Below are positions 1-64,000 of a stretch of DNA of 64,000 bases, in pieces; within the stretch, counting starts at the first letter, position 1; each line of letters begins with the position of its first letter. The DNA is from Orbicella franksi (Eukaryota), in assembly GCA_964199315.1 (NCBI GenBank), contig OZ116698.1, forward strand, positions 21,886,001-21,950,000. Reading direction: 5' to 3'. The notes under the pieces are model-generated. The model searched no databases. It saw only the letters and a list, made by a program, of their open reading frames with translations, and was not told where the DNA came from. A program made the position numbers and the translations under genes.

Positions 1-558
1 AGATGTTGGATAAAGTAATAACAGAAGAAAATACAGCGGTTAAAAAGGGTTACCAACGCTACAATGTGTCCACTATTTGAAACATTGTGTGCAACGATGC
101 GCGTAAATAACACAACGTAGTTGCATTTTGTTTTCAGAATTAATTTGTGAGAAGTTTAATTGACGGAGTGTCTTCAATTCTCCGCTAGAAGACGATTGCT
201 CGAATTGAGCGAAGTTGATGGCAGAAATGTCTTGGGCGATGAAAATCAAAGAAATGTGCAGGATAGATTATGGATTTCTCGTGCGAGAAATTAAAGCTTT
301 TTTGTAACGTTTAACAGAAATGCGAAAAGTTGTTCTATTTTGGCAGCACTTTTCCAGCTAACCGTAAACATTTGTTGGTAGGGGTGTTGTATGTAAGAGT
401 GTGCAGATTTTTTAATTAACACATATTTCAAGGCGGGATTAGGGCAAAATCACTTCAAAATACGTTTAGGGGAGTTAGAGAAAAGTTTCAGAAAAACAGA
501 GGAATTATTGTTACTGAAAAGTCGAAATTTTTTTTTTTAGCATAAGACCACCATAACA

Positions 559-708
559 CCCTTTGTGAAAGTGCAATGCATTTCTTTCGCCATTGTGAGA
601 GAAGTTGTACAGAACAAAGATTTTATTTCCTGAGAAACATCTCGCTGAATTCGCTAAACTGTTTGCAGGATACGAACTGAACGGTAACATCCTAAGGATT
701 ATAACAGT
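559..708 (+). pseudogene. Truncated tandem duplicate of the 5' part of the PAN exon
   Basis: 559-708 aligns to 729-876 with an offset of 165-171 nt. It reads PEKHLAEFAKLFAGYELNGNILRIITV versus SEIHLAEFTKRLFAGYELTDNILRTMTV, then similarity stops. Confidence 0.75.
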
Positions 709-783
709 ATTTTTTTCTGACCTTAATACCCTTTGTGCAGGTGCAATGCATTGGTTTTCGCGGTTGTAAGCGAAGTTGTATAG

Positions 784-1072
784 AACTTTATTTTCTGAGA
801 TACATCTCGCTGAGTTCACTAAACGTCTGTTTGCAGGATACGAGCTGACCGATAACATCCTAAGGACTATGACAGTGTGGGATCATTTTGATTGTATGAC
901 GGCTTGTTTAGCAGAACAGCGTTGCTGCTCAGTGAACTACAAACCTGACGACATCCCAAACTGCGACCTCAATAAACGATGTCGACGAAAACCAGTGGAA
1001 GATGGATGTATGAAATCGAGAATCAACCACGTTGTTTACTACGAACTATCGGACACCAAAGAACAAGGTTTG
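784..1072 (+). CDS. PAN/apple-domain exon of the PAN-EGF-3xPentraxin gene (5' boundary uncertain: 784 or 837)
   Basis: FAGYELTDNILRTMTVWDHFDCMTACLAEQRCCSVNYKPDDIPNCDLN...YYE has the PAN CxxxC...CxSxNY...CxLN pattern. Donor TG|GTAAGT after 1072 is phase 0 and matches the next exon. Confidence 0.75.
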
Positions 1073-1935
1073 GTAAGTGAAGGGAGTTTAGTTGTTCTAA
1101 GCTCCTTTTATCGATATTAGAGTTCTTGCTGAGCCGAGTTCTAATTTTGGCCAATTTGGAGACGTTTTTTAGATGTTCTAAATTCCGTGCATGGTAAAAC
1201 CATAGTGTCAATAGGTATGAGTCATACATTCATTGAATTTCCATGTATTTTGGAATACGTACAGTAGCAAGTATCAGGTTAAAGATGTAATAGGACATAC
1301 ATTGTTATCAACTAATTCTCAGCCTTAGTATGTTTGGTCAATCTCAGCTTTCACATTCTATTCTATAAAAATAAAGAGTGCATAGGGTCGAACGCTTTCA
1401 AGAGTAATCAGCTGCATCTAATTTTACAGTAATAGCACTTTCCTTTTGTGGGCTTTTTCTGAGCAATGTACCTTAGCCAATCTAAATGTCGAGCGAATGT
1501 TGGTTTCGCATCCCACCCTTGACACCAGCTATAGTTTTTCTTGTTGAGGTACTCTGCTGTTTGGCTCACTAATCACCTGGTTTGTTGTTTGAGTGACACG
1601 ATCATGATGTTTCCCTTAGATTCAGTTTCAAGTTAAATTGAAAAATTAAAAAAACGATCTTGAAAAGAAAAAAAAGAATCTTGACTGTGCTTTGTTAATT
1701 GGGATAGGGGATGCTACATCGTGCAAACCTTATTCAGACAACTGCAAAATGGAAAAGTCCTCGTCGATCATTACACAAATAAATGATGGATTTGCCAAAA
1801 AAGGATCTTTCCCGTCGTTGTTAAATTCAAATGGTATCCTTATCAGTAAAGCCATTAAAATGAGTTGTTACGTTAAGAATAGCTTTAAATCAATTTTGGT
1901 TATTTATCTGTCACTTGCTGTTTTGTTTCTGATAG

Positions 1936-2062
1936 CTGGAGGATCCGTGCCGTATTTCACCTTGTCTAAACGGAGGGACATGTAGCTTGACGGAACGTTG
2001 CAATGACTACAATTGCACGTGCCATCCACTCAACATTGGGGAACATTGCGAAAGCTGGAAAG
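1936..2062 (+). CDS. EGF-like domain exon
   Basis: Acceptor TTTCTGATAG|, then [42 protein letters not shown] (EGF cysteine pattern), donor AG|GTGGGT; phases 0 to 1. This is a different frame from ORF-track 1692..1985. Confidence 0.9.
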
Positions 2063-2503
2063 GTGGGTCAAGTCCTTACAACATTTCTCGCCTATTAAAC
2101 CTGGCGAGTAGTTCTTAAAGGATAATACTTTTGTCATTAAAGATGAAATCTGGATTATAATAGAAGTCTTTCCTTATGTCTTTTGGAAGTTAATAATATA
2201 CGTGGTACTAATTTGACGAGCCTGTTTATAAAACTAATACATGGCACTTGAATCAATAGACCTTCTATTCACGATAACCGCCATGATTGTTTTTTCACTA
2301 TGATGGAAACAAGGCTCTTGTTTCCAAGGGGAAATGATAAATACTCGGCAAATTTTAACTGATTTCTATTGTTTCTGTTACCTTTGACGTCACCATGATA
2401 TGTTTTTAGAAATGTAGCACAACATATTCTTTTTTTAAGGGTTTTAAATTTCATATAAGTAGTTTATTTGAAAAACATTTCAGAATAGAAACTAGCGGTA
2501 AAA

Positions 2504-2540
2504 AACGACGTTTCGATCTCTCTGAGATCATTTTCAAGTT
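2504..2540 (-). ncRNA. Minimal hammerhead ribozyme motif, U3-A8 variant (PLE1 left arm)
   Basis: Reverse complement of the 3620-3656 motif: AAC-UUGAAAA-U-GAUCU[cagag]AGAUC-GAAAC-GUC-GUU. Confidence 0.7.
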
Positions 2541-3619
2541 GAACAAAAAAGGAATGCAATATACATATATAAGTACAAATTAGGACGTGAGAATGTCAAA
2601 CGATAAATTATGTAAATACAAGCGCTAAAATGTAAGTGTTAAAACAATAAAATACCATAAAAAAACTATATAAATAACTTTGCACGGATTGAATCTGACT
2701 GTTTGTTCAAGGTTGGCTTAAGCTCCTTTATAAAGAGCATTTCGTAGATCAGGCAGTCGAATTTACTTTGGCACTTTCTCAAGATCTTAAAATCACGATA
2801 TATGTCACTTGGGACTGTTCCATGCTGCTCTTTGGTGTGATTCCCGATTGAAGACGATCCTTTGTGTTCCTCAACGCGTTGATAGAGGTGTCGGTACGTG
2901 TACCCGACATAGTTTGCATCACACAAACCACATTTGTAATACTAAACAACGCGTTGCTGGTTAATGATAGGCGGCTTCTTTTCTTTTGATTTGACCTCGT
3001 GTCCGATCTTGCGGCTTGTATACACGGGACGAATATCAATTCCAATTTTTCGGCCTAGTTTCCCAAGTTGCCTTCGCGCGGAATTGACCGATCTCTGATC
3101 CTTGAAAGGTAGCACTATTCTGACAGGCGCTTCATTCACGTTACGTGCTCGAGTAGAAATTGGATCGCCAGAAACTTTCTTGGTGACAAAATTACTGATG
3201 GTCGATTGTATCAATTGCGCTGGGTACTGAAGTCGGGAGAACGTCTGTTTGAGACGATCACATTCCAGGTGGAACAGTTGCCAGGTAGATGATAGTTTAA
3301 AGGCACGATCCAGCATTGTTTTTAGCAATGACTTCTTGCATCTAACGTCGACGTGGCTCTTGTAATATAGTAATAATCCGGTGTCAGTTGTCAGTAAATT
3401 CGACTGCCTGATCTACGAAATGCTCTTTATAAAGGAGCTTAAGCCAACCTTGAACAAACAGTCAGATTCAATCCGTGCAAAGTTATTTATATAGGTTTTT
3501 TTTATGGTATTTTATTATTTTAACTTACATTTTAGCGCTTGTATTTGCATAATTTATCGTTTGACATTCTCACGTCCTAATTTGTACTTATGTATGTATA
3601 TTGCATTCCTTTTTTCTTC

Positions 3620-3656
3620 AACTTGAAAATGATCTCAGAGAGATCGAAACGTCGTT
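3620..3656 (+). ncRNA. Minimal hammerhead ribozyme motif, U3-A8 variant (PLE1 right arm)
   Basis: Stem I AAC/GUU, core UUGAAAA, stem II GAUCU/AGAUC, then GAAAC-GUC minimal helix III. This layout is known for PLE hammerheads. Confidence 0.7.
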
Positions 3657-3688
3657 TTTTACCGCTCGTTTTTATTCTAAATTTCAGG

Positions 3689-3837
3689 NNNNNNNNNNNN
3701 NNNNNNNNNNNNNNNNNNNNNNNNNNNNNNNNNNNNNNNNNNNNNNNNNNNNNNNNNNNNNNNNNNNNNNNNNNNNNNNNNNNNNNNNNNNNNNNNNNNN
3801 NNNNNNNNNNNNNNNNNNNNNNNNNNNNNNNNNNNNN
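3689..3837. other. Assembly gap (149 N), followed by an (AGTC)n/(AATC)n microsatellite
   Basis: Run of N, then AGTCAGTTAGTCAGTCAGTC...AATCAATCAATC. Confidence 1.
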
Positions 3838-3959
3838 AGTCAGTTAGTCAGTCAGTCACTCAGTCAGTAAATCAATCAATCAATAAAATTTCAGTAGAAC
3901 AAGAATAATAATTCGTATAATCTTCCGCCGTGTATTTTTTTCAAAATGTGGTTTTACAG

Positions 3960-4215
3960 ATGACGCATCGGATTTCGACCTACAACTTTCCAATGATGCA
4001 ATAACGCAGAGCTACGCAGCTTTAAATTTCGCAGAAACTGAGTACGCATCTGCAGAACCATGGCAAGGTTTTACCGTGTGCTTTTGGGTCAAGTTGGAGG
4101 TCTGGTCTGAGATTACTCTCCTTACTTACTACGCAGCCAGTGAAAACGTTGTCTTCAGGGTTTCATACACAGAAAGCAAAGATAAAATGTGGCTCCACGG
4201 ATATGATAACACCAG
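3960..4215 (+). CDS. Pentraxin/LamG domain 1, first exon
   Basis: Acceptor GTTTTACAG|, DDASDFDLQLSNDAITQSYAAL...FTVCFWVK...LLTYYA, donor CAG|GTGAG; phases 1 to 2. Confidence 0.85.
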
Positions 4216-4428
4216 GTGAGCAGTGTAGTCACGACAATGAATTTTCTACCGCTTCAGCTAAACCCCTCCAAATTTTGAAAGGACGTACCTCCAAACAAAC
4301 TGGAAGAGAGCACAAGGAAAATAGAAGGTTTAGATTGTCCAATTCTGAAAGAATCAACATAGCATTCCAAACCAAACTAAGCATTTATTTACAGGCAGAG
4401 CTTTTGTAAAACGATTACTCCTTTCCAG

Positions 4429-4820
4429 GCTCATCTCGATCAAGGCTCCAGAGCTGAAAGACAAATCGTGGCACCATTTATGCGCAATGGGGGATAACAC
4501 TGCTGATGCGACAAGTTTGTTTGTCGATGGCGGGATAAGGGTTCGCGCTCAAGGGAAGTGCATCCCATCGTCTATCTCATGGGATGGTGCTCTGCAACTC
4601 GGCGATGACAGAGACGTCGCTTCGTTGTCCAGTTGCACTCTAACATGCGTAAGGCTGTGGAAAGGGGCGATAACAGAGGACGAGGCAAAGTTGGAGTATG
4701 AAAAAAAGAAGTGCGACAACCACGAACAAGTTTCCATGACCTGGCCTCTGTTTAAAAGAGGAAATCTGACAGGCAATGCTGCATGGACAAATTCCTCATC
4801 CTTGTTGCAAGAGGATTTAA
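4429..4820 (+). CDS. Pentraxin/LamG domain 1, second exon
   Basis: Acceptor CCTTTCCAG|, KSWHHLCAMGD...LFVDG...LQLGD...LTCVRLW. The donor AA|GTATGA (phase 1) is the least certain boundary. Confidence 0.8.
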
Positions 4821-5526
4821 GTATGAACCAAGTTTAATTTTACTCGCCAAGTTATTTTATTACTGGAAAACAAAATGGTTTTACTGTGCACTGATAAGGT
4901 AGCAAGGATTGTCCAGGTTGAGTGTATTTCTCGTTCCATGAGATTATTATACTGTTATATAGGAATGAACCTGTAATTTTTAAGCTTCGCCTTTCAGTTC
5001 TGTTGGAAAGCGGGTCAAGTGGGATCTCAACCATGAGAACACGCTAAATGTTTGGGTGACAGAACAACATTAATTACCTCAATTACGTAGTGGAGTGCGG
5101 TGCGGTGCAGTGTGTAGTATAGACATCCGGGACTCCCTTAGCGCTTGAAACAGTAGTCACATAACCAAGCGTGTGCGTGACTGTGTGTTGCTCGATTTCC
5201 TGGCCTTAGTGGTCTTAAGAAGTAGTACAAGTGTCTTGTGTGTGCTACTCTTTTCTAATAGTTCGGGAAAATTGAGCATTAACGTACAAAGTTTCAAAAG
5301 GACGGTCAGTATCCACACGGTATGATATCTAGATATCAGACTAGTAACTTGATATCGTACCCTACCGTTTGACATTGCGAATACCGTACCATTTGATAAA
5401 GTTAATGATTGCTTGATTAGGTAGTGATGTTTGTAACGACTAGCTTTACAGGTTTAAGACTCCTTACTCCAGGAACACTTTTACAAACTTGAAGTTGCGT
5501 AAAACACTTTCATATCCTTTTTGCAG

Positions 5527-5761
5527 ATTTTGAACTGTCTTTTCCTCAAGTCAATTCGACAGATTATATTACTATGGATTCGTTCTCATTTCCTTCACTG
5601 TCAAATTTGACCGTTTGTTTGTGGGAGCGCTCCCCTACAAAGCAACCATTAAAGATGAGAGTCGTCAGTTACTCCACAGCAACAGAGTACGATGCGTTTG
5701 CCATGGACATGGAGGAGGCGTCCGGACGACTGGGTTTGACTGCGAAGATCGACGGAGTCGA
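5527..5761 (+). CDS. Pentraxin/LamG domain 2, first exon
   Basis: Acceptor TTTTTGCAG|, DFELSFPQVNSTDYITM...LTVCLWERS...VVSYST, donor GA|GTATGT; phases 1 to 2. Confidence 0.85.
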
Positions 5762-6616
5762 GTATGTAAAAATGAGTCGTGTTGTTCACAGCCGCTTACT
5801 TTTAGAGCCCATCATTCCCTTTGTGCTGCGAAGAAGACTAGTATAAAAGCTTTACTTCACTTTAATTTAAGCTCTCACTTTAATTTCTAGAAAAAACGTC
5901 AACTATTCAACTTGTAAATATTTTCAGTCCCATTTGCATGCGAAACAAAAATTTTATTCGATGGCTATAACAAAATGAAAATTTGGTGCACGAAAGATTT
6001 GCTGTGATTTTTGGTAGAGCCGAACACATTTTGTCGGCCTAGTAAAGTCGGACCCATACAGTCCATTTTGCTACAGTAAACTTGCAAATTATCTGATATA
6101 CAAGTAAACCTTGATAGGACAGAGGTCTGTTTTCGAGAATTGACGGGTTTAATAGATAACAACGGGCGACGCTACATATTGCATTTATGTCATATCCTCA
6201 ATGCGGTACGCTGATTGGGTAAAGTTCGGCAGCAGTCTCCCTGCTTTCTGATTGGACATAAAGAGAAAAGAGATCTTTTTGGAAAGGTTTACGACAATTT
6301 GCAAAGGGGCTCGTGTTCCCTAAGTTACAAAGGGAATCGAATGAAGGGAGCGGAAAGTTTGTGCTTTTCGTAACAGTTCTGCGACGAAATGATCGTTAAT
6401 CGTGAGTTTCCGACCTTCTAGCAATTGCTTAACTGAGTTGCTCACATACTGCTAAAATCAATCCATTCAAATCGCCAGATTTTTCTTTTCACCGAGTTAC
6501 GAGTGATTCCCATTGAAAATCCTTCGATTAAAGAGGTTTTAACCTCTAACTTTTAAAAAATAAGTTAGACGGCTGTTTAGCAGAAATCTGAAAACAAACC
6601 TTTGTTGGTTCTGCAG

Positions 6617-7022
6617 TGGAGCTAGTTCAGCATCTCCGCCCATCTTCAAAAATGACTTCTGGAATCACTTATGCTTTGCATGGAGTGGTACAACAGGAAA
6701 CTACACGTTCTACATCAACGGCACAGCCGAGTAACTGTTACAGGATTGCTTCCTTCACTGCACACAGTCCCATCCAGCGGTTTACTTATCATTGGTGTAA
6801 AGAAGACTGCAGCAGGAATTGAAACTCCGTTTTCTGGTATTATGACTTGCTTGCAACTATGGAACAGCCGTCTGTCAATCTCAGATATTATCACTGTATT
6901 CCAAGCCAACAGGTGTAAAACATTGTTTGATCCGTTCTTCAAATGGTACGACGCGAAGAGTGGAACACAAGTCGGTAACGTTAAGGGGGAATCGCCATCT
7001 TCAATCACAAAACCAGACACAG
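6617..7022 (+). CDS. Pentraxin/LamG domain 2, second exon, with 1-nt frameshift near 6730
   Basis: Acceptor GTTCTGCAG|, FWNHLCFAWSGTTGNYTFYING, then TAA at 6732-6734. The domain continues in another frame (VTVTG...LLIIGV...FSGIMTCLQLWNSRL) to donor AG|GTGAG. The 406-nt length is one base short of restoring the 2-to-1 phases. Confidence 0.85.
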
Positions 7023-7652
7023 GTGAGAAAAAAAAAAACATCTTTTAATCTTATAATCAATAGTAATAACTTCTTCTTACAAATGACCAAACTGAGCGCT
7101 AAGCGATGGTGATTCATTTTGAAGTTGTCTCGCTGGTTAATAACTGGGCTGCAATTAGTAGAGAAACTAAACGATCCTGCACGTTTTAGACGACGAAAAA
7201 ATCCTCTACACTCCTTAAATAACTGGATTATTGATTTGACTCAGCTTGTAGCGAATTCATCGAGTGCCATGATTAGTGCCTTCTTCCTTTTTTGATCAAA
7301 CAAGGGTCACCGATAAAACAGCTTTTGTGGTTCTTTATTATTTCATGGAGTAATTCTAAAGCCTCTGGCTTCATACTTTGAAACGCAAGGATAGTGGCGT
7401 TAATTAAAAAACGGTAGCCGACAAATAACTGGCATTAAACACGAGGACATGAGAATGATTTAACATGGCGAGAAGAGCAATCTGAGCTAAAAAGAACAAA
7501 CTTGAAACTTGACTCTCGACCACGTTTCTACGTTTCCAGTGGTCAGTTTCATCAAGCGTCTTTCAATTGAACCGTTATTTGCCACGAAAGTGCGTAGCGC
7601 TAGATAAACTATAGCGTAGATTTGACAATATGTACCCGCTGTATGATTTCAG

Positions 7653-7905
7653 TGTCAGACGGAGATTTCGATGCAGTATTTCCTAACCGATCAACTGATG
7701 GCTACATTATGGTGGACTCGCTTCCAGTCTCTGAGCTGTCGGAATTTACCGTGAGCCTATGGGCAAAAGCGTATACCTGTTCAGAAAAGCACACACTTCT
7801 GATATATTCCTCTCAAAGTTATGAAAAAGAAATTTTGTTCACACTGGAGAAGTCCTCTACAATGCCGGGTGTATGCAAGCTCAGCGTCATTATGAAAGAT
7901 GTTGA
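7653..7905 (+). CDS. Pentraxin/LamG domain 3, first exon
   Basis: Acceptor GATTTCAG|, DFDAVFPNRSTDGYIMV...FTVSLWAK...LLIYSS, donor GA|GTATGT; phases 1 to 2. Confidence 0.85.
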
Positions 7906-7973
7906 GTATGTTGCTTTTTTGTTGTTAGCTAAGAATGCGAACGTAACGATCGGCTACCTACCGTACTGTACGG

Positions 7974-8242
7974 TAGAGCGGTTTTCAACTACGTGCCGTA
8001 AAACAAAAACCAAAGTAATCTCGGTCAGTCACAAAGGACACAGACGATCCAATGATCTCATCAACTCATAGGAAACACAGGTAACTGTCGCGCATCGCTG
8101 GACAACGTGTGAGAGCGAGTTGCGATTGGTTTTGGTTTTACTTTTGATTGGATCAAAAAGTGGCGCGAGTTGTCTTGGCCAATCGTGTTGCGTTAGGATG
8201 TAAAACCAATTTGTGGTCGACACTCCAATGAAAACTGCATTA
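7974..8242. mobile_element. About 270-bp MITE-like repeat in an intron
   Basis: Ends TAGAGCGGTTTTCA / TGAAAACTGCATTA, with internal inverted AAAACCAAA / TTTGGTTTT and CCAATC/GATTGG. A related relic lies near 63390-63500. Confidence 0.65.
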
Positions 8243-8464
8243 TTTGAGATTATTGTTTAGCAATCAATGATTTGTTAACGGGAATGGGGCCTATTCACCA
8301 GGCTGGGCGGACCAGGAGCTTTTTTTTGTCAGGCCTCGGCCACGTGACTGCAAAGTTATATAGACCAGCTAGGGACCATTGTATACGCAGAAATAAGAGC
8401 ATTCTTTGCTCGGTGCAATCGAATGAGCAAACTCTCAGATAAGTTGTGACTTCTTTATTTTCAG

Positions 8465-8874
8465 GTTAGGAGAAGCAGTTTTTAGACTAAGCGAGTCCGA
8501 ATGGAATTTCGTCGCGTTTGTGTGGCAAAGCTCCAGCGGAGATTCTGCCCTTTGGTTTGATGCAATTAAATCCGTAGGGACGGGATCATTTACAGGCCAG
8601 AAAATTGCGCGAGGAAAGGTTCTGATCGGAGAGCAGGAGGGGAAGGATCCGCAACAGACGAAAAATCTCTTTGATGGACGAATTACTTGTTTACAGATGT
8701 GGAAGATATCCCTTTCAGACACACACATCACCGCACTGCACAACATGAAGCGCTCGCAAGGAGAATGCCATACCGTACATGACACCTACAGTTTATTGAC
8801 TTGGGCCCAGATTAAAATGGCCAAGGCAAAAGGGGAGGTGTCATTGAGCTGGCCATCAAGTCTATCGAGCTCAA
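8465..8874 (+). CDS. Pentraxin/LamG domain 3, second exon
   Basis: Acceptor TTATTTTCAG|, EWNFVAFVWQSSSG...LWFDA...VLIGEQE...FDGRITCLQMW, donor AA|GTAAGT; phases 2 to 1. Confidence 0.85.
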
Positions 8875-9654
8875 GTAAGTGACATCAAGTAAGTGTGTAA
8901 TCTTTCAAATTAGATTACTTTTCTCTAAAGAGAAGACTCTAACTCTTATGAACAGAAGGTTGCGGAGTTAAGATTACTGCACCGCTAAATATAAACGAAG
9001 TTCCTCTCTGAGTAACTGTTTAGTCTGGCAAGAACAACAACAAACATACATTCCTTCGGAACGTCCAGAGGACGTGCTCGAGGGTTGGCAGAGAAGTTGC
9101 TAAGCATCATGACGTAATCAGTACGACACCATACTGACGTCACAAGTCCTGCTTATGAATGCTTTGAGCCTCCCTTAAGCCCGAAGAACTGGTACATGTT
9201 TAAATGAAATGACCAGTGTCGTTTTAGCTGAGGCTTCCTATCGTGTTTTTATTATGGAAGACTCGTATAATGGACACGAATTAGGATACGCCATGGATGG
9301 TACATTTTTAAAAACTGCAGCCTGAATTTTCCCATTCGTTCTCTGTAACCTGTCTTAAATTTCCACAATTCTCACCTCTCTCTTGCTTGGGTTACTGTAA
9401 CTAGGAAGTAAATTTTCCATTAGAAAAAAGGACTTAGCTTAATTACGACACAGCTCTTTTGATTTTTTTTTTTTTTATGATGCAGTCAAAGACTGATTAA
9501 CCTATAACGTTTGCTTTGCCAAAAAGGACGTGTTTCATTAAGCTTACGGTTAATCGGAACGAGACACACGTTTGCACTGCTGGGATTATCGTGGTTCTGA
9601 GAAACGTCTTTGAGTAGATGCTCTCCACTGAAGGGCTGTCTTGACTTCTTTTAG

Positions 9655-9809
9655 ATATCGCACACACCAATACAGAAAGTGCGACAGTGAACCCGACTAC
9701 AGTGTCAGCAGCGAGCATCAGTCCGACCTCAGTGGCTGCAGGGGCCGGCGCTAACAGCGATAGAAGAAGAAGCTCATCTAGAAGACGAAGACGAAGACAA
9801 GCATGGTAA
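9655..9809 (+). CDS. Probable terminal exon: Ser/Thr/Ala-rich linker and Arg-rich tail
   Basis: Acceptor CTTCTTTTAG| is phase 1, matching the previous donor. IAHTNTESATVNPTTVSAASISPTSVAAGAGANSDRRRSSSRRRRRQAW ends in TAA 9807-9809, with AATAAA downstream. Confidence 0.65.
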
Positions 9810-10668
9810 CCCTTGCTAGTCGGGACAATGTAAATATGGCAATGCCAATGTATTCAAGCACGCAGGCTAGGAGAATAAAGGAAATTATCCACCCGAGAAC
9901 ACAATCTTGAAGTGACACCAAATCCTTAGAACTGAAATTAAGGCATCTTTTAGCAATTACACTTCGTGGGATCAGTACCACTGCTCTTCGTCAAATATTA
10001 TTACGCGAGTAATCTCGAGAGTTTTTTAAACTTTGCAAAAAGTTGTATCTTATCACGCTTATTTCAATTCCACAATAAAAAAAGGGGGGGGGGGTAAGGA
10101 AAGTTTTAAGCCCTCGAAGGTAAAGTTAAAGGTGTTTTAAACGGGTTAAACTGCTGCTATGACTGCTATGATTAGTTGTTACGTAAAAAGGATGAACGTA
10201 AGGCCTTTTGAGTCTGATGGCGCGATGAGGACTGATGATGATGATGATGATGATGAAAAAGGATGAACACTGGCACAACTTGTTCACCAATGATTGCCTT
10301 GGGCATTTGTGTGATACCATAATTAACGTATCACTTGATAAAGAGTAGAAGTATTGATTCATCAAAGTATAACTTCTGTAAAGTGTCAGAAACTAATGCT
10401 AAGAACAATAGGATTCCGTCCGAAACTTAATGTCATCATAATATTTCAGGGACGTTTGATGTTCATCTGATGACTATAGAGTTTTGTTCGGTTCATGGCG
10501 TTATGTGTCGACATTGTGTAGCTAAGGTGTCTCACACTGACGCTACCTTCCTTCCAAAAATAGCCCCAATCAAGTTTAAAACCTTCCGATAGTAATTCAC
10601 TTGCAAAACAAAGCCCCCGAAAAAGCCAGGCTTTTATACGAAAATAAGCTCGGAGTATATAGTAGTAT

Positions 10669-11160
10669 AAACAACAACAACATCTTTTAAATCTAAAAAC
10701 ACGGTGGGTTTTAAAGCTAATATGGCTTATGGGGCCGTGTAAAAAGTGTTACTAGGATAATAAAAGATACGAATAAAATCAATAAAAGACGAAATCACTG
10801 TCAATTTGGGGACCCATTTTCGGTGACTCTTCACTAAAGTTCAAGTACCTGAAGGCGGGAGACTTTTTTGTCCTTTTAGCATAATCTCTGGCGCTGATAG
10901 TGGATGGTTCTAAAAGATTCTAAACAATGGATTCTCTGTATGATGTAGAGTAGTTGAATAAAAATTTATAACGTTCATGCGTAATGGTTATAAGTTGCTA
11001 CTGTTACCTTTGAAAGTTCCTGTAAGATAACAATAACTCAGAACAAGATGTACAAGTGGACATTATAGTTTTGATTGCTGGGCTTCAAGGAGCTGTTCGT
11101 AATCTGTTTGATACACTCAATAAAAAGATGCTCTACAGCGCTTTCGCGGTGTTTGAGTAG
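10669..11160 (-). mobile_element. Degenerate 3' end of an L2/CR1-type LINE
   Basis: The - strand shows decayed RT C-terminal motifs (QNYNVHLY; IVxNLLEPSTISARDY with TAG where Trp is expected), a 3' stem-loop (ACACGG/CCGTGT, AAGC/GCTT) and a (TGT)n tail. Confidence 0.5.
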
Positions 11161-11331
11161 CGTGGTTTCTTTTGTTTAAAAACTGCACTTACGAGAAGTT
11201 CTATCAGATAATGACAATATTTAACGTTTATCTTGGCAGCAATGACGATATCAGTTCAGGCTATTTTTTACACCAAACGCCAAACAAGAAACGTGTTTCC
11301 TAGAGCTTGTTCAGCAGATACGTTAACGTTA

Positions 11332-11912
11332 CAGTAAAAACCCGCGTGTAAGAACCTAGGGATTTAAGAACCTTCAAGCAGAAATTTGCTTTTTTACTAC
11401 CCCAAAATATAAGAACCTGTTTAGCCAAACAAATTCCAACAGGTTCTTATATGTGGGGTTTAACTATTTTATTTATATATTTTTTTTTACCAAAAACCAA
11501 AAAGGTGATCGAGAGTTTAGAAAATTGAATTGTGAAATGAAACTCAAAATGCACAATGTATGTTAAATTTGAACTGTTATTATGAAACAATTATTGCTAC
11601 AATTTACAGAATGTATCATTTCAATGTAATCTTGGCCTTGGTTCAAATGCTCCATGCATGTACCCTCTTGCAGTTTGATCATTGTTTTAATATAACTTTA
11701 ACCAGTAACACAGAGCTATTTATTATTTATAACGAAGAACAGACCAGATTTTATACTATTTTCTGATAATCAACAACAATGTCTGCTCTGTAGAAATTAA
11801 GAACCTAATTAAGAACCTACTTAGCCTAAACTGTCAATAAGTACCCCATAATATAAGGACCTGTTTTGCCAAACTCTGCAAAAAGTAGGTTCTTACACGC
11901 GGGTTTTTACTG
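11332..11912. mobile_element. Tc1/mariner-type MITE with TA TSD
   Basis: Perfect 27-bp TIR CAGTAAAAACCCGCGTGTAAGAACCTA flanked by TA on both sides, plus several internal TAAGAACCT repeats. Confidence 0.9.
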
Positions 11913-11928
11913 TATCACTGGTTTTGGA

Positions 11929-12302
11929 CCCGGGGGGGGGGGGTACTCCCTATAATGGGGAGACTCCGTCCGAAAGGGGTACCGTTTTCGGGCATCAGGT
12001 ATATAAAAGGGGATGAGTTTCACAAATTGAGGTATATGAAAGGGTAGGTAAATCTATAATATAGCTATTTTAAAGGGCCTTTAATTAAAATATTTCGAAC
12101 AGACGCACCTCACGGCTGTTTCATTTAATTTATTGCGGACTACATGAAAATGACAAGAAAACGTCCTTATTGCCGGTTTATTTATAATACGTGCCAGTTT
12201 TGGAAGTATGTGAAAGGGGGTACCTTATTCAATTAAAGGAATACGAAAGGGGTACCCTTCAAAAGGGTAACGGGTTGGACTTTGGGGGAGGGGGGGGGGG
12301 GG
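11929..12302. repeat. Poly-G-flanked interspersed repeat (MITE-like)
   Basis: Poly-G at both ends with repeated AAAGGGGTACC and GGTATATGAAAGGG motifs; resembles an abundant coral repeat from memory. Confidence 0.55.
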
Positions 12303-13977
12303 TTGGAAGACGTGGCACTGACAAACGACCTGAACATTTACTGTTATTCAGATGCAAAAGTCACATTTGTGATGTGAAGGTACTTCCGCAATACAACAAC
12401 AAGATACATCGAGAACAGAGAAAGACAAAACAAGCTACCATTGAAATAACTTTAATTAACAACCCTGATACATGTAAAGCTTGTCTAATAACTGACAAAT
12501 AATTTTTTAATGACTACTTCTTGAAAGGATAAAGCAAAAATAACTTTAACATTTTTATACGTGTTAATCCACACATCGTTTAATCTCAAATTATTCTCTA
12601 AAGTTCCCTGCACAAAAATTGCCCTTCTTATAACAAAACAGTTCGTTAGTAAGTTGATATTTTTCAATACATTCCCTATTGCAAGGTTAACAGGCATCAG
12701 AATAACTAAGTTAATCTCTCGAATCCTGTCTCCGAGATTTGCTCAAGTCGGTTGTCAGTAAAGATGTTGCGTAGAGATGTTGAGTTTCGTATTGTCTGGG
12801 CCATTAAAAGATTCGAAATCTCTTCGTGTCCCTCGGGAAAGTATCGATATTTCAAAGACACTCGTTTCTCGCCTGTTCAGTTATTGGCAGACTGCATGCT
12901 TAGAAAGAAAAAGATCCCCAACAAACTTCTTAGACATTGAAAAATTTGAAAAGGCTAGCTCAGATTATTCAAACCTTAATTGATTTTAAAACTAAAATAA
13001 CGCAAAAAGTGCTCCACGTTAGAAATATAACTTTCCGATAATAATTGCAAAACTAGTGCAGTATAAAACATTTCTCATGGAGGCTATTTATTATTGATCG
13101 AACAACCTATTTGGAATGCTTCCTTTCTTTTATAGATTGTAGGATTTATTTTAACCATCCACTTCATCGAATACCAAAACCGAAATTCAGGTAAAATTTT
13201 TCATTCAGACTCCCCTCATTACCTAGTAATTATTAATAAATGAAATTCAATCGAACTAATAAATCGAAAAAAATCCCTTAAAATACCAACAAGAGTAGTT
13301 AAAGAATAAAGGTTAAATTGAGTGGCCATTAAAAAGCAGAAACATGAAACCATTATGACGTCATCGATTTCCACGCGAGAAGACATTTAAAGACAGACCA
13401 ACGGACAAGCAAGATCTTTGCAAAATACCGGTACTTCAACGTAATAAATTTTGCTTGAGGTGCGAGGAAAACATCCTGTGAAGGTTTTTGCACCTATCAC
13501 TTATCTCGCCCCTTTTTTGGGCTCGTTGAATGTTTGGGCATGGAGCGAAAACGCACTATGCGCTCGAGGTGAAAAACAAATGTCCATTTTTTCTGATCAA
13601 TTTGCGGTGTAAAAAGATGATAGGATTGCTTGACGCTGTCTCTAGAACTAGAATTTTGATCAAATATTTAAATTTCCAATAATGTAGGTATAAAATAAGG
13701 CTTACACAAACGGAGTCTTGGATTGCATTGGACATTACTCTTGTCGGAAATTCTAACCCAGAAATATTATTCCTATGAGAAATCAAAACAACCTTTCTTG
13801 CACTTGAAAGAACAAATTAAATAGAAAGTTTTACCTTTCGGCTTCACACTGGTATTGGCATGCCAAACAAACAAAACAAAGCAAAACAAAAAAAGGAACA
13901 TCTAAGCTTGCCCTGACTACATAGTCAATTGGTCATCGTTTCTATGACTACTGAGGACCTATTCCTCGCGGGTAAGT

Positions 13978-15132
13978 TTATTCCGCTTCGATATCCTCAG
14001 CTTGCACAGTCAATTCAACGTCGTTTCCAAGACTACCGAGATCTGTGATTTGCAAGGAAGTTGATACTTGTTCGCATTCAACCACCGCTTGACCTCCAAC
14101 GTTTTGTGACATTATGACCCCCTGCGACTGATTACTTACTGAATCCGTCAAATCCAGTTCGCGACTCACGACTGATTGAGGCTGACTACCGTCGGAGATA
14201 CCGGCTGCATAGGATGCATCCCCGTTTCCAACGACCTTAGCTTGTTGAGAAGTTGCTACCTGATGAGAACCACCAGATGAAGCAGTTACGTTGAGCCTAC
14301 TTCCCTCCGAGTTGTTAGCTACTTCAACAGAAGCTTGCTGGGAGGCTGCATTTAAAGACGTTTCTCGAACGTCTTGTGAGAACTGTTGCTGAGGGTTACC
14401 GAGAATGGCAGAATTATGCAAACGACCATCAAAGCCACAGGCAGCACCTTCCCGAGCTGAATTTAAAGAGGAGCCTTGAACTTGTGATGAGACTTGTTGC
14501 TGAAGGTTACCGACACTGGCAGAATTATATAAACGACCATCAAAAACGGTGGGTCCCGTCATGAGCCTTTGAAAGGCAAAACCTGAATGTAATCCATTTA
14601 GGCCACTGTAGCTTCCCAACAGCGAGCCACCGAATGCCCCACCAGCTCTTGTTTGAGAAACACCGCCCAAGATACCAACTGATGGTAGAAAGAAATGGTC
14701 ATTGCGTGAGGACGGTAGTGATTGTAAGAAACCACTGCCCCGCGAAGCATCAAATCCACTCAGCGATCGTCCATGGAAAAAAGATGATGGTGAACGGGAC
14801 GAGAAAAGACGCTGACCAGCTGATGCTATGGAGGAAGAACCTGCGATGCCATAACCTCGATTGCTTAGGAATTGATCGTCTCCAACCCAAGAGCCTTGTA
14901 CCTGATGTCGCACATCACTTAAAGACTGGCTTAAAAGGGATCTGGTGTCTCTGGCCTCCCGATTCTGCCTTGCTTTACCGCTTGGACTAAGGGCAATTCG
15001 AGATTTTTCAAACATCCCACCTCGCTGCTGAGCGCTCGAGCTGAGATCCACCATTGATGATATCTGTCTACTGGTGCGACGATTAAGATCAAGGCCCCTT
15101 TCCAGGTTTGAAGAAAACCGTACATTTGTGTT
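13978..15132 (-). CDS. Coiled-coil gene A, terminal exon (Ser/Gly/Gln-rich disordered tail, 384 aa)
   Basis: Acceptor CCTTATCCAG| (phase 0) at 15132 extends ORF 13978..15054 in frame; TAA at 13978-13980. Confidence 0.8.
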   Translation of the reverse strand, partial: NTNVRFSSNLERGLDLNRRTSRQISSMVDLSSSAQQRGGMFEKSRIALSPSGKARQNREARDTRSLLSQSLSDVRHQVQGSWVGDDQFLSNRGYGIAGSSSIASAGQRLFSSRSPSSFFHGRSLSGFDASRGSGFLQSLPSSRNDHFFLPSVGILGGVSQTRAGGAFGGSLLGSYSGLNGLHSGFAFQRLMTGPTVFDGRLYNSASVGNLQQQVSSQVQGSSLNSAREGAACGFDGRLHNSAILGNPQQQFSQDVRETSLNAASQQASVEVANNSEGSRLNVTASSGGSHQVATSQQAKVVGNGDASYAAGISDGSQPQSVVSRELDLTDSVSNQSQGVIMSQNVGGQAVVECEQVSTSLQITDLGSLGNDVELTVQAEDIEAE

Positions 15133-15339
15133 CTGGATAAGGACAACAACAGATTATGCACATTAAGATTAGATTCATTTCTAAATGCTAGTGCTGTTTT
15201 AAATTACATTACTATATCAAAGAACCTCACCACACCATCTACCAGGTGGGTTGAGGGCGAGCGACATAGACGCTTGGTGGTCATGAGACGCGGCGAAAAA
15301 TAAACATAAACATAACTTAAAACTGAGACAGACACCTAC

Positions 15340-15516
15340 ATTCCTCGTTTTTGACTGGAGGGATCTTGTTTGGCGTTCTTCGATGTCGTCCATTCTGTCC
15401 TTTAGAGTGCTCATCTGGCTTTCTAATGCATTCCTTTTCGTTTCCATGGTGAAGTTGTTGTCATTCAGAAACTCAGTCCCTTCAGAAGAGTACCTCAAGG
15501 AAACAGGGGTGTGATC
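15340..15516 (-). CDS. Coiled-coil gene A, middle exon (59 aa)
   Basis: Acceptor GTTGTAATGCAG|GATCAC, donor AAT|GTAGGT, 177 nt, phases 0-0; short coiled coil KRNALESQMSTLKDRMDDIEER. Confidence 0.75.
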
Positions 15517-15815
15517 CTGCATTACAACATGAGGAGTATCAATATCGAACACTTCATATACATATTGTAAAAGATAAGAAAGTCAAGTCTCACCACAAAG
15601 GGAGCCGTGAATCATAAAGTATAAATGTGGAATGGAATGTGGACTGTGCATGGAGGCATAAGTAGGACAGTCTCGTAAGACCTTTGTCCAGCCACCATGA
15701 CAAATTGTCCCGACCTGAAGACAACTCAAGATATTTTAAAGTAGTAAGAAAAGAGCGTCTGTTAGCTCAATCTTTAGCACATTAAAATAAGAGGATAAGT
15801 AAGTTCAAAACTCAC

Positions 15816-18800
15816 CAATTTCTTGGAGATCACCATCGATGACTGCAACTGAGCAGTAGTTGCCTGTAGCCTCCTTTTTAGATCAACAATTCGCCTTTTG
15901 TATTTTTCTTCTAGACGATCCCTTTCCCGATCAAAGTCTTCTTGCATCTGAACTTTCTCTTGCTTGTAACTGACTTTGATGTCAGATTTCTCTTTCTTCA
16001 ACAACTCCACTTCTTGCTCAAGATCATAGATTCTATCTTCCATCTGTTTAGTCCCTCGTAAAAATCTCATTTCTAGATCCGTCTCAGATTTAAAGAGCGA
16101 TTCCTTCCTTGCAGATACACTTTTGTCTATAAGAAGACTGTAAGTGCTTTTTACTCCTTGACTAGAAAGCTTAAGCTGAATTTGCTTTCGCTGCTCTTGC
16201 AAGGAAGTAATCTCTTTCCTCAGTACACGTAGAGTTTCTTCGTATTTCTCCCTTTCTTTGTCCAGGGCAACTCGATATTCCATCTGCAGACTTTCTCTAA
16301 GTTGACTCTCTATGCTTGTTGCATCTTGCTCAAGCTCCGTTTTCTTATATTCGAATTTAACTTCCAACTGGTGTACTTCTCTCCGATGTTTTTCCTCCAT
16401 GCTCCGAATCTTGCTTTCGGTCACATTAAGCTTCCTCCTTAGGTCGTTCGTTGCGTTTTGGCCATCTTCTCTCTCTTTTCGTAGTATATTGCACTCGTCC
16501 GTCACCTTTGCCACGGTCTCTTTTATCTCTGCGATTCGGCTGTTGCTGTTCCCTCTTTCTTTTTTAATTTTGTTCAGAAGAGTCTCCTTGTCACGCTTCA
16601 GCTTCTTTACTTCTTCTATTAATTTATGGATGGTGTTATGGAGCACTCTACTCTCTCCTTCCCTGCCTCGGGTAGAGTTTCGCCTCTCTTCTTGTAACTC
16701 TCTTTTGAGGTTTTGTTTCTCATTTTCAAAGGCTTCCATTTGAGTTTTGATCTGCCTTCGTAGCTCGTCCATCTGTTCTTTGTGATCTCTAACTAGATCA
16801 GCCATACCTCCGCCTCCGTCTTGATAAGTTGCTACATCTGAAGTATTTCTAAGGCACGTGACCATTTCAACTGACTCTTTGGTTTCCCTAGAGCCCATTT
16901 TCTTAAGTTGCTCGATTTGATTGTCATAATCATCTATTTTACGTCTGAACTCCTCTTCAATCTCAGTTTTAAACTTCTTTATTTTTTGCCCGTGCTCGTA
17001 CTCCAGATCATCAATTTTTCGGCTGTGATTTCTTTCTGTGTCACGGAGCGTCTCTTTCAATTCCTTATTTTCACTTCTTAAAACATCTATCGTGCCCCTC
17101 AAATCGGATATCGTTTGATGAGAGGCAGAACTCACCCCCGGTTGATTTCCATTAAATTCACCGTTACCCAAAGTAACCTGATTGGTTACAAGTTCATTAC
17201 TGCCCGCGTTGTGTTGCCGAAGTCTATCCTCTATTTCATTTATTCGCCTTTCCATTGTTTTTCGCTCCTCTTCAAAGCGCCGTCTGTACGTTTCCTTCTC
17301 ATTTTCAAACTCGCTTCGAATTCGTTGTTTCTCTTCTTCTAAAATTCTGATTTCCTCATCGTATTTCCGTTTCCTCTCATATAAAGTGGTTTCAAGTTGC
17401 TCCGTCTGCTTCTTAAAAACCTCAACACTCTTGTCAAGTTCATCTTTCACAGTCTTGGCCCTGCCTCTCTCAAAGTTAATTTCCTCCGTTAGCTGAGTAG
17501 TTATTTCACTCTTTTTCCTCTCCAGACGCTCGTTTGCTCTTTCCAAGTCATAAATCTTAGTCTCGAAGGAACTTATCTCAGCCTCCATGCTTCTATTGAT
17601 TTTCACCTGCTCGTTGTACTTTTTCTCGATCATTTCCCTTTCGTTTACGATGTCGTTGATTTGCGACGTCTTGTCTTTGCTGTAATTCCTCACCCAGTCC
17701 TCTTTTTCATTTCTGAAGTTCTCTTCCATTTGCCGGATCTTCCTGGAGAGGTTGTCAACGTCCTCGGTAAGTCGTTTGTTCTTATCTTCGACCTGCTGCA
17801 CGCTCGACAGTGAATTGTCCAGTTCCTTTACCAGTTCTCTCTGTTTACGGATCATTTCATCTTTCTTAAAAGTGAGCTCTTCGACCTCCTCGGACAGCTC
17901 CGTAACTCTGTGCTCCAATTCCGTCTTTTTCTTGACATCTCGCTCGAGTACTCGGCAATTTTCCCTAAGCTCATTTATTTCGGCTACGAGATCATTCGAA
18001 TTTTGTCTACTGCTTGTATGTGACGTTTCACCCAAGTCACGATCATAACTGTGCTTGATATGTGTGGTATTAGAGGCTCCACCGCCGATATTATGCTCCA
18101 GCAAGTCGTTTATCTGGTACAAAAGTTTCTTGTTTTCCTCCTCTAGTCTCTCCTTCTTTCGAACCTCGTCGCCCAGTTTTCGTTTCCACTCTTCATCCGT
18201 TGACAGCGTTCGAGGCTCACTGGAAACAAGCTGAGCACCTGAGTGCGTTTGTTGCGCCCCGTTCGACTGCATCATCACCTGATTCACAGCAGGGCCACTG
18301 AGAAAGGAAACAATTTGTTCTCTTTCTTTCTCAAATTGGATCTTCAGTTCTTGAGCTTCATGAAAGAACCTGGCCTCCATGTCCTTTTTCTGTTTGCCAG
18401 ATTCTATCAATTCGCCCATCAGTCGCTCAATTTCCATCGATAATTCCGCTTTACTCTGGATTTGCTCTTCCAAATTTCGTTGCAGCTCGCTGACATCTCG
18501 TGAGTAGCTCTCTTCTAGCGCTGTCCTTTCGTCAATAACTTCATTTTCCGTCTTGTAGGCTTCCTCTATCTTGAGAAGTATTTCTTTCCTTTCTTCCTCT
18601 AGCTTACGATTGTTTTCGTCTAGCTGACGGGTTTGTTCTTGAAGTTGTTTGTTGCTGGCAATTTCCATCTCAAGTTTGATCTCCACTTGGTGAATTTCTT
18701 CCTCGTAGGCCTGTTTTATTTGCGACATTTGAAGTTCGTAGTCTTCTACGACTGTAGATTTGGAATACAGCTCATTTTCTAAAACCTTACTCTCTCTCTT

Positions 18801-19559
18801 GTACTCTCTGAGATTATCTTCGGCTTTTTTGTTCACTTCCTCGAGAAGTCGTTCCTGTTCACGGGTACATCTTTCTAATTCCCTCACACGATCTTCGAGT
18901 TTTGCCTTTTCCCTTTCTAGCCTTACAACGTCTTCTTCGAGCCACCTTTGTTTTTCGCTGCCATTTCCAGACACTCTTTCCTCCAATATGACTTTGCTAT
19001 TTTCCTGTTTGTCTATCAAATCGATGATCTGTTTAAAAAGCTCGTTCTCCTGTGCCAAGAGGGCCACCTCCTGCTTGTACATCTCAGTGTTCACCGCAAC
19101 TGAACTGTCGCTTGTAGAGCTGGTAATGAAGACTCCGCCACTGCTACCTAGCGAGGCTCCTACCAACCCGCCCGCTGTCATCGTTGCTGTGCCCGAACTG
19201 ACCCTTGTCTGTATGGCTGTCCTGAGGTGTCCGAACTGTGATTTAAGGTGGCTGTTCTCGAGCCGGAGTGTCTGTAGCTCTTCCTCGTAACTCGAGAGGT
19301 TCCTTGAAAGCTCGTAGAGCTTCTCCTCAAAATGGATCTTTTGGTCAAATTCGTGATGGAGTTTAATCTCCAGAGATTCCCTGTCTCTCTTTTCCCGTTC
19401 GTATCTCAGACGGAGGTCATCTCGGTCTCTAACCAACTGTCCCAAGTCGCTCTCGTAGAAAATAGAGTCAAAGTCAAGCTGTGGATCTTCTTGGAAGTCC
19501 AAGTAAGTCTCGGCTACCAAGTCCTTGGTCAATTCAGGGTCTTGCTCCCCGGAGTCCAT
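15816..19559 (-). CDS. Coiled-coil gene A, giant exon (1248 aa), uncharacterised long coiled-coil protein
   Basis: 3.7-kb open frame rich in E/K/R/L/Q. Acceptor CCCAACAG| lies 8 nt before the ATG; donor TTG|GTGAGT at 15816 is phase 0. Confidence 0.9.
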
Positions 19560-22500
19560 GGCCGATTCTGTTGGGTTAGATTTGAATTTATTCTTAATGG
19601 TGGTGGTAATTGAATATAATTAATTAAGATACAAAAAGTATATCACAAATTAGGCTACAAATATTGTGCAAATTTTTTTCCAGTACCCAGCACGACAACT
19701 GAGAAATTTTTTTTTGGTTAATGAGCAATTCCCCTCGCCTGTGTTCTGTAACATGATCAATTAAATGTGCAGATGGGTGTTATTCCCCATAAGACTGAAT
19801 TATATTATGTTAACGCCTGATCTACTACTATCACAAAAGGGAGAAAGTTGGCTTGCTCTTAGTCTTGGTTTTTACTTGTTTTCTGTTTTCAATCAACTCT
19901 GACAGCGGAATGTTTTGCTACCCTACATGAGAACAACACACTGTTAACAAATACTTTTGAATAAGTCCAGTTAACGGCGGAAGCTAACAAAAGAAGCGAA
20001 CCTTTTTGAGAATTAAAACTGGCAGCGATTAATTATCGACGTTATTACAAATGCTTCAAAACATAGAAATCTGTTGATGATATTTTAAAATTAATTTTAC
20101 TTAGGAAAAGGGTGAATTCGATTGTTTAGACGTTGCCGCTGTGTCGTTCTTATTAACTGGTAGTCCAACCGGTGACTGCATTCAGTCAGAGCACCTAATT
20201 TATTGAAAAAAAAAAAAAAAAAAAAAAAACTTAAAGCTTGGTATAACAAAATAAGTTAATCCCTTCAGTCGCCATGTCCTTAGCAACGGTTGTACTAACG
20301 AGTGTGTTTCATTTTCAGACAAGAACTCGTCCCCCAGTTTCCTATAACTGTTGAACAATTCCATTGTTTTAACTTAGTCCGCGCACTCTGCAGGAAAATG
20401 TATTCTCTTTGTTGCAAAAGCATAAAACTTTCCATGAATTTTCAGCAAGGTGTCACAGTCGTCAAGTACGTGATACTTTGGGCAAAGTGGGTTGCTTATT
20501 GAGATGAAATAGCTGTCAGAGTTTCCAGACCAACCTCGTTCTAGTAAACTATTTGGGAATATGCAATTGAGACTGAAATAAATGGAACATTTTTTTTCGG
20601 ATCAAGATATTTAAGCTTTATTATCTGTTTCGAATTCATGGGTGACCTGAATCTTAGAACTGGTCTATCCATTGCCAAATCCAACAATATACGATTTGGG
20701 ATTGTTCTCAGGCGACAGTGGTTACCTAACATATGTTACCGCATTCAAACTGCTGCAAATTGATCAGTGTGCGTGACGAGTAATGAGAATTCACCCAGCC
20801 AAATACACAATCATAACGACATTCTGAATTTTGATTTATGATAACGCCTTTCTTCCTTTCCACAGAAACTTGAATATAAAGAACATATGTGGAAGAAATC
20901 ACTGGAACAAGATACCACTGAAAGAGATATTTTCCCGATCCCTTTATTATCTAGATATTAAATTGGAATAATTCAGATATAACTATTTGCAATCTTCATT
21001 TACGTACACCTACCTGTGCTGATTACCAGCAGCTCTCTGAAGCCCCGATGCAGGAGTGAAATACCTCAGAGTTCAACCGAATGGTTCACTCTCCTATGCC
21101 GAGGCAAATAAACTTCCCAAGAGTGCGATTTCTTAGGATGAGAAAAAATAAATCCGTATGGACGCCAATTTAAACTCGCGCTAGAGACAATAATCCAGAC
21201 TTGAAAAGAAATACTGGTTGTGGTTAAAACAGAGCGCTTCGATTGGTCGGTGAAAATAGTAAATCAAAACATACTGACTTAAAAGGAAATGGTTTTGACT
21301 TCGGCTTTTGTCGCTGACATCCCCGACAGGGACTGCCAAGACGTTTGCGGTTTGAAATCAATGCCAGAATCCCACTGGTGAGTGTTCAAGGAGACCGTAA
21401 GAAACTTCTCTGTTGACGTCCTGGGGTTGACGTATGGCAAAATGAGTAAACTGCTGAAAGAAATTATAAAACTGGGAAACTTTGGCCATTGCCGATGCTT
21501 CAACAGTACTGAATAACAAACTCTGCATGAAACTATTGTAGCTATTGCAGTAATCAATCAGGTTGCAATCCCCTTCAAAGAAAATAAGATCAAGGTGTTC
21601 TCTGATGAAGTAAACCAGATAAATTCCGTGGTCGACATTAATTGACACTGCAAGTCGAAAGAATCTTAAGGACGTATTACAATGATTTCCTTACGCTATA
21701 CGCTAATCATTCTTAGTTACTAGCGATACAGACATTCAAACGAAACTTATTGTTTTACTAGTTTGGGGATGTTTTCTTTTTTTTTTCTTTTTTCTACGAA
21801 AGTTATTATATTTTTTTACGTTCTGGAGAGTTCTTTACTGACACTACGAAGAGTCGATCACGAGACCGAAAACAAGGCACGGGCGCGTAGGTCAGCGCAC
21901 GTGGACCTGTTTGTCTTAAACATTTTTTTTTTACATTTGAAGCTTGGGCACTCTTGCAAGTGAAAGGTATTCGTTCGTAACGACCTCATATTGATCGCTT
22001 CCCCGCGTGACTTCAGCAACGGGGGATGAAAGTGTTACGCCTGGACCACAGAAGGTTAGAACAATTAACATTTTAGCGAAAAGCATTAAAATCACTCAGA
22101 AGAGAGACCAAAGCACCGGAAATAAACCAATACTGTCTAGTGCAAGTTGATGGCGAGTGACAACTGAAGCGAAAAAAAGCAAAAAAAAAAAAAAGCAAAA
22201 AAAAAAATGAAGTGTCCCCATGGGGCCGTTTCTTTTTCTCGTGGCCTAGATTCCTGAGTTCAGTCTATCTTTAGCTTAAGCTCCATATAGCAAACTTAAG
22301 TTGAGGGTATGACCATTACTGGGTGCACAGAGCCGTTGAAAGCGAAAAGAAAAACGAAGATGTCAGAACTTCTCTCTGGATGATTCACGTCATCGAAGCA
22401 GATGTTCCCAGATTTCGGCCACAAGACTTATGTTTGCAGCCATCTTGTAATGGTTTGAAACCCCCTGAGCGCTTTCACACAACAATGCTTACAAATTCAC

Positions 22501-25500
22501 CCACAGCCGCCACTGACAAAGTGATGAACATGCACTAAAACGTCCGCGAGTGTTAAGGACATTCAAAAACTAAAAACTGAAACCCACAAAAAACAAGCAC
22601 ATTTTACTCATTTATAGTTCGTCTACGAGAAACCGAGATATGCGGAGGGCTGATCTGAATGGATCTGAGGTGGCCTGCGGGGCATGATGAGGAGAAGTAA
22701 GATGGAACCTTCAAGGGAAATCATAAAGGCTTCGAGTTATCGGGAGTTCGAGTTATCACTGAATTTGGAAAGAATGACCCAAAATTAAGCAATAAAACGG
22801 TGTTTTCATGCTTTATTACTTACGAGTCAAATACTGTGCAGAACATTTTAATCAGGTTTATCACGGAGAACCAGCAAAACTGAAAAGAAACTTTGATAGC
22901 AAAGCCAGTCATCCACGTACCAAAGTCCATTGGAATAAGAAAAAGCCTAGCAGTAGAGGAACACTGTTGGGGTTACTGCAGAACGTCGTTGCTGCGATTT
23001 TTCACATAAAACGTCTTTGAGTAGTCCCTGACGCTTTCCAGCTCAATCAAATTCCTGTCCTGATTTTGGACTGAGAGCTTTGACCCATTAGACTTTGCAA
23101 TAAGAGGTTCGATTTATGGAGGGTAAAATTACGCGTAAAATGACCTGTTGGGAAGCCGAATCACTACGAAACAACGGGAGGCTCGAGTTACTGAGCGTTA
23201 AATTACAGTAAATATGAAAATAGAATCGTGAGGAACTCGATTTTGGATGGAATTAACATTTGATTCGAGTTGCAAGAGGTTCGCGTTAACTGTAATGCTT
23301 TCAACATTGTTTTGATTCTTTTAAATTGCACTCGCCTGAAGGCTGATGCAATTTTGAGAGAATTTTAAAATATCACTGGTAGTGTAAACCCTTAATTGCA
23401 CTCGCATTCACACGATTACCCATAATAATTCACCAACACAGCGCAAAAATTCAAGGTCTTGTGTGTGAACCACAACGCCTCGATTGGGTGACTTTGTCCC
23501 AGTGCAGCTCTGGAAACGAAAATTCTGTTTAGCTTTCTGATTTGACTTCAATCTGGGTTATCCAACGAAAAATAACAGGCAAAAACCCTTGATTTTCGGT
23601 TGGCTTTGAAAACCAAGTCTGAAATGGAGATCGACACCTTTACAACGGCGAAAACATCCGTTCATGTTTATTTAGATTGCTCCCAATTTCCCGATCTGTT
23701 TGTGAAAGATACCTCGTTAAAAAATAAAAAAAATATAGCAAAAAAGAGAGCATCAGAAAAGGTAATCTGTACAGAAAATCTACAGTGTTTACGGACGAAG
23801 CATCTGTGTTAGCGTCATTATTGATTTGATTTGGTCCAGCAAACTATATAAAATGTGTATTGTGCTTGGAACAATGGAGTGGATTTCATTGGTACGTGTT
23901 AAAAAAAAAAAAGAAAGAAATAAAACCGAACACAGAGCAAGTCGATGTTCAATTTTGTGAAGAATAATCAGGAATCACGCCATGTTTGGTCAGCCATGCG
24001 ACTAAATCAACACCGTTTGATTCAACTTTGTCATCGGTATAGAGTATTTCCACATGCTGTCATGGTAACCATGTTGGTGTTACCAAACATTAAAATTTCT
24101 TTCCTATGGAAAGTGAGTTCTTTTCTTATGTAAAAGTCTACTATTGTGTGGGAACCGCCATGAAACTCTATTACGTCATTGTAAGAAAACAACGCGCGCC
24201 GTGGAGGTGAACAGATGAACATGCCACTCATTTATGACAGAACATAAAGCCGTGCAACCTTTCTTGAAGGCTAAAACCTAACTACACCAATATTGGCATT
24301 GCCTTAAACATGAAATCTGAGACCTTTTATTTCTGAGACATTTTTGTTTGCTCTGAGGCTTTTTGTACCTTATTTGAACAGCAAGCAAGTCAGTTTACAA
24401 TTTACATGCTTCCCCTTAAAGAGGTTTCTAACAAAAGGTGGTATATTGCGAAATTTTACGCGTATTTTCTTGTACAAATATAAAAATATTTGCTTTGGAC
24501 AGCTTTAAGTGCCTTCGCTTATTTAATGTCGCAATCCCAACATTTCACTATTTAATAAATCAAACTTTGTCTGCTCTTAGACCTTCATGGATTACACGAG
24601 ACAGCAAAGCCTTATCCAAACCTTTTCTTGAACTAGAAGATTTGAAGCTCGAACACTTTTGAACGCAGTAACTCAGTTTTGTATACTATGAATTTGATTT
24701 ATTTTCCATCATTCAAATTAACAGCTACACGAAAGCTGGTCACACAGTAGCGTGGGTATGACAAGCTGTAATTGAAGCTTAACAGAGTGACTTCTTTTTT
24801 CATGGTCGGAATCCTTTCTACGAAACGTTCCTAACTATAGGGTTGCTATGCAACTTGAATCATTATGATGACGACAAACTGACGTGTGGTGGCCATTTCT
24901 TATTGGACAATACGAATCTGTCAATCTGTGAAACTTCAAATGTGTTTGGCTAGAGCACAACAAAACACAACCCAGTCTAAACGATTGCTGTTTTTTTTTG
25001 CGGCTTTTCAATGTTTCTGATTTGTTTCCTTCTCCCAACGGGCACTAAAACAAGAAGAGGTTTTTGATATTTTTTTGATAATTGCTTATCTTGCTCAACG
25101 TTACACCACAACGAATTTTAAATACTGAGTACAAGCCAATCCCACGTTACCATCAAATGACGAAGATTTTTCATAATAAATGTTATGATTAAACACTGGA
25201 AAAGCAAACAATAACCTCTGAAAGAAAACGCCAGATTGCAAACGAGAAAAAGGGGAAAATGTTCATTCGATGAAATCACATAACTGGAATAAAGCGTTTA
25301 CTGCGTGAGTAAAAACGCTTTCATAGTTTCACGGTTTTACAGTTTACAAATCCAGAAAACTTCGCACGAAAAATCCCGCGTTTAATCAACTTGACGGAAG
25401 CCAAGATTCAACATAAATTAACATAATGTGGTTGTTTGCGTTTGGCCACCGACCATTTAGTTATTAATAATTATTAATGTACTCCGTTAACATGGCAGAA

Positions 25501-27240
25501 AAACTCTGGATATGTGGGTTGGCCATAAGTTGCTGAGCTTGTTTTAAACCCTTAGTATCATTCTTGACGTTGTCTTTTTCCTCTGTAGTTTCTCCTCGGA
25601 CTTCTCTAACAAGATGTCTGCAGACGTAAACGTTAGATGATTTTCACGTTATTGTCAATGATGCCGAGCAACACGAAAGGACGCTGTGGGTTTTACAAAG
25701 CGAAGCCACAGTTAAATAATAAATTGGGAAACTCAGGGTTCGTTAACATATTGACAGGTGTTTGACAATAATTATGTTAAACTATTCAAAACTATTCTTG
25801 GTGTACATCCAGAGTGTTTATGTAACAATGCCAAATATAATTGGAGGCATACATGATATCCGTGAATACTTTCAGTGTTCTTTCAGAAGACTACACGATA
25901 TACAGACAGATAAAAAGTTGATGATTTCCGTCCTTTTCATCACCGTTATACTGAACATTGGGAGGCAAAAAGAAATCTCTGATACTCATGATGCTAGACA
26001 TCAACATCCAATACCAGCAAAACATTCAGAAACTTCTAAATGAGCTTAATTTGCCCGAAGAGCCAGAATTGTATTGGATAGTTTTAGTTCTACATGATTA
26101 TCAATATTTTACGTCCACGAAACTTTAATTCGACCTCTGCCAAGTGTGAAATACAAGAATGAAATACAGTCGGTGTCTCTAACAGCAGTGCAGAGATGCC
26201 TTCTGCGGGTTTGCGGGTAAAATCGTTTAACCACGGAAATGTTTAATGAATTTTCCATAAATTGGCTCTGTGTTTTCAAGCTCTAACAGCTTATCGTTAA
26301 TATATTATTGAAAACCTTTTCACCACTGGGGTGCACAAGCCAAACTGTTTAAAGCAATCTCACACTGCAGCAACGCTTCCAGATTGCCACCACATCTTCA
26401 CGGGTTTGTTTCAGTACAGAAGAGCAAGGACATTCTACTAGACAGGTTGGTAAGTGTTTTATATACCTCAGGTAAAGGCCAAGCTTTATCAAAAAAGACG
26501 TCTCAGTGAAATTTGCTTGAAAATTTGAAATGTTGTAAGCTACGGTTAAGCATTATTAGAAAGCGATTAATGAAACCTCGAATTAACTTTAATAACAAAC
26601 ATTGCAACGATAAAGTAATGATGTGAATGAAAAGCTCTTGGTCTGAACAAATGTCACAGACGTCAAGTTTGTTCTCTCTTCGAGTATATCCCTAAGTTGT
26701 AAGCTGTCCTTGTGAAAACCCTATGTTTGTCTTTCTATTTCAATAAATATAACTTTATATGTTTCTTTGTTTCTTTGCACAATTATACCCATTTTCGGAT
26801 AGTAACTCTTGCTTTTTGTGACATTTTCTCGGCACTTCTTGGCGATTCCAGTAACTGCATTCGCAGTAAATAAGGGTTCCAGCCAGCAAATCAACAGATT
26901 TGTTTACATGCGAGCTATCGAATTTTGCGAACAAGAATACTAGCCAGATATTACAGAACTTTAATTTACCATACAACTGCACGTTTCTCAAGTCAGGATG
27001 GAAATACGAAGTCGAGTCTATGCATTTTTACCCGTGTCTTTTTTCATAATCCTCGCTTTCAGTTCCAAATTAAAATGAAATAAATTAAATTTACATAGGC
27101 AGGTAAACAAAGGAATCTTATAGCTAAACCAATGATTGCAAAGAATACATTTCCACGTGCAATAAAACAGGTTTGTAATATCAAGCAAAGAACAAAAAGT
27201 AAATATGCCCTGAAACCAATTTGTCGTTCAGTTTTAGAAA

Positions 27241-27498
27241 ATGGCAGATGACAAGGTGGCTGAGCTGGAGAAAAAACTAGCGGAGAAAACGACCGAGAAC
27301 GCCGAGTTGTTAGCCAAATGTGCAGCTTTGAAGGAACAGCTGGAGAAGCTTCTTAGAGAGGGAGGAGTGGACTGTTTGAAAGATAAACTGGGTGAACTAG
27401 CATGCGGGTCAGATGATGCGGAGGATGATGGGGAAGAAAAACCACCCGTGGAAGCTGCGGCAGACGTTCTCACCAAAAAAGCAATGTCGTTCTTTTGA
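27241..27498 (+). CDS. 85-aa leucine-zipper/acidic microprotein
   Basis: Acceptor CAGTTTTAG| immediately before AAAATGGCA (good start context). The ORF is more GC-rich than its flanks and has a heptad N-half and acidic C-half; TGA at 27496-27498. Confidence 0.75.
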   Translation: MADDKVAELEKKLAEKTTENAELLAKCAALKEQLEKLLREGGVDCLKDKLGELACGSDDAEDDGEEKPPVEAAADVLTKKAMSFF

Positions 27499-29809
27499 TA
27501 ATCTTAATAATACGAATTGTATCAAAACACAACGGCCGTGTAATAAGCCGCTTCATTAATTAATTGCAGTCGGTTTTACAGTTGTATAAAGATTTATTTC
27601 ATTGCTCCTTTTTGCCATTTCAAAGGATTTAAGTAGATAGAAGTTTAATTTTGCAAGCTGACCAATCAGATCAGAAAGGTCGCTAACACTGTTTTGTAAT
27701 ATCACGGGTGAAATATTCTTGGATATATAAATTCAAACAACGATAAGTAGAAATAATCTCCTTCCCGATTTCCATACCTTTTCTGTTATCATCCTCTGGA
27801 GAATTTGGATATCAATCCAGTTTCATGAGATGATCAACACCTAGATTCTCCCGATATGTTCAGTTTGATTTTTCGTAAAGAGGTAAATACAATTGAGCAA
27901 TTTATAAGCTGAGGAACGTTTCAGATTAATGCCAGGAATTTTAAATAGTTTGTCATCGAAAATAGCAAAACACGTGTCAATAAAGTAAAAAAAAGCTATT
28001 CTCCTTGTGAAGTTTCTTCCTGGAATTATTTATGTTAGACACCTCTCTCGTAGATTCTCCGTTGTACATCTCGCTTGCACTTAACCAAATTTAGTTCCCG
28101 CAGTAGACGTTACAGCAGGCAACTTCAAGAAAAGCTTACAAATTACAAAGAATAAAATGAAAACATCCCGTTCACGAGCTAACACAACGCTAAATCGTAG
28201 CCGAAAATATGGATAATTTATCGAGTTAATTAAGGCAGAAACAACTGATTTTACAGTGTTTCTTTCGCACGCTTGAATTTCATTTTAAGACGTTTGTACA
28301 ATAACATTACATTCGTGGGTAATTTCCAGTGTTGTTATTATCTTATTTAAATCAAGGTGGAAAAGCGATTATCGTTAAATTACAGATTCGGTGTTGAAGT
28401 TTCGCTAATTTTGAACAGCATCTTCAATTGCTGCCAAGTCTACTGAGAAGACGGCACTAAATAAAAATATAACACATCATGGCAAACTATCAATAACGAA
28501 TCGCCAAACGGGAAACTGCCAATAACTCGATGACAAAACACTATTGTCTTTATTTAAGAACATAACACAAGGAAAAACGCAGAAAAATTAAAATCAAAAT
28601 CAGGTATCAGCTATTATGCCAAAGGAAATAATTTACATGAGATCTGAGGAGGTTTAAAAACATTTTCATAATTTAAATTGCCAAATTAAACAAGCTATAT
28701 ACCTAACATATTAGTTTCGATTTTAATCAGGTGCGCTTTTGATTGCATTACTCGCTGGCCAATACATTCGCTACGATCGACATTTGTGCCCAGGTTTAAT
28801 TTATTTGAAGTTGTCTTTCTTTACACATTGAGTTGTTTCGAGCAAACATTTCCGACGATAATAATCAGTTTCATTTAGTCGAGCGGTTTCCTTACCTAGA
28901 GCTTTTTAAGACGCAATTATCGTCCCGCGAAGCAATATGGCGACAAACGATGAAGTTACTTTTGGAAAACTAAATGACCCGTTTTCGATATTTCACTCAA
29001 CGCAAAAAGCGAAGTAGTAGGTTTTAACTCAGTTTGTTGCTTTGCCAAAAGGGGAGAAAAAATAAGTGAAAAGCAAATGATAGCATGTCAGATAGCAATT
29101 GAAGATCGGTTTTCTCCAGGGCAGATGATTAAAAAAGAAAGGAGAATTAGCATAACTCAAAATATTGTCCCCTAAAGTCTAAACATATCCTGCGCTAGAT
29201 GTTCCGCATCAACTGAATTGTTTCTTTTGTTGGTTGAATCCTTTCAAGAAAAATCAGGAAAGAATTATAAAAGTACAAAATTGTTAAGAATTAAAACTGA
29301 AAACTTAAACTAAACGGGAAGTGCCTTCAACAGTTAAACTAAATACGTTAAGGAACGGACAAATATCACAGTTCCAGCCAAGGAGAAAGAGAAAATTAAT
29401 TTTTTACTCTATTCTTGTTGCTTTAAGGGCCCTTGAAAGAAGTCTGTAAATTGCAGTCTTCAACGACGTAAATATCGAAATCAACTAAACTAATAGCCCC
29501 TGGAAAGTCAAAAGAAATCCTATGTATCTTTTCTCCTGGTAAACTAAACGCAAGCTCAATATGTAGACGATTAAAACACGATTTGTGTTTAGGCGAGAAC
29601 AGTAAATCTACCGAAAACTTGAACTCTGTTTTCTGATCTCTGATATAAAAAAAAGCTACGTTTTAACTGAGCTTTAACGTCATCCCACTTGGATTCTATA
29701 TAATACTGGACAATTAACGAGAATTTTCGCACCATAACCACCTCAAAAAATCGTACGGTTCATTGTTTCTATTACATAACCTGTTTTATTCACCCTTCTT
29801 CAGCAGAAA

Positions 29810-30982
29810 TTATCCTCGAAAACTCGGACCAGACTCCAGAAATCTCGGCAAAAGGAGCAACTTTTTTTCCTGCTGCGGCTTCGCTTCTGTTGTCGATTCT
29901 GTTACCTGATCTTGGTGTATATCAGACCTGGCAGGCCCCACGTTGGACAAGCTTCCCCGCGGTCTCACCGAGAAAGACCCTTGGCGCTGTTGTTCGTTCC
30001 TGCTTCTGAAGTCATTGTCCATGCTTCCCGATCCGGGCGTTATGACATCTCCGACGTGAACCCGCGTTGCTGACGAAAAACCGAATACGTTTCGCATGGC
30101 GCGTCGAAGTTCCCGCATTTTCCAGTAATACATGACCGGATTTACCGAGGCGTTTATCAACGCCACTGTTTTTGCAACTTCCCACAAAATGGTCTGATTA
30201 ACGCTGCTGAAGTCAGAGTCTGATTCCAAGTAATGAATCATGGCGTAAAAAGTAGGTGAGTAGAATATGAAAAACAACATCACCAGGTACAGCATGGTGG
30301 TCGACGACTTTCTATGTTTTCGTAAGTTCACAGATTGGGGTTGCAGCTTGGCTTGACTCTCAATGAGAGCTTTGTGACGCCGCAGTATCAGAAATAACTT
30401 AATATACGTAAAAAGCAATAGAAGCGCGGCTGCTGTAATAACAATAAGGCCGACCATTGTGAAACTGTACATATTAAGACCTAACGGCCAGGCGATGACG
30501 GACGCCGTGCAAAAGAACCAAGTTGACCCAATCGACGAGAGCGTCCGAGACATCGTGACAATTTCACGATATCTGAGGTGGAAATGTAAGGCGAGCCAGC
30601 GCTCGGTGCTAATCAACACCAAGGTACAGATCGATAGAAACATGAATAAGAGTAACAGGGTCTCTTTGGCATACCACAGCGCGCAGGAAAAGCGCAGTCC
30701 ATCGACGAGAATGGCATTGTGTGCGATGTACAGAGGTTGTATGACGCATCCCACCAAGAGATCCGTCGTGGCCAGTGAGCACAGGAGGACGTAGGGAGGA
30801 TTGTGCAAGGATGGCGTTTTCAAAATCGCGTAAATAACTGGCAAGTTCTGGAAGGTAGTCGTCAACGCAAAAATCGAATTCAACACGATGACCGCGATGT
30901 TAGTCCCGAATAGCTGACGTCGTCGCTCGGGATTATCGACCATAAAAGAACAGTTAGTTGTAAGGCTGTTGACCTCGGTCAT
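29810..30982 (-). CDS. Rhodopsin-class GPCR, melanocortin/adenosine-receptor-like orphan, single coding exon
   Basis: Seven hydrophobic segments; LATTDLLVG (TM2), ISTERWLALHFHLRY (TM3 D/ERY variant), FYSP (TM6), NPVMY (TM7); very short Cys-less ECL2; 5'UTR acceptor TTTTTTTCAG| at 31053. Confidence 0.95.
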   Translation of the reverse strand: MTEVNSLTTNCSFMVDNPERRRQLFGTNIAVIVLNSIFALTTTFQNLPVIYAILKTPSLHNPPYVLLCSLATTDLLVGCVIQPLYIAHNAILVDGLRFSCALWYAKETLLLLFMFLSICTLVLISTERWLALHFHLRYREIVTMSRTLSSIGSTWFFCTASVIAWPLGLNMYSFTMVGLIVITAAALLLLFTYIKLFLILRRHKALIESQAKLQPQSVNLRKHRKSSTTMLYLVMLFFIFYSPTFYAMIHYLESDSDFSSVNQTILWEVAKTVALINASVNPVMYYWKMRELRRAMRNVFGFSSATRVHVGDVITPGSGSMDNDFRSRNEQQRQGSFSVRPRGSLSNVGPARSDIHQDQVTESTTEAKPQQEKKLLLLPRFLESGPSFRG

Positions 30983-32672
30983 CTTGTGGATATCGTGGAA
31001 GGAGGACTAGTCCTCTAAACCTGTCATCAACAACGGCGACGGATACGCTCTCTGAAAAAAATTACAAACACAAGACTGAAATCTCCAATCGTGTCGTTTC
31101 CTCGCACTCATTACGTGTTACACTCCACTGAAAAAGCGCGCTCATGTGCAAATAGCCACTTTGTTGTTGCTAGGTGCTAAACACGCAAGAAACTTGATCC
31201 CTCTAAGCAGGAACGCACTAATCGTTCGCATCCAAGACGCCAAAATAATGCTCATTCAATTACAATGAATTGCGCGGAAAGAGTCATTTACACGCTTAAT
31301 GTCATGCGCATTCTTAATCAACACGGAGAAAGTCAAAGGTCTCGGAACAATTTGATCTCAACAAATAGTTTTGCGCAGGTGGGATTTGCCAATAAAGAAT
31401 AAGGGAGAAACTGTTGCTGACAACATCACGTTTTTAAATAACGACTTTTGCATCGTAATTATGCTCGATCTAAACTGTAGATCAGTGAATATCAGTTTGG
31501 CTGGTTTGTCAGCCATATTTCCTAGTTATTTTAAACAATAATAAGAATGGCCGCGGTGAATAGCATTTTTAAGTCTTTAGGGTAAATGTAAATATTCAAA
31601 TGAAGGCTGACAAGAGAACCGCCCTAGCCTGGATGTCTTCACACAACGACATGGGCCGTTAAGAAGAGTTTTGTTAACGTGGAACAAATTGATATCATGA
31701 ACGTGTAACAAATTGATATCATGAATTCGAATGTGATCAGTGTTATCAAGAGCACCTCGGAGTGAAATTTACGGCTTGTTAAAACCAATGAGAGACGTTC
31801 CCTGTATGTTGGGGTAAATACCAATTTCCTGCCTCGTATATTTTTTTAGTGCAGTATCTGACATAGCCGCGGGCATAGTCGCGCACCTGCAACTGATATT
31901 TCAAACGAAAACAAAAGAATGAAAAACGCTGTTGGAGGGAGAATGGTCACGTCCGCTTTTCTAATGGCGTCAGAAACGTGACTGCAGAGCTTTAGTTGGT
32001 ACCAAGAATTACATGACTGAACCAACGAATGATCAGGAATTACTACACAAACCGCTGAAATTTCGGTTTCAAGCTCGGTTTGTACACAAGTGCCAAGCGA
32101 GAACAGTTAAGAATGCCATCTTCATTGATCCCAGTCGAACATAACTACAGTCAAAGATCACTTAATTTAAGATAAAAAGCCCTGGTGAAACCATAACATA
32201 ACAAATAAATACATTGCGGCATTTCAAGTAAACTATTAAGTCCTTGATCCAAGGCACAGTTCAGTTTAAATCAAATACTAAACTAGAAGACCTTTTCAAT
32301 ATATTTTTACAGAACAAGTCAGTCATTTCCGTACCAGGACTCGGCCATTTCAAGTTGAGAAAAAAGCTTTCACTTATCTTGTTTTTTCTGTATGCATGAC
32401 CCTGTTTTTAAACATCTAGGTACAAAGTTTGAACATGTTTCCTGCAGCGAGAGAGGAAGCTTTAACAATGGCAAAACGAAATTAAACAGTATTTTCTTCC
32501 TTTGGTAAACAATTGTTTCACTTTAAATTTACATGTCTTGCCTGTTATTGCAACTTGGAAATACGATATGATGTCATGTTTTACAAACAAGCCCTCGAAA
32601 TTGGAGAACTTGAACAGCACCATACTTGCACTTAACATAATCATAAGTGACGAAACACGCTACCACTCTCTT

Positions 32673-33120
32673 TCTTGCATGAAGTAAAATACAACTTGTT
32701 GTCAACCTCCTCCAATGGCTTTCAGAGCTAACAACGATACAGACAATTGTAAATAATGAAAAGCGCAATAAAAAAATACCCAGTGACGTCCTGCCAAATT
32801 TGCAAATATCTTTACTAAATTTGCATGGCTCTTGCACGAAGTAAAGTACAACTTGTTGTCAACCTCCTCCAATGGCATTCAGAGCTAACAACCATACAGA
32901 CAATTGTAAATAATGAAAAGCGGAATTAAAAATACCCAGTGACGTCCTCCCAAATTTGCAAATATCTTTACTAAATCTGCATGGCTCTTGCACGAAGTAA
33001 AGTACAAGTTGTTGTCAACCTCCTCCAATGGCATTCAAAGATAACAACCATACAGACAATTGTAACTAACGAAAAGCGCAATTAAAAAACTCCAATGACA
33101 TTCTGCTTAATTTGTAAATA
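32673..33120. repeat. Tandem array of about 2.9 copies of a 156-157-bp unit
   Basis: The unit start TCTTGCA(T/C)GAAGTAAA recurs at 32673, 32830 and 32986; the third copy is more diverged. Confidence 0.9.
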
Positions 33121-33285
33121 CCTAGACCAAATTTTAGGTTTTAAAAGGACATCCAGATGTAAATTTCTAGACTATTAACTCGCTTTTACAGAGGTTCTTA
33201 CATAGACTTTCTTGACGAGCCTGAACATCGTTTGTGAAGGAGCCTACTAAAGTAAAGACATAACTCCTAGACGTACTAGTGTTCA

Positions 33286-33642
33286 CGCCCTGTCCACACT
33301 AAGCCGGAGGAATTTGTAAACGGAGCCTTATTTCTCCGGTTAGGCCTACCGTCCACACTAGTCCGTCACTAGTCCGTCATTCAAAGGAATTTGAAAACGC
33401 CGGCTTTGCGTTTTAGTGTGGACATCAAAACATTTTGAAAACGAAGCTTTTAGAAAACGATGACGTCACGATAATCATGATATTTCCCCGCCTGAGTTGT
33501 ACTCAAACACAAATCCAAAATGGCCGGTGATTCTTGCGTTTTCTAACTTCTCCGGCGTAGTGTGGACGGAAAACATTTGATGCATTTTCAGAGTGAAACC
33601 TCCGTTTTCAAATTCCTTCGGCGTAGTGTGGATGCGGCCTTA
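33286..33642. mobile_element. MITE with GTCCACACTA-type TIRs (PIF/Harbinger-like)
   Basis: Left GCCCTGTCCACACTAAGCCGGAGGAATTTG; right CAAATTCCTTCGGCGTAGTGTGGATGCGGCC-TTA; internal repeats of both arms. Confidence 0.75.
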
Positions 33643-33747
33643 GTGTCATGGCATTTCACCCTTCCACGCTCAAGGGATCAACATAACCATTCTCAAGACT
33701 TGAGTCGACACCTGTCCTGCAATACTGTTGACTTAGTAGAATTTTGC

Positions 33748-34032
33748 TAAGTGATCAGTACTTTTTATTCTAACGATCAGTCTGTTGAATTTGTAGTTGT
33801 TATGGCCAATTACAATGCGCGGAAAGAGTCATTTAGACGCTTAATGTCACGTGCATTCTCAAATAAATACGGAGAAAGTTAAACGTCTCGTAACAAATTG
33901 ATCTCAACAAATAGTGGGATTTGCCAATAATGAATTAGGGAGAAATTGTTGCTGACAACATCACGCTTTTACATAAGTGATCAGTAATTTTTATTCTAAC
34001 GACCAGTCTATTGAATTTGTATTGGTATGGCC
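33748..34032. repeat. 59-bp direct repeats enclosing a 170-bp segment that is also present at 31257-31441
   Basis: TAAGTGATCAGTA...ATGGCC occurs at 33748-33807 and 33974-34032. The enclosed CAATTACAATG...CAACATCACG matches 31257-31441. Confidence 0.85.
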
Positions 34033-34198
34033 TGAAGAATCTTGATAATCATACAAAGCTGACGGGTAAGCTTATGGTGGAAACGTTTAACGTCCAACGC
34101 CCAAAGAAAGTTTTGTAAGAAAAAAAAAGGAAAATGTTTTTGTGTCTACTTTTTACATCAAATTTATCAGTTTCTTGAATATCATTCTGCTTAGTAAT

Positions 34199-34641
34199 AG
34201 TAATTGGACCGAGTGGAGTGCAATTCAGGGAGTAATTGCGCGAATAATTTCAAAATCGAACGATCGCGAAGCACGTCCGATAAATTAATCGCACTAATTA
34301 ATCGTATCTATGACAAATTAATCGTATCTATACAAAATTCTCGATCGTGATTGGTTCTCCGCGCGCCTATTTGACACGTAATTGGCGCGCGATCACGTGG
34401 GTGTCCAATTACAGGTATCCAATTTGAACTTTTCGTAACTGGATACCTGTAATTGGATACCCACGTGATTCGCACGTCAATTACGCGCTCTTTAATGGCT
34501 TCCTTCGCATTGTTTCCTACAGTTTTAAAAACTTATAAAAGCGTTACAGACGTTTTCGCTCAAAAGAAGTTCTCACAAGACATTTTTAATTCCGAAATTT
34601 GTTATAGATACGCTTAATTAGTAATTGGATCTCGTGTCGTG

Positions 34642-34682
<41 letters not shown>

Positions 34683-34820
34683 TGTGCTTCGCGCTCCTCC
34701 AATTTTGGAGTTATTCGCGCGATTACTCTCTGAATTGTACTCCACTCGGTCCAATTACTTTTACAAATAGGCGAGCGGAGAACCAATCACGATCGAGAAT
34801 TTAGTTATAGATACGACTAA
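34199..34820. mobile_element. Nested foldback/MITE composite
   Basis: 38-bp inverted pair AGTAATTGGACCGAGTGGAGTGCAATTCAGGGAGTAAT at 34199 and ending at 34759. A second inverted pair lies at about 34318-34375 / 34763-34820, and a central 28-bp stem at about 34394-34468. Confidence 0.8.
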
Positions 34821-36595
34821 TCGAAATATTGGGCTGAATTAACTTGTCAGAAGGAGGGGACCCTGGTCGTTTTCTATTTACCCCAAAACTCGGGAATTTT
34901 GGTCAGAATGTAAATGGTAAAACAATTTTAGCTCGACTAACCGGAAAATTTTCCAAATAAACGGAACGTCTTGAAAGGTAGCCCAAAATTTCCAAATGAA
35001 ATATCCGAGAGGAAATGTGCTTACAATTTGCAGTTATCTTGGAATTATGATCAGGTCGAACTCGTCCTAGTCTCTTTGTAGTAAATGGTTTTTGTGTGGG
35101 ATTTCCCACACTTTGTCAACACCAGCGATATCTATTTATTTATTTATTTGTCCACGAGAGCAAAGCGTTTATCACGTGGTTTCTACTTGGCATGTAGACT
35201 GGGTTCCACTAGCAAAAGGTTGAGTGTTTTTGTGCGGCGGTCATTGGTGTGATTACTCTTAGCGGGTGTTGTTTTTTGGCGAATTTTGACTTATTTTTGA
35301 GATTCGGAGGGAGTCTTAGGCCTTAGGTCTTAGTGTTTTTCAGACAGTCGCTGCCGTATTTATTGTTGACGCGCCATTTATTATAAGGTGGGTAAACGTT
35401 CGCTTTCTGCATATGCGCGAAATTCTTGGATGAATAAGGAACAATCAGTCAATCATACAACAATCATACGAAGTTCCAGTTCTCGGACAGAACTTTCTGC
35501 AATTACATATTTAAATTGTCACATTGAAATTCCTTCGATCAGATGAAAATCCCGACAATTTCTGCGGAAATGAAATTCTCGTCACATGTTCTAGTAAACA
35601 TTGTGCATGTCGGGCCGCACAGTCCGCAACTGTCGGAAGAAAATTTACGCTTGATTGATTTCATTACTTTCAACTCCCGTCTGTTGCTTAAATCAGCATT
35701 TTTATATCAACAACCGAAGTTTTACGGACAGATATAACATAATTGCAAAGCCCAGTGTTTTCCTGTGTATTTATGGTTAGCAAGTTGAGGTCCTCTCGAC
35801 TGATAAACTATGATTTCTTGATACGTTGCGTAACGTGCAGTTTCCTCAGACTCACAAGTTTAAATGGACTAAATATTTGCATTTGCCTTCAAACTTCACG
35901 CTAAATATTTTCTGGTCATGTTTAAGCACAAAAGCTAATGTCTAAAAATATAATTTACGTACAGTTTTCTCAGCTGGAAGCACGAATATTAGCTGACATT
36001 TGCAGTCGGAGGTGATTTATCGTAAACAAACTCCGTGCAACCAGCGAACGATTTTAATATTTCCGCTGACGAATAAAAGTAGAGAGCATTTCTGATGCCG
36101 CTCCATGTGCATTGAGGTGGGGGGTGGGGGGGGGGGGGGGGAGCGTCTGCGTAAGAGCTGAGGCGATCTGAATTATTTGTCTCCACTGGAGCTAATCAAC
36201 ACATCCCAGGAAACATGTAGCCCATGAAATAAAGCTATTCCCACAGTAAACATCCCCAAGCCAACGCGATTCAAAAGTCGTGTTCGTGAACATTAATTGT
36301 CCCAGTTATGTAGCACGTCATCTGGCATCCCGACGAAACAGGCCACGTTATTGTTGATTGCACCGTCCAGAATCACACCCAAAAACTAAACCTTCTCGTG
36401 TGCACTTGCTTTTCGATGTCATTTATTTTCGGCCCTGCTGCGAAAAACAAGCCTAACTTGCAAAATGTGTTAACTTTAATAACTCTTTCAATGATCCCCT
36501 CCCCCTAATAACTTGGGGCTATATATATGTCTGCTGACTTTTGTTTTTGTTTTTTTGTTTGTTTTTTTTTGGCTGGGTTTTAGTATACGTTGTGA

Positions 36596-36892
36596 AACAA
36601 CGGTTACACGGGATTTTGCCAAGGTAACAAAAATGGCACGCGGAGGAACCATTTTTCCTTTTCGGTTACATATTAATGACAAACGGAGAGACGTGATTTG
36701 CTCGTAATACCTTGGACATCAAAACACCGTACTACATTAAATGTCAAGGGCGCTGCATGTGATCTTTTTGATGTATCCATGGGTATTAACCACAGGAAAT
36801 TAACCTCCAGAAATATTGGTCATACTCACTAAATGTAGTTTCCCGTTGTAAAAGGGTCATTTACCACGGTAAAGAGTTCCGTGTAACCGAAC
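36596..36892. repeat. Palindromic MITE-like relic
   Basis: GGTTACACGG / CCGTGTAACC and AATACCTTGGACATCAAAA / TTTTGATGTATCCATGGGTATT inverted pairs. Confidence 0.45.
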
Positions 36893-38029
36893 CCTAAGGG
36901 AGCGAATTTCCTGGAAACTAAAGTCCAGACATATTTCTCATGTAGCCGTTTTTTCGTCTGCAGCTTGGAATCTTATAACCAGGGCTCTACGGTATCTTTA
37001 CTCGACGTTCATCACGACAAAACGACAAAATGTATAAATATTCACTGTAAAGCTACAATTTCTCTGATTTATCCATAGCGCATCACCTCTTATTTGACTG
37101 AAATCCCACACAAGTTCGCATTGCGGACCTATTTTTTTTGAGTGAATGGTAAATGGCCAATCCCAACAGAACTTACCATCAGGCATTTTTGCTTTCCATT
37201 TGCCTAAACCGTTGACGAACCGGTTTCTTCGTGTAAATGTTAAACAAGTAAAACAACTCCTGTTTTCAGGTGTTCTATCAGCATTACATTTGTTCCAGTA
37301 TTTAAAAACTAACTAACCCATAAAATGACAAACAGACGAAACAATCAACCGAGAGAAGATGAGTCGTCATTAGAATTTCAAACCCTTAATTAGCAAAGAA
37401 CAACCGTTAACCCTAAAAGGGCGGCATTCTTAACACCCTGCTACTAATAGAGGCTTCCAGTGATCTCGGTGAAGCGACAAAATTTCAATGAATGAAACTT
37501 GGCGTGCGATCGTTTTTTTTCCAGTTAAAACGGTCGCACGGTTTCATTTGATAAATGGCAAAGGTAACTCGATGTCTGTGAGGCAAAAGCTACTCGGAGG
37601 GCAATTATATTTCTTCTTGACAAAAAGGTGACACGCAAAACTGAACAGACACACAGCTGACAATGTCGACGTTGCGATAATTTTAACCATTTATGCACCC
37701 GTCAATTGTTTTGCACTTGAACAAGAAGGCTATGAAACTTTACAAGAGCTTCGAGGATATCTATCAAATTTTCAGATTAAGTCAATAGCGCAAAAAATAT
37801 TGCACTAGAATATTTTTAACCTAAAATCGGTAGAAAAGAAAGAATATTCAGCCTGGACTGGTAAAAAAAAAAATATTCTTATTAAAAAAAGAATGTGTCG
37901 ACAAGACATAAATGTCACAGGCTGACATTTGAAAGACATATAGCGTAAGTTACGCCTGAGAGGCACTTCGCGAGCGATTAATTTACTTTACTATCATATG
38001 CCATGCGCAGTAATTACATGTGATCAACC

Positions 38030-40805
38030 CAGGGGGGGCAGCTACCTTTGATCTCGCCGCTTTTCTGGTTTCTATGATTGCCCCAGTAAAGAAATCTGTC
38101 AATCATTTGAGAACCGTAAGGAGCATGCGCATAACGCGAAAATAACGCGAGGAAACCGAAACATGTTTCGCCGCCATTTTTGTTCAGGATTTGCCTTCGA
38201 TTCGATAACTTTTTATTCGCTGTTAGCGATTTTTAACGACAGCTCTGAGACAATCAGGACTAAGGGAATCAAGGACCAGCTTTGTGCTATTTTCCTGGCG
38301 AGCGTGGTTGCATTCTTGGTTGCCTGGAGAGGTTTCCCCGTCTCAGGAAGAAAACGAAGCTGAAGTTTTTATTTTGCTGTGGAAATTTCAAGGTTCATTA
38401 CTTTCCATCTTCACACCGACCAATTATTCTTCCCAAATTTCTATGGAAAATAGCGATGTCGAACTGCTTCATGTCTGCCATTATATATCGCGAAGCCTCC
38501 GAACGCAAGTCTTTAAACTATTTCTCAACTATTCAGACTTGTACATTTAAACTTGAGCTTACATTAAACAAGCTTTTCAGTCTAAAGTTTTTTCCGTCTT
38601 AACTTACTTTCTTATGAAAGACTGCATTTACTTTATGATTTTCCTGTAATGTGTTGAGTCTGAAGACTTTCTTTCGAGTAATTTAATTAAATCATGAAAC
38701 TTGAAGGCAGTTGCAGATCAGTCAACGACATTGAAAATAGCTACCAGTTTGCGTGTCTCGATAATGCAGTGATACATTATAGAGGTTTTGAAACCTCCAT
38801 CCTTTACTGTTCAGTACCAATGTGAACTCGCAAATTTGAAATCATTTTTCTGTTTCTGCATATGGGAATGTCCAAAATGGACTGTTTGCTAGGCACAGAC
38901 TCAATGTGAACCTTTACTAGGTTGTGGTATTTCATTTACAAGTTATTTACCCGTGAAAATAAAGAAAGCAGCTTCTGCTCACATGCTGTGGCATAATTTG
39001 TACTGGTGATAAGCATCAGTTTTATTTGTGTGGTAGGAGAAAGCTCTGTAATACTTCTGGATATCAAAATAGGGCTGCCATATGCTCATCTGCTGAGGGA
39101 GATAACTTATGAAATAGACCCAGGGAAGGAAAATGAGCAATGTTACCCGTAGTTGAGTGCTAGTAATGAGGTAAGCAGGTAAAATGGTCATTCATCCAGA
39201 CAACTAACTTTAACTTGGGCAAACCTGCGTCAACAGAACCTCCACAACATTTGAAATAGGCCAATTTTGAGACTTGGCTTTAAGGCTTCCGAGAATAACA
39301 AGAAAAGACATCAAGCGCAGGGATCAGTAACAGTCATTTAGCCCCCAAGTCTATTAGCCCCTAACCATTTAAACCCCAACCAGGAATCGATAAGCCCCCA
39401 ACCAGAAATAAGAAAAAACTGTATATATTTTTTTTCTTTAAGCATGAGTAAGGGGCTGATCGACTTGTGGTTGGGGGCTAACTGGCTAGGGGCTAATCAA
39501 ATGACCGGTAACCAAAGGATTTGTTTTATTCCTCTAAGGCAAAAAGATGAGTAAGGATGTTAATATATCAACTCATGATTTGGCCTAAAGTGTTGATTAT
39601 CAGTGGCTTGTTCCTGTAATGGAAGGATAGATAAATAAGACAATAAGGCAGACTAATATAAAGTCAGATGAATGAAGTCTTTAATAGTACTTGTCTCAAA
39701 TGACAATTCTAAGTGCAAGAGAAGAGCATGAACCCTTTGAAAACTGACTGAGAGGTGGCATAAAAAATTAGTGCCAGGGAAAGGGCTACAGAAAGAGCAA
39801 CAAAATGAGGTGGTAAAGTCAAACTTCCAGCACACTCTCCATCTCAACGACTTGATTGGACCCATTATTTAAGCCGTTAAGTCGAGAATATCAAAACAAA
39901 AGTCTAAGGATGATTATGAAGAAACAAAAACAAGCAACGACACAACTATTGTGTTGTAACGGCAAAGAAATGGTGATGAATTCTCAATTCTGCCAAGGGA
40001 CCTATCCAGTATTCGTTTTCATAAATAATGCCAGATACTTTGCCTAAAACTGAAACAGACCCCTTGTAGTAACGTAACAGAAAAGCGCCGTACCCACTGC
40101 ACTCACTATGAAACCTGCTTTAACCCTATCAGTTTAATAAGTGCAAACAAAAGGGGTCACGAAGCTGTTAAGAAAAAGCAACCCTTACCATCAGGGAGTC
40201 CGGAAATATAGAAATATTTCAGTTTATGGGATATAATTCATGGTAGGCCACCCATATAGTCTCCCTGCAGTTTGCTTCTATTTACTGCCGTTTGCTCGCG
40301 GTTAGCATTTAAATATTGTTTACTTGCAGTTGGCATTTATTTACTACTGTTTACTTGCGGTTAACATTTAATTACTGCGGTTGCTTGCGGTTAGCATTTA
40401 AGGAGTAAAGGGGAAGGCGATTATATGTGGCCTACCATGAATTATCTGCCCAGTTTATCCCGTTTATAGGACACCCAAAAATGCTCGAATAAAATATTCA
40501 TGCCTGATATCTGGCTCACACTGTGGAGTTCCCGCTTGCGAGGACTCACAGGTTTACATTGGAATATTTATCCCCGATGCCTCGATCAAAATGTCCAAGA
40601 TTTAGATGTAGGAAAACTGGAACTTTTTCGTAGATGTTTGAATGTGAAATATGCACAACGTTTACAAAACTTTACAAACGCATCGCGCTCACGGAAGTCC
40701 GCCATGTTTGTTTTCCACAAACCAGTACTTAGTCTTCCTCGGCCAAATTTCTTAACTGGGGCGATCATAGAAACTCGGTTCCAGGCCTCGCTGCTTGCCC
40801 CCCTG
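38030..40805. mobile_element. Non-autonomous hAT-type DNA transposon (2776 bp)
   Basis: Termini CAGGGGGG(G)CA / TGCCCCCCTG, with an exact 8-bp TSD GATCAACC at 38022-38029 and 40806-40813. Subterminal inverted GTTTCTATGAT(T/C)GCCCCAGT(A/T)AAGAAAT; no transposase ORF. Confidence 0.88.
39326..39513. mobile_element. Small palindromic MITE nested in the hAT element
   Basis: Left AGTAACAGTCATTTAGCCCC and right GGGGCTAATCAAATGACCGGTAACC, with repeated AGCCCC/GGGGCT motifs. Confidence 0.7.
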
Positions 40806-41480
40806 GATCAACCGCTTTTATGTGTTTCTTTTGCGTTCGCAAGTTATCGCGTTATTTGTTTCAATATGTGGTAAAATCCATTAGAATATGACAAAAAACA
40901 AAACGTAACTTACACCAAAACAGAGTTTCTTACTAGCTCCAGACAAATCCGACTGTTCGAGGCTGAAACCTTACAAACAATAGGAACAAAATACAATCAA
41001 ATGACGAAGGCTATAAATAAATATAACAAGGAGTAAAAAACTCGTAATCTCGAACAAAACGTCTTTCGCGTAAAGAAGTTCAATTTCGTGCCATAAGCAA
41101 CGCTACACTGATGACCCTCTAGCCGGAAACTCACAGTGTGTAAGTATCGTAATATAACTTTAGCATTTCGTTCTCAAATTGGGAAACCACCCAACGTTCA
41201 GAACCAACATTAAAGTAAAGGTACAGCAAAGACAATCCAGTAATTATTTGCTCGAGTTGAAAATAGTATATGGCATTTTTAAAAATGGAATATTTTTTCA
41301 ATTTTATCTACAGGAGGCTGTAGTCCTCATAGCAGAAGGAAGCTCAATTTTTTTAAATCTCGATATTCAGAAAACGTCTAGCTTCTGTAAAGCATTCAAC
41401 GCCTTCTGGTTACTTCAATTGTTTCCGTTTTTACAGGAAATAAAATAGTTAATATAAAGAATGGATATATGAGCATGGAA

Positions 41481-41568
41481 TAGTTTCAACTCAGTTGGAC
41501 GTAGCCCGTGCGTGGGTTCTATAATAACATGATATAATGTTACGTCTGGTTCGATTCATTCGCCGACC
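41481..41568 (+). pseudogene. Possible decayed tRNA-Ile(AAU)-like or SINE head
   Basis: CTCAGTTGG (A-box-like), GCGTGG, TAATAAC and GGTTCGATTC (B-box) occur in tRNA order, but with insertions and no intact cloverleaf. Confidence 0.3.
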
Positions 41569-42889
41569 GTGTTCATCAATTTACAAATTTAGCAAGCCTC
41601 TATAGGGGCTAAACTGAAGTGAGGGCAACACTGCCAAAGAATGTTAAGCTTGTTTCGAAAGCAACTTCGTCCTAATTAATCGCAAGCGTGTCAAATTCAC
41701 ATTTTACCTTTGTCGCAGTGTAACAGCCAAAGAAGGATCACAGACCTTTGCTAGTTGTGGGGTAAATTGGACTACCTTATTTGCTGTCAGAAGAAAACAG
41801 TATGTAAATATTGAAAAATATTTCGTTTATAACACTGCAGCTGCTAGCGCGGAAGACCTTTCCGAGACATTTGTAAGGCACTCAGCAAAACAAACTCCAC
41901 AAACAGCCACCCACCCCTTCATTACAGGTTTCGTTTTAAACGGATAGAGAGAAAAGGATTACAGCAAAAACCGTTATTTCTCAAAGCTTCACGCTTAATA
42001 TTATGGTGTTGATGTTATCATCAAGTAGCATCAGCCGTCTGTTCTGAGAAGTGAGGGTGATTATTAATTTTTTTCCACACAAATTGAAAGCACCAACGAG
42101 AGGATCATTTACTTAATTCAGCTGTCGCGTTTTCTAATAACAACAATAAAAAGCCGCAATTACTTCTTGTTATTACTGCATGTATCTTGGAACCTTCCCA
42201 AGGAAATTTAATTTCATTTGTTGCTTGGTGGAATTTCTACCGAGATTGATGAATAATACAAACAGGGAAGGAAATCGCTAAAACTGAAACTGAAAATTCA
42301 AATTAGATTATCACCCAGGAAGCAGATTGTCAATTTTCATTTGACACATATAAGGAACGAAGGCAGGTAATTACAGTACAACTCAATTCTCGATTACAAC
42401 GTAAATTCTCCAGACGAAACCTACAGAAATCCCTGAAAAAAGGTGGAGAGAGTTTAAATGCCAACCTTGGAAGTAAAAGCGTCCTCTTTCATTCTGAGAC
42501 AGTGCGTAAACAAAGTGTCTAAAACAAGAAGAAAAACACATATTAATAAACATCAACAGTGAAAAGCTTAGTTTCAGCACTGAAGGTTCAATTAGCATTT
42601 TGCTGCTTTTATTAAGAACTAATAATCTTGTTGAGTGCAATTAAACTGATTCAAAGAACTAAGAATCTTCTGAAGGGGTGCTTTCAGTTTTTAAACTCTT
42701 TTTAACAAAGTGATCAGAATCATAATTACTTTGTTCGCGACAAATACCCAACAAAAATTTGGAGCTTTCGATGTAGGCTGTCAGTATGCAAATATTGAAA
42801 AGTATTTATTGTATTTATTGTTTCAATTTTAATTAAGAAAAAATAGCACAAACTAAAGACAAAGGAGACCTTCATGTAAATACTACACA

Positions 42890-43400
42890 ATATTAGAAAA
42901 TACGCACGCTGATTGGTTAAAAATCGTGTTTCTATATAACTCGAAAGAAACACAGAACTAGCACGAGCTATTGGCGTTATGATGCCACGAGCAAAGAGAA
43001 TGCACATTTTGATGATCAAAGTAAACAAGTTTTTTTCGTCGCGGAAGTTTCTAAAAGAAATAGAAAACATGTTCTATCGAGTTACAGAAACACTTACGGA
43101 AGTTTGGGGAGCTCGAAAAAGCTGTGGAAACACTCGCTCGAGATTTCTATTGCGTGATATGCGCCCTCGTCAACTATCACGCATAGAAATCGAGAGCGAA
43201 TAATCCAATTATTTTAGTATGAGTTCAAAACTTTATCTAAATCCTCTTCAAAGACACCTCGAAAACGCCAAGAAGTGCCGTTATTTTGTTAACAAGGGTC
43301 CACTGCTACGCTACTCACTATCTATCACAAAATAGATAGTGAGTAGCGTAGCCAATCAGAGAACGACATTCGTGATAGAACGCTAATAGATTTATACTAA
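42890..43400. repeat. Interspersed repeat with two long hairpins
   Basis: GATTGG/CCAATC near the ends, an imperfect 25-bp stem at 43135-43200 and a perfect 21-bp stem at 43305-43352. Confidence 0.6.
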
Positions 43401-43557
43401 AACTCGATAGAAACGTGGTACACGTTTTTCATTTCTTAGATATAACTTTTAGGCAATGGTTTTTTCGCAAGCCCAGTTGTAACATAACATAACATAAACC
43501 AAGAGAGGATGAAACTGCGTGGTAACTTTATCCACGGAAGAATTTTTTGAGAGACAC

Positions 43558-44011
43558 TTAGCGCCAGCGTTTTCATGTTAACGGCAAACCGCAAACGACA
43601 GTTTCAGGTTCGGCGTTTGGCGTTAGACGTTTGTGACCTTTATCGGTTTGGCTAAAAATCGGTTTTTGAAAACATGGAAGAATCATTTCACTTGAAGAGG
43701 TCGTCGCATTGAATTTCCAGACAACAGCAGTGTTTGAGTTTCAAATGGCGACAAAAAGATTTGTTTTCACTCATTGGCTAAAAATTTAATCTAAACTTGT
43801 ACTAAAAAGACTAGTTTACTTATTTTCTTACTGAGCACGTGGCATTAACAAAAAGTCAGGAGTAAAAACGTTCAGGTAAATCACTTACGTGAAAACCTAC
43901 TTCTCGACGTTGAAAACCCGCGTTGAGAACTCCAAACGTGACCGCAGCGCTTGGTCACGCGACTTTTAGCGGTTTGCCGTTTGAGGTTTCCACTGAAAAC
44001 CGTGGTGCTAA
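43558..44011. mobile_element. MITE with TTA/TAA ends (PIF/Harbinger-like)
   Basis: Left TTAGCGCCAGCGTTTTCA...ACGGCAAACCGC; right GCGGTTTGCCGT...TGAAAACCGTGGTGCTAA. Confidence 0.6.
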
Positions 44012-46811
44012 ATGTCACTATTATCTAAAAATATCTTGACAGGGATTACTGTGAGAATAAGGCTATAAGTGGGATTATTTCTCTTACCCTTCATCCTCTC
44101 TTGAATGAAGTCATGGACGAACGAGCATTAGCAAAAGTTAAAGGATTGGATCATGTTCGTTTTAACCCGCAATTTACGTCTTAAGAATTTTTAATTAAAC
44201 AGGTGTAAATAAGTTTCCATTATAATATGCTTTCCAAATAAAAACTCAAGTGTGATAAAATTGCCTTGATTCCTACTTTAGCAACGGCAATCAAATTTCT
44301 TGGAAAACTCAACGACAGAACGAAGGATCTCTTAAAAACGTCCTGAGAAACGTTTTGTTGACATGTAGCGTGCGTTATCGCTAATGACAGCAACCACTGC
44401 TGTGCAAACTAGGAAACGTGACCATGAGAAGATGACTAACAAAACTAAATTGAATGTCATTATCAGTTTACAAAGCTAACCTACTATCTCGGAACTTGTA
44501 CTTGAGTAATGGCAAACCATTTTTCATTTTTCACATTCACAAACTAGTCGTCGATCAGTTGGTGCGTGTTCAGCAAACAATATACTAATTTACCTACTCG
44601 ATATTCATCTTCATCTTTCGATGTTATTAGTTCTAAGAGCTGATGTAATCATTCCAATGACGCTTCAGTTTTTCAATATTAAAACCGGTCTGTTTGCGTG
44701 TCTTTTCATATGTCAATAGGAGTTTGATGTTCATCGATTTTCTCAATGCAAATAGCCACCAAAACACTTCCTGTTTTGTTTCCAAGATTTAGAGAAGCGC
44801 ACAAAAGATGGCGTTATAATGTAACTTTAGGATTTTCCCTTTGTTCATGTTAGACTGGAATCCTCAAGTCAAATACGAACTGTGCCTTCCTCAATAACTC
44901 ATCATCTTTTCACCATGTTTTCAAACACAAGTTGAAAGAAACTACAGTTGATCTCTTCGTTGTTAACCATCACAGGCTATCACAGTCTGTCTATCACTGC
45001 ATTACAATCACCAAAATCACCAAATGTAAGAATCTTGGACGATTCGAACTTTCGCGCCTCGCCGTACAATAGCAGATTCGGCGGCACCAAACACACGTCG
45101 CAAAAAGAATGGAGAAATAACTCCGTTTACACCTGAATTTCGTTAATTCAAACACAAAATTTGTAGCCTTATGAGCGATTTGAACCCGGCTATCTCGACT
45201 GTCGCGTTCTTGAACATTTCTCTCCTTTGCCTAATGCGGAATCTTACTCTACATACTGTCTTACTTACGACCACGTAGTAAATATGACATTTTCCAACGC
45301 CATTTTCCTCGCTAACGCCAATTTCTTCCACCCGAAGCATGGCTGATGTACACAAGAAAATTCATATGATTATTTAAAACTTACCAGTAACCTAATGAAC
45401 CTCGTTGTGGTTAAAAAGAACCCGAAACAGAAGGGGCATTCTCTACAGCCTGCACTTCCTCCTATAGCTTTAAACGTGATATTCCCGAAGTCCCTTGGCG
45501 GGAGGTCTAATGATCACAAAATTAATATGACACCTGTCGTTTTCAACGAGATATAGATATGTTTTCCAACCTATTCGTCATCACCAAATTTAACTGGGCG
45601 TTTGACAAGCACGAACTTCCTCAATAACTCGTTATCTTTTCATCTGGTTTTCAAAAACAAGTTAAAGAGACGACAATTGATTTGCTAGCTGTTAACCATC
45701 ACAGACTATCACAGTCTATCTACCATCATACTTTAGAACATAGCCCAAAGGAAATACGCGCACTGATCCTACCCCCACGTCACTCCCCCACCCCCACCCC
45801 CAAGCAAGGGAAACGGCCATGGAAACCAGGTTGATTTGAAATACTGCTGAGACAATAAACGGCCAGGCGAATGCCTACGCAAACGTTTGCAAGACGTGAA
45901 CGTTAATTACAAAGACCGCTCTAAATTACGTATATTACCATATGATATTTTATTTCGTCCATGCTATGGTCATATGACCTTCTACATGGCAGCGCATAAC
46001 GCCAAACAGCTTGCAATTTTTTGGCACTTTTGTTTCTCAGAACTATTCCCTCATTTTCTCGTTACTTCGTTTTATATGAAGGATTAATAGACGCTCGAAA
46101 CTTCCGTTTTTAAATCTAAAATGGCGGTTAATTTACCTAACGAATAGCCGCCTTTTACAATAACTGTGAAATCTCCCGCACATTCTTTCCTATTTAACAA
46201 TAATTCACGTTGGGCAGTTTTTTTTATCAACTTCGGTGTTAGTTCAATGATTGCTTAACTGCATAAATCGACTAGATGATAAGGAAGTGACAGTTTGATC
46301 TAAAGGAAGCGATTTTAATGAAAGGCGGCAAAATTAATTACGTGGTGTTCACCGGGCAAATTGAACGAAACACGCGAGGAAAGCAAACGAAATACTTGCT
46401 TCTGTTCCTCTTCTTATGGCTAACTGCGACGAACAAACTTTTTCATGATCATGTGTTGATTCATAAGCATGCCGCACCTCGTAGATTGACAACTGTCTTG
46501 ACGCAAACGCTCTCATTCAAGTAAGAAGGCAGACAGAATATAAACACGATAAACCAAATAAACTGACATCTGTTTGTAAAGATTTTATTAATTTCGACTC
46601 TTTCCACCGCTCTCCGATATCATCAGGGACCTTTAGCAACTCGTATTTCTCGAGCGACGACAACGGCGGTGTACGAGAGGGTTTGGATCGAGAACGACAT
46701 TGTTCCCGCCATATACAAACCTTTAGCAGCTTCCTTCACGTCGCGGCGGCATTAGACGGCTACCGCTGAGCACAGTCTTTCCAGAGTTTTTTTTTGAACG
46801 TTTAATTAAAA

Positions 46812-47060
46812 ATGAGAAAGTTTAAAAATATCCGAGATCTGCTATTGCTATCTCACAATGAGAACACTATTTCTGATGAAGAATTCGTTTTACTTTACGA
46901 TTGTTTTCAGTCGAAAAATCCAGATTTCAGTTACGAGTCGTATGATATGGGTCAAGCTGACTGCAAGGCGGAATTTCGAATAGAGAGGGCTGATCTCCCC
47001 CGACTTGCAGATGTACTACAAATTCTTCCTGTGATCAAATGCAGACAAAGGAGCCTATGT
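46812..47060 (+). pseudogene. Harbinger (DDE_Tnp_4/HARBI1-like) transposase, N-terminal fragment
   Basis: MRKFKNIRDLLLLSHNENTISDEEFVLLYD...NPDFSY...CKAEFRIERADLPRLADVLQI...CRQRSLC, cut at 47060. Confidence 0.8.
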
Positions 47061-50000
47061 CACTTGACCAACTGAAAATGTACTGACTCGTCTTCTATTT
47101 ATGTAAGAGCAAGATATGAATAATATAAGTCAAAATGACCAAGAAAATACGTGCAAAGGACGTAAATGGGTCAGCGGTCGTTATGGCGGACGGATGTCGA
47201 TTCTTTACCTCCGTACTTTTGCTGTTTCTTCTCGGTTCCAAACTTTTACTGGGACGGAAAATTGATTGGAACTGTCTTCCTGAAGATTCATTAGGGGATC
47301 AGGCTACCTCTAATCTCGCAAGAGTGATTAATTTGCCGATATATCAACTTCAACATTTAGCGAGGCGGATCTGCCATGATCTTGCTTCTGCTCCACGTAG
47401 AAGGCAATACTTCGCCTCTAGGATTTGTTACTACGCTAACTCGGACAGTACTTTTCATCAAGCTCGTCTCCTCACAAGTGGCGATGTTTCGCTTAACCCT
47501 GGTCCGATAATTAACTCCTCAAGGTGTTCTGTTTGCACGAAGAAAATTGCTAGAAATCACAGAGCCTTGAGTTGCGATCAATGTGAACTTTGGTGTCACA
47601 TGAAATGCGGTCAAGTGAAACTGAGCCAGTATAAATATTATCAGCAAAAGGATCAGTTCAACTGGATCTGTCCGACATTTCTCTTATCCGTATTACCTTT
47701 CGCTGAAGTATCAATTTCGTCGGATGAAGATGGTCATCCGGAGTTGGATAACACGCCCTCTTCAGTCGAACAAGAACCTGCTGTCGACCACACTGATATC
47801 TACAAATCGTTAAAAGACTCCCTTGGCAATAAAGATCTGAAGGTAGGACACATCAATGTAAACGGTCTTATCAACAAGTTAAATGAAGTCCATGTCCTTT
47901 TAAATGAAGTGAAATGGCATATTATGGGTATTACAGAGACTCATCTGACTGCATCTACCCCTGACAATCTACTAAGAATACCTGGTTTTGACTTTGTCAG
48001 GAAGGATAGATCCAGCTCTAAGGGAGGTGGAGTTTTAATTTACTATCAAGAAAGCTTAACTGTCCATCAAGACTTAACATGGGATATTCAAGATTTGGAA
48101 GCAGTTTGGATTAATGTCACCATACGCTCTCAGTCAACCCTAATTGGATGTCTTTATCGTCCACCTAAAGATATGACATTTTTCAGTTCCTTACAGGGTC
48201 TGTTAAACAAGATCTGGGTCAAAAGAAAGAATGTTGTGCTGATTGGTGATCTAAATTCTGATCTACTTCCTGCCCCTAATCAAGATCAAGATTTATCCTT
48301 CTGTGGAACCAAACTTCAAAGGATTCTAAACATATTTGGCTACCTGAATGTTATCAAATCCCCCACAAGAATTACTAAGAACAGCACCACATTACTGGAT
48401 CTTGTCATCACTAGCCCTAATTTAAACTGTCTCAAGTCTGGCTCTATAGACCTTGGTATTTCTGACCATCATCTTGTATATGGAGTTTTTGCTCTCACAA
48501 AAAGCAAACCAAAACCAAAAATTGCCTTTGTTAAAGATCATAAATCCTTAGACTTAAATGAGCTTAAAGCTGATATGGCCAGAGCCCCATGGTACATTAT
48601 TGGTGCTCTTGAAGATAGTGATGATAGTGTATTTTTATGGGAATCTATGTTCAAGAGCATTCTTGACAACCACATTAAGAAAAGAATTGTGAAGATCAGA
48701 GATGGATCCCTTCCCTGGATGAATTCAGAAATTAGGAAGGCTATGAATCGGTGATACAAATACCTAAAAGAAGCTCATGTCAATCCTGGTAATGATGAAT
48801 TATGGTGCCGCTACAAACAGCAACGGAACAAAGCTAAGGCAATGCTAAGAAAGGCAGAGGCAGCATATTGGCTTAACCTTTTTGAAAATGCCAACTCACC
48901 AGGGGATTTTTGGAAGGTTACAAACCGCATTCTGAAGAAAAGCAAGATCAAAAAATGTGGGCCGATACAAGATAGAAATGGAAACATCGTTACTGGAAGC
49001 AAACAGAAGGCTGATTATTTTAATGATTTCTTTTTAAATATAGCCCTAGATCTAACCAGGGATTTAGGCCCACTCACCCCTGATACCACCAACTTTATCT
49101 ATAAAGTCTGCCCTACTACGTCTAGTTTTTCAGTGGAGTGGAACATAGTTCAGGAGATTGTACAGAAATCCATCAACCCAAATAAAGCAATGGGTTTGGA
49201 CCACATTTCCCCAAGAGACCTTAAGTTATGTGAGTCCTCTGTTGTACAAGGGCTCTTTGAAATTTGTATGAAAAGCAGAGCAGATTGCCAATTCCCTATC
49301 AGTTGGAAGAAATCCCAGGTAACTGCAGTTTTCAAAAAGAGCAACAGGTTAGATGTAAATAACTATAGACCTATATCAATCCTAAATGTTCCTAGCAAAA
49401 TTTTGGAAAGGGTGGTTTGTAGATCTTTTGATAATCATTTGACCTCTCACAATCTCCTATCTGATAGACAATGGGGATTTAGGAAGGGTCATTCGACAGA
49501 AAGCCTTTTGTTGCACCTTACTGAAGTGTGGAAAGAAGCCTTGGACGATGGGCTTAAAGTAGGCGTTTTGTTCATTGACTTTAGGAAAGCCTTTGATTGT
49601 GTAGATCATGTCATTCTGGGTGAGAAACGTAAGGCCCTGGGAGTGTCAGATGATATGTGGATATGGCTGATGGATTATTTAGCAAATAGAAGCCAATTGA
49701 CACAAATAGATGGTGCATTTTCAGAATCTAAACCTGTAAAAATTGGGGTCCCTCAGGGTTCCCTGTTGGGACCTAGGCTTTTTATTACTTATGTAAATGA
49801 TCTTCCAGACAGCATTAGAAGTGGCGAAGTTTACATGTATGCTGACGACACTACCATTTATACCATTGGTAATACTACTGATGAGGTTGCTATAGCTCTC
49901 CAGGTGATATTAGATCAGCTACAAACCTGGTGGCAAAAGAATAGATTAATTATTCATGAAGGGAAATGTGATGCATTACTCTTGGATACAAAACCCTTTA

Positions 50001-50950
50001 TTGGCCCTCTGAAGGATTTAGTCTGGGGAGACAAAACCAATGAATACAGATCTTTTTCTGTATGTCTTGGTATAGCCATTGATGTAAGACTCTCCTGGGC
50101 CCATCATGTAAAATCTGTCTCTACCTCATACAGCTCTAAAGTTAAAATGTTAAGACGCATAAGCTTTTTACCAAAAGCCACACTAGAAACAATTTATTAC
50201 AAAACAGTCATCCCAAGCGTCTTATATGGTATGGCTGTGTGGGGCTCTTGCTCAGATTATTTGATGAAAGATCTAGAACTAATCCACCTCAGAGCAGCAA
50301 GACTTATCCATAAACTACCAAGAGACATGGAAGACGAAACAGTACTTATAAATGCAAATTGGATGCCAGTAAAATATTTTTATTGTTCTCGTATTCTAAA
50401 TTTAACGCATAGAGCTTTTTATAATCTAGGTTTAGATGATGTTAATAGTCTAGTTGTTAAAAACGCTTCTTCTTATAGTCTCAGGAAATCGTTAAATGTT
50501 GTTGTATCTAGGCCAAGAACTGAACAGGGCCGTCGTTCATTTAAACACAGAGCTGCAATCGCCTGGAACTCTTTACCTGACTCTGTCAAACAGCTTGAAA
50601 ACCCTCTTTCTTTTAAAAGGAAGATAAAATCGATCAAGACCTATGTCAGAGACATCAGTTTCCAAAAGGAATGCTCTGTAAATTATAATAAGAACCCTGA
50701 ATTTAGGTATTTTTAAATTATTTGATTACTCTTTTTATCGTTATTGTATATATTATTTTAGTTTTATGACAATTGTATTGTAAATTTCTGTTTCTCTTAT
50801 TTAGATTTAGTAGTAGTAGGTCCACATCAGCTGTACAGTTGCTTATTTTAAACCTACTTATCAAATAAACGTATGTATGTATGTATGTATGTATGTACGT
50901 ATGTATGTATGTACGTCCGTACGTATGTACGTACGTGCGTACGTACGTAC
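47061..50950 (+). mobile_element. CR1/L2-type LINE, near full-length ORF2 (2A-like motif, PHD, APE endonuclease, RT)
   Basis: ORFs 47135..48754 and 48842..50716 are one frame broken by a single TGA at 48752-48754. APE motifs GHINVNG, ITETHL, KGGGV, YRPP, GDLN, LDLV, SDH; RT motifs YRPISIL, DFRKAFD, GVPQGSLLGP, YADD. AATAAA at 50864 is followed by a (TATG/TACG)n tail. Confidence 0.95.
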
Positions 50951-51035
50951 GCAATGCCATAACTTGTTTATATGCCATCAGACATCTGAACGTTTTGAAC
51001 TTGAGCCTCCAACACTAGAGGAATATTTCCAGTAA
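50950..51035 (+). pseudogene. Harbinger transposase, C-terminal fragment
   Basis: RNAITCLY, a 1-nt frameshift, then HQTSERFELEPPTLEEYFQ-stop; this is the typical end of the transposase family as recalled. Confidence 0.75.
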
Positions 51036-51360
51036 GTTTTGAGCGGTCTAGGTGGAAATTAGTACTATTGTTAAGAGTAGAAAAATGAGAATGAGAATGC
51101 CTTTGTACCCTTGTCCTTTTTTATGTATTTGGTGGAAAAACTGACCTGAAGTTGGAGGGTGGGGGGGGGGGGGGGTGGAAATTCATGCTCAGAAACTGAT
51201 TGCTGCCCATTCTCCCTCAAAAATGTAATAGTCTATCCCTAAGGTGTGTCTGATAAGCCTCAGTAAACCAACTTAACACTGAGGGGCATTTACAACTGAG
51301 CATAATTTATTTCTCAAGGGGGTAAAAAGCAACTTCAACTGAAAAGCTTTATCACTAGCA

Positions 51361-51805
51361 TTACTTTTCTATTACTTTCTGTAACACTGCAAGAAGCGCT
51401 CCGTTTATTTTCTGCTGCTCCTGCAGCAGTGATTGCATGACTTGCTGCTGGTTTTCCTGTTCTTTCTTTTTCATATCAAGCTCCTATCGTCGCACTTCGC
51501 CATCAGCATCAGCTTTCTCTCTTAGAAAATCGACGAGCGGCTGGGCACATCTCTGGCCTGACTTGCGCCGTTCTGGAGATGCATCCTTTTCTGATTTGCG
51601 TTTCTTCGTCTCCCTTAAGGTTTCCATGGCTTTCTTTCGGATATCTTCGGCCGTTTCTTTATCCTTATCCTGTTGTTTGGAGGCAAAATCCGCGTCAGTT
51701 GTCGCGGTATCTTCTCTCGAAACTAATTCTTCAATCGGCGCATCTCTTTCTGTCAAATCATCCACAGAGATTCCACTCTTCCACTCTTCCGTCCACTCCA
51801 CTTGC
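51361..51805 (-). pseudogene. Harbinger accessory ORF (Myb/SANT-like type) remnant lacking the DNA-binding domain
   Basis: Acceptor TTTTCTTTCAG|, QVEWTEE fused to WKSGISVDDLTERD...AEDIRKKAMETLRETKKRK...FLREK, a premature TAG at 51484, and a Gln-rich coil to TAA at 51361. Confidence 0.7.
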
Positions 51806-52936
51806 CTGAAAGAAAAGTCAAAAGTGGAAACATATCAGAGAAAAGTTATTTCAATTTTGAAAATTAATAGATGAAAAATTCAGAGCTTTATAAGCGCTTT
51901 TAATTTGGGGATCTTACTTCAGTTTTCTCTCGTACGTTCCCGTCATTGACAAATCCGGCTTTCGACAACACACGAGTATAGCCTGCAAGAAAGTAAAAGA
52001 ATATCATTTTCCCCTCCTCATCTTTGAATAAATATCAATCTCACTTCATCCTGTTAAGAACAAAATTCTGGCTGAAATCCGAAACTAGAGGAGTAAAAGG
52101 CAGAAATACACTCACGTTTTCTGTACACCGCGAAAAGCAGCTTCTTGACGTCTGCGCGGGCCTCCCACGACCTCGCGTCAAAACTGACAACGTGTGCCGG
52201 ACATGGAAATTACTTCCGGTCGCCGTCGCCGTCCCAAATCCTCTCGATGCTAAAGGTCTCTATTTTCCTCTCCGCAGCAAGTGCGTTCGATATCAGTCGT
52301 GCGATCAATTCTACGTTACGAAAGGCACTGGTTTGCTGCGACGGTGAAGGAGAGACTTATGTCATTTAAAGGATATATGACACCCGAGCTATTTGGTCCG
52401 ATTCTATGCGCTGTATAAAATTATCTTTAAATCAGAGAAAACGTTAGGTAACAGTTACCGAGGTCGAGATTTCTCTCGTGTCCTTAACGTTTTTTTGTCC
52501 AACATTTTCAATTTTGAGCAACGTCAAGCTGTAACTTGGAATTTGCTTTGGACATGAAAAAAAAAAAAAAAGAAAAAGAAAAGAAAAACGAAAAGAAAAG
52601 AAAAGTAAAAAGAAAAAAGATAAAAAACATCTTAAAGAACTTTTAAGTACACCCTTTAAAGCTCGATTAGCGTTGCAGTGCGACTACTCGAACCAGGCCA
52701 CCTGGAAGCAAACTAACCAATCAAAACGTAAACTGAGAACAATGGACTGATAGCTTCTCGCGAGGGCAAGTAACAGTCTGTTTCACGTGAAAACATGAAC
52801 GCTTTCGACTCCTCTGCGTTATATACAATCTTAGAGATTCAGTCCTTATCATAATTATAAATCTCACTAAAAACATTTGGCTTGAAAACTCATTTTGCGA
52901 CAACTAAACAGAAAGTTAAAAATTTTGTTAAAAAAC

Positions 52937-52975
52937 GACGACGTTTCGACGTTGAGCTAACGTCATTATCAAGTC
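52937..52975 (-). ncRNA. Minimal hammerhead ribozyme motif, U3-A8 variant (PLE2 left arm)
   Basis: Reverse complement of 53928-53966. Confidence 0.7.
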
Positions 52976-53927
52976 AAAATGATAGTTGATAAAAAATGTA
53001 TAAATAGTCAGTGAAACAATAGTTCAATGGATGTGTTAAAATGTTTAAAATTAAACAAAGAGTTTCGCACGGATGGAGTCAGTTTGCGTGTTCAAGCTTG
53101 GATTCCGTTCCTTTATGCAAAGCATCTCATAGACGAGGCAATCAAATTTCCCTTGGCACTTTCGGAGAATTCGAAACTGGCTTTCGTTGAGGAGGCTTAT
53201 GTCCCCGTGGCCCTCCAAAAGGTGTTTTCCAATCGCCAAGTTTTTATGTTCAGCAATACGTTGGTGGAGGTGTCGGGCTGTGTAGCCGACACAATCTGCA
53301 TCGCACAGATCACATGAAAATAAATAAACCACGCATTGTTGATTTACGATCGGAGGCTTGATTTTTTTGGGCTTGAGATCTTGTTCCAGTTTCTTGCTAA
53401 TAAATACTGGTTGTAGGGTAGTGCCAATCTTGTTGTTGAGATCGCACATTTGCCTTCTAACCGCGTTAGCTGATGTTTGGTCCTTGAAGGGAAGACTAAC
53501 TCGCAAGACACGGCCGTCTTCCACTTGTCTTTCACGTACACCGGATGAAAGGTTCAGGATAAATTTGTTAATGGTGGAATTAATGGTCGTTATCGGTGTA
53601 CAAGTGTACAGGAAACCGACTAACACTGGCTTACTGTTGCATTTCCAAAGCCACACGGATAAACGCTACAAACATTGCTTGCTCAAAACAATGATTCATC
53701 GTGCATATGCCCTATCTTCTACAACTGAAGCTTTCAATCAAGAATGCACTAGACTTCGCTCCATCTTTACTCGACTTGATTATCCGATAACGACCATTAA
53801 TTCCACCATTAACAAATTTATCCTGAACCTTTGTTTAAACTCTTTGTTTAATTTTACACATTTTAACACATCCATTAAACTATCGTTTTACTGACTATTT
53901 ATACTTTTTTTTATCAACTATCATTTT

Positions 53928-53966
53928 GACTTGATAATGACGTTAGCTCAACGTCGAAACGTCGTC
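53928..53966 (+). ncRNA. Minimal hammerhead ribozyme motif, U3-A8 variant (PLE2 right arm)
   Basis: GAC-UUGAUAA-U-GACGUU[agcuc]AACGUC-GAAAC-GUC-GUC; stems I and II covary relative to PLE1. Confidence 0.72.
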
Positions 53967-54399
53967 GTTTTTTTAAAAAAAATTTTAACTTTCTCAATAT
54001 GCTTAGAAATATTTTATCGCAATTTTTTATAGTTAAATGTTTAGAAAAATCGCTTCTTATTCGTAAACTAAACAGAAACCTTTGAAAAGCGTACAAAATT
54101 TAGGATCGAAACTAAGCAATCAACAGATGGCAAAGTTTCCTCGCACTTTGTTGGCTTTCAATTTTGTTGAGATCTAGTGTTCGTATTCTTCAATGTCATT
54201 GGTTAATTTGAGAAAAAAACATAGCTATCGCTTGTTGTCAAATAACGTTCTGATTGGTTAATTCTTTTCCAAGTGGCCCGGTACGAGTAGTCGCACTGTA
54301 AACGGTTCAAGTACTGTACTCAGGAGAGGTACCGTGAATTACCTCTTCAAGGAAAACTCAAGGGATTAAATGCTTTATGAATTGATTGACTGAAAGATT

Positions 54400-54410
54400 A
54401 ATCGATACAC

Positions 54411-54445
<35 letters not shown>

Positions 54446-54740
54446 CTGATTAACTGACTGATTCACAGACTGATTGATTGATGAACTGAATGAACGATTA
54501 TTGATTGATTGAGTGAGTGAGTGAAAAACCGACTGACTGACTGAGTGACTGAAATGAATAAATGGAGGATGAATGAACTGATGGATTGATTGATTGATTG
54601 ATTGACAAATTGATTGATCGATTATGATAATGATAATACTACTAATTTATAACGATGATAATGACGATGATGATGATGATTGAAAATACTAATAAAAGAT
54701 TACCACTTCAGTTATAAAACTGAATCGATTGATTGACTGC
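54400..54740. repeat. Compound microsatellite (ATTG)n/(GACT)n/(GAGT)n/(GAT)n
   Basis: Direct reading of the tandem 3-4-mers. Confidence 0.9.
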
Positions 54741-56544
54741 GTACATATGTAAGCAAGGGGTTACACCTGAAACGTCAATTTGTTTTATAAATATAATTTT
54801 ACTTACTTAATAATTATTAATCTCGAGCAAATCCCGATGTCTTAAACTCCTTTAAACATGTTCTGTTTGCAAGTTCTTTAATTTCAGTTTCATGAAACAG
54901 AAGAAAAAGCTAATCTTAGTGCTTACAACAAACGTATTGCTGGCCATCAATAAATAATTCCTACAAATTAAAAGATAGATAAATAAATAAATAGACAATT
55001 ATATTATGTTAGAAATTCCATGGGATTATCAGAAAAACGCAAGTAAATGATTGATGTTTTCAATTGCTTGCTACAAAAGTATATGCAAGTCAATATTTCA
55101 TCTTCTTTGTGGTTACAGAAAAAAAAAATTTTGCAAGTTACTGCAACTATACAGTCTGAAATAACTCGACCTTCACGATTTCTTGTACTCGGAATAAACC
55201 TTTTGGCTGCAAAGTTTTGAATTTCCTGTTAGCAAACAGTAAGCGTAATTTCACGATCACGTGGTGAAATAAATACCACTGGTATTTATTTACACCACGT
55301 GATAACAGTATCTTATTTGCAAATCCCACAACGCTTGACAATTTCACGGAGAGAAGCACGATGTAAAATCACCACAGAAGAAAGAGCACCAGTATTCGTT
55401 CCAGAACTGATTGTAATGGTTTGGTGTACCTTTATCTTAAAACCGTTAGCATAACCATGCCCTGACACAAGTTACCCTATCAAAAAATAATATTTATAAC
55501 TTCTCCTTACACAATCATTACATCAAAAAGTACGCAGGCGATGAGAATAAAGAAAATCGTCAATTTTACAATATAATATTGATGCAACTCCAAATTCTCA
55601 CAAGCAACAAGAAAAAAATTTAAGACATTAACTAACAGGAATTCATCGATTCATACTTCAAGCCTGGGACAGAAAGACTTCAGGAATCAGGGTCTATCTC
55701 CTTTGCCTTTATCTTAAGGCCTTGTGATGCCTTGTGAATATTGATTTACATTTGCATGACAGCCACCAGTAACAAGCAGCGATCGGTTGCACAGAAGAAA
55801 CAACAAGTCGCCTTACAACTATCGTACTTCGAAAAAGATCTAGAAAATTCCTGCACATCCCACGGCTAATTTTTTACAAATGCGGAAGCTATCTGGTTAT
55901 TGATATTCAATGTAATCAAAATTCATCAAATATATTTTCCACCTCTGTTTTTTTTTCTAAAATACTCTTTACACTTCAGACAACAGGTTGTGTTGAATCG
56001 CGTTTGCGTATGTAAATTAAAAATTGTGGTCTTTGTGGATGTCAAGAATTTGGCTATCCGTAAACTGCATACAGTAATACTCTTTGCAGTTACATCTGTG
56101 GATTGAAAAATTTTAACTGCCAGAAAATTCCTTAACATTGCTTTGTTACACTGCAGTCAGGAATGTTCCAGGGGACTGTCAGAAGGACAACGATATTATG
56201 AGATTCAAGATGCTTGCCAAAAAAGGTGTTTGTTCATCTGGTGGTTGCTTTCAATGCTTGGTACTTAGCATTTATGAGTGACACGCCTTGGATATAGTCC
56301 CATGACTGGAATTATTACGGCACGTTTAGGATTATTTCATGGATTACTGGAACAAAAAACAAATTCTCCTACAAAAGAAATAATTTATGTGGAATTCTTT
56401 TTAAACGCCTGGCACAGTATCAATACAGCATAAAGGGAATGTCTTGGCTTAACGAAAGCGAGGAACTATGCCAAACTACACTCGAATTTTCCGGAATAAA
56501 GAAACGTTCTTAAACATTTTCAAGACAGAATCGTCGTCGCACAT

Positions 56545-56573
56545 TCAGTGTCAGTACTCAGGAACATTTACCG
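56545..56573 (+). promoter_or_regulatory. Candidate initiator and short 5'UTR exon of gene B
   Basis: TCAGT initiator-like motifs followed by donor CCG|GTGAG, 134 nt upstream of the giant-exon acceptor at 56707. Confidence 0.3.
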
Positions 56574-56735
56574 GTGAGATATCAAACTATCAAGCACTTT
56601 CACCTTTTTGCTTTAGTTGATTTCAGAGGCGGGGGATAAACAATTGCGGCTTGCAAGCCGCGCAGGTTGATGTAAACAATTGTTCATAGCTTTACGTGTT
56701 GTTTTAGTTGGCCTGGGATTGATCAAGATTTCTGG

Positions 56736-59700
56736 ATGGATGAACAGCAAACTGAGGAAGGATTCACGGAGCAGGAGGACGAAACTTCTAATTTAAGTGG
56801 AACAGAAAACAACGAAACAGCAGCTAACGATGAAGATGACACTTCTGTGGGAGAGAATATTGAAGAACCCCTGTTGAGAGGAGACGAAGATGAATTCATA
56901 TCACACGGGGAGGACGATGCCTGTGAAAAAACAGAATTAAATGCTTCTTCTACTGGTCAGGAGTCTGAAAAATTGAACGAAGCTGAGAATGAGGAAGAAG
57001 AGGGCGCAACAGAACTGTTAACGGAGGGAATGTCCAGTAGTGCCGATCACGAGACAACAATAAGTCTGGGAGATAATACGACCAAGTTAGACGATGATGA
57101 TGTTGATTTACTCAGAGACTCTGACTCAAACGACACGTTAACTGTGGACAAAGAAGGAGAAAACAGAGATGACAACCAAGAAGCAGGCGGATTATCCATG
57201 GAAGAAATGTCTATCGACACTAACAAAGAGTTCGACGAGTTTGATACTAAGCTCGCGCAGCCTGTAGAGAAGAAATTGCCCTTTGTTTCTGAGACAGATT
57301 CAAACGAATTCCTCTCACAGAATGAGGGAGAGTATGAGACTGATCAAAATGATGAGGGAAGACAATACGAACATGAAGATGACACGGTGATGGACGGCGA
57401 CGAATTGTCGCAAAAATCTGAAACCTCGACATTAATAGACGACAACAGTGTTGACTTAACAGATTCCTTGCTCTACACCGAAACAAACGAGGGAGACGAG
57501 GATGATGAACAAATGGACCTGACCGGTACGCTAACCGAGGAAATCGTACCTGATAACACTGACGGATATTTACAAGCATGCGATAACGAATTCGATGGGA
57601 TCTCCGAAGTACAGAATACTGAAAGGGAAAGTCTTCTTCCACACACTGAAAGAAGGGACGATGACGAGGACACAGAGAAGGAAGACAATCCGGACAGGAA
57701 TGAGGAAGGCCGGGAAAGTGGCTTTCTTGAGGAGCAGGAAACCTACAACGATAAGGACAGAGTGTTACCACAAGACGAAGATGACAGTGACAAACACAGA
57801 GATCCAGAAGACACATCGCAAATAGAAAATCCCTCTTTATATCCTCATACAGACAGAGAAGTCATAGAGCAAGATGATGAATTACAAGGAGGTTCCTCAG
57901 GGGAACAGGTCGAAAGCAGATCTCAACCGGAAGATGATTTCTCAGCAGGACTTGCCGACGGCGGTATTTCAGGCGGTTTCTATGGTGACGATGACTTGTC
58001 CTCGATATTTTCCGATGACGGTCGAGACATATCTAGCATCCTTCAAGAAAACAGTATTCTAAAAGAGGCCATGATGCAGCTAAGAAAGGATAACCCAGAA
58101 GGGTTTACTGACACCGTAAGTGAAACGTCAGACGAGGCTGACGATTTCTACATGTACCCGTATGGTGGAGACAGCAAGATGCAGACACGCAAATGGATGG
58201 CAGACAAAGATTTAAGCGACGCAAGGTTAAACGAGATTTTGCGAGAGAAGAGGGACTCCCAAGCGAAAATGCGACAGCTAGAGAGGGAAAAGGCCATGGT
58301 CGAGCGTAAATACAGACAGGACAAAATGGAAAGGGATTTCCTAGAGGAAAGATTCACATTAAAATCATCTAAACTGGAAGAGGAGATACGCAATTTAAAA
58401 CAGGAAAATCAACGCCTTAAACGAGGAGGTCCACAAGGAAAAGGAACAATACCTAGCGCTGGAAATAAGCATGTTGGCATGACAAAAGAACTCCCTGGAA
58501 AAGCATTGACTAGCGAGAACGGGGACAGTGGCTTTCCAGCACGAAATGGCTTCGCAATAGACATTGCCATTTTGGCAAAGGAAAACGAGAAATTAAGCGA
58601 AATAATTGACCACCTGCAAGACACTCCCAGGAATGATCCATTAGACGACTTTGTTGACAATTTGGACAAATACGTACCCAAGGATGAATACATTAAGCTT
58701 GAAAATGAAAAACTCAAACTGGAAACAGCATTACGGGAAAGGGAAAGAAATTTAAAGGAACAGGAGAGAGAGATGGAAGAGACGAAGTTTGACCTGGAAG
58801 AAGAAATAGAAATTCTAAAGGAGAACCTGAAAAAGGCTGAAAATAAAAACAAAGAGAAAACGAAACTCTTGAGCCAAAATGACATAAAAATGATAGATAT
58901 TAAGACAAAATTAACAGAAAAGGTGAGCAAGCTTGAAAGTAAACTAGAGCTGGAGGTTTCGAAGAAAGTAAAACTTGAATCTGTCATTGTCAATTTGGAG
59001 AAATGCAATGGTGGCTTTGAAAAAGAAATCCAAGATATGAACAATCGAGTTCAAAAGCTTCAAGAACAAGAACGGGAGATGGAGGCAAAGAATCGTCGGG
59101 AACTGGCGGAGTTGCAGGAACGTTTGCGAAAGGAAACTGAAGAAAAGAGTAAGCTCGCACGAAATGTCGAAGCACTTCTACAAGACCTAATGCAGCTGAA
59201 AAACAAAATGCTCGAAGACACAGAAAAGCACACCAAAGAACAAGAAGAGCTACGAGCCTCGTTTGAAACTGAGAAAAGAAAGATGATGGCCGCACAGGAG
59301 TACGATAACCGCCGACTTAAGTCTGAATTAGATGACGAAAAGAAAAGGAACCAGCAGCTTATAAGGAGAATGGCGGAGATTCCGGGGGAGACAATCGTTT
59401 CAGTAATGGAAAACACGACGGAAGCCGGTTTGTTTGAAAGCCCCGTAAATGACATCGAGGCTGCTCTTCTCGAGAGGACGCTTCAAGAAGAGGAATACAA
59501 AGAACCAGAGAAGGATAACATGGGTATGGACTTGAATGACGAACAAACTAGAAGTGAAGGCCAGTTGTGGAATGTCCCAAAAGCCACTGAAGACAACAGT
59601 GGTGACATCAACAAACTACAGAGAAAACTTGCGGAGGTGACAAAATGCAATGGCATCATGCAGCGCAGGAATAAAGAAATAGAAGAAGAGAATATCAATT

Positions 59701-61928
59701 TGAAGGAAAAGGTAGAGCGAATAGGACGAGATGTGAGCAAGATGAGAGAACTGGAGGGCAAAAACGAAGAGCTGCAGGAAGAAATTGCAAGAAATGCAAA
59801 GAAACGAACCGAGATGCAGAATAAACAGGAAAATATGATGGGAGAAATCGAGGACATCACCAAAAAGCTCAGCAAGGTGGAGGGAAACAATAATGACCTT
59901 AGTGACGAGGTGGACCGCCTGACAAAGAAGATCAAAGCCATGGAACAAGAATTCACTGAGGAAAAATCAAAACTTACATCCTCGTTGGAACAAGAAAAGA
60001 CAAACGCAATCGAAGAAACTGAGAGACGATTAGAAGAACAAAAAGCAAAGAGTAAAAAACTGGACAACGAAATAGATGATCTGCAATCTGATATTAAGAC
60101 TCTCAAAGACGCAAAGCGGGCCGCAGAAGAGAAGTATGTCAATGACACGAGAGAACTCGTCGAGAGGCACAATTCCGAGTTAGCAAGCGAACGAGAAAGG
60201 TATCGCCAACTGCAAGATGAATTAAACAACAACGCTGGAGCTGTGCGACGAGTGACTGAAGAATGGGAACAGATGCTACGAAATGCTGTTTCAAGATACG
60301 AGGAAGATCTGCAGAAAAATGAAGACGAGCGAAGAAAAATGGCGGACGAGTTTCAGCGTCAAAAGGAGGATATGAGGGCCAGATTTGACAAAGAAAAGGC
60401 AAAGTTGGAAACGCGTGTTCAAGAGATCGACAAAATAGCACGATCACCGTTCGAAAACGAAATAATGAAGGAAAACGCGGCAGTTAGTTACCAAGATCAA
60501 CAGAGTGACTTGCTATTCGAAGACACACCTACACCCAGAACAAGTTTTAGCGAAGAGGGCCATAATATTAGTAATGATATCGCAGAGAATCAAGAGAAGA
60601 TAAATACTCTTGCATCGCAAAAGCGCAAGGTTGAGCAGAAACTTGCTCAAATGCAGAAAACGCACGATAAAGAAAAAAATGATTTGTGTAACGAATACAA
60701 AAAAGAAAAAGAAAAACTCGAAGAAACACTGACTGAAGATTACAAACGAAGACTGGACGAAAGCAAGAAATACTACGAGGGCCTTGTTGAAGACCTAAGA
60801 AGGAAACACGAAAAAGAGGAGGAAGAGTTGGCAGACAGATTCAAGAGAGAAAAGCGAGAACTTGAAGACAAAATGAAAGACGATTTTTCGAGTAATTTGT
60901 CTTCAAGGAGTGCAGGTCTCGAAAACAAGATTCAAGATCTTGTTTCCCAAAAGGTCCAGGAGCAGAAGGACATAACAAAGAAAACCGAAGAGAAATGTAA
61001 CACAGTTCTTTTACAAATGAAAAACAGGATGAGAGAAGTGCAGAGCGAACGGAACGAGATCAAAAGAAAGTTCGAGAAAGAAAAGAAGGCCTTAGAAGCG
61101 ACAATACAGGCTTTGACCAAAGAACTGGAGAAAGTAAAACAAGAGAAAAAAGATCTCAAAAAGAAACAGAAGAAAGATAAAGCAGAAATGGAGGAAGCGT
61201 TTGAAAACGAGAAGAAAGAGATGAAGCAGATGTGGGAGAAGTGCAAACTCGACACAATCAACCAAATTGAAGAAGAATGGACAGAAAAGATGAAAAGCGA
61301 AAACGCAAAGTCTGAAATTCTAAAAGAAGAACTACAAGAAAATTTCGAAGCAAGGATAAAGCAAATGAAGCTCAAGTTCAAAGCGGAAAAAGCAGATTTG
61401 GAGCGCCGATTAGCCGATGCTATCTCCGAATCTAATGCTCTCGAAGTAGCCAAAAAGGAAGTAGAAGCCTCCTTAGAAGAAGATTATAGACGAAAACTGC
61501 AAAAGGAGAAGGAAAACATCGAAAGCACACTACAGGGCCTGCGACAGGAGATAGAAAGGCTGCAAGAGCACCGAAAACAACTTCAGAATCAAATGTCCAA
61601 CAGAGAAAGTCGTGCAAACGCCAATGCTCTACCATCGTTGGAAACTAACTCAAAAGTGTTGGCAAAGTTGGACAATGAATACCAGGAGCATATGAAGAGA
61701 GAGAAAGAGCATCATGAGAGCAGAATGAAGGAAATGGAAGAAGAAATCAATAGGCTTCACGATGATCTTTCCCAGATGAAGGTGAAAGCTCGTCAAGAAA
61801 AAAGCCGAGTTAAGGCGGAATTTGAAAAGGAAAGAGAGGAAATCGAAGAGCAATTCGACAAGGAGCGGAACGAATGGCGAACGAGGATGAACTTTATAAC
61901 TATGATGCAGCCAAGAGAGATACAAAGA
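56736..61928 (+). CDS. Coiled-coil gene B, giant exon (1731 aa): acidic N-terminal region plus long coiled coil
   Basis: 5.2-kb open frame; acceptor GTTGTTTTAG| at 56707; donor AGA|GTAAGT after 61928 (phase 0); collinear with gene A. Confidence 0.9.
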
Positions 61929-62199
61929 GTAAGTTTAACTTTATCTTTGCAAAGCTTGTCGACAGAAAACTACCATAATACCGCACGTCTCTAGGCCTTC
62001 AAAACTGCAAGTCAAAGAAATTCCTCTTTTATAATACAGTTTGGAAGTAAACAAATGGTTTACACTTTTAATCTCAAATGTGATCAAAATCTAACTCACC
62101 CTCATAATATCAATAAGTTGGCACAGCGCAGAGAAGCGAAGCGAAGCGAAACGTCAATTTCCGATAGAGAACTATTGATTTGATACACCACCAAATTAT

Positions 62200-62428
62200 G
62201 AGGGCCTCCCAGGGGTTTTTGGGGAAAAAGGGAACATGATCATTTATTTCAAGGAAACAAGGGATAATTTTGGGTTTAATTTCATGGAATAAGGGATATC
62301 TCTGCTATTAGAGGGAACTTTGAGAAAAAAATTTAGGGAACAGTGGAATTTATTAATAGGGAACAAGGGAGAAAAAGTGAAATTTTCAAGGGAACAAGGG
62401 AACATGCTACCCCCCTTGGGAAGCCCTC
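62200..62428. mobile_element. Small MITE in a gene B intron
   Basis: Ends GAGGGCCTCCCAGGGG / CCCCTTGGGAAGCCCTC, with internal GGGAACA repeats. Confidence 0.65.
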
Positions 62429-62719
62429 AACTCTTTCAAAGGAGTTACGCGTCAAGCTCAAGAAGCACGTAGCTAAAAAATCTAACAGAGGAGCAATCTT
62501 AAGAGAAGGCAAACATTTTGTTTCATTTTTCCAGTAAATAACAAAACAATTATAACAATAAAAACGCCGTGTGCAACAGTTTAAAACACATTTTCTTTGC
62601 AATGATCAAAGGTATCTGTTGCCTTATATTTGTCAAACCAAATTTGGCACCCTAAGAACATAAAAACGCTAAGTTTAGCAATAAGAATTATTTCACGTTT
62701 GCTTCTGATCATTTTTCAG

Positions 62720-62866
62720 AGGTCAGCTCATTTTGATAGACGTTCGCGTGACCTGAGGGAAAGAGGCTATCACCACAGTGAGAGAGTCACTCCTAGAATG
62801 CATAGCAGTGGGGAAATATCAGGCCCGCAACGTTTTGACGTGTTATCATCGACTGTGGAACTATAG
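62720..62866 (+). CDS. Coiled-coil gene B, probable terminal exon (48 aa)
   Basis: Acceptor CATTTTTCAG| phase 0; RSAHFDRRSRDLRERGYHHSERVTPRMHSSGEISGPQRFDVLSSTVEL-TAG. Confidence 0.6.
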   Translation, partial: RSAHFDRRSRDLRERGYHHSERVTPRMHSSGEISGPQRFDVLSSTVEL

Positions 62867-64000
62867 AACCACACTAGTGATAAACTGCCGAGTACTCGAG
62901 ACCGTTATATAATAACTAATGCAAGTAGGAAGAACATGAGAGTAAAGGACTTGATCAAATCAGGAAACACGCAATGGTACAGTCGAACATCATTCTTCAA
63001 GAGACGTCTATGTAACATGATGTCTATGAATGATATCACTGAACTAGGATTGGGTACTGTAGGGACTACCATTTTGTTTTTAATACGGGTAAATGACTGA
63101 AGTGAAGTAAAGGTTGTTAGATTTATTCCTATCACTATTATTGATTTAGACAGGTGTGTCGTGGATCATAGACAACTGCATGCAAACGGCTGATGAAAGC
63201 ATTTTAGTAAGTAGTGAACATTAAGTGGGGAAAGACTTCATTAGACTAAGACGTAATTTAGCTACGCCACTGGGTGTGGATTAGCCACTGGGATTACGTG
63301 GCCAACGATCTAACGATATTAGTTTAAAGCTAAGACATGAGGGTATTCAATTTTTTTGAGACTAGTCAAGAAAGCACGAGATCTTTAAAAGAGCAGTTTT
63401 CAAATGAACGTGACAAACGATAAAGCTTTTTAACCTCAAAGCTCGAGGGATGTCACAATTGGCTTTGCACGCGCTTGGTTGAGAAGCCAACCGCTTAACT
63501 TTTGCCCTAATTACCCAGAATATGCTGCACGAGGTTTACGAACAATTCACGTGAGTAGTAAACCATTTTACAATTTTACAAATTTAAGAAGTCATTTAAT
63601 GCAGAGTTGCCACCCTATTCGTTTCAGAACAGGTCTGAGTACGATACGTTGATATGACAAGTCTTAGTTTCAAATTCAGTTTGAAGCAAATTGTGAGAAC
63701 GTTTTAACCAGTATAGATACATAAGAGTAATTCCTCATTACATAAAAATTGTTGTCACGAAATAAAACCACTTTTTGTTCACGGAAGAGCTTGGGAAATT
63801 GTTAAGGCAACTATTAATATTACGTTAAACGTCATTGGAAAACTGTGTTTAGCGTAGAGCACGCGTTAAAAGAAGTAAGTAATCTGATAATTGGGTAGCT
63901 ATAATCAAATCTCCAGAGATGTACAAATAATGATGTTTGTGAACGAGGCTGTATTTAAACTACTTTACACGATATTCGTATGATGTTTCTTTCTCAATAG

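Follow-up and report, generated by a model that had tools for sequence, protein, structure and literature searches.

The window analysed here, 64,000 nucleotides of the coral Orbicella franksi, holds two giant coiled-coil genes, A and B, that point away from each other, and the question raised by this locus is whether their products are obligate partners or two members of something larger. An earlier note, made from the letters alone, had favoured an obligate heteropolymer, analogous to type I and type II keratins. Centrosomes, ciliary rootlets, Golgi tethers and filaments all have long coiled-coil proteins among their building blocks. Such proteins evolve fast, so that lineage-specific ones usually go unannotated.

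The coordinates of both genes and of their parts are collected in Table 1. The product of gene A (1691 aa) is encoded by three exons on the minus strand, the first of which has 1248 codons, lies in an ORF of 1261 aa (15774-19559) and contains a short acidic head, then the N-module, then the rod. Both introns are GT-AG and both appear as joints in one RNA contig of run X1, which skips 299 and 207 bases; RNA contig coverage from this run spans 16361-19602 of the gene, with the joint 15515/15815, and the transcript extends to at least 19602. Gene models from Oculina and Stylophora agree with our exon model. Gene B, on the plus strand, encodes 1779 aa in two exons; its first exon lies in an ORF of 1752 aa (56736-61994), and the splice to exon 2 is predicted, with a junction (between ...QR and RSAHF...) that exactly matches the one in the spliced relative P0052. 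Both giant exons close with a phase-0 GT donor after the rod, as the earlier note had observed, and the ends it described were found at close to the proposed sizes: the acidic head of B has 410 aa rather than roughly 450, and the tail of A has 443 aa (residues 1249-1691; S 17%, G 10%, Q 9%) rather than roughly 440. The A tail is a Ser/Gly/aromatic low-complexity segment. Among coral orthologues the B head is poorly conserved (21–32% column identity), and about 1050 ORF residues stand ahead of the B rod in the Acropora-type orthologue versus 490 here. The N-module of A consists of a Ser/Gly/Thr linker flanked by two short helices, with the motifs EEELQxLRxEN and LAQENELFKQIID; we also found it by eye in the B and D clades (see below), while a search with an HMM of the module retrieved only clade A outgroups. 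Neither A nor B has a hydrophobic segment of the kind expected for a signal peptide or membrane helix, the maximum 19-residue hydropathy being 1.23 for A and 0.64 for B.

Table 1. Features of the A/B locus, in positions of the window.
Feature	Position	Strand	Description and basis
Gene A exon 3	13978..15132	-	Most of the 443-aa Ser/Gly/Gln-rich tail, to the stop codon
Gene A exon 2	15340..15516	-	59 codons; X1 RNA contig joins 15815->15515 and 15340->15132; GT-AG on both sides
Gene A coding exon 1	15816..19559	-	ORF; X1 RNA contig; splice sites and translation checked; tblastn of Oculina model P0017
A rod	15834..18938	-	A residues 208-1242; family module of ~1070 positions; profile A2 and AF2 model
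A N-module	18939..19442	-	About residues 40-207; alignment A1, HMM scan, inspection of paralogues
A/B spacer	19560..56735		37.2 kb between start codons
Intronless rhodopsin-type GPCR ORF in spacer	29810-30982	-	
LINE-type retrotransposon in spacer	47135-50716	+	
Gene B coding exon 1	56736..61928	+	1731 codons; ORF; phase-0 GTAAGT donor at 61929; orthologues at 58-93% identity
B acidic head	56736..57965	+	Residues 1-410; D+E 34%, net charge -114, pI 4.05
B pre-rod segment	57966..58205	+	Residues 411-490; conserved; motif DDLSSIFSDD
B rod	58674..61925	+	B residues 647-1730; same family module as the A rod
Gene B exon 2	62720..62866	+	Predicted; 48-aa basic tail and stop codon; acceptor AG at 62718-62719

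Two proteins so rich in E, K and L could resemble each other by composition. BLASTP with composition adjustment nevertheless gave a single collinear alignment (A 31-1202 with B 490-1689; 176 bits, E 4e-48; 25% identity and 48% positives over about 1,250 residues), and all five block pairs quoted in the earlier note lie within it. As a natural control we took an equally E/K/L-rich giant coiled-coil gene that adjoins B in the Acropora-type contig, and this reached only E 0.53 against B. Together with the specificity of the rod profile (only 94 proteins match at E<=1e-3 among 1.84 billion), the control indicates that the A/B match reflects homology rather than composition, and chance or compositional similarity was ruled out. 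The heptad register agrees at 98–100% of aligned A/B positions under strict assignment and at 72–76% under loose assignment, against 14% by chance, which bears out the matching register that had been proposed, and the linkers fall at matching positions in the two rods. Orthologues of A and B are both present in Acropora-type (complex) and in robust corals, so the duplication is old, as had been claimed; within their own clades, the acidic head of B and the Ser/Gly tail of A are old as well.

The two genes are not alone. The A rod matches positions 3-1068 of the rod profile (1436 bits) and the B rod positions 1-1069 (1334 bits); both helped to build this profile, and C, D and independent members match it at E 1e-80 to 1e-133. 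A tree of the matches resolves five clades (A, B, C, D and X), in which A groups with clade D and not with B (SH-aLRT 93); A and B as exclusive sisters are disfavoured (AU p 0.023, for a group named after the tree was seen). Three further members, X, D and C, are encoded in this genome, and their open frames run to 2076, 2910 and 8123 codons, respectively. They share the rod module and, like A and B with their one giant rod exon, are mostly single-exon and lie on the same chromosome, but their ends differ. D has a Met/Gly/Gln/Thr-rich head plus a His/Cys-rich segment. C, 8,117 aa long when counted from the first Met, is without the first ~309 profile positions and has about 7,300 extra residues of the same E/K/L-rich composition upstream of the rod; no internal repeats of the rod module were detectable in C with the profile. 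A comparison by hhalign of the rod profile with the E family (probability 98%, E 2e-13) connects a distant sixth gene, E, to the others, and the E-type proteins P0127 and P0135 match the rod profile directly, at E 3e-9 and 6e-7. All named family members, among a majority that carry no taxon label, come from stony corals or a sea anemone and are uncharacterised; judged from these few and from the absence of other matches, the family appears so far to be restricted to hexacorals. One member, from Acropora millepora, bears the automatic NCBI name 'centrosomal protein of 290 kDa-like', on a model that fuses two adjacent family genes. A literature search on this giant coiled-coil family found nothing.

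Conservation of the divergent linkage, which the earlier note had set as a check, was found: four further coral assemblies share the head-to-head arrangement, which makes five genomes in all, at distances of 7.3 to 78 kb in those four. The spacer is 7.3 kb in the Acropora-type contig and 37–78 kb in the other four genomes. In this genome it holds a GPCR ORF and a LINE and is no compact promoter shared by the two genes. Other paralogues are linked too, and the linkage is therefore not specific to the A/B pair: X, D and C stand in tandem about 430–450 kb upstream on the same chromosome, and E lies 6 kb beyond B here and adjoins B in both genomes examined. The head-to-head arrangement is best read as a probable relic of local duplication in a slowly rearranging cluster, X-D-C ... 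A-B-E, and not as the mark of an obligate pair. The RFX X-box, a marker of cilium genes, had no match in the 4 kb ahead of either start, and the window as a whole held 18 matches versus 13.3 expected.

Both genes are transcribed. Several studies of adult coral contain A and B in their polyA RNA, with transcripts of both in studies P1, P4, P6 and P8, and their long ORFs are intact in dozens of coral assemblies. RNA assemblies contained at least 0.76 of B in 14 of 14 runs and at least 0.5 of A in only 6 of 14, although this is a weak measure. The two are under purifying selection at different constraint, with dN/dS of 0.35 for the A rod, 0.40 for the A tail, 0.17 for the B rod, 0.10 for the B pre-rod segment and 0.53 for the B head; A evolves faster (dN 0.052 vs 0.033 for B).

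We also asked whether a known family accounts for the rods. The earlier note had recognised none, and our searches of Pfam, PDB and the ESM Atlas were in agreement. Pfam gave only sub-threshold noise for A, B, the ORF of the A tail, 12 family members and the E relatives. Specifically, the Filament model (IF rod) did not match A or B at E<=0.1, nor the 12 members at E<=1, and the models for rootletin, FAM184, CEP290 and other centrosomal families were not reported for any of these proteins; A and B showed neither a Pfam match to a golgin GRIP or GRAB domain nor the hydropathy of a membrane anchor. PDB, searched by sequence and by profile, returned only generic myosin-tail and apolipoprotein background, including a keratin-10 fragment at background level in the profile search (E 0.0097). 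The Atlas matches were dispersed among unrelated coiled-coil families of centrosome and trafficking proteins, shared 107–133 of 256 features and were flagged 'probably wrong' by the tool. In language-model space, A and B lie mostly among centrosome and cilium coiled-coil proteins (scores 0.91–0.95), the nearest being rootletin, CEP290, PIBF1/CEP90, SCLT1, SDCCAG8 and FAM184A, which are without a match at the level of Pfam.

The reading that we prefer, with a probability of roughly 55%, is that A and B are functional and belong to a lineage-restricted family of giant cytoplasmic helical rods, encoded almost without introns, that would serve as scaffolds with paralogue-specific ends. The common core would be a short N-module followed by a rod of ~1070 positions, with six long helices and five flexible linkers at conserved places. 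In the AF2 model of the A rod the helices are residues 208-420, 454-491, 522-779, 815-888, 925-1140 and 1158-1238, separated by five disordered linkers and without a compact fold (mean pLDDT 71, pTM 0.26). The predicted helices thus range from 38 to 258 residues, with about 880 helical residues in total, and such a rod, if extended, would measure roughly 130 nm. Each rod may dimerise in parallel and in register, in the simplest case with a second copy of itself, and could act as a long scaffold or tether, while each paralogue would find partners of its own through its variable ends: the acidic head in B, the Ser/Gly/aromatic tail in A, the head in D and the upstream extension in C. Our best guess for its location would be the centrosome, the cilium or the cortex. 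As for the claim that the ends of A and B are complementary, they do differ as described, but judging by the paralogues this is an instance of what the whole family shows, a conserved rod whose ends vary.

Several other explanations share part of this evidence. A ninein-type origin, as an expansion of these centrosomal proteins that diverged in anthozoans and acts in microtubule anchoring or dynein recruitment, would fit a very long, segmented E/K/L-rich helical rod devoid of catalytic domains, as well as the language-model neighbourhood, where ninein ranks 45 for B. Precomputed matches to Ninein_long_CC (PF27974, Pfam 38) also occur in E of the Acropora-type contig, in 2 of 11 E relatives and in 1 of 39 A orthologues. 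They are sporadic, however, with none in 31 B relatives, and coiled-coil Pfam models readily cross-match; in addition, A, B and the E relatives have no Pfam match to an EF-hand, which removes the N-terminal region expected of a ninein, nor to any other domain, and E has a starting Met of its own, while the ORFs upstream of it, as judged by sequence similarity, bear no visible resemblance to the family. Given also that the Atlas matches are shallow and spread over many unrelated families, we regard this explanation as unlikely. Somewhat less likely still are obligate keratin-like A:B partners that form a cnidarian-specific filament, with the divergent linkage serving co-regulation. The conserved head-to-head arrangement, a 7.3-kb spacer that permits a shared promoter in the Acropora-type contig, the matching register and linkers, the joint transcription and the differing ends are all compatible with such a pair, and there is a resemblance to intermediate filaments in the segmented rod with linkers at conserved places, in the low-complexity head and tail, and in the Gly/Ser/aromatic composition of the A tail. 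The rod of intermediate filaments has only ~310 residues, however, versus ~1,070–1,200 in A and B, and there are five or six paralogue types here, with A closer to D, instead of two complementary classes. Nor did we find a hetero-pairing signature: by a crude count of g-e' charges over 17–80 sites, A:B minus the mean of A:A and B:B came to -0.01 to -0.15 in four species pairs, with every confidence interval reaching or including 0. The long spacer in most genomes, occupied by a GPCR gene and a LINE in this one, the linkage of other paralogues, the faster evolution of A and, more weakly, the fuller recovery of B from RNA assemblies also argue against it. A and B are two of six related genes on one chromosome, and nothing we found shows that they must pair.

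The dimer itself can be questioned: only about a third of the rod has a pronounced heptad pattern and roughly half of its residues are charged, so that parts may be single alpha-helices and not coiled coil. Taken further, large parts of the rod would be stable ER/K-type spacers and the proteins monomeric rulers or springs. Many 28-residue windows are about 43–55% charged, and residues of opposite charge are often paired at i and i+4; only 33–35% of rod residues fall in windows with a marked hydrophobic pattern at a and d, and AF2 gives the isolated A monomer long helices at pLDDT 75–88. AF2 draws such monomer helices even for true coiled coils, however, leucine makes up 9–10% of the rod, and at a looser threshold 65–89% of the rod can be assigned to a heptad register that is conserved between paralogues far above chance, which makes monomeric rulers an improbable reading. 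More doubtful than any of these is the idea that the six linked genes encode an undescribed cnidarian-specific cytoskeletal polymer system in which A and B, head to head since before complex and robust corals separated, would co-assemble via their matching rods, the polyanionic B head and the Gly/Ser/aromatic A tail forming the two filament surfaces.

In summary, a family of giant rods with variable ends remains our preferred account of A and B, and the keratin analogy for the pair has no support beyond linkage. For reef-building corals, this means a conserved and transcribed gene cluster under purifying selection of which every member is without a name or known role. Learning which cells rely on these proteins, be they cnidocytes, ciliated epidermis, calicoblasts or sperm, could bring to light a structure specific to cnidarians.

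The divergent genes A and B, whose start codons lie 37.2 kb apart, share a rod, a long coiled-coil module predicted to be helical. Both introns of gene A are GT-AG, and both appear as joints (skipping 299 and 207 bases) in one polyA RNA-seq contig, while a second RNA contig from the same polyA run covers 16361-19602; the gene model matches NCBI models from Oculina patagonica and Stylophora pistillata. For gene B, the predicted junction (...QR/RSAHF..., the slash marking the splice) is identical to that in the spliced relative protein P0052. Since gene models and composition agree, the coordinates that the earlier note had proposed for both genes are correct, as are the phase-0 donors that close both giant exons (from splice-site sequence), the acidic head of B (residues 1-410, pI 4.05, net charge -114) and the Ser/Gly/Gln tail of A (residues 1249-1691; S 17%, G 10%, Q 9%). 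In B orthologues of 58-74% identity (P0053-P0069), the giant ORF ends after ...NSQV and only junk follows, the pattern expected of an intron donor; this point corresponds to window position ~61650 (B residue ~1640), and in Orbicella franksi and close relatives the exon is 90 codons longer, which looks like intron gain or loss among coral lineages.

Features of the A-B region and of the related genes on the same chromosome (plain coordinates, window; C1, contig OZ116698.1)
Feature	Position	Strand	Description
Gene A, main ORF	15774-19559	-	1261 aa
Gene A, coding exons	19559-15816, 15516-15340, 15132-13978	-	product 1691 aa
Gene B, main ORF	56736-61994	+	1752 aa
Gene B, exon 1	56736-61928	+	1731 codons, phase 0, donor GTAAGT
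Gene B, exon 2	62720-62866	+	predicted from sequence; full product 1779 aa
GPCR gene in A-B spacer	29810-30982	-	intronless ORF, 390 aa, full rhodopsin-family 7TM domain, E 1.7e-25
LINE-type non-LTR retrotransposon in A-B spacer	47135-50716	+	two ORFs: 47135-48754, PHD finger and endonuclease (EEP) domain; 48842-50716, reverse transcriptase
Gene X	C1:21434621-21437623	-	2076-codon frame
Gene D	C1:21446680-21455412	-	2910 codons
Gene C	C1:21463173-21487544	-	8123 codons without stop; 8117 from first Met
Gene E	C1:21954723-21958631 (window-equivalent 68723-72631; L021:5924-9832)	+	giant single-exon coiled-coil ORF, 1302 aa

In composition-adjusted BLASTP, A 31-1202 and B 490-1689 form one collinear alignment (176 bits, E 4e-48, 25% identity, 48% positives), inside which lie all the block pairs quoted in the earlier note. 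As a control, the giant E/K/L-rich gene adjoining B in an Acropora-type contig reached an E-value of only 0.53 against B. Moreover, a rod profile HMM (alignment A2, 1070 positions) found only 94 proteins among 1.84 billion at E<=1e-3. This control and the specificity of the profile show that the likeness of A and B is homology and not common coiled-coil composition.

All 94 matches are collinear with the same rod, and they form five well-supported clades, A, B, C, D and X. Outgroup members of clade A begin with a His/Cys-rich stretch and finish in a Ser/Gly tail, those of clade B have acidic heads too, and clade C, which includes the sea anemone Actinostola, consists of giants of 5,500-7,400 residues whose rod sits at the extreme end. 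In the tree, A joins D (SH-aLRT 93); a tree constrained to unite A and B as exclusive sisters is 12.3 log-likelihood units worse (AU p 0.023), a result that is suggestive only, because the group was chosen post hoc, after the tree had been seen. The Orbicella franksi genome carries one gene per clade, all on the same chromosome, with X, D and C in tandem 430-450 kb ahead of the window (loci L010-L014 and L016). Gene E starts 5.9 kb past the B stop on the same strand, just beyond the window end. We regard it as a distant sixth relative, because the rod profile matches relatives of E (E-value 3e-9), the E family scores an hhalign probability of 98% against that profile, and the first 85 residues of E match the first 75 of C (E-value 1e-7), with the N-terminal 55 shared between the two. 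The head of gene D contains 11% Met, Gly/Gln/Thr repeats and a His/Cys-rich segment. The Acropora millepora protein XP_044172675.1 (P0176; 3563 aa), named 'centrosomal protein of 290 kDa-like' by NCBI, holds two complete rods, D-type and X-type; it is probably a merger of two adjacent genes, and its name carries no weight for CEP290 homology.

The head-to-head arrangement of A and B recurs in four more coral assemblies, with start codons 7.3 (Acropora-type), 77.6, 46.5 and 42.4 kb apart, so the linkage is conserved in five coral genomes including this one; its occurrence in the Acropora-type contig as well as in other corals makes the arrangement older than the complex/robust coral split. The adjacency of B and E, seen both here and in the Acropora-type contig, is equally old. 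Linkage appears to characterise the entire cluster rather than a single pair. In the 7.3-kb A-B spacer of that contig, no ORF comparable to the GPCR ORF was called. Downstream of A, two ORFs at 7622-8882 (+) give sub-threshold pentraxin matches (first half E 0.005, second half E 2e-4) and probably represent separate exons of one pentraxin-like gene. Tandem repeats occupy 32673-33088 (156-bp unit, 2.7 copies, 94% matches) and 550-876 (168-bp unit, 1.9 copies).

Orthologous ORFs are intact in dozens of coral assemblies (A, n=39; B, n=30), down to identities of 49% for A and 58% for B. Measured against orthologues 88-93% identical, dN/dS is 0.35 for the A rod, 0.40 for the A tail, 0.17 for the B rod, 0.10 for B residues 411-490 and 0.53 for the B acidic head. 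RNA libraries that several studies made from adult coral contain both genes. Hydropathy of both proteins revealed no hydrophobic stretch fit for a signal peptide or membrane helix; judged by their sequences, they are intracellular.

AlphaFold2, given the family alignment, predicts six helices in the A rod (208-420, 454-491, 522-779, 815-888, 925-1140 and 1158-1238), and the AlphaFold2 model has five disordered linkers and no compact fold (mean pLDDT 71, pTM 0.26); its ~880 helical residues would span ~130 nm. Ahead of the rod is an N-module, in which two short helices flank a Ser/Gly/Thr linker. This module, marked by a motif of the form L-A-x-E-N-x-x-[FL]-x-x-I-[IL]-[DE], is by inspection common to clades A, B and D. 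In the first 400 residues of B, acidity alone is kept (21-32% column identity among corals), and ~1050 ORF residues precede the rod in the Acropora-type orthologue versus 490 here; residues 411-490, including DDLSSIFSDD, are well conserved. Cys/His-rich stretches (for example HHHCC and CCCGEHS) occur ahead of the N-module in clade D and non-scleractinian clade A (P0074, P0075, P0080), and at residues ~1490-1540 of Orbicella franksi D, whereas scleractinian A is without one; a metal-binding segment may have been lost there.

The earlier note had suggested that A and B form an obligate heteropolymer, analogous to type I/II keratins. The sole positive evidence for such pairing is the linkage together with the matching heptad register. 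A strict register assignment, which covers about one third of the rod, is the same in both proteins at 98-100% of aligned positions; a loose one, which covers 65-89% of the rod, is the same at 72-76%, versus 14% by chance. A matching register, however, is common to any two paralogues of the family. Furthermore, when predicted g-to-e' charge pairs were counted for in-register parallel dimers (17-80 sites, four species pairs), A:B never outscored the average of A:A and B:B, from which it differed by -0.01 to -0.15, each confidence interval reaching or including 0. A also evolves faster than B, and RNA assemblies recover far more of B than of A, albeit by a weak measure. An obligate heteropolymer is thus not supported, though A and B may still pair, while the ancient duplication, the conserved linkage and the unnamed family of that interpretation stand.

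Searches of Pfam models, solved structures and Atlas clusters did not identify the rod, and we found no paper on this coiled-coil family in the literature. The nearest lead is ninein, as precomputed Pfam 38 Ninein_long_CC matches fall on some E relatives and one A orthologue, but these are sporadic and the EF-hands of ninein are absent here. Language-model neighbours are a mixture of coiled-coil proteins from centrosomes and cilia. Neither A nor B has an RFX X-box near its start.

At slightly better than even odds (about 0.55), the reading we favour places A and B in a set of six related hexacoral cytoplasmic segmented coiled-coil scaffolds, in which each paralogue would most simply form its own dimer and draw specificity from its disordered ends. 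Our best guess for their putative role is a scaffold of the centrosome, cilium or cortex. The coiled-coil family is real and uncharacterised, yet of a familiar kind.
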